A model generated the notes under the pieces. The model did no database searches. It was not told the DNA's origin and saw nothing but the letters and a program-made list of their open reading frames with translations. From Ruditapes philippinarum (Eukaryota): 64,000 bases of DNA. Below, piece after piece: positions 1 through 64,000 of this stretch; position 1 is the first letter of the stretch, and the number at the start of each line of letters is the position of its first letter. The DNA lies in contig NW_026861878.1 in the NCBI RefSeq assembly GCF_026571515.1, positions 1-64,000 of the forward strand. The letters run 5' to 3'. Both the position numbers and the translations under genes were made by a program.

Positions 1-630
1 AACTATTAAGATGTGATGTACAAACTTTGTAAGGTATTGGTTTAATAATTTAACGTTTTGTTAGAAGAGATTATGACCCTACTACTTTAAAAAAATACTG
101 CATACTTGATGTTCAACCCTAGGGCACTACGATTTCCACTTTCGATTGCATCTGACGGAATAAGCGGAAGACAATGATGGACTAATCTAAAAACCCATTG
201 GGACTGAATTGTCTTATTTTTTGTCTTCTGCATTGCTTCGTCGTAGGTGATATTCTTGCTGCTCTGTCCTCCTTAAATATATTGAGTGCTTTTGTTACGG
301 TCATTTTGATTTCCGATTTATATTCATCTACATGAGCATTTCTGTGTTTTACTTATTTTCACCTTTTGTAACCATAATAACTGTTAAAATTTCGCTTGGC
401 GGGAATTCATTCCTTTACACAATCTCATTGAAAAGTAACATGTTGAGGATAAGAGTGGTGTTTGGTGCATCATTATTGGGTTTAAACTCCCAAACCGTGC
501 TTATGCTGTTGACCGTTCCAAAGCGAAACCCCTCTGTATGCCTCAGATGTATGTCTTTTTTATTGTTACATACAATTGTGGTAACACTTTTGTGTCCCTT
601 CTTGTTTATTTTTGTCTTCGGTATGTGACT
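1..630 (+). mobile_element. Degenerate 3' remnant of a Penelope-like/non-LTR retroelement (same family as 60340-61430)
   Basis: Collinear similarity to 60540-61140, e.g. gattatgaccctactactttaa...tactgcatacttgatgttcaaccc vs ggttatgaccctactattttaagacatactgcatgtttagtgttcaaccc, plus shared gggactgaattgtctta and gaccgttccaa. The family label is inferred from the remembered RT C-terminal motif GYxxxxLRxTACLVxNP. Confidence 0.6.
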
Positions 631-3600
631 TTGTTAACTTGCTCTGTTATGCTTGTTCCGGTTATAAAGTTGCAATGAAGTTTTGTTTTCCATATCAGCA
701 ATGTCAACAATTAATTAACGCATATTTGATTATCAAGATATTTCTTACACAACTATTTCTAAGATGTGATGAAAAGTAGCAATTCGTCTAAATGAATATA
801 AAATAAGCATAACCATGTAAAAGATATATAATGATATTAGATTTATTTGATGTGTTCAGTGTTACTATTAGAAATGATGCAGACTTGTTTAATGTTAAGT
901 TAATCACTAAATGTAATTTACAAAGCTTACATGTTGTTGTACATAATTATATATAATATGTTTTCTATTGATATGAATGTCATGTTTATATGATAAGGTT
1001 AGCAATTAAGTCAGCTCGAAGGTCTCTTTGCAACTTAACATGAATAGTCAAATCACTTTTGAAATTGAACTTTCGAAGTTTCAAAATCCAAAATGAATGA
1101 TAAAGATTTGTTACATTTATTAAATCTGCAATTGATGCGAAGGGACTTTATTTTTAGGATGTGTGTATAAATATATGGCAATGCGTTTATGTATTAAAAT
1201 TCAATTAATTTACAACAAATCTTGCATAAATGGCTCATGTAATTTATGTTTTGTTTTTGTATGTATGTACATGTATATGTGTGTATGTATGTTATATGTA
1301 TATATAATAGATCTATATAATGGTTCAAAGATCAATTTTGATATGAAAATTATTATTAACTACTTAATTATTATGTAACTACTTAAGAATATTTTCGGCT
1401 GGTATTTACTTTATCAATCAAAATTGATCTTCTCCAAACTTTTTTTTTTCATGATTGTTGATATTATGTATATATGTTTATGTCATACACTGTTCGTTAT
1501 TGTGCATGATTTATGTCCGCATGGGCTTTTAAGCCTATTGGAATAAAATAAAATGTCTACTGTCTACTGTCTACTGTTTTAATACTCTCAACTGTGTACT
1601 CATACAATATTCATCTTTACATTCATTGTAAAAGTCATCAAATGGTTTACTTTTGATATTCTGTAAACCCCGGCTACGTTACGATAATTGATAATCCGTT
1701 ATATGGTATTTCTTCAAAATAACTTCAATCGAGTTGAACCCAAGAGTCTAAATGTTATATGTGTAGTTAAATGTCCGGAGATTTTGGATTTGATAAAATT
1801 TCCAATCTTAACTTTGTTGACTTCTATTTCGTGTTTTGTGTTCTGATGTAATGTGTTTTATTTTTGACCATGCAGCCATCGAGAACTGACCAAAACCTCC
1901 CTATACATTGTATATATATTATTGTAGCTAGTTCTTTTGAATAGACAAGTCTATTAATGGCGAACGAATCTTATTGTCCCTATTATAGTCAAGATAACTT
2001 TCAAATGCGAAAATGTACTCGATAGAATTGGATTAACTAGTAAAAAGTATATATGTTTAATTGATAATGGTGGCAAAGCTTAAACATTTTTCTTACGAAC
2101 ATAACTTCAAAAGTTGCAATCACGTTTATTATTCAATGATTTTATACATTTGACATTGTATTTAGTGTAAATTTAAGTTATACATACAGCAACAGTGACA
2201 ACACATGCAACACAACAATCAAATTAATACAGTTTAAAGTTTAAAACATCTTGCAATGTATTCAATGATAACTGCATGTGTGAAACAAGGACATAAACAC
2301 ATCACATAGATTTATTAATGAAATGTCCAGAGAGTTTACAGTCTCATTGTCTAGTATTTTCAGTTTGTATTTTCGCATGAACAATTTCGAAAATAAAGAA
2401 CTCCACCTTATCACCGTGCACAATGTGTACTAATAAGCAAATAAGGTGCTACTTCAAAACACAACCGACCGGCGTAAATTCCACTGTGACTTTCAAAAAA
2501 AAAATCAATTAATATAAGTAAGTCTAAATTGTTGAAAAGTTATGCACCGTGATATGCAAGGGGAGAACCTTATATTGATTTAATGCTTCCGATAAGACAA
2601 ATGATATATGCAACAATATAATTATTATGAAGCTGTTAATTATAATATTAAATTTACATTTGAAACAAATTAGATTAAAATAGGTGCCTCAATCTTTGAC
2701 CTCTATCTAGGGAATATTTCATTTTTGTCATGATTAAGCAACGCAATAAATGAAAAATAATTCTGCCTCAGTCATATGAAAAGTCAGACGTGAATTCCAT
2801 TAAAACTCACACTATCATTTAAATCACACACACATAACCGTGTGATAAATAGAATGTTGTTGATAAAAACCTAAACTCGTATAAATAACTGTTATTTCCA
2901 AATGGAAATGACAGATATGCTGTCGATAATACATTACTGCTAATGACTTTCTGACTAGCAAAGCATTAAACATTTTACCAAAACAATTAAGCGAACAATA
3001 TTCAGTATTGTCACGACAATAACTAATCCCATAAGATATAATCAATCATTGATAATTGTTGATAAATGTGTCAAAATTCTAGTTCAGAGGTATATGAAAA
3101 TGCAATAGAAAAGAAATCATATCCAAAAGGCAGAAACGCATTATTCTAAGCATGTTTAAAATCATCTTAAGGATTACAAACCAGCCCTCATGGAAATTCT
3201 AAATATAAAATATATAGTTATTTGTTTTCCTTCTGACCTTTTTCCTGGAAATCTGTGATCCAGGGGTAGCACGCTCGCTTAGGATGTGGGAAGTCAAGAC
3301 AACTGAATATTATTGTCTTTTTAGTGATTTTGACGTTTTTCCAAAGAAATAGTGTGGTTGTGTTTAGAATTAAAATAGACAAAATGTACATAAATTATAT
3401 CTTAACGCAAGTAAGAAACAAAGATGAAGCAAAATTCCGTATATTTATCAAACACAAATTGTTATAAGCAAAGAAAGTAGTTAACAAAGTGTTTTGAATT
3501 TTTAGAGCCTGTTTATTTATATATCTAAAGATGTTAATTAAAGTTTTATTAGATTAACTACATATGAACGCTGGTTTTAGTTGTGTCATTTAGAGTCTCT

Positions 3601-4193
3601 GAAAATGGCAGTCTATTTTACGTGCATCTTATTAATTTTAGATGAAAAATAAATTGTAAAAAGCAATGATCGCTTGTTACTTAGTCACTTTGTAAATTGT
3701 ATATTTCAAAAATGAAAACAAAAACATAGATAATTACATATGCAAAAATAATTATTCTATAAATGATTTGGTGAAAAAATCGGATGGTAGAATTTTTTTT
3801 TTGAAAAGCTGTTACCTATTGAAGATCATTAGGGTTCGTAATCTTTAAAAGTAAACACAAGGAGTTCCGTAAAAAGTAACGAACGATATACAATAGCAAC
3901 TTACACAAAATCGATTTGTCTTACAATTGTCAAATATGTAATTTGTTATAAGAACTTTTCATTTTAAGATAAGATGACATTTATCACAATATATCAACAA
4001 CAAAAAACTGTGAACGTTGACGAAATAATTCTAGTATTACTAGGTGGCAATGAATCTAATTACGTCAATTTTTTCATCTTCAACTCTTTTAGACCAATAA
4101 GAAACTGCAATGCCTTGTACATAATAATGTTATAAAGCAGAAAAATATAAGACAGACAAATTTAATTGAAATGTTTCCGAACTATTATTCATT

Positions 4194-7100
4194 TTAATAT
4201 TTGGTATCAATATCTTTGATATGGATATGCATTTCTTTTCTGCTAACAGTCGTTAATTTGGTTGACTGTGTAGAGGTGTCCACATTTTCATTTGTGTTTG
4301 TATAAATCTGGGAACGTAGCATGTTCAATGTACGTTTATTTACAAAGGAAATCATTATGAACACACCTTGTCCGGCATTAAAGACTATGTAGAAATATGC
4401 AAACAAGAGAACGTTAGTGAACTGATATAAGAATCCAAATAGCCATGTGATACCGGTCAAAGTTGACAATTTTGCGAATATCAGTAAATTATGGCGTTCG
4501 TGGCTGCTGTTATGTGCCATGTCAGGTATTCGAGACACACTCGATACAACATAACTAAACATGCCTAGGTTAGCCATGATAACAAGCCCAAGAGGAATAG
4601 CAACAAAATAAAGTATCATATTGGGCCCTTTAATGTAACAGTTTGAACCACCATAGCTAAAACCTTCAGAATCCATGTCTGTTGTGATCGTAACTACTAT
4701 ATAAGAAATTACCAAAATAGCTGACAGAGATTCCGTAAAGATTATATGGTAACCAAATTTTTTCATATTGTGTTGAGAAACAGATTTTTCTTTTATCTTA
4801 ACAAAAACATTCATCATGTGAAAAGTAGAAATGAACATCCAAAAGAAACTGGACAACAGATTAAAATGCAGGAGAATTCCAATTGTTGAACAAAGCCAAG
4901 ATTGCTTTATATCTGTTATAGCTATTGTTAATGCCAAAGAATGTGCAAAGAAAAGATGAAAAATAAGGGCCATGTTATTCAATCCTGGCACTGTCCTTAA
5001 TCTTGGAAGTACACAGTAGATAATAAAGGTAAATACAAGAGATATGATAGAAAATACGAGACAAATTATGGTCAATACAACAAGCTCGTCATAACGGCTA
5101 CTGACAACAGCATTTACTGATGGTAATTGTGAAAAGTACTCATCGCTACATACATAAAAACTTCCATCTTGATCTGAAGACAAAATATTTGAAAATGTTA
5201 TATCAGGTATTGGGTTTGGTTTTTCTGATGATACGTCGTATTCAAGAAAACTTACTTTCTTGTTTGATAAATCTATTTCAAATTCGTCATTACTAAGTTT
5301 GATACGAGGACAGAATGGTTTTGGTTGTACTAACAAATCTGGTTCACATTTTGGTTCCGGTGACAAAGGTTCAAATGGAAAGGTCAAAAAGCCAAATCCA
5401 TTTTCAGTTTGCCCGTTAATTATCAGTTCATGTTGCAGTGAGTCGAGAATAAGCTCGTTTAACTTTGTTGTAAATTCCTCTTTCAGGGTGTAGTTCCTAG
5501 AATATGGAGGCATTTCTATATCGTCTATGGAGTGTTGAATCGTATATTGTGCATAATGATTACTTGTAGCGAAAATCTTCTCCATTTCCTCTAAAGTCGC
5601 AGAACTATTTTTTAAACCATTGAACTGTATGTCAACAATAACGGCTATGTAGGAGACGAAAGGTAGAAAATTTGATAAATTATATCTATGCATTAACGAA
5701 ATCGTATCCTCCAGAGTGCAGTTCAATTTCACGTAAGTATTAAATGAACATATGTCTGCAAAACCAATTGTGGTGAGCATGATATACAATTTTGATGATA
5801 TATCATCGTACATAGTCATCTCAATTGACAGCAGGTTATTCCACTTGCTATATTTTGCAATGTGGGTAGGCACAAGTTTAAAACGTAGTCCAAATACCAC
5901 ACCATGAAGAGAATAATCTATTTCTTTGTAAACTGGTGAACACGTGTCCTTTAACAAATGCATTCCCTCTGGGCATGATAGAGACCTGCATTTCTTCTGA
6001 AATTAATAATTTGACAAAATCTCACTTTTTTATCAAATATTGATTATAAATTAATAAATTTGATTCATTTTGAGCCTTTATTTACTAAGTTTTTCACTTT
6101 GAATTTTATATTAGTTTAGATATAGATGCGGATAATTCGAAAAAGTTGAAAACAAATAAAGGAGAAGTAAAAGCATTAGTTTACCTTGTATGGATCATAT
6201 CGTGAGCCTGATGAACATGTTGTCATACCTATACTGCCTGATTCCGTTGAACGTTCTAAATTATTAAAATCCAGTAGAGCTACAAATGAGCTACCACCGC
6301 CATACACGTCTTCCATCTGGCATATATCAATGATATCATTCATGCTATACCCATTGCATATAAAACAGTGTATGTTTTTGAAATTATTATACGTTGATGA
6401 GTATGAATGGCATGCTGATTCTGTGTAAGCATTGTATTTTTTCCATGTACTTGTCACATTGCATCTGTCTATTTCATCTCCGCAGATGCTGACAACGTTC
6501 GATGGCGTGGAAGGTGAAGGTACAAACATAACTTGACAAAAACGTTCCTCCGAAAGTTTCAGCATAATTTCAGATACATGTAAAAGCGAAAACTTCTTTT
6601 TATTCTCGCATTCGACTTTAGTATCCCAAAAAATCAGATCATAGCGTGAAGCTGCATTACAAATTGCACAGAAAATGTTTTTAAATGTCACATTTAATAA
6701 ATTTGAAGAAACGGGCATGAGTGTTTTAAAATCACCTTTTTCAAAATCAAAATCATGATACTCTCTTAAACATTTAGAAGTAACATCATGATCTATGTAA
6801 CTTGCCGGACAGTTGCTGACCATCTTATACGATTTCCCATTTAATGCTGTTATACTGTAAGGTCGGAGTTGAGCGTAAATACATTGTTCTTGCGCATTTT
6901 TCAATTCTTTAACTTCTAATTTATCCAAAAATCGTTCTGGTTTATCCGGGCAACAGTTGTTTCCGCAATTTTCGTCACACGTACACCACCCACAGCAGGG
7001 ATACTCTAAGAAACTGTTACGACGCGATACGTTTTTCTGCGCTTTATCGAAGCACATATCTGTATAAGGACAAAGTCTTTTAAAGTCCTCAACGCTTTCT

Positions 7101-7201
7101 TCTTGAGCAGATCTTTCGTTTACACTTGCCTTAGATTCTCTGATACATTTTATTGCCAGTAAAATTGTTAAATACATTATATATCCTTGTAGCCTTGTCA
7201 T
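4194..7201 (-). CDS. Secretin-family (7tm_2) GPCR, Methuselah/adhesion-GPCR-like, with Cys-rich somatomedin-B-like ectodomain; 2 exons, 939 aa
   Basis: Exon 1 7201-6185 (signal peptide MTRLQGYIMYLTILLAIKC; CCGWCTCDENCGNNCCPD). Phase-0 GT..AG intron 6184-5997. Exon 2 5996-4194 starts KKCRSLSCPEG in frame with the 589-aa ORF. Seven hydrophobic helices carry family-B motifs (LRTVPGLNNM, CSTIGILLHFNLLSSFFWM, YGGSNCYI, KLSTLTGITWLFGF, FNAGQGVFI). Confidence 0.88.
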
Positions 7202-8139
7202 GCTTCAATTTTAAGTGTATTCACAATTTTCTAAAATTACTGTTATGTTATTCAAGTATGAAAATCCTTATCTAAATCGATAATTATTCTCCGAACTTGG
7301 GTAAGCAAATGGTTATAATGTCTCCGAGCGAGACTTATAACTCTGCTTAAGGCTAATCGGAAACGGTCATTTATTCTTCTAGTTGATAAATCGTCCAATC
7401 AAATAAAAGAATGTCACGACAGCGTATAGAAATGTTCGACACAAAAACATCATTTCAAATCTATTATAAATACGGATTTTCTAAAATTTCTTAACTAAAA
7501 TGATTCAAGATTGTAAAACTGACTGTCTAAATTGTATCCACTTTTTCTTTTAAGTAAAATTTCCACATGAAGAGATTTTTAGAGATCCGATAAAATGATA
7601 CCTTTTATAGATAGTTTTTTATAGTTGACTATTAATACAAAGCACGACAATTTCCAATTATCATATCATTGATAATAAATGGAAAAAAATAAAAAATCAC
7701 AGTAAGATAGCTGATGTTAATAGATCACGTGTTCTGCTACATTAAAGGTGTTGACCCTGTAAAGATCAGTTAACCTGTTCACGTGATCATTAATTAATAA
7801 TATAATCTGCTTTGTATTCCTATCCAAATCCACACTGTAAAAAAGAGTCTACTTCCTATTATCGTATACAGGAAAGCTTCAAGTTAAAATACCGGTATAA
7901 CGGCTCCCTAGGAAGAGATAGGGATTGGAATAGAAGGGATTTCATTCGGGGGACATGGTACACGGTTGGCAAGATGTGGCACAATGATCCGTTTTATTCA
8001 CTGAGGGGAATCCTTTGTTATACAAAGCAGACAAAACACTCGTAACAATATGATATTCAAAAGACTTTTTCCTCCCATATGATGGATCATGCAATGACAA
8101 AAATTAGTCTTGGAAAATATCTTCAAGCTAGCGGATCAA

Positions 8140-9013
8140 GTCTAGGTCACAAATAAGAAAATGCCGCCGGGCGGCGTCTGTTTCTCCAAAAAAATCGCCA
8201 TATCGGCCGGCGTCCGACCGGCGGCAGTGACTATCAGACGGCAGCAGCTAAACATTTTGCTCATCGGGCGGGCGCCTTCGAGTTTTAAATAATTCTTAAA
8301 AGCTAACGGCGACCGGGCGATGATTTTTTGATCGGGCGATTTTTTGTTCTACTAAAACACCGTCCGATTTAAAAGGCGTTCCGGTGGACATCGGCCGGGC
8401 CCCGCCCGGTGCCTGAATAGAGACAAGTAGTCAAGCTATTATCGCCCGGTACCTGGACGATTCATGTACAGGCATAGTGCGGTCATCGTTTTGTCATCCG
8501 GCGACCGGGCTGCTTGTGTTTGTTGTAATTTCAGCTTGAAGAAGTTGTAATTGCCTTAAAAATATTTTTGTGAATTTCTTTTGAATACTAGTAAACATGA
8601 TTTTTTTCTTCAATGTCCATGTGAATGTCTAATTGATTTTCGCCTTCTACGGCCTCGATACTGGCCGTTGGTGACTCGGTGTCAACAACACGGACCATCT
8701 CCTTGGCCTTCCCCTTGGCTTTGGCAGCCGACTTCTTTGCTGGCATAACTACAACTGGCTGATTTATAAAGGATGTCATTAAATGTAAAGTCATTGTCGC
8801 CCGGCGCCTTCGCGGCAACCGTCCGATTCACTTTTAAATCGCACCGCTCGATTCGTTCAATTTTTTCTGTAAAATCCATTCGGCAAAAAATCGCCCGACG
8901 ACTGTTTCATTCATGACCACGCAAGATCGCCCGGCGTCCACGACATTAAAAAATCTGCCGATTTTATAAAAATCGTTTAATCGGACGACGCCCGTTTTAT
9001 TTGTGACCTAGGC
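8140..9013. mobile_element. Non-autonomous DNA transposon, PIF/Harbinger-like
   Basis: Terminal inverted repeats gtctaggtcacaaat (8140-8154) and atttgtgacctaggc (8999-9013). The interior is GC/CpG-rich with repeated cgcccgg/ccgggcg motifs in an AT-rich background and holds a short ORF remnant (MPAKKSAAKAKGK) on minus. The superfamily is inferred. Confidence 0.7.
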
Positions 9014-10559
9014 ATAATGAATAATGTAGTTATTTATCAAATGGCAACAAGGGTTGGTGGTGATTTTAGTAGTTTACCTTTGGGAAAACGACATTTAGCC
9101 AGACCAGAAATAACAACGATTGTATGATTCTTTTTTATCATTATAATTTTAATGAAGTCTAAAAAATGCTAAATTATGTCAAAATTCCAGTTTGACAAGC
9201 TATTTGTATATCAAACATATGCAATACAACTGACTTTATATTTAATGCTTATAGTACATTTAGAAATTATGAGAAGACAATCTTTGTAACGGATATCTAT
9301 AATGAGAGATTTATTTGAAAGTGCATCTATTACAAAATATAAAGAGCAGATTAAACTTTATAAGAGATGGAAGGTTAGCGTTATTCTCGAAGCTTACATG
9401 AATTTCTTTATAAATATCTAGTAACTGATATCCTAGATATTCATGGATTTGAAGTTAACTGTCGAATTCTTTTCCAGATATTTTTATTTCTCAATATATG
9501 AATAATATACATTGTGTGGCTGAAGAAATAAAATAACTTTTAATACGCTTCTTACAAAGTTTCTCTCTTTTTCCCAAATTCTTTACAGATCTATTTCTTT
9601 ATTCATTTATTTTACTTATATTTTTTTATCTCTCTTGCAGTTCTTTTTAAATTATAATTAGTTACAACACATGTTTCTACAATTATATATCGTTTATAAG
9701 TGAAGTTTAATTATCTTTCTACAGTGTTAAACCACCGAGAATTACACTGTTATGATAGACCTAGTTCTGGTAATAAAACAAATATGTGTACGGAATATCG
9801 AATGAGTGTTATTCTGTTGTTTGCTTGTATAAAGTTGTATCACCATTCGCATGTGTTATATAGTACTGCATATATGTTATGTTTCTTGTTTTGATAAACA
9901 AGTTAGTGTTTTTGTCGTATCTTGTTGTGTTTCCTATAACAATATCTGTTTGCACTGTTCAATTATAAAAATAGTTATGTAATAATGTAAAGCTGAAATG
10001 AATAAGTGAATATCACACAAATAGCACAAATCAATAGATAGAAATTGAAATACTTATGTTAAAAAATCTGATATAAATTTATATGAAATAAAGCAATAGG
10101 TAAATATGATTTTGTTTGAAATTTGCAAAATAAAATGTTATTACATGCGTAAAATTAGTGCACAAGATTATATTTACCACATTCATTCTAGAAAACAGTT
10201 TGATATCAATTTTGAGTGCACAGGAATACAATGATTAACAAGAAAAGCATTGATTCAAAGCATCAAAGGCGACGCCAAAATATATAGGATCAAGAATTGC
10301 ACATATAACTACTTAATTAACAAAGATGTGTACTTTATATCAATACCATTACATTGTGACCTTGAGGCTAGGACCCTGTTTAAGTTGACACTTGAACCAA
10401 AAAGAATGGATTCTGTCTTTGACAATAATTAATAGATCTAGCCAATATTTTTGTCAGAATAAGAATAGAAAAGTCACGAAACATGAATTTAGGCCTTGTA
10501 TCTAATTTGTTACGTAGGTGGAGATAGTGTATTATTATATTCAGATTATGCGATCTTTT

Positions 10560-10922
10560 TGGTGTTCATATCTCTTATTCGTATCATATTCATACATAAT
10601 AAAACAAAGTATAACTTTGTTCAAATATTAATGGAAAAACCTCGTGGCCAAAAATAAACAAAAACGTAATATCTGAATTTAATTTCATGTCGAAGTTTTC
10701 CATTTTCTGTCTCACATTGTAAACCCATCCAAAGGCATCGCTAGCTGGAAGTGCTGCGTAACTTTATATACTTGCTACTCCTAGTTAACCGAAGTGCATA
10801 TGTATAATGTATAAATTTATAACACCTGACACATTTAACCGAAAGGCCTGCAAACTATGATTTAAAACAAGTAATAGATTTAAAGGCAGCCGAAACAATG
10901 TTGTTGTAGCAGGTGGGACCTG
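10560..10922 (+). pseudogene. Decayed duplicate of the SHFL copy-1 upstream region and start of exon 1
   Basis: Collinear matches to 11430-11945: tattcgtatc, tataactttgtt, gaagttttccattttctgtctcacatt vs gaagttttcattattctgtctacacatt, and aacaatg...agcaggtgggac. Confidence 0.55.
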
Positions 10923-11927
10923 GATTATAAATCAAGATTGCAGAGTGTTTTGGTGTCCTTTCTCTTTTGTATCATAGTCAAACATAAAAACACGTTCCCT
11001 GTTGTCACAATTTTAAACCCCGGGAAAAAGTAACAAATGATCGAGCATCTGAATATGATATTTCTGCCGCTTTCCCTTTCTCTGCCGTCACAATATGTAA
11101 ACCCCAGCAAAAAATGAGCCAATCAACGGGCATGATCTGGAGTGCGGACCTGCACTCCAGTTACCGCACTGTGCATGTATATGTATACGATTTAACTCTG
11201 ACACTTTTTCAACAGAAAGGTCCCCAAACTTTGATACAATGCATGGATAGAGTTCAAATGCACGGGAATACAATAATTAATTACAGAGCCTTTAAACGAT
11301 AAATCGTAATAATGCACTTGATCGGCCTATCTGTTTGATAGGAGAATAGTGTATTATTTTATTATATCGTATACGGTCATATATACGGTTATACCTTAAT
11401 GACAACAAAATAATGTTGATAGTTCTACCGTGTTTATTCGTATCCATTAATATCATTACATTAATAAATACCCAAATATAAACTTTGTTAAATATTTCAT
11501 ATGCCGTAAATTATAGCATGTGGCTTTTACTAATAATATTAAATTAAAAACTAAAAAAATCTATTATTATTCTGCAATTTAATGTTCAAAATGATACAAA
11601 GAAGTTTTCATTATTCTGTCTACACATTTATTACATTCCTACACAAAGCATCGTCATAGCTGACAAAAGTTATTATATTCTAGCTCCGCTTGCGTGAAGC
11701 TTAATATGACGATTGACTAGTGTCTCTTCTCTTAAACCCGGAAGTTTAAAAAATGCTATTTAAATGGTATAACTTTATTTAAATTGATAACGTTTTACCG
11801 TGAATACATTAAGTAAACGTTTTCAGAAAATAGAGTTATCAAACGTTGTTTAGTTTGTCATATGACATGTTTAAATTTAAAGTCATTTAAAGTTAACCTA
11901 AGGATTTTAAAATTGTGAAGCGTAACA

Positions 11928-14900
11928 ATGGCAGCAGGTGGGACTCATGGAATATTTGATGACGAATCTTTGGAAAGACTTAAAAAGGTGTGATGTTTTA
12001 TAAATACTTTGCTATAGAAATAAATAAATCATGCATGCAAACATGCATGTAAACATGCAACGTTTTACACACTCTATTAACATACTTCTGTAGATGTACA
12101 TAACTATCAAGTTAGACACAGTTACGTAAATAAGAAGTATGTGTTGTTGCATTCATTAGACATTATATTTACCGCTTAATTATTGCTATGATTAGATTTG
12201 TGTCGTTTGGATCAATATTCGTTGACAACGTAGGCATTTTATGTAGTACATTGATTTAATTTAGTTTATATTTTCGGTTTTTAGCATGACGTTGTGCAGT
12301 TTGTATTGTGCAGTTTAAGTATAAATGTAAAGACCTGTTTATTGATCAAACTTCATATCAATCGACAAGTTTCGACTCTTTTCGTCTTACTTCGGTGTTG
12401 TACCTCGGCCCTTTCCGTGAAACTTCGGATAATTATTAATATTGGTTGATTGGTTTTGTTCATAAACTTACACGTTAAGAAGATTTAAATAATGATGAAC
12501 TGTATTTTATAAAATGGTGTAAATTTCAACTTCTGTACATAATTTTTTTGCTTAGTTTTATGGTTTTTACATATCTATAGTGTAGAGTAACATTGAATGA
12601 TATTTTGTGATTTTTCTGCTCCTTCATCAGTTTATAATGTTTCTGCTTGTTGGATCTCATTAATTGTAAATCATCATAATAAATAAAACATTTTTTTGCC
12701 TCCATATATTGCCTAATTAAATTTCCTAGTTACTTGATTACTATGCAAAAACTGAATTTGTTTCCAACAAAACTACACAATTGTTCCTGTGATCATTACA
12801 ATTGATCGGGCATTAGTTTGCAACCTCATCAATGGATTCTAATATTCATGTATTCAAATGTTAACAATACATTCGACAGATATCAAGAGTTATGTTTCTA
12901 TCAACAGTTACGCATTTACTCAACAATTTATTTATCTTACTAACATCTTAGTACTTTGTTTGTTTGTTTGTTTAATTTTTGAATAAGATAAGATAATAAA
13001 ATATAATTATATGTTTCTCTGAGCATTTTGTGTTGGTTAGATATAAAGATAGGTAACATTATATATTATAAGCATGTGTATAACTAAATAAATAAACTAT
13101 AATAACATACAGCGGAATGCTTTACACTCATCCCTTAAACTATAGCTTAGACCAAATGGATCCGCTATGTCTAAAAATTTAACTAGTTATACATATATTT
13201 TATTATTATTTTCCAGTTATTTATCTTACGGGGTAGATATTTTTTATTTTCTGGATAGAACGGAACACTTCAGATATTTTCCTTGCGTCCAATTATTACC
13301 TGATTAGGTTCAGTGGTTATCAGTGTTTTTTTGTTTGTTCTGTTACCAGTTTTATATTCGATATCCATCTGTTTATCTAATTTATGTAAGTAAGTTATTA
13401 AGATAAGTTGTATAACTATCTAATTTGGCAATATTAATTACAGCAGAATACGTTGGACATATCCCTCGCAGGGGCATGTAAGTTTACCAAAAAATACATG
13501 GAAGTGCACGAAACCTCCTATTTTAAGTCTTCTGCATACCATTTAAACTGAAGAGCTGATATTCGAGCTAGCGTAACTAAACATACTTTTAAAATGCATG
13601 GGTCAAACACCACTAAAATCATTTTACTTAGTAACTGAAACACAAAACATATACTTGCCACTGAAAATTGAAATATAAAATGTAGCAACTTTACAAATAT
13701 TTAGAATCTCAAATATCCACTTTAATTTCAGAATTGTCTCTTATTTGTAAATTTGACCTCGGCCAATTCGAAACTATCGCACCAAAACTGTGTACTGCTT
13801 CCATATTATGTACTAACTGCAACTGACAGTACACTATCCTACAATTTGTTCAATGTGAAGTTATACTATTACAGTTAAATAATGCTTTGGAGTTGATGTT
13901 TAGATATTTTTCAGATCCGCCGACTTCGTGAACTTTTTCATGGTAGATTTCCTGACAGCCAGTGTGGAACCTTGCTCAGGCATTTTAGATGGGACTTATC
14001 AGTGACAGTTTCTTTTGTTTTAGATGGTAAATAAATACTTTATTGTGATGAATAAAAATTTCTTTCCTTCCTAACTGATCTTATGGTAATCATACATATT
14101 TAGTTATAAAACATGAAGCACAATACGAAAACATCAGATCTCATTATTTTGAAACTCAAAATCAAAATCATGTGATATTGTACAAGCCATTTATATCGTT
14201 GATAATGATATCAATAATGATAACAGAAACATTAGATAATAATAATGTTACTGATAAAATAACCTTATTTTCCATTGATTAAGTAAAACTTTTAACTTAA
14301 AATTGAATCAGTTTGTATCACTTATCGTTGCTGTTTTAATGTTTTGAAACTGTAAATTTATTGTTACAGAAGAACCGAGGACTATTCGTGAGATTATTGG
14401 AGAGGACGAGGTTTGCTTATATTCTATTAACTTTTTTTCTAATCCATGTGTCTAACGATATATTATTTCATCAAGACTTTCAACAATAATACTAAACGTG
14501 TATGCCAATATATGAGTAACTGAAATGCCTGAATAAATTTAAATTCAGAATATTTCGTATTTAATTTCACATTAACTAAAGATAATTGAATATTGATTGA
14601 GTGGTTGATTTTTAGTGGCAGATCGTTACTGTGCGACGAGACAATGTCATACGGGACACAGCTAGGAGAAATGAAATTGGTAACGAGATCAGACAATTCG
14701 GGTGTAAAAATTGTGATAGCATGTGGTGGCGAAGAGTTCCTATTAGAAAACCAGTTCGTTTTCGTTATCTTATATAAATCAATGAATTTCATGTAAACAA
14801 AATCATAATCTTTTTTCATAAAACAATTTTGTCGCTCAATCTATAAGTTAATAGGTACTACAAAAGTCGTACTACGCTTTCTTTATTTTGAATTTGTATA

Positions 14901-16684
14901 CTTTTTCTTCTTAAGATTTAAGTCATTAATTCTTTTAAAGTTTTTGTTCATATCATTTAACTTTTCTTTATATGTTAATAGTCAGCATAATGTATTTTGT
15001 CAATTAAGGTTGCACGTTGCAATATGTGTAAAAGGAAACGGGATGCAATACCAGTTGACCAGGAGTACGGATGGGCAAGATTCCAGTGTTCGTGCTCTAA
15101 TGAATTTCAGTACGTGAATTTCTACCTGTTTTTACTTCGCTGTATATCGAATACATGTACTTATATATCACACAGCAACATTCTTTGCACTGTGATGTAA
15201 TAACTATGAATTCTTCATATTACAAAATATGTTTTTAAAACATAACGGCGATTTCATCATTTTAAGCGTTTCTGGTTTTAAAATATCAGCTGAAGCCTCT
15301 TGTGTTGCTATTTTATATAACCTTGTATGAAACAACATCTTAATTTAGCAAGGTGCTAAATAAATAAAGCATTTTACCCAACGATCTTAATCGTTTGTTT
15401 GATTTTACGATGCACCAACACAGTATAGGTCATATGGCACTGGAACAGGAAATATGAATTTGGCTAACCTCGGGTGTTACAAACGTCAAAGCAACACAAG
15501 GGATGAAAACAACCTCGCCTTGTTGAGCTAAGAGATGCTTAGACTCCAGATATTCGAACCCATTTAGTTAATTTACAGGCACTCGCATTATAGGAAACGT
15601 TTCGCTAACAATCCGTTATATTGACATTTTTAGTGCATTTGGAATGATGGACATGAGGCAGTTGAACATAGGACTAACTGGAAAAAGCAAGTGTTTGTGC
15701 TGGAAATGCAGGGTTAATCTTTGTGAGCCAATCTGCATCCTTAAACCATTGAAAAGAGAAGCCAGGCGGCGTCCAAGATATGCACATGAATGTACGGCCG
15801 CCAATTGTTATAACAGATGCTATCAACGTCAACGTAAGTGCATCATTTTAATGTTTAAAACAAAATATTTAGAAAACAAGTTATTTATCTTTTTATTTGA
15901 ACTAATAAAACGATAATTAAGATATGCATATGCATGACAGATATATATGATGTAAGTGATGAGTACAGCACTAACATTATATAATACATATATCAGTTAT
16001 GTTACATGCTATGCTTATTATGACAGGTAATGTACTTGTGATGGATTTAATAAAATTGAAAAAAGCCCTTTTCAAGTAAAGAATATATACATCGCTGTAA
16101 AATAACAAAAATCTCAAAATACATATGACTTTGAAATGAGATACACCATAACGCGGATGATGCATAAATTCTACATGTATTTATGAAAAGATAATTAAAT
16201 TTATGAATCTTGCAAAGCAGTCCAAGTTACTTTTATGACAAAAGATTATGTGTTATAGATGAATCAAGATTATGTAAACACAATAGTAATAAATAAAAAA
16301 TTATTTAGTTTTATGTATTTATTTATTTATATATTTTATTCATGGCATCGGAGATCAATTTTAAGATATTGTGTACATTGGTTATGATATGACTATACAC
16401 AATTACAATATTGCTTGACACACTAGATCTTCTTTTTTGCTTCAGCAAATGAACCTATTGTACCTTATTGTGTACATCCAAGATCGTTGCAATGCCAGGT
16501 ACCCGGTGACGGTAGTGATGACCACGTGAGCACTGGTTCCACGGTGAAAACGTTCCTGACCCAGGATGATCTAGAATCACCATTTTCACCATACGAACCA
16601 AGTCTCGCGGATATTGACGAGACGAGAAGCGAGAACAGCGGTGGCGGCCCTGGTAACCGCAATGGAGATGGAGACAACTATTAA
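11928..16684 (+). CDS. SHFL: Shiftless antiviral inhibitor of ribosomal frameshifting homologue, copy 1 (296 aa, 7 coding exons)
   Basis: Exons 11928-11987, 13915-14026, 14370-14410, 14616-14753, 15009-15109, 15634-15833, 16446-16684; all GT-AG, 891 nt, open. Motifs match remembered human SHFL: IRRLRELFHGRF (VRRLREKFHGK), RQFGCKNCDSMWWRRVPIRKPVARCNMCKRK ([31 protein letters not shown]), [31 protein letters not shown] (HISSGSTVATCLSQ), acidic tail. Confidence 0.92.
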
Positions 16685-17172
16685 ATTACATATCTAATTG
16701 GCATTATTATATTGTATTGAGTTGTTTTATTATTAATAAGGGTTGTAAGTAAGTTATATGTTTGATGTAATCAAGCAAAAAATCATGTAATGTAATGCTC
16801 TGTTTTTGTTCTTTTCTTTCTGTTTTGGTGTCTTTATATTGGTTTGTTGAATGCTGGTAAGATTGTATGTAAATAATTATACATTGTAGTTTTTATCCGA
16901 ATTCAATTATTAAACTCAACTGTTTATGTGATTTACAAAATAAATCCTTACAAAAATGACTCATATTTGTGGTTGTTTGGTCCATTTTTCATGTCATCAA
17001 AGTAAACAAGTATCCCTGTAAGAATATATATAAGAACATATATACAATGTATAATCAATGGAAATGTTCTTATTGGAAGAAAACATCCAGGTTCTTAAAA
17101 TCATCGGGCTATTACAAAAAGCTATTTGGTGTGTAAAAATAAGTTTCATCGTGTCTCACTTCTCTTAAATCA

Positions 17173-18458
17173 CTGTCTCACCAAGCAAGTTTGAAGATCA
17201 TTATAAAAATGTGGCCTAATAATGCTCTAGAACTTTGAGTCGACTCAAACTTATCCCGTTCTCCAACAACGCCCTTAAAACGACTTTAAACGAGAACGCA
17301 ATAACGTGATGGGCCCGGGAGACGATAGACCGTATAATAGTTTACACTTGTTTCATTTGAAAATTTTTTACTCCTTTCACAGACAAACGTAACTCGGACG
17401 TTCTTAGAGCGTCGTTATCCCGTCTACATTAAAATTTCTGTACAAGTTTGCAGCACGTTTTTATCCAGTTCTAAACGTTCAAAATAGGTTTTCAGTACGC
17501 TCAACTCGTTTATTGCGTTCTTAAAGCAGTTATAACAACGTCTTCCCCGTTTCCGTTTTCAGTACAATTGGACCAAGAAGGAATAAATAAAGGCCGCTCT
17601 TTCATTGGTTCACCATTGAAAAGAACCATGAAAAATCTAGCAGCTGTAAACTACTAAATATTCAATTGATGCATTTTTGTTGGAATAAAAGCAAGAATAC
17701 AATGAGAAGGTAGACAATAGAGAAGACGAAGAACGTGTTGGATGAGGACCAGTTTGCTTTACCCTCCTCATCTTTCTTAGAGGAATGATGATAACAAATG
17801 TCGCCGGTTAGATGTAAACGGTCGAATTAGAATGACTGGCAGAAACATGCTGATGTGTTATAGCCTTTAAGCAAGGACGTGATTGTAATAAAGATATGAA
17901 CATTAGAAGCGCGATGATAACGTTGTAATAACGTTCTTAACTGTCTACGAACGAAGTTGCAAACTAGTTCATGTGGTATGTTTCGAAATTTAAAATTTTA
18001 ACACTTTCATGTTTAAATGTTAAATTCTGCTTAAGCCGGTGCTAGGGGGCGTGGACAGTAGTTTGCACTCGACAGTACCGTCCCCGAACATGCTCAATCA
18101 GATCGAGCCTGCAACATTTTCGATTTTGCCGTTTTGGACTTTCTTTAAAGGATTCTTAAGTTCTCTATTTAATACAACGTTCAAGGAACGAAGTAGAACA
18201 AATGATACAACCGATTGCAGACGACCTTAACTGATTAAAGACGATGTTACCGGGCATTTTAACCAGATTTAAACGGACCTCAAATTGGATAAAGACAGGA
18301 TGGACGTATCACTAACGCTTTGTGAACTATTTGTAATCACTTTGAAGATATTTTCCGGCGACATGTACACAATGTATACGTTTTACCTAGACAAGAGTCT
18401 GTTCAATGATATATTGAGGAACTGGTCAGGCGTGTTCAAAACTAATTTGGTGTGACAG
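17173..18458. mobile_element. Degenerate non-autonomous TIR transposon (Harbinger-like)
   Basis: Imperfect inverted termini ctgtctcaccaa...gtttgaa (from 17173) and ttcaaaac...ttggtgtgacag (to 18458); interior enriched in aacg/cgtt motifs. Confidence 0.45.
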
Positions 18459-18599
18459 CAACATTACGTTGAAAGGTTTAATTACTTTTTTACAAATATC
18501 TGACTTAGACCAAGTAAGCTTTCGGTCGATGGGCCCCATCCGAGCCTGAAAAATACGAGATTGGGGCAATTTGTAATGCAATATGAAGTATATTTTCTA

Positions 18600-19545
18600 A
18601 TTTTTATTCTTGTGCTTATGTAATTCAAACTATACCAAAATCCTGTGTGTAGGCAACCGATATTTATTTACTTTTGAATATACCTTACCGAGTAACTTCA
18701 TATAAAATATGGCTCGTAACTCTTAGTTAAAAGTTTTGAAATACGGTCTTACATAAAAGCTCGAGCAGATCTAGGGAAATCTGCTGTTTTAATGATATTT
18801 GTAATATTTATGACAATAATGTTAGTATCTTATACAACTGTTTCAGGTGATATAAATAAGTTCGAAAAAATGCGCACGAGTAATTTAAAGATGCCTGTAA
18901 GTCTAATAGAAAACGCTTCATAGTTACTGACAAATACATTCATTAAGTCAATATTATCATTCACAAAGATGCCAGACTTCACTTACCCAGATAGCCTATA
19001 TCCAGGGATATCAAAAGGGTAAACTCATACGATTCTAAAAAAATAATTGAAAGGCGAATAACTGCCAGAAGAATATCCCATTTGGTTACATCCGACTACA
19101 AGAAGGAGCGAGTTAAATGCGCTCGTCAATTACTGGAAATGTTTCCTAAATATGACAGTCGCCTTTTTTCTAATACATGTACATTGTATTTGACTGGTGA
19201 CGAAAGCTTGTTTCACAAAACTAAACCAGTTCGCAAGTTTGGGCCACCAAAATGTTCGTCGACCGATTGACAAGTTTAAAGTAACTCGATATTGTTTTAA
19301 ATAATAGTGGAACGGTTTTCTAAAGGCCGTTCTGTCGCATTTAAGTATTAAAGAAATGTTGTGTTAAGGAAAATCGAAAAACATTCTAAACGCTCTTCCT
19401 TCGACTGTTATTAAATGTTATGAAAGGCCTGTAATTTTTGCATGACAACGCTCCCGCACACAAAGGAGCTATAGTAACTAACTACTAGTGACTGTCCATA
19501 TACATCCACTCTATTCTCCTGTGACCTTTTTATCTTTCAATTAAA
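18600..19545 (+). mobile_element. Tc1/mariner (mariner-type) transposase pseudogene
   Basis: Frameshifted fragments: EIRSYIKARADLGKSA (about 18738), PHLVTSDYKKERVKCARQLL, LTGDES (first catalytic Asp), LHDNAPAH (about 19438, second Asp), HPLYSP (cf. HPPYSPDL). Confidence 0.8.
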
Positions 19546-19767
19546 ATCTATAAAAGAAACAAATATGATAATAACCCAAGGAGAATAACAAGATTATACC
19601 AATCGCCAGACTGTGTCAGACTGTGTATTTACATACATTCGGAACTTTGCCTGGTTCGGACTAAATGATGTATTTCTCTCCCTTTATCTGTACTACGCCA
19701 TTTGTTCATATTAAATCACGTATTTGATTATACTCTTGTGTGTTGATCTACATCCATTTTCCTGGCG

Positions 19768-19778
19768 TGGTGGCAGCG
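19768..19778 (+). promoter_or_regulatory. Primer binding site complementary to the tRNA-Leu 3' end
   Basis: TGGTGGCAGCG is the reverse complement of ...CGCTGCCA-CCA (tRNA-Leu AAG/TAG type, from memory). It begins exactly where the two LTR-end copies stop matching. Confidence 0.65.
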
Positions 19779-19872
19779 AATTTACGTCCCACGCTCGATA
19801 AAGACCTGTGTACGTCATCTCGTAATAGAATTATTACCGTGAACGCAAGTGTATTAAACAAAAACATTGACA

Positions 19873-22041
19873 ATGGCAAATTCTACCCGCGCGCCAAAAC
19901 AATGGTGCCTTACCAAACATGAAACTGTAAACTCATTTGAAAACTGGAGACAGAACTTAATCTACAGCCTTTCTTTAGACAAGAACTTTGCTCCGTTTCT
20001 CGTGGCTGGGCTTAAATGGCAGAAAAAGACCAAAACTGCACCCCACAGAGGCTTTGTGAACGACGGTGAGGATGTAGCCGAAGCTGACAGGAAAACCCGT
20101 GAGCAAAAGGTCAACATTCTTGAGTTGATGTTAGGACAGATAGCAAATTTTTGTCCAGTAATATCCAGAAACACTATTGTTAAAAACTCTACCTCCGTTG
20201 ATGATATTTGGCAAACAATCCGCCTCCATTACGGTTTCCAAATTACTGGTGGCCATTTTATTGACTTTGATTCTATCCGATATGATCCTACAGAGAGACC
20301 CGAAGATTTGTTCCAACGACTCACCGCATTTATTGAAGATAGCTTGTTACATCAGGATATGGGCATCAAACACCACGACGAACCGATAACCGAAGATGAG
20401 CAGCTCTCTCCAACGCTTGAAAATCTAGTTGTCTTAACATGGCTGAGACTGATAAACCCTGACCTACCTAAACTTGTCAAACAGAGATACGGTACTGAGT
20501 TACGAGCAAGAACATTAGACTTTATAAAACCTGAAATTTCGCAAGCACTGGACTCACTTTTAGAAGAGTTGCGTTTAGCAGAGGATGCCAAAACCATGAG
20601 AACAACGGTCAGAAAATTTCCACGACAAAAGCCGCAGTCAAGTCCATCTTGGTCTAAATCCAACCAAAAGTCGTGTCCGCTTTGCAAAGCCGCAGGACGT
20701 CCTGATCGCCACTTCCTTAGTAAGTGTACTTATTTGCCGCAACAAGACCGACAATTTTTGGCAAGGGCCCGCGCTACATGTATTGATGATATTCCTCTTG
20801 ATGATTCTGAGTTAAACCATCCCGATGAAGAGTTTCGACAAGTGTCGGTATCTACTAACCGTGTTCAAGTTCGACAGTCTCCTTATCTTGACACTTACTG
20901 TGGCCATATTCCGATTCGTTTAACTGTTGACAGTGGCGCCACCGGTAATATGATTCGTGCATCAACTGCAGCACAATTGAACGCAAAAATCACCGCTAGC
21001 TCCCAATCTGCTCACCAAGCCGATGGTTCCTCTCCTTTAAACATTGTAGGGGAAACTAGGATAACATTTACACGCGATGATCATAACCTGTATTTTGAAG
21101 GGTTAGTTGTCGAACACTTAGATACAGATGTTTTGGCCGGTATTCCATTCATGGAGGTAAATGACGTTGCCACACGACCAGCTCGTCGTGAGGTGTCTAT
21201 TGGAAATGACCACATATACTACTACGGCTCGCCAAGCACTTCAGCCCCAAATCACGCTATTCGTCGTGCTCACGTCGCACGTGCTCCTTCAACCTCAATT
21301 ACGCTGTGGCCCGGAGACTTTATTGATGTTATGTTACCGTCTGACATGCGCTCCACAGACAACATCTTTTCGGTTGAGCCTCATACCAGGGACTTGGACA
21401 ACAACTCTTGGCCGCAGCCATTTTTGGTTTCAAGTTTAGGTGGAAATTTGCGAATACCGAATTTATCAAATGAACCAATGCTTCTTAAAAAAAATGAACA
21501 TTTTTGTCACGTACGTGCTACTTACTGTCCTGTGGGGAATGAATCTGAATCAAAAGCTCTACCTAATTCAGCAAATGCAAACATGAAAAAGTCAACACAT
21601 TCCGATCAAGTCCGTGTCGACCCAGATAACTTATTGTCAACAGGTATGAGAGATCAGTTTAAATCGCTACTTATAAAGTATGATGACGTCTTCAATCCAA
21701 ACTTTAAAGGTTATAATGGTGCATTGGGTCCATTGGAAGCGAATGTGAATATGGGTCCGGTGCAGCCTCCTCAGCGAAAAGGACGATTACCACAATATGC
21801 AAAATCTCAGTTATCTAGTCTCCAGGACAAATTTGACGAACTGGAACGTATCGGTGTCTTCAAACGCCCCGAGGAGTTGGGAATCACAGTCGAGTATTTG
21901 AATCCGTCCTTTCTTGTAAAGAAACCGAATGGTACTTTTCGACTAGTCACAGCCTTTGCAGATGTTGGTAGATATAGCAAACCTCAACCGTCATTGATGC
22001 CTGACGTCGATTCAGGCAAATTGCGCATTGGAAGTATATAA
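19873..22041 (+). CDS. Gypsy polyprotein part 1: Gag, aspartic protease, N-terminus of RT (disrupted)
   Basis: ATG at 19873 ([11 protein letters not shown]). Zn knuckle [18 protein letters not shown], protease LTVDSGA, RT start [16 protein letters not shown]. Confidence 0.85.
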
Positions 22042-24335
22042 TTATTACTGACTTGACTAAATCCTTTTACCAAATTCCACTGTCAAAAGACTCCATGAAG
22101 TACTGTGGTGTATCAACTCCGTTCCGTGGCGTAAGAGCTTATGTACGTTCAGCACTGGGAATGCCTGGTTCTGAGACAGCTCTTGAAGAACTCACGTGTA
22201 GAGTGTTAGGACACCTAGTTCAAGATGGTACTGTTGCTAAAATCGCAGATGATCTGTATTGTGGCGGAAATACACCAGAGGAGTTGCTCACAAATTTCGA
22301 ACGTGTATTGGAAGCGCTTCATTCATGCAGCCTCAATTTATCAGCTACTAAGACTATTATCGCACCTAAACAAGCATCAATTCTCGGCTGGTTATGGGGA
22401 CAGGGGAGTATCCGTGCAAGTCCTCATCGTATTTCAACGCTTTCTACATGCCAACCGCCTAAAACTGTCACTGCTATGCGCTCATTCATAGGCGCATACA
22501 AAGTGCTTTCTCGGGTCATTAAAAACACATCAGAAATACTATCTCCTTTAGAAGAAGTCATAGCTGGAGGTGAATCAAATGACTCTATTGTTTGGACTGA
22601 CGACCTAGTAAGTGCGTTTTCTAATGCTCAAAAGGCCTTATCTTCCAATCGCTCAATAACACTTCCCCGTCCGTCTGATCAACTATGGATTGTAACGGAT
22701 GTTGTTTCGAAAAGCAGAGGTCTCGGGGCTACTCTTAACATCAATAGGAAGGATAAGCTTCATGTAGCTGGTTTTTTTAGCGCAAAACTCCGTCAGAACC
22801 AGAATCGTTGGTTACCATGTGAAATTGGGGCCTTATCAATCGCTGCCTCAATAAAGCACTTCAGTCCCTACATTATCCAATCGTCCACATCTGTTGTGCG
22901 TCATATTACTACTGAGGATGTTCTTAATGGAACCGTAAAATGTCCGTTTACAAGTAAATCGGCTTGGTTATCTATTCAATCAGAGTGTGCTGATCTCCGC
23001 CGTACTGTTGCGCATCTTCGCCAAGGCACAAGACCTTCGAAGAAGCTTACAAATGTAAAAGATATAAAGCGATACTTAAACATAGCCTCACTCTCTCGAG
23101 ATGGACTCATTATTGTTAAAAGGAACCTGCCGTATATGCCAAGTCAGGAATGTATTGTGGTTCCCCGACAAGTTCTCGACGGACTTTTGACCTCTATACA
23201 TATAAAGTTGGGACACCCTTCCGTCAGCCAATTAAAATCCGTCGTACAGAGGTACTTTAATGCTTTGGATATGGACAAATCATTAGACATGGTCACTAAA
23301 GGTTGCCATCAGTGTGCATCCCTGGCAAAAGCACAAAAAATGCGGGATGAGCAAAGCTCCGAAGATCCACCGGAAACTGTTGGATTGGCTTTTGCTGCCG
23401 ATGTAATGAAGCGGGAACGTCAACTCGTTTTAGTAGTTCGAGAATGTGTTACCTCGTTTACATTCACAAAGTTGCTAGAAAGTGAGCGTCATCATGACTT
23501 ACGGGATGCTATCATACAATTATTGGCAGAGGTTCACCCGCTGGATGGTCCGTACGCTGTGATTAGAACCGATCCAGCTCCAGGTTTCAAAGCATTGGTA
23601 GATGACCAGTTGTTAGCACGACACCATATATCAATAGAGTTAGGACGTGCCAAAAATCTCAACAAAAACCCGGTCGCTGAAAAGGCTATACAGGAATTGG
23701 AGGGTGAAATTCTTAGAGCAAACTCATCACCTCATCAAATACTAACTCCCATGAATCTCGCGATAGTAACCGCCCGTCTTAACACGCGCATTCGCAAACG
23801 AGGCTTATCTTCCAGAGAAATGTGGATGCAAAGAGATCAGTTCTCAAATAGACAAATTCCTGTAGAAGATCAAAAATTAATATCATCTCAACAAATTCAA
23901 AGATCGACAAATCATGTACAAAGTGAAAAAGCAAAATGCCCTTCAAATCAAACTCCGGTTACTCCTGATTTAAAAGTAGGCGATATTGTTTATCTTCGAA
24001 AAGACCTCAACAAAACAAATGCTCGAGAAAGATACATTGTAGTGACCTTGGAGTTTCCATGGTGTAATATTCGTAAATTTATAGGTAACCAGCTCAGGAA
24101 CAATTCCTATCGTGTTAAGTGTTCCGATTGCTTCAAAGTAACGACACATTTCAAAGCTTCTACGAAAGAATCCCCGATTGAGTTCGACTCTGACGAAGAG
24201 AGCGAAAGGAATAAGCAAGAGTGTGTTGATCTACATCCATTTTACTGGCGAATATTCTGTTTTCTGCTGCATGTGATATTCACATCTTTCATAAACAAAA
24301 ATGAAACAGTTGATAGTTGTTGCGAATTGAAATGA
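22015..24335 (+). CDS. Gypsy polyprotein part 2: RT, partial RNase H, integrase (disrupted)
   Basis: The frame continues [23 protein letters not shown] from about 22015. Motifs: ALGMPGS, KIADDLY, RNase H WIVTD, integrase HIKLGH...[24 protein letters not shown]. The tail reads through the LTR remnant. Confidence 0.85.
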
Positions 24336-25058
24336 ACATGTGGACTTGTGGGTGTAGAAATGCGTGTGTTTAATAGCCCGTTTACTTAATATTATTATTT
24401 AAAGAAGCTGCACCGAGGTAAAAAAGCCTAAAAAAATAAAATTTGAAATTAATTTATAGATCAAGAAAAGCACTTATATTGGAAAAAAATTCACGAGATA
24501 ATACGAAAAAAATTGATTAGTCCGATTTAAGTACAAAGCTTTACAACGTTTTCCATTTTTAGGTTATTTTGCACAAAACAAAAATGAATATTCAGGAAAA
24601 ATATGGTGAAGGAATGATCTGAGACAGCTGGTGCATAAATATCGGGAAAATATTTCCAGTTCCGTCATGTCATAAACCCCAGTGGAGTCGTTTATTAACC
24701 TGTTTCGATTTGTTTTAAACAAGAAATAATACACTTTTAAACTCAATACAATGTATAATCAATGAAAAATAAACAATTAAATATCATCATATTGTTTTTT
24801 GTATGACATCATATTTTTATATTCTAATCATCAATTGATCATAAATCACATGGTTAGGTATTAAACAAGGAAGAAATCACATGATTTATGTATATATCAG
24901 GTGTTATCTTCGGTAAAACTGTCGTAATTGTTTATGTTTTATCAGTGACCTAATACTATTTTCGGAAAATCGTTGAAAGATCATTTTTAATGAACTCAAA
25001 GGTATAAAAAAGAAGAAGAAATTATTGAAAAGTGATTATTTCTGCACATCCGTAGAAA

Positions 25059-28000
25059 ATGGCAGAGGGTGGTGACAATATTGGGGACGGGGTTGGGGCT
25101 GATATAAATGCAGACGATATGGAGAAGGTTAAGAAGGTAAATATTTATATAAATTTAGCTTGTTTCTGAGTTTGTTTCAGCCATTGCTTCTCTTGGTGTC
25201 ACCAAGTTATTTTTATTATTAACTTGTTAATTTTCTGACACAGTTGTTAGTTTGTGGGTGTAGTATTACATTCAGATCAGTCAACCTTTAATTGGTAAGG
25301 TGCTAATTCCTGTAAATCGAAAGTTGATGTATTTATATTTTGATATTCAAACCGAAAGTAGATATTTCAACGGCGACTCTTTAAAGGCCTCAACAAACGG
25401 TAGGATTTTGAAGTACAACACCAAGTACAGGCAAATCTTAATGTGTGCAGGCTACTATTTCTTGAATTCGGAAACCTTAAGTCTAGATGTAAGGGATGGG
25501 ACATGTTCTATTTTGAAAATGTTGTCGTACAGATTTCTACAGGCCTCCCACAATGACAAGTAACAGGTTACCAAATTATCTCCTGATAATGGGTGCAATG
25601 AATGAAGTTCCAGAACAATTATGGCTAAAAGGTAAACATAGTAGTAAGATGGGGTAAAAATAAAGTTAAAAAACTCTTCAGGAGACCCAAAGTTGTGGTA
25701 TGTTCAAATCCCAAGTTGTTTCGAAAATGATTGTCACGGTATTGAACTGTTCTCTAATTAGGGCAGGGGAGGTAGTTTGTAGGAGGCCGAAGAGCTTAGT
25801 CAGTAGAGCCGCAGTACGGTATTCCGAGGGTCCCAGGCGTGAGTCTTGGTCAGGCTTCACATTACAGTTTTTTTTTTTAAATGGAGGTGTTTCAATCATT
25901 ACTCATTGCAAAAAAAGTAAAAAGTATTTGGAGAGTAAAGTATGTACATGATCAATGTAAAGCGATCCAAATTTTTAGGGAAACCTCAGATGATTCCTAC
26001 AGTGTAGAATTACCGTCTGCATGCAAGTGTCGTATTGCTTTGAAAATTGTACATCTTATCTCTAATTAGTGCTGTACAACTAAATCCTACCGTCTGTTGA
26101 GGCCTTAAGACAATCAACGACTCTTTAAGACAATTTTACAGAATCTTTTTATTTAGGTTTATATAATTAAGTTAGTTGTGTTGTAAATGCGGTGTTAAAA
26201 TGGTTCTGTTTATAATTACATTGATCCATTGGACCATAAAAGGTCGGTCTATATAACAAAATTAAAACTATTGCAGTCTTGGAGGGAGACACAGGCAAAA
26301 TTTTCATTTCTTAGTTTTGAAATTTTCATTCATTATTCTGTAAATGTCCTTAAAATGAATACACTAAACAGTCAAAGGAACAAAACTTTTCTCCATATAA
26401 AGAATAAAATGGTGTTTTCCTAACTTGACCCGCGTGGGTCAGGTTAGAGGGCTAAAATTTCACAATAGTTGTCACTCTGTACTCTGGAAACGTTAAAAAA
26501 CATGTCAAATCAATTACTTAGACTTGTTTCAATCATACAATATCCACAATATTTGTTATTGTAACTTCCAGGGTTTGTTCAAATCGCATGACTTGTTTTT
26601 AAACTATTCGGTGATTCTGTTCCTGTCAAAATTTCGTTCAACATATATAGATATATTTAAACTTCAAACCCAAAATATATAGAATTTATACAGAAATTCA
26701 TGTTGGGACTTTAAGAAATGTCATTTTAGGGTGATTTGAGTACAGAAAATCATTTTTATATTTTTGCCATTATTTTGCCTGAGTATCCCTTTAAATGACT
26801 TTGGTAATTTTTTACTCCCGGCCACCCACCAAACCCCGATAGTATCTAACGGTTTACATAGCAACTGTTTTATTGTTCCATTACTCTTTTTAGCATGTTT
26901 AATAACGTATGCTATAAGTTATGCATATAAAGCTATATTCGGCGAGTCTGGCGGAATTTTACTACCAATCGCACTCACTCGACCATTTCCGTCAAAATTC
27001 GGACATAATAGTAAAGATAAGGTAGTTCGGTCTATCTAAAACATGTTGTCTAGATCTAAAAGGGCAAAACGTATCGGTGTAAAAGCTTTTGCATTGCAAT
27101 GCAATGTCATAATACATCTACTTACATTTATTACTACAACATTTATTTGACACAAGTAAAGTTGTGAGGACAAATTTATCTAAGATGTTTTATACTAACA
27201 GGTACGCAGGCTACGTGAATTATGGCATGGGCGTTTCACAAACAAGAATATCGCAACATTACTAAGGCACCATGACTGGGATGTGGAGGCCACGAACTTA
27301 TTTATCTTGGACGGTAAGTTTACAGCTATTCTATATTTTATGCACTGGTATATTCTACAAATGAATCTGTTTTATGTTGTTGTTTTTTTATGAAAAGGTG
27401 CGAAACAAGAATCTTTTGACGAAAGTTGAAATAACTAGACAAAAACAAAAGATAACCAACTACCTTTTAAAATGATGAAATAACTAGACAAAAGATAACC
27501 AATAACTCGTACACCTTTAAAAACAGGATATATACGTTTAAACTTCATGCTAATTATATATCTAATTAGCACATAATCTATTTGTAGCTTTACCTGGTGA
27601 ACTTAGAGACGTGCTTGGCGGAGAAGACGTAAGTTATCATAGATTATCAAGGCAAACCACTGTAAAACACTGTATTGTAATTCTCTAAAGAATAGCTATA
27701 AACTGTTTTTATTGTATTTTTATCTTTGTTTTTAAAGTATATGTATGATGAGACTGTAATAACAAAAGTAAAGTCTAACTTCCAAAAGATAACTCATAAA
27801 TACCCTGTAAATACAAACAATCCTACTACAATTGAAACTGAGCGATTGTTAAAAGCAATATTACTTTCTTACGAGATGTTAGACAGTCAACAACATCCCT
27901 AGACTGTTAACAGAGAGGCTTAGTTATAATTTTCAAAGTTTATTAGCATTTGAAAAAATATTTGTCGACTTTGAATGTTTTATATATAGGTCATATACCG

Positions 28001-30253
28001 ACTTTTAAGGCAACATAATATGTACTAGACTGAATGCATTTATGAGTGTTAAAGACATTTTGCATAAGTCAATTGAAACTATAGGTTTCCACACACTTGC
28101 GGAAAAGCGAGAACTTTAAAATTTCCAAAACATCCGGAAAAGTCATCACCTTAGAAGCACAGTGAGATTATAAAATTCACTCATAGAATTGCACATATCT
28201 CCTGCTATTTTTGGCAACCAAAAAAACTTTTCAAAGCGGCCCGACAAAAGAGGGGACAGAAAGGAGGTAAAACACCCCCGCCCCGCTATCCCGGTCGTCG
28301 GATACCCAGGTTGATACACATGTTATCACTGATAAATGTTAATGGTTTGCCCGTATGTACCCGACGATGCGCTATCCATAGTACTGTGTCAGGGTGGGGG
28401 AGTGGTTACAATTTACTGATACGTTATGATATATTCAAATAATTATCAAATAATGTAGGATAAGTTTACATTCAAATCAACTCATACAAAATTACTTATT
28501 CGATCATAGCTAGCACACTCATTAGGGAGACTTGTTGCTCTACGAGGCTAGAATTAAAGCTCAATTATGGGAAGTTGTTCAGAGATATTGCTCTATTAAG
28601 GACCACTTTGCAGAGGTTACAGTGTATATCAATATATGTTAATATTGTATAAAACTTTACTGTGTTTCAGTGGCACCTTGTTGAAAATGTTCGTCGAAAT
28701 GACGTTCTTCGAGATTTAGCGAGACTTAATCGTATAGGTCATGAAGTAAGGCAGTATGGCTGCCAACCTGATGACAATATGTGGTGGAGACGTGTACCGT
28801 CTAGAAAACCAGTAAGGAACCTATATTTTTGTATTCGTATAATTTTAAAGTATTTCCATTTACTTGCTTTTTTTCTCTTCATATTTTCAATTTTTTGTTA
28901 TTATTAGTTTTGTGCCTTGCTTTTTCTTGCAAGCGTAAGCAAGTGCAATAGTGTGTAATATATATATATATGATCAGTAAAAATGTATATCAAATTTCAC
29001 GAGATTAGAGTTTCCATTAGTTTTACTTTTGATTCCATTTAAGGTTTCACAGTGTAAACGATGTAGACAAAAATATGAGCCGATACCAAGAGACCAGGAA
29101 TGGGGTTGGGCTAGGTTTGAATGCATATGCGGACATAAATTCAAGTATGTGATACGAAATGTTAACGCGTTATTTCTTTTAATAACCTATTTAATTGTTG
29201 TGTTATTCGTTTTCTTTATTAATAAGTAAACTCACATTGGTTTCCCCCTTGTTAAATTTTAATTAGAAATAAGTATTCTGGTTCAAAGCCTGATTTTACA
29301 CAGTTTTGTTTATTCCACTAAAACATTTTGTATTACGATGACAATGTATCTGCAGTTCTATTTACAAAACCGATTTCCTTTTAAATGATGTAAAATTTGT
29401 TAAAAATCAAAATGAAAGAAGTACTCTCTTACAGAAAACATGAATGTATATTTATGTAAGAGTTGCTTTTTGAATAATTGTAGCGCATTTGGAATGATGG
29501 ATAAAAGTCTATTGGGGGCCCGATACGCTGGGAAAAGTCAAAGTTTATGTTACACCTGCATGTCCCAACTATGTGAGCCAATTCAGATTCTTCCGCCGGC
29601 GAGACGTCGTCGAGACGGAGATGGTGACATGGGAGATGGACGTAATGGCAGACGTAGACCTCGCAGATACACTCATAGATGTACTGCACAAAACTGTTTT
29701 AACAGATACGTCCCCGATCCAAGAAGTATGATCACAAAGTTACACTATCTCAATCATTTGATTTCATGTACATTACTTATAAAAAGAATAAAGCAATAAA
29801 GCAAAGGCACTGTTAACAAGTTTTGAAAACGATTACAAAAGATCGATTTCATCTCATTGCACATGTCTTGTCACCGAATTCAATTAATTAACTGTTATAC
29901 GACAGATTGGAGTGAGTATAAAAACACAAAGAAAAATAAAAAGAGTATATCTTTAAAGAATGTTCAACTATTATTAATACAGTAAACATATTGTTATAAT
30001 GGAAAGTTTAATGACACTACTAAACAATCGTACATATTTTTGTTATTTACCTACAGGTAATGAACCGCTCGTGCAGATCTGCGTCCATCCCAATTCTTTG
30101 GAGAACAAAGTGCACGGGTTTGGCAGTAATCGTCACGTCAGTACAGGATCTACAGTGAGAACATTTCTGTCACAAGATGACCTTGAATCCTCGTACGAGC
30201 CAAGTCTTGCTGATATAGACGAGATAGATGAAGAAAACAGGGATAATGACTGA
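25059..30253 (+). CDS. SHFL: Shiftless homologue, copy 2 (303 aa, 7 coding exons)
   Basis: Exons 25059-25136, 27202-27313, 27588-27628, 28671-28811, 29044-29144, 29484-29725, 30057-30253; GT-AG with the same phases as copy 1; 912 nt open. Motifs [62 protein letters not shown]. Confidence 0.92.
25385..26105. mobile_element. MITE with TTAA-type flanks (Kolobok-like) in SHFL copy-2 intron 1
   Basis: TIRs aggcctcaacaaacggtaggattt (from 25385) and aaatcctaccgtctgttgaggcct (to 26105), flanked by ttaa and taa. Confidence 0.7.
25786..25858 (+). repeat. Degenerate tRNA-derived sequence nested inside the MITE
   Basis: ggccgaagagcttagtcagtagagccgcagtacggtattccgagggtcccaggcgtgagtcttggtcaggc has tRNA-like spacing and an A-box-like D arm, but the B-box is broken. 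Confidence 0.4.
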
Positions 30254-33200
30254 ACCTGTTATATGTCTTTTTAATGTTACAATTTTACAGTTAAAGTATG
30301 AAATTCAGGTGCCTGCACCAAATATAAATAATCTTTGTCCCGTCTGCTTTCTGTTTGTAAGATATCAACCTTTACCACCAATGTCTCGTCTAACGGTAAA
30401 ACCCTAATATTTGTTTGTAGTATTGAATTATTATTATGATTTTAATCAAAAAATGAACATGAAACCTTCAATATTTAATTTTCAGAATGCAGGAAACATC
30501 GCCATACAATATCTTATAAATGTAAATTTGTTTTATTTTATAATACAAAAATACCACTTGCCAATGGGTACGATACTTTACAGAAACAAATGTGACGTCG
30601 GTCTTTAAATGGCATTGACCGACAATGTCTAATGTTTAAAAGTTTGGATATTTGCATCAATATTTTGTTTTATATCCTAGTAAAATGATTTTTCTGTTCA
30701 CTTTTTTGAAGGATGCTAGGCATTTGTGTTTTATGAACAAATCGTCTCTCTGCCGTTGTTTTGGTAAACATAACACGTATCTAATATATACATGTATATT
30801 GAAATCCACTATTCTTACTGATAACTGCTACATTGTCTATGTACAATGTATTATTTATTAGGTAGTGCCTATTAGGAAGCTCCTTTCTGCAAAATCGTTT
30901 TAAATATTTACTGTACACATATTTTAAATCAAGTTGTCAGCAATACCAATTTGTTTGTCTCGTCACTTTCAATTACTTACTCAAACTTCAAATTTGATAG
31001 AGGTGGGGGTCATATACTTTCAAGTTTGATAGGGGTGGGGTCATAATGGTTTAACAAGGAACGACTAGCATTAACATGTAGCAATATCATTCGCTGAAGA
31101 TAATCATTACTGCTTTATAGAATTCATTATAATTTATTGAGACTTGTATATTCTATCTATTTTTCTAGATCTTTATATAAATCTATGCATAATTATGTGA
31201 ATCTGTGCTCAAATGTTTACTTGATTGTTTTTTTTTTTGTTATCTATAGAATGAATTATAATATTATTTGTGATTAGAGTTTTTTTTTATATTTTTGTTA
31301 ACTGCTATGAATGATAGATTGTTCTGTGTGTTCTGCACATGTATATGTAACACATCAAATACAAGTATAATTATGTGTGTCATATTTATTAGCATGAATG
31401 TTTATAGTTATTATTCAGGTTAGGTAATCTCTGGTCAATATGAAATCCAATAATACATATCAAGATTTTATTTACGTTCATTTCATGTCTTGTCTTCGGA
31501 CACATTTTCTCCTGTGAAATTATTAACATTCCATTCTGAGAGAATGCTGTAGCTATAAAATGTATGTGTCTGCGTGAGCTTTTTGTGTGTTAAATTGCTT
31601 AATTACACGACAACGGTAATAAACTTACCAAATGTTTATGAATAAAATTCATTCAAACAGTTGCTTTTCGCTTTTTATTATTTGTTCCTTATAGAAACTT
31701 GTCAAAGAAACATTGTCTACAGTCTGTTATAGATGTATTTGACAGAACAAGAAACAACGGGGACATGTGTGCAAGTTCTGTTTTGCACTTGCAAAGATGT
31801 GGTTTTTTGTAAAGATGTATGGAATTCCTGTATTTCTTCTTGCAAATATTAAATATGTTGAAAATAAGCGATAAGAAAGTGGTAAATAAGTTTGATAAGA
31901 ATATTTTTCGAAATCCAAATTCCGAGGTCGCATGGCCTGTGAGGATATACAGGGCATTATATGGCAAGAAAGTGTGCAAAAATACTCATATACAAACAAA
32001 ATTAAAACAACAACAGAGAAGGTTTGCGATCAGTTGTATGTTGAGGTATCTTGTTATTATTAATAAAGCTGTAAAGTATATTTTATTTCAATTTTGTCTT
32101 CAAAATAACATTTACAAATAAAAAATCTTATCATTTTAGGCTTAAAGTTTTTATTTAAAATAAATATTGAAAAGTTTAAATTAAATCCAATCATTATTAG
32201 ATAATGTTACTTGAACAAGACAATAAAATGTGAACAGTGTAACCCATAATTTACGCCATTAATCTGCATCATAGAAGTCAAAATTACACAAGTATATTTA
32301 AAGAGGACATCAGCAATGTTTTTTTTATAATAGATACAAAACTTATATGACACGGCAATGGAAGATGTCTGTAACAAAACTATCTGAAATATGTACCTCT
32401 GGTATATAGTGTGGTTCATCGAGTAGGCTATTATGTATGCTATAATAATTATAATATTGCTGAAACCAAATAAAAATCTAAAATTTTACGGAAGTATATA
32501 TAGAGAAAAGAGTTGAGTAGGGAAGATTTTGTTATGTTGAAATGATAGCCGCGTTGATGGCATCAGTAAATATATATTTAAATATAGAACGAAAACAGAC
32601 CGCTTTGCTTCATGTCATGTAATGCCCCTAAAAACTACAATTGTGAACAGCTAGAACTAGGTAAGACCTGTATTTTCAATATAAAATGTTCAACATTTAT
32701 GCACAATAACTGCATACACATTTAACCATTATACAGAATTCATGTTGATCAGTCCTACATAATGCTTAATGTTTGTATATATATTGAAACAATAACAGAA
32801 TAATTAAATACAATTTATTTAAAAAACATTCATTAAGGATAATCAGTCGTGTATTTATAATTAATCATTTATTAACCTATATATTTATAATTAATGAAAC
32901 TTGCCTATAATTTGAAGTAATGCAATACGCTAATTCTCAATAAAACACAGCATTTGATGTTCCACTGGGTAGCTCTTATACGAAGGTTTTTCTTGAGGTC
33001 AAAATGTCGTTATAAAGGTGGCTGCCACTTTGCCTTAGAGGGACACTCTCAGTTGTATATTTCTATCTGTTATTTTTCTTTTACAAGTACCATTAATGCC
33101 CTAAAATGTAACATACGTAATTATATGTAATTTTCAACTTTGAAATTTTGTTTCAGAAAAATAAGTTCCAGAATAAACGAAACATGTGCAATTAGTCATT

Positions 33201-34242
33201 GCTGTGTGTATATGGACTTTGATTATTGGTAAAATTTATATTTGACTGTTAAAATCTCATTAATAATGAATGATCAAATGTCGCCAAATGCATATAAATA
33301 AATAGTGACAACCCTAAAACAATAAGAAGTGAAACCGAAATTACATAATTGAATCGATGCATGCTTAATAATACAGCATATACAATGTATATAATTATAA
33401 GTAAAAATAAGCTTGCCGCCTCTCAAATATCATTCTATTTTCGGAAATTTTCATTTTTATATTAACCACAAATTATGGTCTTGCGTCATTTTTTAACCCA
33501 CTTTCAATGTAAAAATGAAATATACGTTACAGAAACATACGTTATCAACTTTTTAAAGTAAGTTTATCAAAAGGGAAATTGAAGTCAGAAAGCACGTATA
33601 ACAGCAACATTAACTTCTATTTGACATTAGTAAGTAAATTTTGTTAACTTTGGTCGAGTTTTAACTTGTTTAAGTAACCACAATGAAACAAACGTTACTT
33701 TTATCAAAAAGACTTTATATTGCTTACACATGCATATATAAAAACATAAAATCGCATTTTTATGACAATAGAATGATGTACATTTGATTCCTAAATAAAA
33801 AAAGTCGATTTTACATGTAAGTTTCAATTCCGTGATAAAGTTCATAAATAAGCGTGTTTGAAACATACGTTACTCCAACTTACAATTCAATAATTTTTGA
33901 AAATTAAAGATAAAGTTGGGATTAGCATGCCAGTTAGTAACGGTTACTTTGTATTAGATGTAAGAAGATACAATATTGTTTTTACAAAGGAAAGATATGT
34001 TAATAATATGTTGATGTACCAGCAGAAATGTTAAAAATATATTACAAGATATTGATGTTCTCAGCAACAACTAATTCGTTTCTGCAAAGAGCTTACTGGC
34101 CGTATTTCATTCTATATATAATAATGTTAGAATTATATCCATAAATATAAATTATTTTACAAAAAATAAAATTGTTTTCTCAGCCTTTACTTGCATTTGA
34201 ATAAAATGAAACATACGCGACATCCTATATGGGGATAAATAT

Positions 34243-35796
34243 AACAACAACAACAACAATACATTTTATTGATTTGACCAGTTACAGATCATCATCATAC
34301 AAATTCCATTGACATACATGTATACGTGAAAGTAGAAGTGTAAAATAAAAAAATATATATATAAAAAGAAAAAGAAATATTGATTATTATCGCTCCACGA
34401 GTGTTAAATGGAGGTTGAACATTGTATATATAAATTCCTGCCATCGTACAGTACATACAGAATTGCAATAATATCATATATTTAATTAAGTTTGCTTTTT
34501 AGTTAAGTTGTATAGTTAAAGAGTTTACAATAGATTGTTATAATTCTGCAAGAATATATTGAAATACAAAAACGAAAATATATTTAACAAAAACTTAGTA
34601 AAATATACTGCATTGTATCACCAATTAACTAGAGTCTTGCGCAATGCAAAAGCTTCATATATAAATTTACCAAGATTTAGCAGTGTATGCCTATTAGAAG
34701 ATTGCATCAATTTAACAAACTTATGAACACTTGGTCTATTATAAAAATATGGTTTAATGAAACGTTTTCTAAAGTGTAAATAAATCGGACATATTAACAC
34801 AAAATGGTATTCGTCCTCTACATCATTTTTATCACATAATAGACATAAACGCTGGTTTCTATCCACACGATTTCTGCCATGCCTACCAACTTCAATATTC
34901 AGCTGATGAGACGAAAGGCGTAATCGAGATAGAACAGTTCTAAACTTACTAGGAAGAATATCCAAATACATTTCAAAATCGACTGATCTTTTAAACTCTT
35001 TATATAAAAACAAAGAGCCGCTCAATGCAATTTGGTTACACCAAGATTGTTTAAAAATATCAAGCACCCTTTCTTTAAACAATAGATGAAATGTTTTAAG
35101 ATTTACACAATCTGGATTGTGAAACACATGTGAAAACCCATGACTGTCTAGTAACTTTTTAACATTTACAAGCCAATTAGTTTTACATTTATTTAGTTGA
35201 TTCACCATGTCTGCATAAATGTAATTTGAAATAATGTTTTTACTTTGCACAAGATTGCACCAAAACTTAATAATACGACAATACCGATTGACAAAAAGTG
35301 GATAGCGTCCTAGTTCGCTATAAATAGCTAGTTTACTAGTGGATGTCTTCACATTTAAGACACGCCTACAAATATTGAGATGGACTTTCTCAATATTATA
35401 AAAAGTACCATAGCCCCAAACTTCGCAAGCATAGTTAAGGATCGATCCTACAAAAGCGTCAAACAGTTGACATTGAATTGAAGGCGCGATAGTAAATTCT
35501 TTAAATTAATCAGCAGTACATTTAAAGCCTTTAAGCCTTTACCAATTAGTGTATCTTGGTTTACTTTAAAAGAGCCGTTGTAAGAAAACACAGTGCCAAG
35601 GTAATTAAAATTATCGACAACTTCAAGAGAGGAGTTCGCGTAATGCCAGTGCTCGTCAGGTCTTATATTACCTCGCTTACGGAAAACCACAACCTTAGTT
35701 TTTTCAGTATTGACAATAAGACCCCAGCGATCACAATATAATTTTAACAAGTCAAGCTTGCATTGAAGATCAACGGGAGTATTACCAAAAAGCACC
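34243..35796 (-). mobile_element. 5'-truncated LINE (CR1-like) remnant
   Basis: RT C-terminal region (VLFGNTPVDLQ, WGLIVNTEKTKVVVF, FNYLG) and C-terminal RLRLSSHQLNIEVGR...CLLC...EDEYHFVLICP. The 3' end has AATAAA and a (TTG)n tail at 34243-34270. Frameshifted. Confidence 0.85.
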
Positions 35797-36852
35797 AATA
35801 TAGAACTGTTTAGCAATAAATTTTTCAAATATTAAGAAAGTGGAAAGTTGAATGTTTTGAAAAGAAATTGCTAATACAACATTTGTGTATGCATTCGACC
35901 TCTCATATATTATATATGATATATATCCTTTGAATGAAGACATAAAATAATCATTTCCAAAATTGACTATTTTTGCTTTCTACGAATATTTAACTTTGAA
36001 GAAATTAACTGAAAATTAGCAAGGTACCCAACTTCCTTGAATTTTCTTGGGTTAGAAAGTCCCTCTAGATAGAGAATTTACAGATTTTGATATATTTTAC
36101 AGACATTTGTTATTAATATGCAGCCAGTATGTTACATTATTAGATCTGAAATCTACGTTACCGAAGAAATACAGTGTCATTACCGAAATAAATGCCATCC
36201 AGTTATATTATAGTTTCTTGTTCAAAATATTTCTGGCAAACTTGCAAAATACCCTAAACTTTTACTTCAGCGATAGAAAATGACACAATGACAACATCAA
36301 ATTTTTAATATTTTTCAACCTCAAATGCTTTATTTTATTGAGAATGGGCGAATATCGTGCACTTACAACTGCAGATATGAAATATGTACGTTATTATGAT
36401 GGGTGTTGAACAAGTATCTGTTCTGTTCTGTTCTGTTCTATAAAACGATTTGAAAGGTGGAATCATTAGCTCCTTAATATAGATATTTCATACAATAATT
36501 ACACTGTCAATTCAACACTTATTTTATTTTCAAGTATTTTTTTTATTTTGCCTTGTCCTAGATAACTGCATTATTGATTTCCCACTATAGCAATCCATTG
36601 TCAACCACAAATCAATCTATAGATTTATGAAATGAAATAAAAAAAAAATGCAATGCAAATATTTTTATCTTTGCGTATAACCGGTGAATTCATGTACATT
36701 TGTATATTTGAATCAATTCAGCTCAAAATAGTTTTCAATTTTTTATTTGTAAGCCATTTCAATGAATGTAATAGCTTTATGTTAAATGCTGTAATTCAAA
36801 ATTGCTTATTCAAAACAGATTAGTTGAATAATAATACATATATAAATAGAAA

Positions 36853-39800
36853 ATGGCAGAGGCTGGTGACAATATTGGAGACGGGGCTGGGGCTGATATA
36901 AATACAGACGATATGGAGAAGATAATGAAGGTAACTTTTGATTTAAAAAAATAACATTGAATCGTTGTTTATTTTGATGTTAACAAGTACTTTTAGTAGT
37001 CGTTTTTGTAAAGTGAACGTTTAAATAAACATTAAGATTATTCATCCATATTACACGGAAGGTGTTTTATGTCAGAAATGGGCTAAATCGAAAGCTGGTG
37101 AGTAGGTAGCTTATGTTAATACAATGGCACAGATTAAACCTTTAATACTGCATTACTGAATTCAAATCAAATTTTCGACATTAAATAATATCTAAAGGCA
37201 TGTTTGGTGATATGGTGACATGTCCGGTGTCCGTACTTCTGATTAGGCGGATTGCCCCATCATTAAGCATAGAATAGAACGATATCACGTGGAGACAAAG
37301 TAAAATAAATATGTATATCACTTTGTCCCTTAAAAATGACTTTTTTACGTTATTTGCGACATTTCAAGCGAGACTGGATAAACAAATATTTTGATTTACG
37401 AGATCATTATTATATAAATTAATATTTGAATTCATTTTTTTCACCATAAATAGTGTATGTGAATTTGTCTTCTTCGCCAATTTTCATATATTCCATGTGT
37501 TGACACGGTGCTTCCAGCTTCGTCGATGATAATTTGCAATGTTAAGTTTCACGGTGCGTAATCGTTCCGGGCTTATTTGGAATATTTCCCCGTTCCTGAA
37601 CTGATTCGGATTTTTTTCACCGGATTAATTCAGATAAATTGGATTTTGAGCTTGACAAGGGAAGAAAATATATAAAACAAACATATTTACCACTGTTAGT
37701 CTTTGAATATGCTAATTGCACGGAACATTGCAATGTTTAAGGAATTCATATACAACTTTATAAGGTTTGTTAAAGGTCTTTTATCAGTTTGAATCGAAAA
37801 ACAAATTTCACATGTCAGTGAAGTAGTCGTTAACACTAGGATAAAATTGCCAAAAAAGTCATTATCATCCTTATTTTTTCAGGTATTTCATGATTATATT
37901 ATAGAAAAAATCATTCCGCAATAATTTAGTGGTTTTTAGTAAAATGATTTGCCCGGGAAATGAATTTTTAGGACATAAGCCTGCAATCAGCGCTTTGCCT
38001 TGTTTTCCTTAATACGAATCAATCCAGTGCCCTAAAAAAATTATGAGGTTGTCATAAAAGTACGTCCTACAAATTCATTACTGGACAAAACATTTTACTA
38101 AAACCGCTAAATTATCGACGAAAGATTTTTTTCTATAATATGATCCTGAAATCTTTTAAAAAAAGATAATAATGACTTTTTGGCAATTTCATGCTAATGT
38201 GTACTACTACTTCACTGACATGTGAAATTTGTTTTTCGATTCCAACTGATAAAAGACCGTTAACAAACCTTATAAAGTTGTATATGAATTCCTTAAACAT
38301 TGCAATGTTCCGTGCAAGTAGAATATTCAAAGACTAACAGTTGTAAATATGTTTATTTTATATATTTTCTTACCTTGTCAAGCTTAAAATCCAATTTATC
38401 TGAATCAATCCGGTGAAAAAAATCCAAATCAGTTCAGGAACGGGGAAATATTCCAAATCAGCCCGGAACGATTACGCACCGTGCGTTTAGGACACGTAAA
38501 TGTGTGTTGGGATTATTTACCCTCGCCGCCGTTGTAAAACCATATGGACGAACAAGTACACATATAATTTCTAATTGCCGGATATGTATATGCACGAGTT
38601 AGTGTTGGGTGTTTTACATTACAGGTACGCAGGCTACGTGAATTATGGCATGGGCGTTTCACAAACAGGAATATCGCAACATTGCTAAGGCACCATGACT
38701 GGGATGTGGAAGCCACGAACTTATTTATCTTGGATGGTAAAATACAACATTGCCATATTTTAAGCGTTGCACGCATCTAATACTGAATGTATCTATTTGC
38801 TATATTTAAAGTTGAGAATAATATTATGCTTGTAAGTGTAAAAATTTCCAAGGAGACGATAAACAAAATCGTATCATTCACTCTTTAAAACAGGGTAGAT
38901 CTGTATAGTTTACATTATGTTTAATCTCCTGATTATATTAGAGATGTTCATTATCTTTATTCCAGCTTTACCTGGGGAGCTTAGAGACGTTCTTGGGGGT
39001 GAAGACGTAAGTATTCTGTCAACATGAATAGTTTTGTAAAACCGCCACTTAAAATACCTACTTACAAATACAAGAACGCACTTTAAATTTTATATTCGGT
39101 CCAATAGTTGTGTCCGTCCGGTTAGCGTTGTACTATGAATCGGGCGACCCATGTTGGATAATGCAGGAGACTTTCGTTCTGATTGATCATCGAATTCTAC
39201 CGCAATGATTTCGTGCGAAAGTGAAAGCCACTATTACTAGTAAACTGCTCGACTGCCTGCGTAGAAACGATGCTGTGTGTGCTTAGCGCCGTGATTAAGG
39301 TGGTAAACTATCAACACCACCTGCTGTTGAACATGAAGAAACATGAAACTATGAAAATAATTTCATTTCATCCTTCTAACTTGAACAGATAGGCTTAATT
39401 CTAATTTCTAAGTTGTACATACAGTTGATTAACTTGAGTCTTTATTAAAAGATGTACGTAGGAAATGTCTATGCGCAAATCAATAGATATATCAATATAT
39501 ACATATATGTAAATCATGTGTAACAGTTTTCTTTGTTTCAGTGGCACCTTGTTGAAAACGTTCGCCGAAATAACGTTCTTCGAGATTTAGCGAGACTTAA
39601 TCGTATAGGTCATGAAGTAAGGCAGTATGGCTGCCGACCTGATGACAATATGTGGTGGAGACGTGTACCGTCTAGAAAACCAGTAAGGAACCGATCTTTG
39701 TGTCTATGTTCTTTATTCCTTCTATTGTTTTGTTTATATGTCAGTGTAAATGTGAGAGAGAAAGGTTAATTGTGTAAAAGAAAGGATACTACAGTAAACT

Positions 39801-41362
39801 GTATTCACATCAGTAAAAATGCGTATCAAATGTATCAAATTTTGCATAGCAAACATTGTTTAGTTTAAACATATTTTATTGCATTAAATGCATGTTTACA
39901 AACATATCATACAAATAATGAGCAAACATTGTTCTAAAGATAATGTAGTCTTTAATTTAATTTAAGGTTTCACAATGTAAACGATGTAAACACAAATATG
40001 AACCGATACCAAGAGAGCAGGAATGGGGTTGGGCTAGGTTTGAATGCATATGCGCAATTAAATTCAAGTAAATACTTGTTTTAAATTGATCTTTTTCAGG
40101 AGTCTTGATAAATATTTTGCCGTTTATGTCGTATTTTAAATTTTTCTAAATGACTGATTTTGGGACAGATATATTCAATACAAACTTATTGTTTTATACA
40201 TCTTATACATACATTTCTTGAACATCTATCGATACTTTAATTTATTTAAATATAATAAATTTGAAGCCATTTTGTATTAACAGATAGTATCTTTTCAGAA
40301 GAAAGGTATTACTAGTAAAAGATACAAAGATTTAAGTATTGAAATCGCATACTTAGCCATTATAGAATGCATGTCTGTACTTTCCTTTTTGTATCTGTAC
40401 AGCGCTTTTGCAATGATGGATAAAGGTCTACTGGGTCCCCAATACATTGGTAAAAGTCAAAGTTTATGTTACACCTGTATGTCTCATCTGTGTGAGCCAA
40501 TTCAGATTCTCCCACCAATGAGACGACGTCGGAACATAGATGGTGACGAAGAAGATGGGCGTAACGTTGGCAACGGATATGGGCGTAACGGTGGTACTGG
40601 AGATGGGCGTAACGGTGGTACTAGAGATGGGGGTAACGTTGGCAACGGATATGGGCGTAACGGTGGTACTGGAGATGGGCGTAACGGTGTCAACGTATAT
40701 GGGCGTAACGGTGGTACTGGAGATGGGCGTAACGTTGGCAACGGATATGGGCGTAACGGTGGTACTAGAGATGGGCGTAACGGTGGCACTGCAAATGGGC
40801 GTAACAATGGCAGGGGAAATAGGCGTAACTGGTATGACAGACGCAGGCCTCGCAAACATACCCATAGATGTACTGCCCCAAACTGTTACAGACGATACAC
40901 CCCCGATCCAAGAAGTATGATCCAATAATTTAACTTTATTTGACTTATAATGACGATACACTTTTAAAAACGTTTTGGTTACTTAACCATTCATAAGTGA
41001 ATAAACACAATAGTATGACTTTGTAAGCAGTACAAGAATGTCACAGTGTCACGTGATGATAATAGTAAGCAACTATATTTACAAGTAATTAGTGCAGTAA
41101 ACATTAATTTTACGGTATTTCCTTATGATCTTGCCAATCAGTTATGCTTTTCTTTGAAGGTCATGAACCGCTCGTGCAGATCTGCGTCCATCCCAACTCT
41201 TTAAAGAACAAAGTGCATGGGTTTGGCAGTGATCGTCATATAAGTACAGGATCTACGGTGGGAACATGCCTGTCACAAGATGACATCGACGCCTCGTATG
41301 AGCCATGTCTTGCTGATATAGAGGAGGCAGACGAGATAGGTGACGACCAAGATAATGCTTAA
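36853..41362 (+). CDS. SHFL: Shiftless homologue, copy 3, with Gly/Asn/Arg/Asp repeat insertion (395 aa, 7 coding exons)
   Basis: Exons 36853-36930, 38625-38736, 38966-39006, 39542-39682, 39967-40067, 40403-40914, 41160-41362; GT-AG; 1188 nt open. HISTGSTVGTCLSQ closely matches human HISSGSTVATCLSQ. Confidence 0.92.
37550..38483. mobile_element. Foldback MITE with ~425-bp inverted arms, CACGGTG termini (Transib-like)
   Basis: cacggtgcgtaatcgttccgggct at 37550 and agcccggaacgattacgcaccgtg ending at 38483. Arms match to about 37975 and 38064. Flanking 5-mers are agttt and cgttt. Confidence 0.8.
40550..40830 (+). repeat. Coding tandem repeat (24-nt units encoding DGRNGGTG / GRNVGNGY)
   Basis: Repeated atgggcgtaacg(gtggtactggag|ttggcaacggat) units, about 11-12 copies, in frame in SHFL copy-3 exon 6. 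Confidence 0.95.
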
Positions 41363-42722
41363 AGTGTAATACTAGTATGTCTGTTTAAAGTTACTCGTTT
41401 ACATTTCAAATATAAAACTCGTGTCCCTGTATCTAAAATATTTCCCAAAACTTTTATGCACAGTTTTGTTTTTATTCTTTAACACAACTCATCACTGGCC
41501 AATGTCTTCAATATTCACAGATATAAATAAAATTAATGCGACCTCTGTTCATCTACAGGTAGTCAGTGTTAATTTGACCTTAACACTATCGTTATTACGA
41601 TCATTTTGCTTCTTTTTTCATTACACTGCATTTTGTTGTTTCTTTCTGGATGTAGAAAGGCATTTGTGTTTGACAAACAAATCTTGAATCAGTCACAGTT
41701 TTGTTACACGTTCTTAATTTGGACGTTTCACATTTGAATCACTTTTAAATTAGAGTTTCTTTGCTGCAATCTAGCTTTACCATACATTCTTGATTATTTA
41801 TGTAGTATCTATTTATTTATCATTAGCTATAAACCAGAAAAATAAACAAAGCTGTTCCCCGTCAGGACTTATTTTGCATCAGGTTATCAGTCATGTGTAC
41901 TGGCTACTTACATTGAGTCACTTATGCTTCAAATTTGACAAAGATACAAGAAACGAGTAACTTTAATTTGAAAATATTAATTTGTTGTATACGGCAATTT
42001 ATTATGCACTTACTATATGTTCTGTAAATATGTTGTGTGTGTGCTGGAGGCAAAAAAAGGAAATAAAGTTTGTCATTGTCAAGAGGTAGCATCATCATTA
42101 ACTCAATATAACACACTTAGTGCGCTAATTCTTATTTTTATATTCACTTATACATTATGTGCTTTTAACCAGATTTTACCGTGCTTAACTAATTATTGAA
42201 TTTATGATAGTTTATTGAAATCTTCATGTACAGTTTTTTCTACGAGCCGGACCAGACTGGTGAATACTGTAAATATATGTAAAAACTGGTAATTAGTTTC
42301 TCTAAAAAAATACCAAACATATGTGTGTTAGTTTGGTTATATATTACACATAAAAGTTGCCGTTCGGAGCATTTCAACTAAAAAAAAAAAGATGTGTGTG
42401 TGTAATGGCGAAAGAACTAACGACAAATCTTAAAAGACGCAATTTAATAAGATATGATAAAATTAGTGTAAATATTTATTTGTGTTAAATACGCTGATTG
42501 GTATATCTTGACTTCTGAAGTATCGAGCAGTCTTTAACAAATGATAGCGCACTGAACGTTGCTTCGTATTCTGCTGTTCACGCATATACCGAAGAATTAA
42601 CCATGACCTACAAGTCATAATCTTTCACTTTCCAATTCTTGTCTCCAAAGTAATTAAAGGAAACATTTTATATAGTTTATACACAAATAAAAAAAAATAG
42701 AAAATAAACAAAAACAACTAAA

Positions 42723-43781
42723 AACAAGAGGGTCATGATGGCCCTGAAATCGCTCACCTAGCTGTATATAGGCCCCCGGGGCGGAACCAATTTAAACCAA
42801 GGGGCTTTTATTTGAACAAACGTGGTAGCCACCCATTAGAAGATGTTTCATGATAAATATCTAAGCTCTTGCTCTTTGGGGTTTTTAATAGAAGATTTTT
42901 ACTATACACATATCGGGAAAAACAATGACCCCCGGGCGGGGCCAATTTTGACCCCAGGGCTTTTATTTGAACAAACTTGGAAGACACTCACTAGAAGATA
43001 TTTCATGCTTAGTATGTTAACTCCAGCTCTTTGTTTTTTTTAAAGAAGATTTTTAAGTTTTTACTATACACATATAAGGAAAATCAATGACCCCCGGGGC
43101 GGTGCCAATTTTAACCCCAGGGACCTTATTTGAACAACCTTGGTAGACACCCAATAGAAGATGTTTCAAGCTAAACATTTACCTCTAGCTCTTATTGTTT
43201 TTTTAAAAGAAGATCTTTTAAGTTTTTGCTATATACATAAAGGGAAAACAATGACCCCCTTTGGGCGGGGCCAATTTTGACCCCAGGACTTTTAGTTGAA
43301 CAAACTTGGTAGACACCCACTAGAAGATGTTTCATGATTAATATCTAAGCTCTAGCTACTTGGGTTTTTTAAAAGAAGATTTTTTTAAGTTATTACTTAT
43401 AATACACAAATAAGGAAAATCAATGACCCCCCGGGCCAATTTTGACCCCAGGGCTTTTATTTGAACAAACTTGGTAGACACTGACTAGACAATGTTTCAT
43501 GCCAAATATTTAAGCTCTAGCTCTTTAGGTTTTTTAAAAGAAGATTTTTTAAAGGTTTTTTTCGGTTGCCATGGCAACCAGATTTCTGCATGGAATTAAA
43601 TTCTTTAAACATTTTTTCAAGTTGACTACCAAAGGAACATTCCTGTGAAGTTTGGATGAAATTGGCATAGCGGTTTATGAGGAGATGTCGTTTAAAGTAA
43701 AAGTTTACGGACGGACGAACGGACGCCGGACGAAAAGCGATCACAAAAGCTCACCATGTCACTTTGTAACAGGTGAGCTAA
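42723..43781 (-). mobile_element. Helentron-associated non-autonomous element (HINE/pearl-like) carrying a ~160-bp tandem array
   Basis: Terminal hairpins (agggtcatgatggccct; agctcacc...ggtgagct), shared gctcacc subterminal motif, (ggac)n microsatellite at about 43708-43730, and about 5 tandem units starting near 42771, 42927, 43089, 43253 and 43425. Inserted in an A/T run. Confidence 0.8.
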
Positions 43782-45395
43782 AAACATAAAAAAACAACCA
43801 TATAAAAGGATACATATATGCAAGGCATGAAATAAATTAACAGCTAGTGCAGTAATGGTTTGACAGTTGTTTTGTGCTTAGACATTTGATATCATTATGG
43901 TGGTGTGATAACTGTGTTAGATTTCAATACAGTTTCCAGGAAACGTAAAGTTGGTGAAATTATGTTTGAACTGTAGTTTTCCAGTTCGCGAGTTTATGAG
44001 TGTTGAAATGAACTGTTTCATCCCCACAGAGGGATTTATTATATACCTCAAAAAGAGTCTGTCATTTACCAGACGTGTATTTGGAGGCCAGATTTACACA
44101 AACCTTGATCTTCGTACACCATTGCCCCACATATTGTTTGTCCAAATATTATCAAACCAGTGCATTGATAAGAAATTTCAACAGAATTGAAGAAAATATT
44201 TCATATTTGAACTTGACAGTCAAGACCAACTCAATCTGTTTTTTGGGGAGTATCAATTAATCAAAATATACATTAAAAGATTTGAAAATAATATAACAAA
44301 TGCAACATTATAAAATGAATTTAATATAAAACAGAAATATATCACTAAGCTATATTTGTGTCTAAAAACTACAATTGTAACAAAACTAGGTCGGACAAGC
44401 ATTTTCAATAGAAATCCTCTGTATACTTAAACACAATTACTACATATACAATGTTACAATCTAATAGGTTTATAAGTTGCAATATGCTTTATTTGAGTAT
44501 TTTTAATAAAACAATACAAAACAAAAGTATATAAAAATCTATTTCAGAAGCTTTAATCAACCCATAAACTGCTGGAACTGACAGTGACTTTGCCACCAGT
44601 ATAGAGCCAAGCCAGCCTGCACATCTTTGAAGTCTGACCAGGCTCTATACTGTTGGTAGTTCATATACTTTTTGTATATTGTTACGGAAATTCTTAATAT
44701 TCAAATGGGCTGTTCCAAACTCATAACAATGCAAATCATTAACAAAATTTCAGCTGGTTAAATCTTAGAATAAAGGGTTAAAATAATCATTCAGTCATGT
44801 AAGTAAATAATCTCAATATGATCAATTAACATTATCAAATCTGCTACATTGATAGTTTAAGTTCTCTTATACGTATAGATATATTTTATATGATGATATA
44901 ACTTCCAATCTGACATCTTTAAACATTGCTTCGTATAAACTTACCATAAATTATTTCAATATAGATATCCTTACCAAATTCAGATCTACAGGAAATCTAA
45001 ATGGGATAAAAATTGTGATACAAATAGTCTTGTTCCTCAAATGTAAATTATTCTGATATAACCACAGAAGCATTTTAAAATCAATTTAACTCTAAACACT
45101 TATTCTAAGCAATATATTTAAATGAAGTAGAGCATTTAATACTATTTCATCAAAATGAGAGAAAACAATTTAAAAGAGATTTTTTTCCTATTTTGAAACA
45201 TATCATTAATAGTTAACTCTAATAGTTATGATCAAGTTCAAGAATATTCATTGTACGTGTATAAAATTTGAAATTCACACACTCATAGGAATATTTCCGA
45301 AACAAAAAAGTGCCAAATTTTCTCAGGTATTTCTTAACTGTATCCTGGGATCAATCCATAATTATTGCAATAGACAAATTAGATAAAGTATTGTT

Positions 45396-48300
45396 CTAAA
45401 CTTCTTCAAGTTCTACTAAAGTTCCGTTACAGTCTTTAGGATGTAAAAACACTACAGGTTTACCATGGGCACCAATCCTTGGCTCCTCGCTCAGCAATCG
45501 GATATTCTTAGCCTTTAAGTCTTTCATAGCTTCTTTTATATTGTCCACCTTAAAAAAAAACAACAAAATAATAATTTAGGAATACATAACACATTTGTCA
45601 GGTCAATTTTCCTACTTGTACTACTGTATTGAATAATTGTACATGTTCATTCATCTATTTATAGTCACATGGATTTAGGTTAAAAATTTATAATAATGAT
45701 GAGGATGATAATTATTATACTAAAATATTCATAGCTAAGACAAAGTGACATCATTTAAAACTATACTAAATCTTTAAAAAAAAGATGTCTTTTACAGTTT
45801 TACCTCCTCAACAACATGTCAAGTTTGTATAGTTTCTTTTAGGAGGATTCAGTAAAACGTTCATTAATTTGGAAAGAACAAGAATGTAGGTATCAGGTGA
45901 CATTAAGGTCATCTTCTGAGCTACCTCTCAACTTTGCTGAACTATAAGGAAAATATTAGCTTCAATAATCTTCAACATGTAGCTACATATTACATACTTG
46001 TCACTTTATGAAGGCCCTTGTAATATTTAAAAGAATACAATCATAATACTACTTGTCTAACTGACTTTACTTCAATGGCAGCCATACATACACGCTACCT
46101 ACATACCAAAATACCTGATACAGTATGTGAAGTGGAATGGAAGAAAAAAACCTGGACATTCCAAAAAGTTTTCTTGAAATCGTATCAAATCATGTCTTCA
46201 ACTCAAGTTTTCATGAAATATGTGACACTAATAATGATAACATATCAAACCTCTAAACATATGTGGTGCATTCCTCCACTTTTATTCTTGTCCAGAAAAT
46301 TCTGAATTGGGCTTTTCTCACCGAGAGGGTTTAAAAGCTGAAAAATAGTAGAAAAACAAATAACATTTTCTGCTATGTACAGGTTTTTTTATTCAGCATG
46401 TTTTGTATTATAAACTGAATGTTTTATATAAATCTCTATGAATGTTACACTGGGTAAGAAATATGTGCAGTCTGACCTGACCCTCAGCATACCCTTTCCT
46501 TAGCTTTACCAACTGAGCTTCATGACCACTTACACATCTTTCCTCCTTTTACATGTTTTAGTTAACAGTTCTACAATGTCAGATGTATCTTCTTTCAATG
46601 ATGGAATTCCTGGCAAGTTTAACTTATATTCAAAGTGACCAGTTTTAAGATGAAAGAAGTACACACGATGTACAGGAAACTAATAATTATCTTGATGAAT
46701 TTAGTTGTTAGATTCAACAAATATACAAACAATTTCTTAACTGTTTTAATTCTTATGTAGATAAAGACTTCTATGTGCTACAATATAGAGCACATTTATA
46801 CCATCTGATAAAACTCTATCTGCACTCTTTTAAAAAAACAAAACCTAAACATAGATAATAAATATCTCTTAACTTTAAAAGCAGATTGAAAACAGAATAA
46901 GTATTTTATAAAAATTAAGTATAATAAGGGTTGAATGTTAGAGTTTACCTCAATTTTTGTATCACCCAGCTCTACAAACACTGTGTAAACACCATGATCT
47001 GGTTGTGGCTAATAATAGATAATAAAACAATTTATTGACCATTGAACACACTAAACATGATTTATACACAATGGAATAACTTTTGGCTCCTCTAATTTCA
47101 CGAAGAATTCAAATGCACTTTATCTGTATGTGTTTAAATTTGAAATCCTCATATCTCTATGCAAAGAATGGTAACTAACTGATCCCATAGATATGAAACA
47201 ATGTCTGTAAATTTAAGACCAGAGATGTTTGAATTATAAATAAATGTAAACAAAACCATTATTTATCATTAATAGTAAACCTTTCAAGGCATGTGAATAA
47301 AAGCTAGAATTTAACATTTACATCATAGGTTTTATTTATGTGACTGTCTGTAAGGAAAGGGATAAGAGTCGAAAAAGTGGTTTACAAATTTAGTACCCTT
47401 AACATTATCAATACATAGTTCTAGTTCATTAAAGAAATCTTACATGTTTATCACTGACTTTAGCTCCTAAAACATCTCTATACATGGCTGCTGTTTTCTC
47501 AATGTCAGGTGTGGCAATAGCTATATGGTTAATCTTTCCAATTTTCCATTTCTAAAACAAACAACAAATTGTACAAAATAGCCATTTACGTGTATATAAT
47601 AATAATAATATAAATCATGCAAATTATAAAATTTCACAATGAATTTCAGTTCGCAATGAAGTTTGGATTTTTTTAAATCCAGTTTTTCAATGTTTGACAA
47701 GTGTCAAGACACAAAAAGCTTCACATGAATTAATGTTTCATTGTTAAAGACCTTTCAAAATCACTAATGCTTCAGGATTAATATTGGTTCTTTTCTCTTC
47801 TTTTGAGAACTTTCATCAATTGTTAATATAATTACCATCTTTAAATAAAATATCTATATATATCTCTTCAAAAATATTTTCAACAACAGTGTTTTGTTCT
47901 GATGATGATTACCTGTAATGTTGCAGCAGAGGTATGGAGTCCTGAACAATGTCTCTGAAAAGAACAATCAAAATAAGGTACCATAACAGTTAAAAATGCT
48001 GCATAAAAACTCAAGTCTAAATGTATTGAAAATGTTCTTGGTAGATATAAAACTGGAAAAAAGACAACATTGTTTACAATACGGGCTTCAACACAATGAC
48101 AGGGCAGCTTCAAGAGACAATTGTCATAACACCTGACAATACTGTAATTACTGCACCATACATTTAGCATAACACCTGACAATATTGTACTGCTGCTACA
48201 TATATTTAGCATTACACCTGACAATATGACAATACTGTAACTGCTGCTACATACATTTAGCATAACACCTGACAATACTGTAATTACTGCACCATACATT

Positions 48301-49285
48301 TAGCATAACACCTGACAATATTGTACTGCTGCTACATACATTTAGCATTACACCTGACAAAACTGTAATTGCGGCTACATATATTTAGCATTACACCTGA
48401 CAATACTGTTATTGTTATAATATACATTTAGCATGACACCTAACAATACTGTAATTGCTGCCACATATATTTAGTTTTAGACCTGACAATACTGTTATGG
48501 CTGCTACATACATTTAGCATTGCACCTGACAATACTGAAATTGCTGCTACATACATTTAGCATTACACCTGACAATTCTGTTAAATATATTGCTGCTACA
48601 TACATTTAGCATTACACCTGACAATACTGTAATTGCTGCTACATACATTTAGCATTAGCACCTGACAATACTGTAATTGCTGCTACATACATTTAGCATT
48701 ACACCTGACAATACTGTTATTGCTGCTACATACATTTAGCATTACACCTGACAATACTGTAATTGCTGCACCATACATTTAGCATTACACCTGACAATAC
48801 TGTTATTGCTGCTACATACATTTAGCATTACACCTGACAATACTCTAATTGCTGCTACATACATTTAGCATTGCACCTTATAATTTTGTACTACTCTAAC
48901 AGACATTTAGCATTAAAACTCTTAAGTACAAGAAAACTCCAGCAGACAACTCCAGCAGACATTTGCCTGATTTGGCAAATCAGGCACCAAACTGTCTGCC
49001 ATGAAGTGTCCTATATGAATCCTGTCGTTTCAAATTTGGTTTAATGAGGTAGTGTTTGAGGATATCATCCTGCCTAAAAAAAACGCCCAAGTTTTATCTT
49101 GAAGTGATTGGGGATCACTAAGAATCCTTCGAAAAGATAGATGTCCGAAATAAGGGTAAATGACAGGAACCAAAATGAAGTGAAAAGAATGATTTTGCAA
49201 TTATATAAAATTTGCAGTATATTTAAAACTATACCATGAGGTGCGCACACTGGACAGAAAGCCGTGTCACTTTATTTAAAGCCAT
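45396..49285 (-). CDS. MCEE: Methylmalonyl-CoA epimerase, mitochondrial (166 aa, 6 exons)
   Basis: Exons 49285-49235, 47954-47913, 47551-47444, 47008-46949, 46337-46251, 45548-45396, all phase 0 GT-AG. Motifs WKIGKINHIAIATPD, HGVYTVFVELGDTKIELL, GGMHHICLEVDNI, IGAHGKPVVFLHPKDCNGTLVELEEV. Confidence 0.95.
48125..48915. repeat. 43-bp minisatellite in MCEE intron 1 (~18 copies)
   Basis: Unit tacatacatttagcattacacctgacaatactgtaattgctgc repeated head-to-tail with no spacers. Confidence 0.95.
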
Positions 49286-51696
49286 AATGTATCACTTTCG
49301 CTGCAGAATTTAACCTTGTTTTGTTATTATCCGAAGTGACCTTCACATTGGTCAAATTAACTAACGGTTTCCGGTCTCCGGTTTCTACCGGTTAGTCTCA
49401 AGAATCCCGTTCCATATAATACGGTATTATCTAGGAATACATGTATTTGGACATGCATACTTTTTATTAGCATTTAAAATAATATCATTGTACATTTTCA
49501 CCCAATATTAAATTTCATAATCGTTCCTTTCCCAACATATTAATCAAGAATATAAAAACTATATATAGAAATTCGTTTCAATGGCAAAAATTAAATATCA
49601 ACATTATCATGGGTTTTTTCATTGTTCAATATTGCATATTTTAAGTCATGCGACTGTTGAAATTAAGATGTATACTCAACATCACTAATTCCGCGTCATC
49701 ACTTATTTCACGGTAGTGGCATATTTTCATGTGACCAGTATTTTAAATCTCTAGATTTTTACGTAAAACAGAACAACATTTTACAAATTTCTGCAAAAAG
49801 CAACAATAGTCCATTAAATTTGTGCGTATGTCTGAAACAATCATCATTTTCTAAATATTCTTGTTTGTTGAAAAGATAAATTTTGAGTTACAAAGTAAGG
49901 ATAATTTTAATATTTAAAATCAAGCAAAATAACATTAGAAATTTAACTGAAACATGAAAAAACGTAAATGTTACACCATTACCGCGATTTAAATGATGAC
50001 ATACTGTTTTCAAAACGGCCGACATATGGTCTACATTTGGTCTATTAAAATTGACTTTGACTGAATATATTGTTGTTTCCTTGTGTCATACAGCAGAAAA
50101 TACCTATATGTTATAGCTTATGACAATTTTTGTACCATAAGTTTCATTTGTTGTTTTCTTTCTGGGTTCAAAGCGTTAAGTACCGTGAACTAAGATCGAG
50201 GAGCACAGTATAAAATGCGTTTTAATAACGATAGCAAAACGTTCTGCCTCTGAATAACAGAGGTTAAAGCTCTGACAGAGCACTGCTGAGGCTGACATTT
50301 TCTGTTTCGTTACGTCAAGACTAGCTTTAAATACTTTTTCCCATTTTAAGTTGATGGTTTCCTTTATTTAAATACTTTTTAATGGGTTATAAAATATATT
50401 CACATTTTACCAAAAAATAAAATGAATAATACTAATACAAGTTAATGATAAAAAAATACATTAAATACAGCAATACAACAATTGAGCGATGCAAATAAGA
50501 ATTATTTCAAGTAAATGAATGAAATAAAAAGAATCTTATCACAATGTCTCAATTAAGAAGGATAGTTCGCAGGAATTTGGAAGAAAAGAAAATGTTAAAA
50601 CTTAATGTAAAACTCTCAAATCCCTTTTATACCACGTAAAATACGATTGGGCATATACAAACTGTTCACAAAATTGATACGAACATAGCCGAATTTTCTC
50701 GGACGTGAATTTCCGCTACAAGAGTACGTACGTTACGCTACCATCCAATGCAATACAATAGCAGACGTCACGGAAACAAAACGACAATTGAGCATGCGCG
50801 GACATTCACTATAATTATACTGTATTTTCCCGCGCTTAATTGACAAATAGCTAGTGCACGGCAAAATGAACCCGTGACATAAATATGTTGTGGTTTTTTA
50901 TGTCCATGGGTTTGGCTTGATGATGGTTGGGACCCCATTGGAAATAAGCACATCAGATCACTCTTAACAAAACCATTGTATTGAAATTTTATTATTATTT
51001 TTTGTCTTTTAAAATCTATGTTAAACTATTTAGTTTTATTTGTCATGTCTATCAGTAACTTTAAACAATATTCTGTGCTTATTATTATTCTGACTTGTTG
51101 TAGTCATAATCTGAACTGTGAATTTTTTAAATAATTTTATCAAATGCCTCATCTTATATTGTATGTATATCCTTTTTATGTAACTGTGATTTATGTTAAC
51201 ATTGCAAAAATAAAATAAATAAATAAATACTATATTGTAATGATTATGGACAGACTTTGATGATATAAATACAGTAAAGTAGTCATATTTGTATTTGATA
51301 AAAGAATGTGTTTATATGCAGGCGATACATGTGATCTTCTTCTTCTTCCAGTATACTTGCCACCTTCAACTAACTAAAGTTTACTGCCAGGTTAATGGGT
51401 TGATGTCTAGTTTATACCTAAAATAATATTCTTTCAATATCTAAAATTTCTCTTGTGTTTCCTTCTCGATGAAATCTTAAAATTTATAATCAATGAACTT
51501 CTTTCAAGTTTTTAATTATTTACAGTATTTATTACTTTTTTTTGGTCAAACAATTTTTTTAAACAAATATTAGCTCTATTAATGCTATTTTTATCATCAT
51601 GCTTTTCCCGTCAAATTGAAATTTTAAAAATCAAATTCATCACAATTATTTTCGCTACTTCTGTAGTTCCTTTGGGTTAATAAAAAGATACCGAAA

Positions 51697-54600
51697 ATGG
51701 ACGACAACATTGTACATTTAAATGTTTGGGGAGGAGATTGGGATCTTCCATCCGTTGATCCAAACTGTCTTGCTGCGTTGGTAAACATAATCAAACTTTT
51801 ACACGACTCTTTTGTAGATCAGTTAAAACAATCATTATTAAATCCTCCAGTATGATGCACACAATAAATATATATTGGTGACCTCTTTACCCCACCCATT
51901 TCTGTCAGTGGTGTATAGTGTTCGGATAGGCAATATTTTGGATATCTCTATAAGTAAAAAGCGAAAAGAAGAATGAAAACTTTATTATTGTTGATGAAAA
52001 TGTTGTTCTTAGGTACTAAATAAAGAAGAGGCTACATTATCATAAATTTAGGATCATTCTTCCCTAGCATGCCCTCTGACTGTTCTTTTAACTAAATAAT
52101 ATGTATAGAAAGCCTAATTGGGGCCTCAGGCCCAGCAAGGACTGTAGCCCTCTTAGATAACATGTATGACATGAATGTATTATATTGAAATCATTTTAAA
52201 ATTAAAAAGTTCAGACTGTTCTGACGATTTTTACTGTGCATGCATGTACCCCTAGCCTTTTGGTTCTTATGTGTGCATGCAGAATTGTGTGCATGAATCA
52301 TGCACTGAAGGGCATTCTGGACATATGTGATTTACACAGATTGTTACATGTATATCAAATATTTATGTAAGCTTTAACCACTTACAAAAGGTGAACATTA
52401 TAGCATTTTTCTCCGTAGTGCTAGAATAAATTTAAATACTTGTGTTTCTTTTTTCACATTTTCAGGCATACTGCAGGTTTTCTGGTGTACCTGTAAAAGT
52501 TCATAAAAATACTAATCCATGGAGGTCGCCGTCAGGTGAGTAGTAGCAATTTAAGCAGTTTAACAAAATAAGTTTGAAGACTTCTTTTAGGAGATAACTA
52601 AGCTATTTCGTTTGTAAAATGTTAAGGTCAATAAAAGATTTCTACTCAGACAAAAAACTCATTCAGATTTTGACTGAAATTATTTGATGTAGTTTCTTGT
52701 GCATGTTCATAAGACATTAAAATATTTATTAATATCTAAGCTACAAGGTATTTTGTTCGTTCTATATATAAAGTGATTTTCAGTGTACAGTCAAACATGT
52801 AAGTAAAGGCCATCTGAAGGAAGGACCACACATGACCTTTATAGAAAAGTGGTCTTTATTTGGAGTATACTCTGTTGTATTTTTATCAATAATATTTGTC
52901 TTTATTTACAATATGGTCTTTATTTTGTAGGTGGTATTTAACACAGGTTGGATTTTAAATGCAATCATTGTGTATTTAAATGATGATTATAGCTTTTGAT
53001 GTTATGAGTGATGTATGATAAGGGCACAATATTTTCTTCTTTATAGAATTTATAATATCTTCATTTCAGGTACATTTCCATGGTTTATAATATCATTATT
53101 TCAGGTACATTTCCATGGTTTATAATATCACTATTTCAGGTACATTTCCATGGTTTATAATATCATTATTTCAGGTACATTTCCATGGTTTATAATATCA
53201 TTATTTCAGGTACATTAATAATATCATTATTTCAGGTACATTTCCATGGCTCAAACATAACAACAATAATGAGACAAAAGTTGCAAATATTTTCAGTTAT
53301 CTGAGAAAACAGGTCAGTTTATAATTTTGTTGAAGCCTAAAGGCTAAACAATTAAAAAAAATGATAATTGGAAAATATGATTTATGTTATGTATTTTATT
53401 CTATGTATGATATAATTACCTATATGATATATTGCTGATACATGTATTGAAAGAAAATTAATTAAAACAAACTACATCAAGACAATTTTTGAAAAAAATA
53501 CTGAATTTAAGGATGGTAATCATTTACTGTTCCTATTTTGTGAATTGTTATAAAATCTTTTCTGTCCAGCAGTTTTGAATATGTATTTTATGTTGCTTTT
53601 ATTTACTGTCAGAATATGGGTAGCTTAACTTTTCAAAAAACAGGTGCTGATGGTTTTCTACTGGCCATGCTTGAGGAAAAAATTTTTCCCGGGTTTTGGG
53701 ATCACCTTTCATCTTAACTCAAGTTCATCACTAGTAAATTATATCTTAATTAGCCTGTTTAAATTATTCCCTTATGAAAATGTTGAAAATGTCCTGTTTT
53801 ACATGTACATGTTGGTTGCTATTTTAATCATTGACAGCTATGGTTTTACATCACTGGGCTCTTGCTGCCATGGGTTTAAATCTTTACAAAGATAAAGTTC
53901 TTTTTCAAAATTTTGTGTTTGAAATGGTCCGATAAAGATGAAAAGTTGCATGAAGATGTTAAATTGTGCTTGAAGTAAAATTATTTTCTATACCTTTAAC
54001 ACTTACTTTTAAGTGATCGTTTGTTAATTGGTAGCTTAAAATAGGTAATTATTTGTAGGTTTTACATGTCAACTATTTTTGTACATATACCTTTAACAAT
54101 TTAACATTATTCCTGGAGGCTGATTTGACAAATTTGTTTATTTTAGTTACACCTGTGGTGGCTAGAGAGTGAGACATACACAAATATAACACGACCATGG
54201 TATACAAAAGCAACCATGTTTCCTTTTAAACTGTGGCTGCCAGGTACAATCTTTAGTAAAGCAGAAAAGAGGGTTTATGTAGCACAGGGAACAGAAAATA
54301 TATCAGAAGCTGATATTAATTCAAAGGTATTTTGTTTTGTCTTTGATTAGTAACATGTTTGGTAATTAGAAACTTAAAGTAACCCTGTTATGCCAAGTGG
54401 TTGATATTATTGACTTCAGGCCTCTTGCCCCTCACAGGCAAAATTCTTGAAAAAGATTAGTTTTCCCAAATAAAGAAACTAGGTAAATTGAAGAAGTGGC
54501 CTTGTGGTCTGAGTACCATAATTCTTTGAAGATCTTTCTAAAAACTTTACCTTAAAGGCACATTGTGCCTCAGAAATGAATATTTTTTTCCTGTATAAGA

Positions 54601-56918
54601 AAGGGCAAACATCAATTTATAACATTTAAATAATGGTTTTAGCATATGCTGGGTGCTTATCTCCTGAAGAAAGTAGCACTAAATGTTAAATTATTTGTCT
54701 TAAAAGAAGCAAACTATTTTGACTTCCATGCAAAATACTAAGTCTTTACGATACTAAACTGTACTAATTCCTGAAAAGCAACAGAAGCAAAATATGGTTC
54801 AGGTAATTGGCCAATTAGTAGCTTTTTGGAAACTATATGACACTTGAGAAATAAAAGTAAAACCATGTTAAGGTATAATGGTCTTTATTTAACCATTGCC
54901 ACAAGGCTCTAGCCCTCGATTCAGTAATACATATTTTCATTTCTGTAAAGAATTTACTGCTGTAATACTGTTAATATTACACTAGTACACCTTAAAAAGA
55001 CATCTATGTTGCACTTTTAATTTAACTGCAGAGCATTGTCTTGTTGTCATTTCAGATTTATAATGATGCTAAAGTTTGTTTAACTCAACTATCAGCCAAA
55101 CTAGGGGATCAAGAATACTTTTTTGGAAATCTGTAAGTGATCATTTCTCCTTAATAGTGACTTCATGCAATTTTATAATGCTGAAGTTAATGGCATTATT
55201 TTAAGTATTTGTTACCTGTTCTGGTTATTTTTCTGAAACAAAGTCACATGATATATCTGTGGCTAAACAATTAGTATATTAGTGTTTCAGTTTATAAAGC
55301 AAAGCTTCTTTACCTGTCAGATATTACTTAATAGTATAGTCAAGTAATCATAAAAGTCCATGAACTTTCAAATGTATGGACAATATTTTATAAAAGATGA
55401 AGGTAAATGGCTGCTTATGAATCCTGTAAGACAGGGATGGTGGTCTTTGGTCTTATTACACTTAAGTTAAAATCACACTGTTTTTACAAGAAATGTCTCA
55501 GCTCACCACTTACTTCAAGAGTCCTTGGTTACACTAAATTTTTTTGACTGTTGAATGGACATAAACCATAATTATGTTACATATATCTGAAACAATTACA
55601 AAACCAAATGAAGGGTATTTCTACAAAATAAATTCAGCTACAAACTCCATGTTAGAAATTCTGTCAAGGAAAATATAACATTTTTCACGTAAGGTGTATA
55701 TATAACATGATTTCTATGTTGTTTCAGGCCATCATCATTGGATGCTCTTGTGTTTGGATACCTGGCTCCGTTACTAAATGCTCCCCTGACTATGAACCAG
55801 TTGACCACTCATCTACGTACGAATTGTGATAATTTATGTATACTATGCACCAGGATATTAAGAGAATTTTTTCCCATGACACCTCAAGGTATGTCTAATA
55901 TAGTTTTACATAAAGAGTATAAGGACTGGTCAGTAATTTTGTACATGATTATAGTCAGCACAGTTGTGGTGTGTCCCTGGATGATAGATTAGGATCATTG
56001 ACTTCAAACTACTGCCCCCTATCACTGTTAGTTGAAATTCCAGCAGGAACTTCAAATTCATTCATATGAGGTAACTATCCAGCTTACTTTTGGACTGTCT
56101 TTGGTTCTACTCTGGTGCCTGAAATATAATGCACTTAGGGGCACCTGAGGTCTTCTCCACCAATAGGCTTTAGGCTGGATGTATGCGATATGACCGTATA
56201 TGCAAAAAAGAGAATTAATATTAATGTCTAAACACTGATCATCTAAAAATAAATATTTATGAAGTTAGATATATGGAAAAAAATCTCAATGCAGAAATGT
56301 TAATATAAAAAATTATTTTATTTCATAATTTGTTTTATCCAGTAATAGTTTAAGATTTCAAGTAGAATAATCAAACAAACAGACATATTTATAATTATGT
56401 TGTCAACTCCTTAATTACAAAAACAAGCCTTTTTAGGTCCACTTTTCTTAGAAAATGTGTAGCTGTTTTCATAATCTACTTACCGGCACTTGGTAAGGGT
56501 ATTGGTCCTTTTATTTGTTAATCTTTGTGGTTAAGTTTTCATTTATTGTTATCAACTATAGTACTTGAACAATGCTATTACCAGTTTTCTATCCACTGTT
56601 TTACTGAGAAAAGTGAAGGGAACTGCTCTTGGGGCAGCTCTTGTTTAGAAAGGGGGTTCAGATTATGATTGTACATTTATGTAGTAATGGTGAAGTCTTG
56701 TTGACGATTTTCTTTATTATTTTCACCTATAAACAGAAGCTGAACAAAAAGAAGAGGAAAGAAAGAAGCAGACTGAGTCTAACAATAATGAGTTTCCAAA
56801 CAGGAAGAGGAACATGATACTGGCTGGGGTATTTGCTGCAACAACCATGGTTACTTACGCATTTATGAGTGGACTTATACGCTTCGAAGTTATAGATGAT
56901 GATGATCCATTAAGTTAA
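51697..56918 (+). CDS. MTX1: Metaxin-1 (mitochondrial outer membrane SAM complex), 8 exons; exon 4 poorly resolved
   Basis: Exons 51697-51780 (VWGGDWDLPSVDPNCLAAL), 52466-52535 (NPWRSPSG), 53236-53312, ~53613-53697 (GAD...MLEEK, no clean donor), 54147-54326 (TRPWY), 55056-55132 (LGDQEYFFG), 55728-55888 (PSSLDALVFGYLAPLL), 56737-56918 (FPNRKRN plus a C-terminal TM helix typical of MTX1). Confidence 0.88.
53049..53250 (+). repeat. 35-bp tandem repeat spanning the MTX1 exon-3 splice acceptor
   Basis: Unit tttataatatcattatttcaggtacatttccatgg, about 6 copies (one shortened); the last copy runs into exon 3. Confidence 0.92.
55965..56200 (+). mobile_element. Degenerate tRNA-headed SINE (related fragments near 54390-54440 and 58235-58330)
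   Basis: Shared motifs gacttca...ctgccccct and ggttctactc...gtgcct...ggggcacctgaggtctt. Confidence 0.5.
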
Positions 56919-59111
56919 ATGAGCAATAAATTAAACATTTATTTGTTGACCCTTTGGGTGAAATTGTGGAAATATAGGGAGTTATTTTGATAAGTTGTTA
57001 AACATTTTTAAAGATCATCTTACAACCATACTATTATTTATGATTTTTCAACAGATGAAATATGAATAATTTTATGATTCTTGTTTAAGTGTCAGTGTTT
57101 GGTAATATCAAGTTATCTCTGTCTAGATAAAATAAAAGTGAAAAAGATATAAATATTGTTAATGTTACAATAGCTTGTGTTAATTTTTGTCATCCTTGTT
57201 GTGAATGTGTACAGATGTATACTTCAAACATAACTTTTGTTTAAACCAGTTAATTTACTGTGAAAACTTATTACTTTTATCGGCTAAAATATTCAGCCTG
57301 CAGAATATGATCACTGCATGAATGTACATTTTGTCCCAGCCTGTGTCAGAAATATATATGGGATTTACCATAGAAAATTGAAATACTGTATTGAATGAAA
57401 CCATGTATGTCTCCATTGTATTGATATGAGATTATTTTCCATCAACATATTGTATGCAATATTACATTACAAAAGATAATTCTTTAACCTTTGAATAATA
57501 GATACTTTCCACATAGCAGTTATTACCTCCCCTGGTTGCCAATTTGGGGGTCATCCAATATATTATTTGCTTAAGTCTTAAAGATTAGATAAGTCTGTCA
57601 TAATTCTATGAACTTCATGAAAACTGATACAAATATTTTACATACCGGTGCTATGATAATATTTTGCTGCATATGTATAAAATAATTCGACAATTAATGT
57701 AAAGTGGCTGTTTATATTGATTTTTTCATAGTTAGTCAATTACATGTATATAGAATATTAATATTGGACCCCCCATACAAATGGGTGCCACTTTTGGCAA
57801 GGGAGGTAAATATTGTAAAAATGGGGAACGATCTATAGATCTGAGGTAATTAGGCTAAACTGTCGGGAAATGCATTCTAACTGTAGGATATGTTGATAGT
57901 GAAATCACAGAAAATATTAATGCACACTTCCAGACTACATGTTTATACATGACAAAGTCTTAAGACATTTAGTAAGGCATGGATAAATGTTACAGGTTGT
58001 TAATAAAAAAACTTTTAACATTTTTATAAAAATATCTTTCTGAAGCTTTTTTACAAACTAAATGTAAAAAAGTCTTTTAAAATGTACATCTTTATATCTT
58101 GATAAATTTTGTGTGGAAAATAAAAAAGCAATTAAAATGTAAATATTTGCTAAATGGCTTCATTATTTAGCTCATATTGCTTTGTTGTATTAAATGCTTT
58201 TACCTTTATTTAAAGTTATTATCTTGATGAGAGAATGTATGTAGGTCTACTCCAGTGCCATCTGGTGCCTAAAACAATTTGTGGGGTAGCAAATGAGGTC
58301 TTCCTTCACCTGTGAAGCTGAAGCATTTCCATGTCACAAAACTCAATTTTAAAGTCAGTTTTATTGCATTTGTTATCATTTACATATTTTCAAATTGTTA
58401 TTTTCAGATATTTTCTATATGAACTTGTATGATAAAAATGTGATTTTTCAGACCTTTCAGACGCTTTATGCGACCAAAATATACAGGTCTAGTCTGCATG
58501 AACATGTCATATTCTTTTCTGCTTATTAGAATAATCTGGATTTTGATATTGTCTAAAAATCTATGTTTTTCGATTGCTTTGAAGAGATGTATTTTATGAG
58601 TTTTTTACTGTATTTGTTGTAAAACATTTGGAACATTCTGGCACATGTATTTTAGTGATAGTAAGATTATTTTTTCTGTCATCAAATGACTTTAAAACTG
58701 GTTTTCTGTTGTTTTTTTTATTGGATACATGTATATGAACAATAAATTGATTGATAATTTGACATACCTAGTCTTCACAACTTTTATTGCTTTTATAAAA
58801 CAATAAAACACTTGTGGATTCAAGATCAAAATTCTAGCATGTGTAATACTAACTGAAACACCAGTATCATATCCAAGAATAATATTTCAGTAAGGCATTA
58901 CCAAATAACAAGGTAATGTATTCACTGTTTTCACCTATATGAGTGAAACTAACAATCCATTCAGATTCATTCTTTGAGTGGCATGAAAAATTGTGACTGA
59001 TAAGGTTGGACCTCAAGTAAGTTGGACGAAAATATGGTCTATAAACAAAAGTACATTGTATAACCAAAACACAGTAAGTAGAATGTAGTACATGTTACAA
59101 CAATATATGAT

Positions 59112-59235
59112 AAGCCTGCAGGACAGGGCGGACCGTGAGACGGGGCGGACCATACCAGGGCGGACCGTGACTCGAGACTAGGCGGACCATATTTTGGGAC
59201 AGGGCGGACCGTCACTCGAGACTAGGCGGACCTTG
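59112..59235. repeat. Array of ggcggacc motifs, probable DNA-transposon subterminal repeat
   Basis: Six ggcggacc units, including two gggcggaccgt(g/c)actcgagactaggcggacc blocks. A noisy similar array lies at about 63644-63720. Confidence 0.6.
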
Positions 59236-60339
59236 ATTTAAAAAAGTATTTATATGTGTACTAATGTAATAATATGACTCGCCATTAAAACTGGATCGGG
59301 TTCCTCCCTGGGAAAAAAAAAGAAATCTGCATGTTAAATGTTGACTTCTTTAACATGCACGAGTAATAATTTCTGCTCCATTTGTTGTCCGTGGGCAATT
59401 GGCAAAAAATCATATTTTCAGTTTACCACACCCCTGGCTTTTTCATTAATGGACTGAGAAACGTGCAATTAAAAGAACTACGCACGTTTATTATGGATAT
59501 GCAACAAGAAAATACAACAAGGATCAACAATGCTAAGTAACATTCAGAGAATGCAGTCCCCACACTGGACTACCGCAAAGGCACTCAGTAGGGTACCCAA
59601 CAAAAAGCAAGAGAGGGCACAAAAGCCGGAACATAGAGTAGTCGTGCAAATAAATGATAAGATTTGAACAGTACAGAAACCACTAAAATTTTAAAGCCGT
59701 ATAAAACATTTTAAAAGCAAGTGAAATAACACAATGGTATAAAATATTCAAGGAAAACACGGGTGGGAATCACGTGACTTTGTATAGTAATACCCACGAG
59801 AAAATGGCTACTGCTGAGCCCCGGTAAGTACCTTGTTATGTTAAATTAAGGTGACAAACGTTTCTTAAATCAAAACAAAACCTAGCGTATCATATGCGCG
59901 GTAATTTTCTTCAAATGACAATACAAAGTGCATTATCCTACGTTTTGTGGTTTTTGAGAACATTGTTTGAATTGTGTGAAAATTGCACATTCAGCGATAG
60001 TAATTCGCACGAAGCGATATAATTTGGTACCAAAATCAATGAAAATAAGCTTACCTTCTGCACTTAAGAGACAAAATCAATCATTTTATTGACATCTGTT
60101 AGGCCTATCGTAGAAGTCCATATAAAATATTTTTTTGAAGGTCTGTAGCCTACAAATGTTCTTTGCAAGTGTTTACACTGTAAATGAGGAGAACACCGGA
60201 CGCGTTCACACTTGTTCAATTTTGGAACATTGTGCGTTTATTTTTTGAATGCCTGTGTTCAGAAAGGGGGTTCTATTTACGAGTTGAACACTTATCATTT
60301 GAACGTCAGCGTTCAATGGTAGTCCTTCTGACTAGACAA

Positions 60340-61430
60340 CATGAAAGAATTTAAGATTTTGACTATTTGGGTAAGTTTTTTGGTCAATATATTGTCAGTT
60401 GGGGTTACATTTACGCAATTTAACAAGTAATGGTGCTTTAATAATTAAAACATTATAAAGCGGAACATGATATGAACAGTAGCGTTCATCGAATGTTCTA
60501 ATTGAGAACGTTTCTAAAAATAGATTTGTCTGCTGTTTTTACTAAAATCATTAAACGTTTTATTAAAAGAGGTTATGACCCTACTATTTTAAGACATACT
60601 GCATGTTTAGTGTTCAACCCTTTTACAGTTGGACACTACGCTTTCCTCTTTTGATTGCATCTGACGGACCAAGTGGGAGACTCTATGATGGATAGTTCGT
60701 AAAGCCCTTTGGGACTGAATTGTCTTAATGTTCGTCTTCTGCCTTGCTTCGTCGGGCCCTTGTAGGTGATTTTCTTGTTGCTCTGTCTTCCTTTAGGACA
60801 TTGAGTACTTTTGTTATGGTCATTGGGTTTACTTTTATATGTTTCTACATGATCATTTTAGTGTTTTACTTATTTAACCTTTTGTAACCATGACAACTGT
60901 TAGAATTTCACTTGGCGGGGATTCATTTTATTTACACTGTCTCGTTTATAGGAACATGGTGGGGCTAAGAGCGAGGTTTGGTGCACCATTAACCGGTTTA
61001 AACTCCCCAGCAGTCATTATTATGCTGCTGACCGTTCCAAGGCGGCGCCCCACTGTGTTCCTCAGATGTATGTCTATGTTGTTTCATACTGTTTTGGTGA
61101 CACTTTTGCTTGTGTCCCTTGTTGTTTTCTCGTCTACGGTAAGTATCTTCCCCATTGCCTCTAGTTTTTATTTCTTTGATTACTCCCCACCCCCTCCCCC
61201 GGTCTCCTGTCCCCTTCCCCTTTGTGGGCCTATTTTTATTTTCTTTGAATTCCTAATCAGTTACAAATTAGTTATCATTTAATGATTAACCTGTCCGTGC
61301 TCTGTCTTTGCCCTGTCCTGTTTTTGTTTGGGGTCCCCCTGGGCTCCTTGCCATTGGTTCTTGTTGCTGGGTCATGTGGGGGTTGCGTTCATTGAACGCC
61401 GCCTTTCCTTGTTGATCTTGTTTATCATAT
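60340..61430 (+). mobile_element. 3' remnant of a Penelope-like/non-LTR retroelement
   Basis: 60538-60654 translates FTKIIKRFIKRGYDPTILRHTACLVFNPFTVGHYAFLF, followed by a T-rich 3' region; a paralogous copy lies at 1-630. The family assignment is from memory. Confidence 0.6.
60951..61061 (+). ncRNA. Candidate twister-like self-cleaving ribozyme, permuted (opened at P5)
   Basis: Manual folding: closing stem 60951-60964/61048-61061 (14 bp); P2 gagc/actc; GAGG 60973-60976; P1 ttggt/accgg; UAA 60999-61001; CC 61006-61007; P3 cagcagt/gctgctg; P4 ccg/cgg around the 8-nt loop UUCCAAGG. Confidence 0.55.
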
Positions 61431-62426
61431 TTTGTGACAATTTCTGACGTCATTCAAGTACTACAACAACAACAACAAGTAAGCGTTGGCGAACTGACTA
61501 AAATTGAAGAAAAAAACGGTAGACTATTAACTTTTACTTCTTTAGCATTATTTTTATCCATAATTATTTTATTTTTCTGAAAAGAACTAAGTCGTCATAT
61601 TGTTGTAGTCTAGTTATTAATTAACATGTCTCCTTATATACAAGGAGAAGATCTATATGTGATATTGTAGATTTTTTCTGAGTAGTCGGGGGTTATTTAA
61701 ATGCAAAGATTAATGAATTATTTAGAAATTGTGTATAGATCTTTGTATGATATAGATTTCTATTTCGTTGCTTTAGCCTATATTTTAATAGGATAGCCAG
61801 TAAGTAGTGTTGTTTCAAGCAGTGATGAAAGATTTGAACTATACTGTAGATCTACAGAAACTGGAGCAGAAATAAGGGGAGCTTAACATATACGCAGACT
61901 GCATTTTCCAGCAGACAGTTATTCGTTCGCAGAATATGACGACAACAAAATAAATAATTTTGTCTGGGCGCTTTCAATATATGCAGTAACGTATAAATGC
62001 AAGCGTTTATTAACTAGTTGAAATTGGCTAAATGCCGGACCACGGACCCGGTAAATTTCATTTCTCATTAAAATTATAGTGGAGCCCACGGTAAACATTC
62101 CGTACATTTTTATACTGAATTGACGGTTTATAGTCTGTATATCTGACTTGTGTTGAAATCAGCGACGGTGAAATTCTTGCGTCACAAAATACGCACTAAC
62201 TAAATTTCATTGCGTCATGGCTGAAAATAGTGCGCCAAAAACGCGCTCTGGCAGAAACACTGTTAATAATTAACAAAACTAATTCTAGTATGAACATTGT
62301 GTTACATTAATTATAAATAAGTTATTGTCAATTCATTGGTGTAGTTTCTCAATATTTGTCAATATTACGTTTAAAGATGAATTTTAAATTACAGAAAATA
62401 TTTTTGAAATATTTTTACAATTACAG

Positions 62427-62592
62427 TTCTCACAGACAGTCAAAGGTTGAAAACAAATCAGAAGTGGTCCACATCTTGAAAAACCTCACAGCAGATTAAG
62501 ACTTTCCCCGAAATTTCCCTGTAAAACCAGCAGTGGTATGTCCAATTCAGTAGATACTGCCTGGCACAAAAGAGGATTTGACAGTTTAACAT
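62427..62592 (+). pseudogene. Exon-like transposase remnant (Kolobok/Mutator-like D-x-x-W-x-K-R-G motif)
   Basis: Bounded by ttacag and gtaagt. One frame reads SNSVDTAWHKRGFDSLT, but all three frames contain stops. Confidence 0.4.
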
Positions 62593-62608
62593 GTAAGTAA
62601 AATAAGAT

Positions 62609-62822
62609 TATTTTTATGCCCCCACAATGTGGGAGCATATAACGTTGCACTTGTCAGTTCGTCCCAAAATCTTGTGAACGCAACTCCTCTTAAACCGGAC
62701 GGCAGATTTTGCTTAAACTTACAGGGATGAACAACCTTAATGTGTAGATGGTAGTTAAGGAAAGAATTTTCGCTGCGACCAAATTTAACAGAATTATGGC
62801 CCTTTGTTGATTTTTTACTATA
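62609..62822 (+). mobile_element. Partial HINE-type element end
   Basis: T-run followed by the hairpin atgcccccacaatgtgggagcat, a gtc-type microsatellite remnant and cttgtgaacgcaactcct. Confidence 0.5.
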
Positions 62823-64000
62823 TCGTCGGTGGGCTTCGAAAAGGCCCTATCTCAATTTTTGCGAAAATCGTTTTAGGTCATTTTCTTGACAAACAAACCG
62901 AGGCGCGCATTGTGCGAAAACACCCGTTTAGATAGCCAATCGGAAAGTGAATTTATTGCCATGTGAGAAAAAGACGTATAATTTTTGGATGAAAAATTTG
63001 TTCCGTATTTGTGTAATATAATTAAACCAACCAAATTTATAACCTACCTGTACCGATCGGTAATTTTCAGATATCTGCCATCACTGCAGTGATCTGCCAT
63101 CACTGCCGCCGGTAATACGGTGTGATTAGGTGATTCTGAGTGTCTATACTGTATCCCAAGTCACGGATATTAAAATTATGTATTGAACGGCGCATGGTCA
63201 CGACACGAGAATCTATCCCTTTTCTGTATGTTTGCATACATGTGCGTGTATCTTTTTTATACATGCCTATCAAATATACTCATATTGTTTACTGCACTGT
63301 GTCTCTCCAATTTCCGTTTTCGAGGATGACAAGACTTTTTGCCGGCCAGAATTCATTATATGCGTACTGCATGTTATAGGTTTATTTATATTTTAAGTTT
63401 CTATATTTCGTTCTAAAAAAGGTCTATCTTTTCCATTTTCGCCCCATTTCACCCCCTTTAAAATGAATTTAAAATGCCTCAATATTAAAAAAAAACGATT
63501 CCAGATAAGGGGCCCTTTTTGTATTTTTAAACCCGCCCGTTACCCACCTTATATGATTAAAGCTTCAGATCCCCAAAAGGGAACAAACGACCTTTTTTTA
63601 TTGAGTTATCTGGCTTTAAAAATTTTGTTTAGGGGGCTGGGGACGCCTGCAACAAGGGGGGACCTTTAACTAGGGGGCCCTATATCGGGGCAGGGGGACC
63701 TTTACCGAGACGAGGACCTAAATTTTAAAAAAAATTTTTAAAAGTGGGCTAAAGTAATAAAATTTTTAAATTATTTATTTTTTTTCTTCCTTTTAATTTT
63801 TTCAATGCAATATAAAAAATAAAAAAAATTTAAAAAAATTTTAAAATTTTTGTAATTGAATATTAATTTGCTGAATGGACGATGTCACTCGAGACGAAAG
63901 TATTTAATTGTGGATGATTTTGGTATTCTTTATAATATTTCAATTTAAACCTTTCTATGTAACATATGAAACATATATATACTGAACCAAAAAAAAAAGG

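Follow-up and report, generated by a model that had tools for sequence, protein, structure and literature searches.

The closest described system is human Shiftless (SHFL; C19orf66/RyDEN/IRAV; PDB 9KBO; family PF15135), which is composed, according to the accessible text of its structural study (PMC12716391), of a helical bundle, a first zinc finger coordinated by C112, C115, C132 and C135 (ZF1), two further fingers (ZF2 and ZF3) and a phospho-loop containing S249, T250, T253 and S256. The same text gives R13, R97, R138, R198 and K227 as required for the inhibition of programmed ribosomal frameshifting in the -1 direction (-1 PRF), and in the accessible sections of two other articles residues 164-199 are needed for frameshift inhibition (PMC9324250; PMC9230503). 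With all four of its ZF1 cysteines replaced, the human protein was reported no longer to bind ribosomes or frameshift RNA and no longer to suppress Gag-Pol (PMC11055011, accessible part). How SHFL recognizes the frameshifting ribosome, and whether its origin lies in antiviral defense or in quality control, are questions that have been investigated almost exclusively with the proteins of vertebrates. Our literature search, with subscription journals and bioRxiv supplements outside its reach, found no study of molluscan SHFL, and in the literature searched there were no functional, induction or localization data for any invertebrate SHFL.

We analyzed a window of 64,000 nucleotides from Ruditapes philippinarum (contig NW_026861878.1, positions 1 to 64,000). 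The exon boundaries, read again from the sequence, bear out the original prediction of three intact genes on the plus strand, called here g1, g2 and g3, with seven exons apiece, common intron phases (0,1,0,0,2,1), GT..AG limits for 18 of 18 introns and open frames of 296, 303 and 395 aa. The features of the window are the following:

11928..16684, plus strand: g1, SHFL paralogue of 296 aa, equal to XP_060556637.1 (PF15135, 128 bits)
11928-11987, 13915-14026, 14370-14410, 14616-14753, 15009-15109, 15634-15833, 16446-16684, plus strand: exons of g1
14712..14714, plus strand: Cys104 of g1, second ZF1 ligand (human C115), intact (sequence and residue mapping)
19738..24335, plus strand: Gypsy-type LTR retrotransposon between g1 and g2, domain order protease-RT-RNaseH-integrase, frame broken inside RT
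25059..30253, plus strand: g2, SHFL paralogue of 303 aa, equal to RefSeq isoform X4 (PF15135, 139.8 bits)
25059-25136, 27202-27313, 27588-27628, 28671-28811, 29044-29144, 29484-29725, 30057-30253, plus strand: exons of g2
28770..28772, plus strand: Asp111 of g2, replacing the second ZF1 Cys (human C115) (sequence and residue mapping)
34618..35831, minus strand: RT-bearing (LINE-like) fragment between g2 and g3 (RVT_1, E 6e-4)
36853..41362, plus strand: g3, SHFL paralogue of 395 aa, equal to RefSeq isoform X2 (PF15135, 132.9 bits)
36853-36930, 38625-38736, 38966-39006, 39542-39682, 39967-40067, 40403-40914, 41160-41362, plus strand: exons of g3
39641..39643, plus strand: Asp111 of g3, replacing the second ZF1 Cys (sequence and residue mapping)
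40553..40829, plus strand: in-frame tandem array of g3, 24-nt unit x 11.5, in the ZF2-ZF3 linker
27202..27313 (g2), 13915-14026 (g1) and 38625-38736 (g3), plus strand: exon 2, core of the putative N-terminal UBA/CUE-like helical domain

All three genes are members of the Shiftless/UPF0515 family. A profile search with the spliced proteins confirmed this identity, since the full-length scores listed above exceed the curated PF15135 cut-off of 29.8 bits; when single pieces of exons 4-7 were searched, 12 of 12 matched alone and 4 of them passed the cut-off. The predicted models of g1 and g2 match the fold of human SHFL (a bundle of helices together with three zinc fingers), with an identity to the human protein of 31-38% over the structural alignments. 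The order of parts is also the human one, from an N-terminal helical bundle through two CCCC zinc ribbons, an HCCC loop and a Ser/Thr phospho-loop to an acidic tail, and the clam proteins share the WWRRVP-type motif of ZF1. The clam differs from human by its three tandem copies, by ten or so extra residues inside ZF2, by a Cys-to-Asp change in ZF1 of g2 and g3, by about 90 extra repeat residues in g3 and by a compact, putatively UBA/CUE-like N-terminus, of which vertebrate proteins match the first ~30 residues only.

The matches with the RefSeq entries are residue for residue, and all of these entries are named 'shiftless ... homolog'. The array genes are already in databases under automatic SHFL-homolog names. 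In RefSeq, g2 and g3 are merged into a single gene with isoforms X1-X4, of which X1 and X3 join the first exon(s) of g2 to g3. Our three genes account for three of the five Ruditapes entries (XP_060556637-41); the corresponding Mercenaria homologs (XP_045156455, XP_045156456, XP_045216253 and XP_053396506, three of them on one contig) include both g1 and g2 types, and those of g2 type do not have the g3 repeat array.

Human residues were mapped onto the clam proteins through the vole protein P0121 (offset +5) and the 9KBO structural alignment. This mapping, together with a repeat analysis, showed that the peculiarities first noticed in the array, namely the zinc-ligand change of g2 and g3, the repeat insertion of g3 and the differing tails, are all real. 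The g1 protein keeps 12 of 12 zinc ligands, those of ZF1 being C101, C104, C121 and C124. ZF1 of g2 and g3 has three Cys plus Asp111 at the position of human C115, the other 11 ligands being present, and we count this Asp as a variant within the family because the profile, the fold and the other 11 ligands all agree with SHFL. Among 86 family rows the C115 column holds 78 Cys, 6 Asp (g2, its allele, two Mercenaria proteins and two Logan proteins), 1 Asn (a scallop protein) and 1 gap. All eight ligands of ZF2 (CCCC) and ZF3 (HCCC) are present in g1, g2 and g3; the CxC of the first ZF2 knuckle was considered as a peculiarity and rejected, being common in invertebrate SHFL rows. The phospho-loop residues are kept in all three proteins (in g1 as S249, T250, T253 and T256, with phosphorylation predicted), as are the contacts of this loop, R121, R126, K127 and H244, and W119/W120; the K10 equivalent is Met in g3. 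For the five residues required for -1 PRF inhibition, g1 is basic at four, and g2 and g3 clearly at two. The R13 and R138 positions are basic in all three proteins and the R97 position is non-basic in all three. The R198 position, in an Arg-rich patch, is Arg in g1, His in two g1 alleles and, at that register, Pro in g2 and g3, while the K227 position is Arg in g1 and Asn in g2 and g3.

The extension of about ten residues inside ZF2 is found in g1, g2 and g3 and in 20 of the 86 family rows, the named ones all belonging to Venerida or Myida. The g3 array consists of 11.5 repeats of 8 residues, g2 having one similar unit, and the insert region of 106 residues is of low complexity, rich in Gly, Asn, Arg and Asp (37 Gly, 20 Asn, 19 Arg). 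Both the ZF2 extension and the g3 repeat lie in or beside the equivalent of human 164-199. The clam proteins are natural, selected variants at sites mutated in the human work (the ZF1 ligand and the 164-199 region).

Our preferred reading, to which we give a probability of roughly 0.55, is that all three proteins work as Shiftless-like restriction factors, g1 being predicted as the canonical copy and g2 and g3 as retuned copies. By analogy with human SHFL, the S/T loop would be phosphorylated and would stabilize the zinc-finger fold, the proteins would bind structured RNA and ribosomes, and once bound they would curb frameshifting/readthrough or the translation of foreign RNA, with an antiviral or anti-retroelement role. 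Because the changes of g2 and g3 fall in ZF1 and in the 164-199 region, the anatomy suggests that they would shift the choice of targets or the strength of the effect and not the fold. Two residue positions speak against this reading, R97, which is non-basic in all three proteins, and K227, which is Asn in g2 and g3. Activity does not simply carry over within the family, since the SHFL of Xenopus failed to restrict HCV when placed in human cells (PMC10433982, accessible part).

The loss of ribosome binding, frameshift-RNA binding and Gag-Pol suppression on four-Cys replacement in the human ZF1 means that the single Asp of g2 and g3 could also correspond to a loss of that activity instead of retuning. 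According to this doubtful alternative, g2 and g3 lost frameshift inhibition and now serve in frameshift-independent RNA decay or granule control, the repeat being a condensate segment, or act as partners or decoys of g1. The Cys-to-Asp change of ZF1, the R131-to-Gln and K227-to-Asn changes and the Gly, Asn and Arg content of the g3 insert region would fit such a loss, as would the human ZF1 mutants, which, in the accessible part of PMC11055011, lose PRF inhibition but retain part of their antiviral activity and can still be co-precipitated with the wild-type protein. Several points speak against it. Asp can ligate zinc, and in the g2 model ZF1 has a pLDDT above 90, though this value is alignment-driven. 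The Mercenaria orthologues keep a Lys at R131, and the K227 column is variable, with Lys or Arg in 45 of 86 rows.

A second alternative, which we regard as possible but on balance unlikely, is that the proteins are constitutive factors of translation quality control that clear frameshifted or stalled ribosomes, the extra copies merely following the general rate of duplication in bivalves. Human SFL is constitutive and interacts genetically with ZNF598, ASCC3 and Hbs1L (PMC10747187, accessible part), and mouse Shfl is, in the text available, weakly induced and highly conserved. In the clam, transcripts were present in runs not picked for infection, and ISRE-like patterns were not enriched (9 found versus 6.1 expected, with 18 of 100 shuffles reaching 9); the family moreover reaches amoebozoans. 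Against quality control, the conserved ligand change, the insertions in the functional core and the independent expansions exceed what dosage would need. SHFL names were absent from the supplements of three challenge studies (PMC7064767, PMC6182001 and PMC7430831), which may use other gene ids, and a paper on the molluscan RNA virome (PMC13469297) contains none of the terms on frameshifting or clams that were looked for.

The N-terminal bundle looks, in the predicted models, like a UBA/CUE domain, extending in g2 over about residues 16-65 (end of exon 1, exon 2 and exon 3). It was likened to the UBA of Nxf2 and of TNK1, the UBA-like domains of ARIH1/2, CUE1 of SMARCAD1, the CUE of ASCC2 and Pfam UBA_4 (PF14555), and this likeness suggests a link to ubiquitin-marked collided ribosomes. 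It is not mentioned in the accessible main text of the human structure paper (PMC12716391). One may speculate, with little confidence, that the SHFL bundle is an unrecognized UBA/CUE module, best preserved in invertebrates and four-fold in a zebra-mussel paralogue, that docks on ubiquitin-marked stalled ribosomes, and that molluscs possess a multi-copy arsenal for recoding surveillance in which ZF1 and linker variants such as g2 and g3 differ in the frameshift or readthrough signals that they read, with no involvement of vertebrate interferon. The UBA reading is weakened by the four-repeat fragment P0177, for which no UBA match was obtained in PDB or Pfam. No viral structural homologs were found at E up to 0.001.

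Expression of the array genes, which had been put forward as a decisive point, was supported by spliced joints for g2 and g3 and by full-length Logan proteins for g1. The transcript evidence comes from contigs of 5 of the 24 listed runs, of which X19 alone is recorded as RNA and the others are presumed to be; these presumed RNA runs do show splicing, since GT..AG joints appear in them. For g2 all six introns were seen as such joints in run contigs, and for g3 introns 2, 5 and 6 were seen among the joints listed; g1 is represented by two spliced full-length proteins (P0016 and P0017, contigs of at most 1121 bases). Exon 6 of g2 type and of g3 type were both present in four of four runs, and the flanks of the g3 repeat insert were seen in contigs of X15 and X18, as loose ends. 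Contig depth was higher over exons 1-3 of g2 than over its downstream exons and almost nil over exon 1 of g3. Contig depth cannot rank genes or their parts, and the ideas of a hidden paralogue or of a silent g3 promoter were dropped.

The pairwise identities are 57% for g1-g2, 52% for g1-g3 and 85% for g2-g3. That g2 and g3 are two alleles falsely placed in tandem might be suggested by an assembly fragmented into 15,874 contigs and by the 96-97% identity of exons 2 and 4. The comparison of the two genes makes this extremely improbable: for four of the six introns the alignment does not surpass that of shuffled sequence, the other two align over 23-46 nt only, next to exon 4, the flanks give no alignment, the proteins are no more than 85% identical, and dS reaches 0.32. 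Because the introns are largely unalignable, because both transcript types occur in four of four runs and because the divergence of g1 from g2/g3 is older than the split from Mercenaria, we conclude, in agreement with the original prediction, that these genes are diverged true paralogues and not haplotypes. It is also improbable that g2 and g3 belong to a single transcription unit, in which common 5' exons would be joined to alternative 3' cassettes, as isoforms X1 and X3 would have it. The proteins P0002 and P0013 do differ from g3 solely by g2-type residues in exons 1-2, and a joint 28811-39967 occurs in two of four runs. The g3 gene, against this, possesses a separate exon 1 in which both the ATG and the GT donor are intact, and the same data contain an impossible backward joint, 40916 to 30060. 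Exons 1-5 of g2 and g3 are 88-97% identical, so that short reads and contigs cross-map between the genes, and both cross-gene joints (28811-39967 and 40916-30060) were discounted as an effect of such cross-mapping.

The paralogues g2 and g3 are under purifying selection, with a dN of 0.085 for the dS given above. At synonymous sites they have diverged less in exons 1-5 (0.15) than in exons 6-7 (0.38; Fisher p 3e-4), a difference that might be due to partial gene conversion. We obtained no indication of positive selection; between g1 and g2/g3 the synonymous sites are saturated.

The history of the array was reconstructed from a tree of 29 chosen bivalve rows (LG+G4), an earlier quick tree having dropped 8 of 71 rows as partial or very divergent. 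In the tree of 29 rows, g1 falls together with two proteins of Mercenaria (100/99) and g2 with g3 (100/98), this pair being joined by two other Mercenaria proteins (100/98); a topology forcing g1, g2 and g3 together was rejected (p-AU 6e-86). The array results from two successive tandem duplications. On this tree, the duplication separating g1 from g2/g3 predates the split from Mercenaria, and that separating g2 from g3 followed it, unless the pair has been homogenized since. The ZF1 Asp arose after the first duplication, because the g2-clade member P0034 keeps the Cys.

Comparing copy numbers across molluscs showed that multiple SHFL copies are usual, and the idea of an expansion peculiar to this locus had to be abandoned, with 2-5 copies in many bivalves and some gastropods. 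Some copies in the following counts may be isoforms or alleles: Mercenaria has 4 accessions, Dreissena 5 clusters on one contig, Mya 3 on one contig, Mactra 2 adjacent locus tags, Sinanodonta 4, Potamilus 3, Pinctada 2 and Mytilus galloprovincialis 2 and, among snails, Bulinus has 3 and Gigantopelta 2. The copies of Dreissena, of Mya and of the unionids fall into separate clades of their own, which means that the family expanded repeatedly. At E up to 0.001 the family counts 395 representatives and reaches a sponge and an amoeba (the amoebozoan P0215). The array is therefore not a new kind of system, its genes being named in RefSeq and multi-copy SHFL being common in molluscs; for farmed bivalves it points to a gene family of candidate antiviral function, of which the current annotation counts too few copies.

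Birth-and-death evolution had been proposed on the basis of a fourth, decayed 5' fragment. The lineage-specific clades of the tree do suggest such a mode of evolution; the fragment itself was found neither in the window nor, among the matches listed, elsewhere in the genome. Searches of the window with per-exon nhmmer and a six-frame family HMM gave exactly three matches per exon, and with exon-specific protein profiles the next-best scores stayed at the level of the reversed-sequence control. When the genome was searched with exon 4 and with PF15135, the significant ones among the matches listed lay at the three array genes only. One genome match of E 0.46 lies elsewhere and carries a stop.

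The array is preceded by the ORF of a secretin-family GPCR (7tm_2, E 5e-15) and followed by glyoxalase-type exons (E 1.5e-4 and 0.03), which we take to be MCEE, and by a GST_C_6 exon, presumably of metaxin. The Gypsy-type element and the LINE-like fragment are outside the SHFL system. The Gypsy element was considered as a local -1 PRF target and rejected: its gag, protease and RT start share one frame, and there is no canonical slippery heptamer at the RT break. A joint 34237-35797, over the area of the LINE-like fragment, was seen in two of four runs.

The cysteine ligand of the first zinc finger that is replaced by Asp in the second and third clam paralogues (g2 and g3) is also altered in the SHFL of the scallop Ylistrum (P0044), which carries Asn at this position. 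Judging from the sequences, this is a second and independent loss of the ligand, because the tree places P0044 outside the clam g2 clade. Another bivalve, Dreissena, has an SHFL (P0043, P0177) in which the N-terminal UBA-like module is present in four tandem copies.

Fusions of SHFL to other domains were also seen. Three proteins (P0209, P0225 and P0215, one of them from the amoeba Balamuthia) join a 3'-5' exonuclease domain (PF01612) to the SHFL core, a hint from domain content that outside animals this core could be linked to RNA decay. In the sponge Halichondria, P0228 combines ZU5 and Death domains with SHFL, which is an architecture of the immune-signalling type. One predicted protein, P0149, contains a Mutator-like transposase and the C-terminal half of SHFL, and this joining may be a gene-model fusion.

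The clam genes are accompanied by the following features.

Genes and repeats around the SHFL paralogues
44-626 and 60546-61144, dispersed repeat pair, copies 77% identical
4194-7204, minus strand, secretin/adhesion-type GPCR gene upstream of the first paralogue (g1), two coding exons, both very long
19738-24335, LTR retrotransposon of the Gypsy type, lying between g1 and g2, 30-nt terminal repeat remnant, frame break inside the reverse transcriptase (RT)
34243-35797, LINE-like RT fragment
42773-43560 and 48117-48915, two tandem repeat arrays
45396-47008, minus strand, glyoxalase-type exons, which we take to be MCEE
55711-55992, plus strand, GST_C_6 exon, presumably metaxin

The LINE-like fragment may be polymorphic, since it is skipped by the contigs of two of the four sequencing runs whereas it is covered in one run (X17). 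On either side of it, contigs from several runs cover about 33060-34240 and 35800-36350, and these flanks may correspond to a repeat or to a non-coding transcript. Within g3, a contig of run X18 ends in the region 40557-40583 with a different unit after the first repeat, which suggests that the g3 array differs among individuals.
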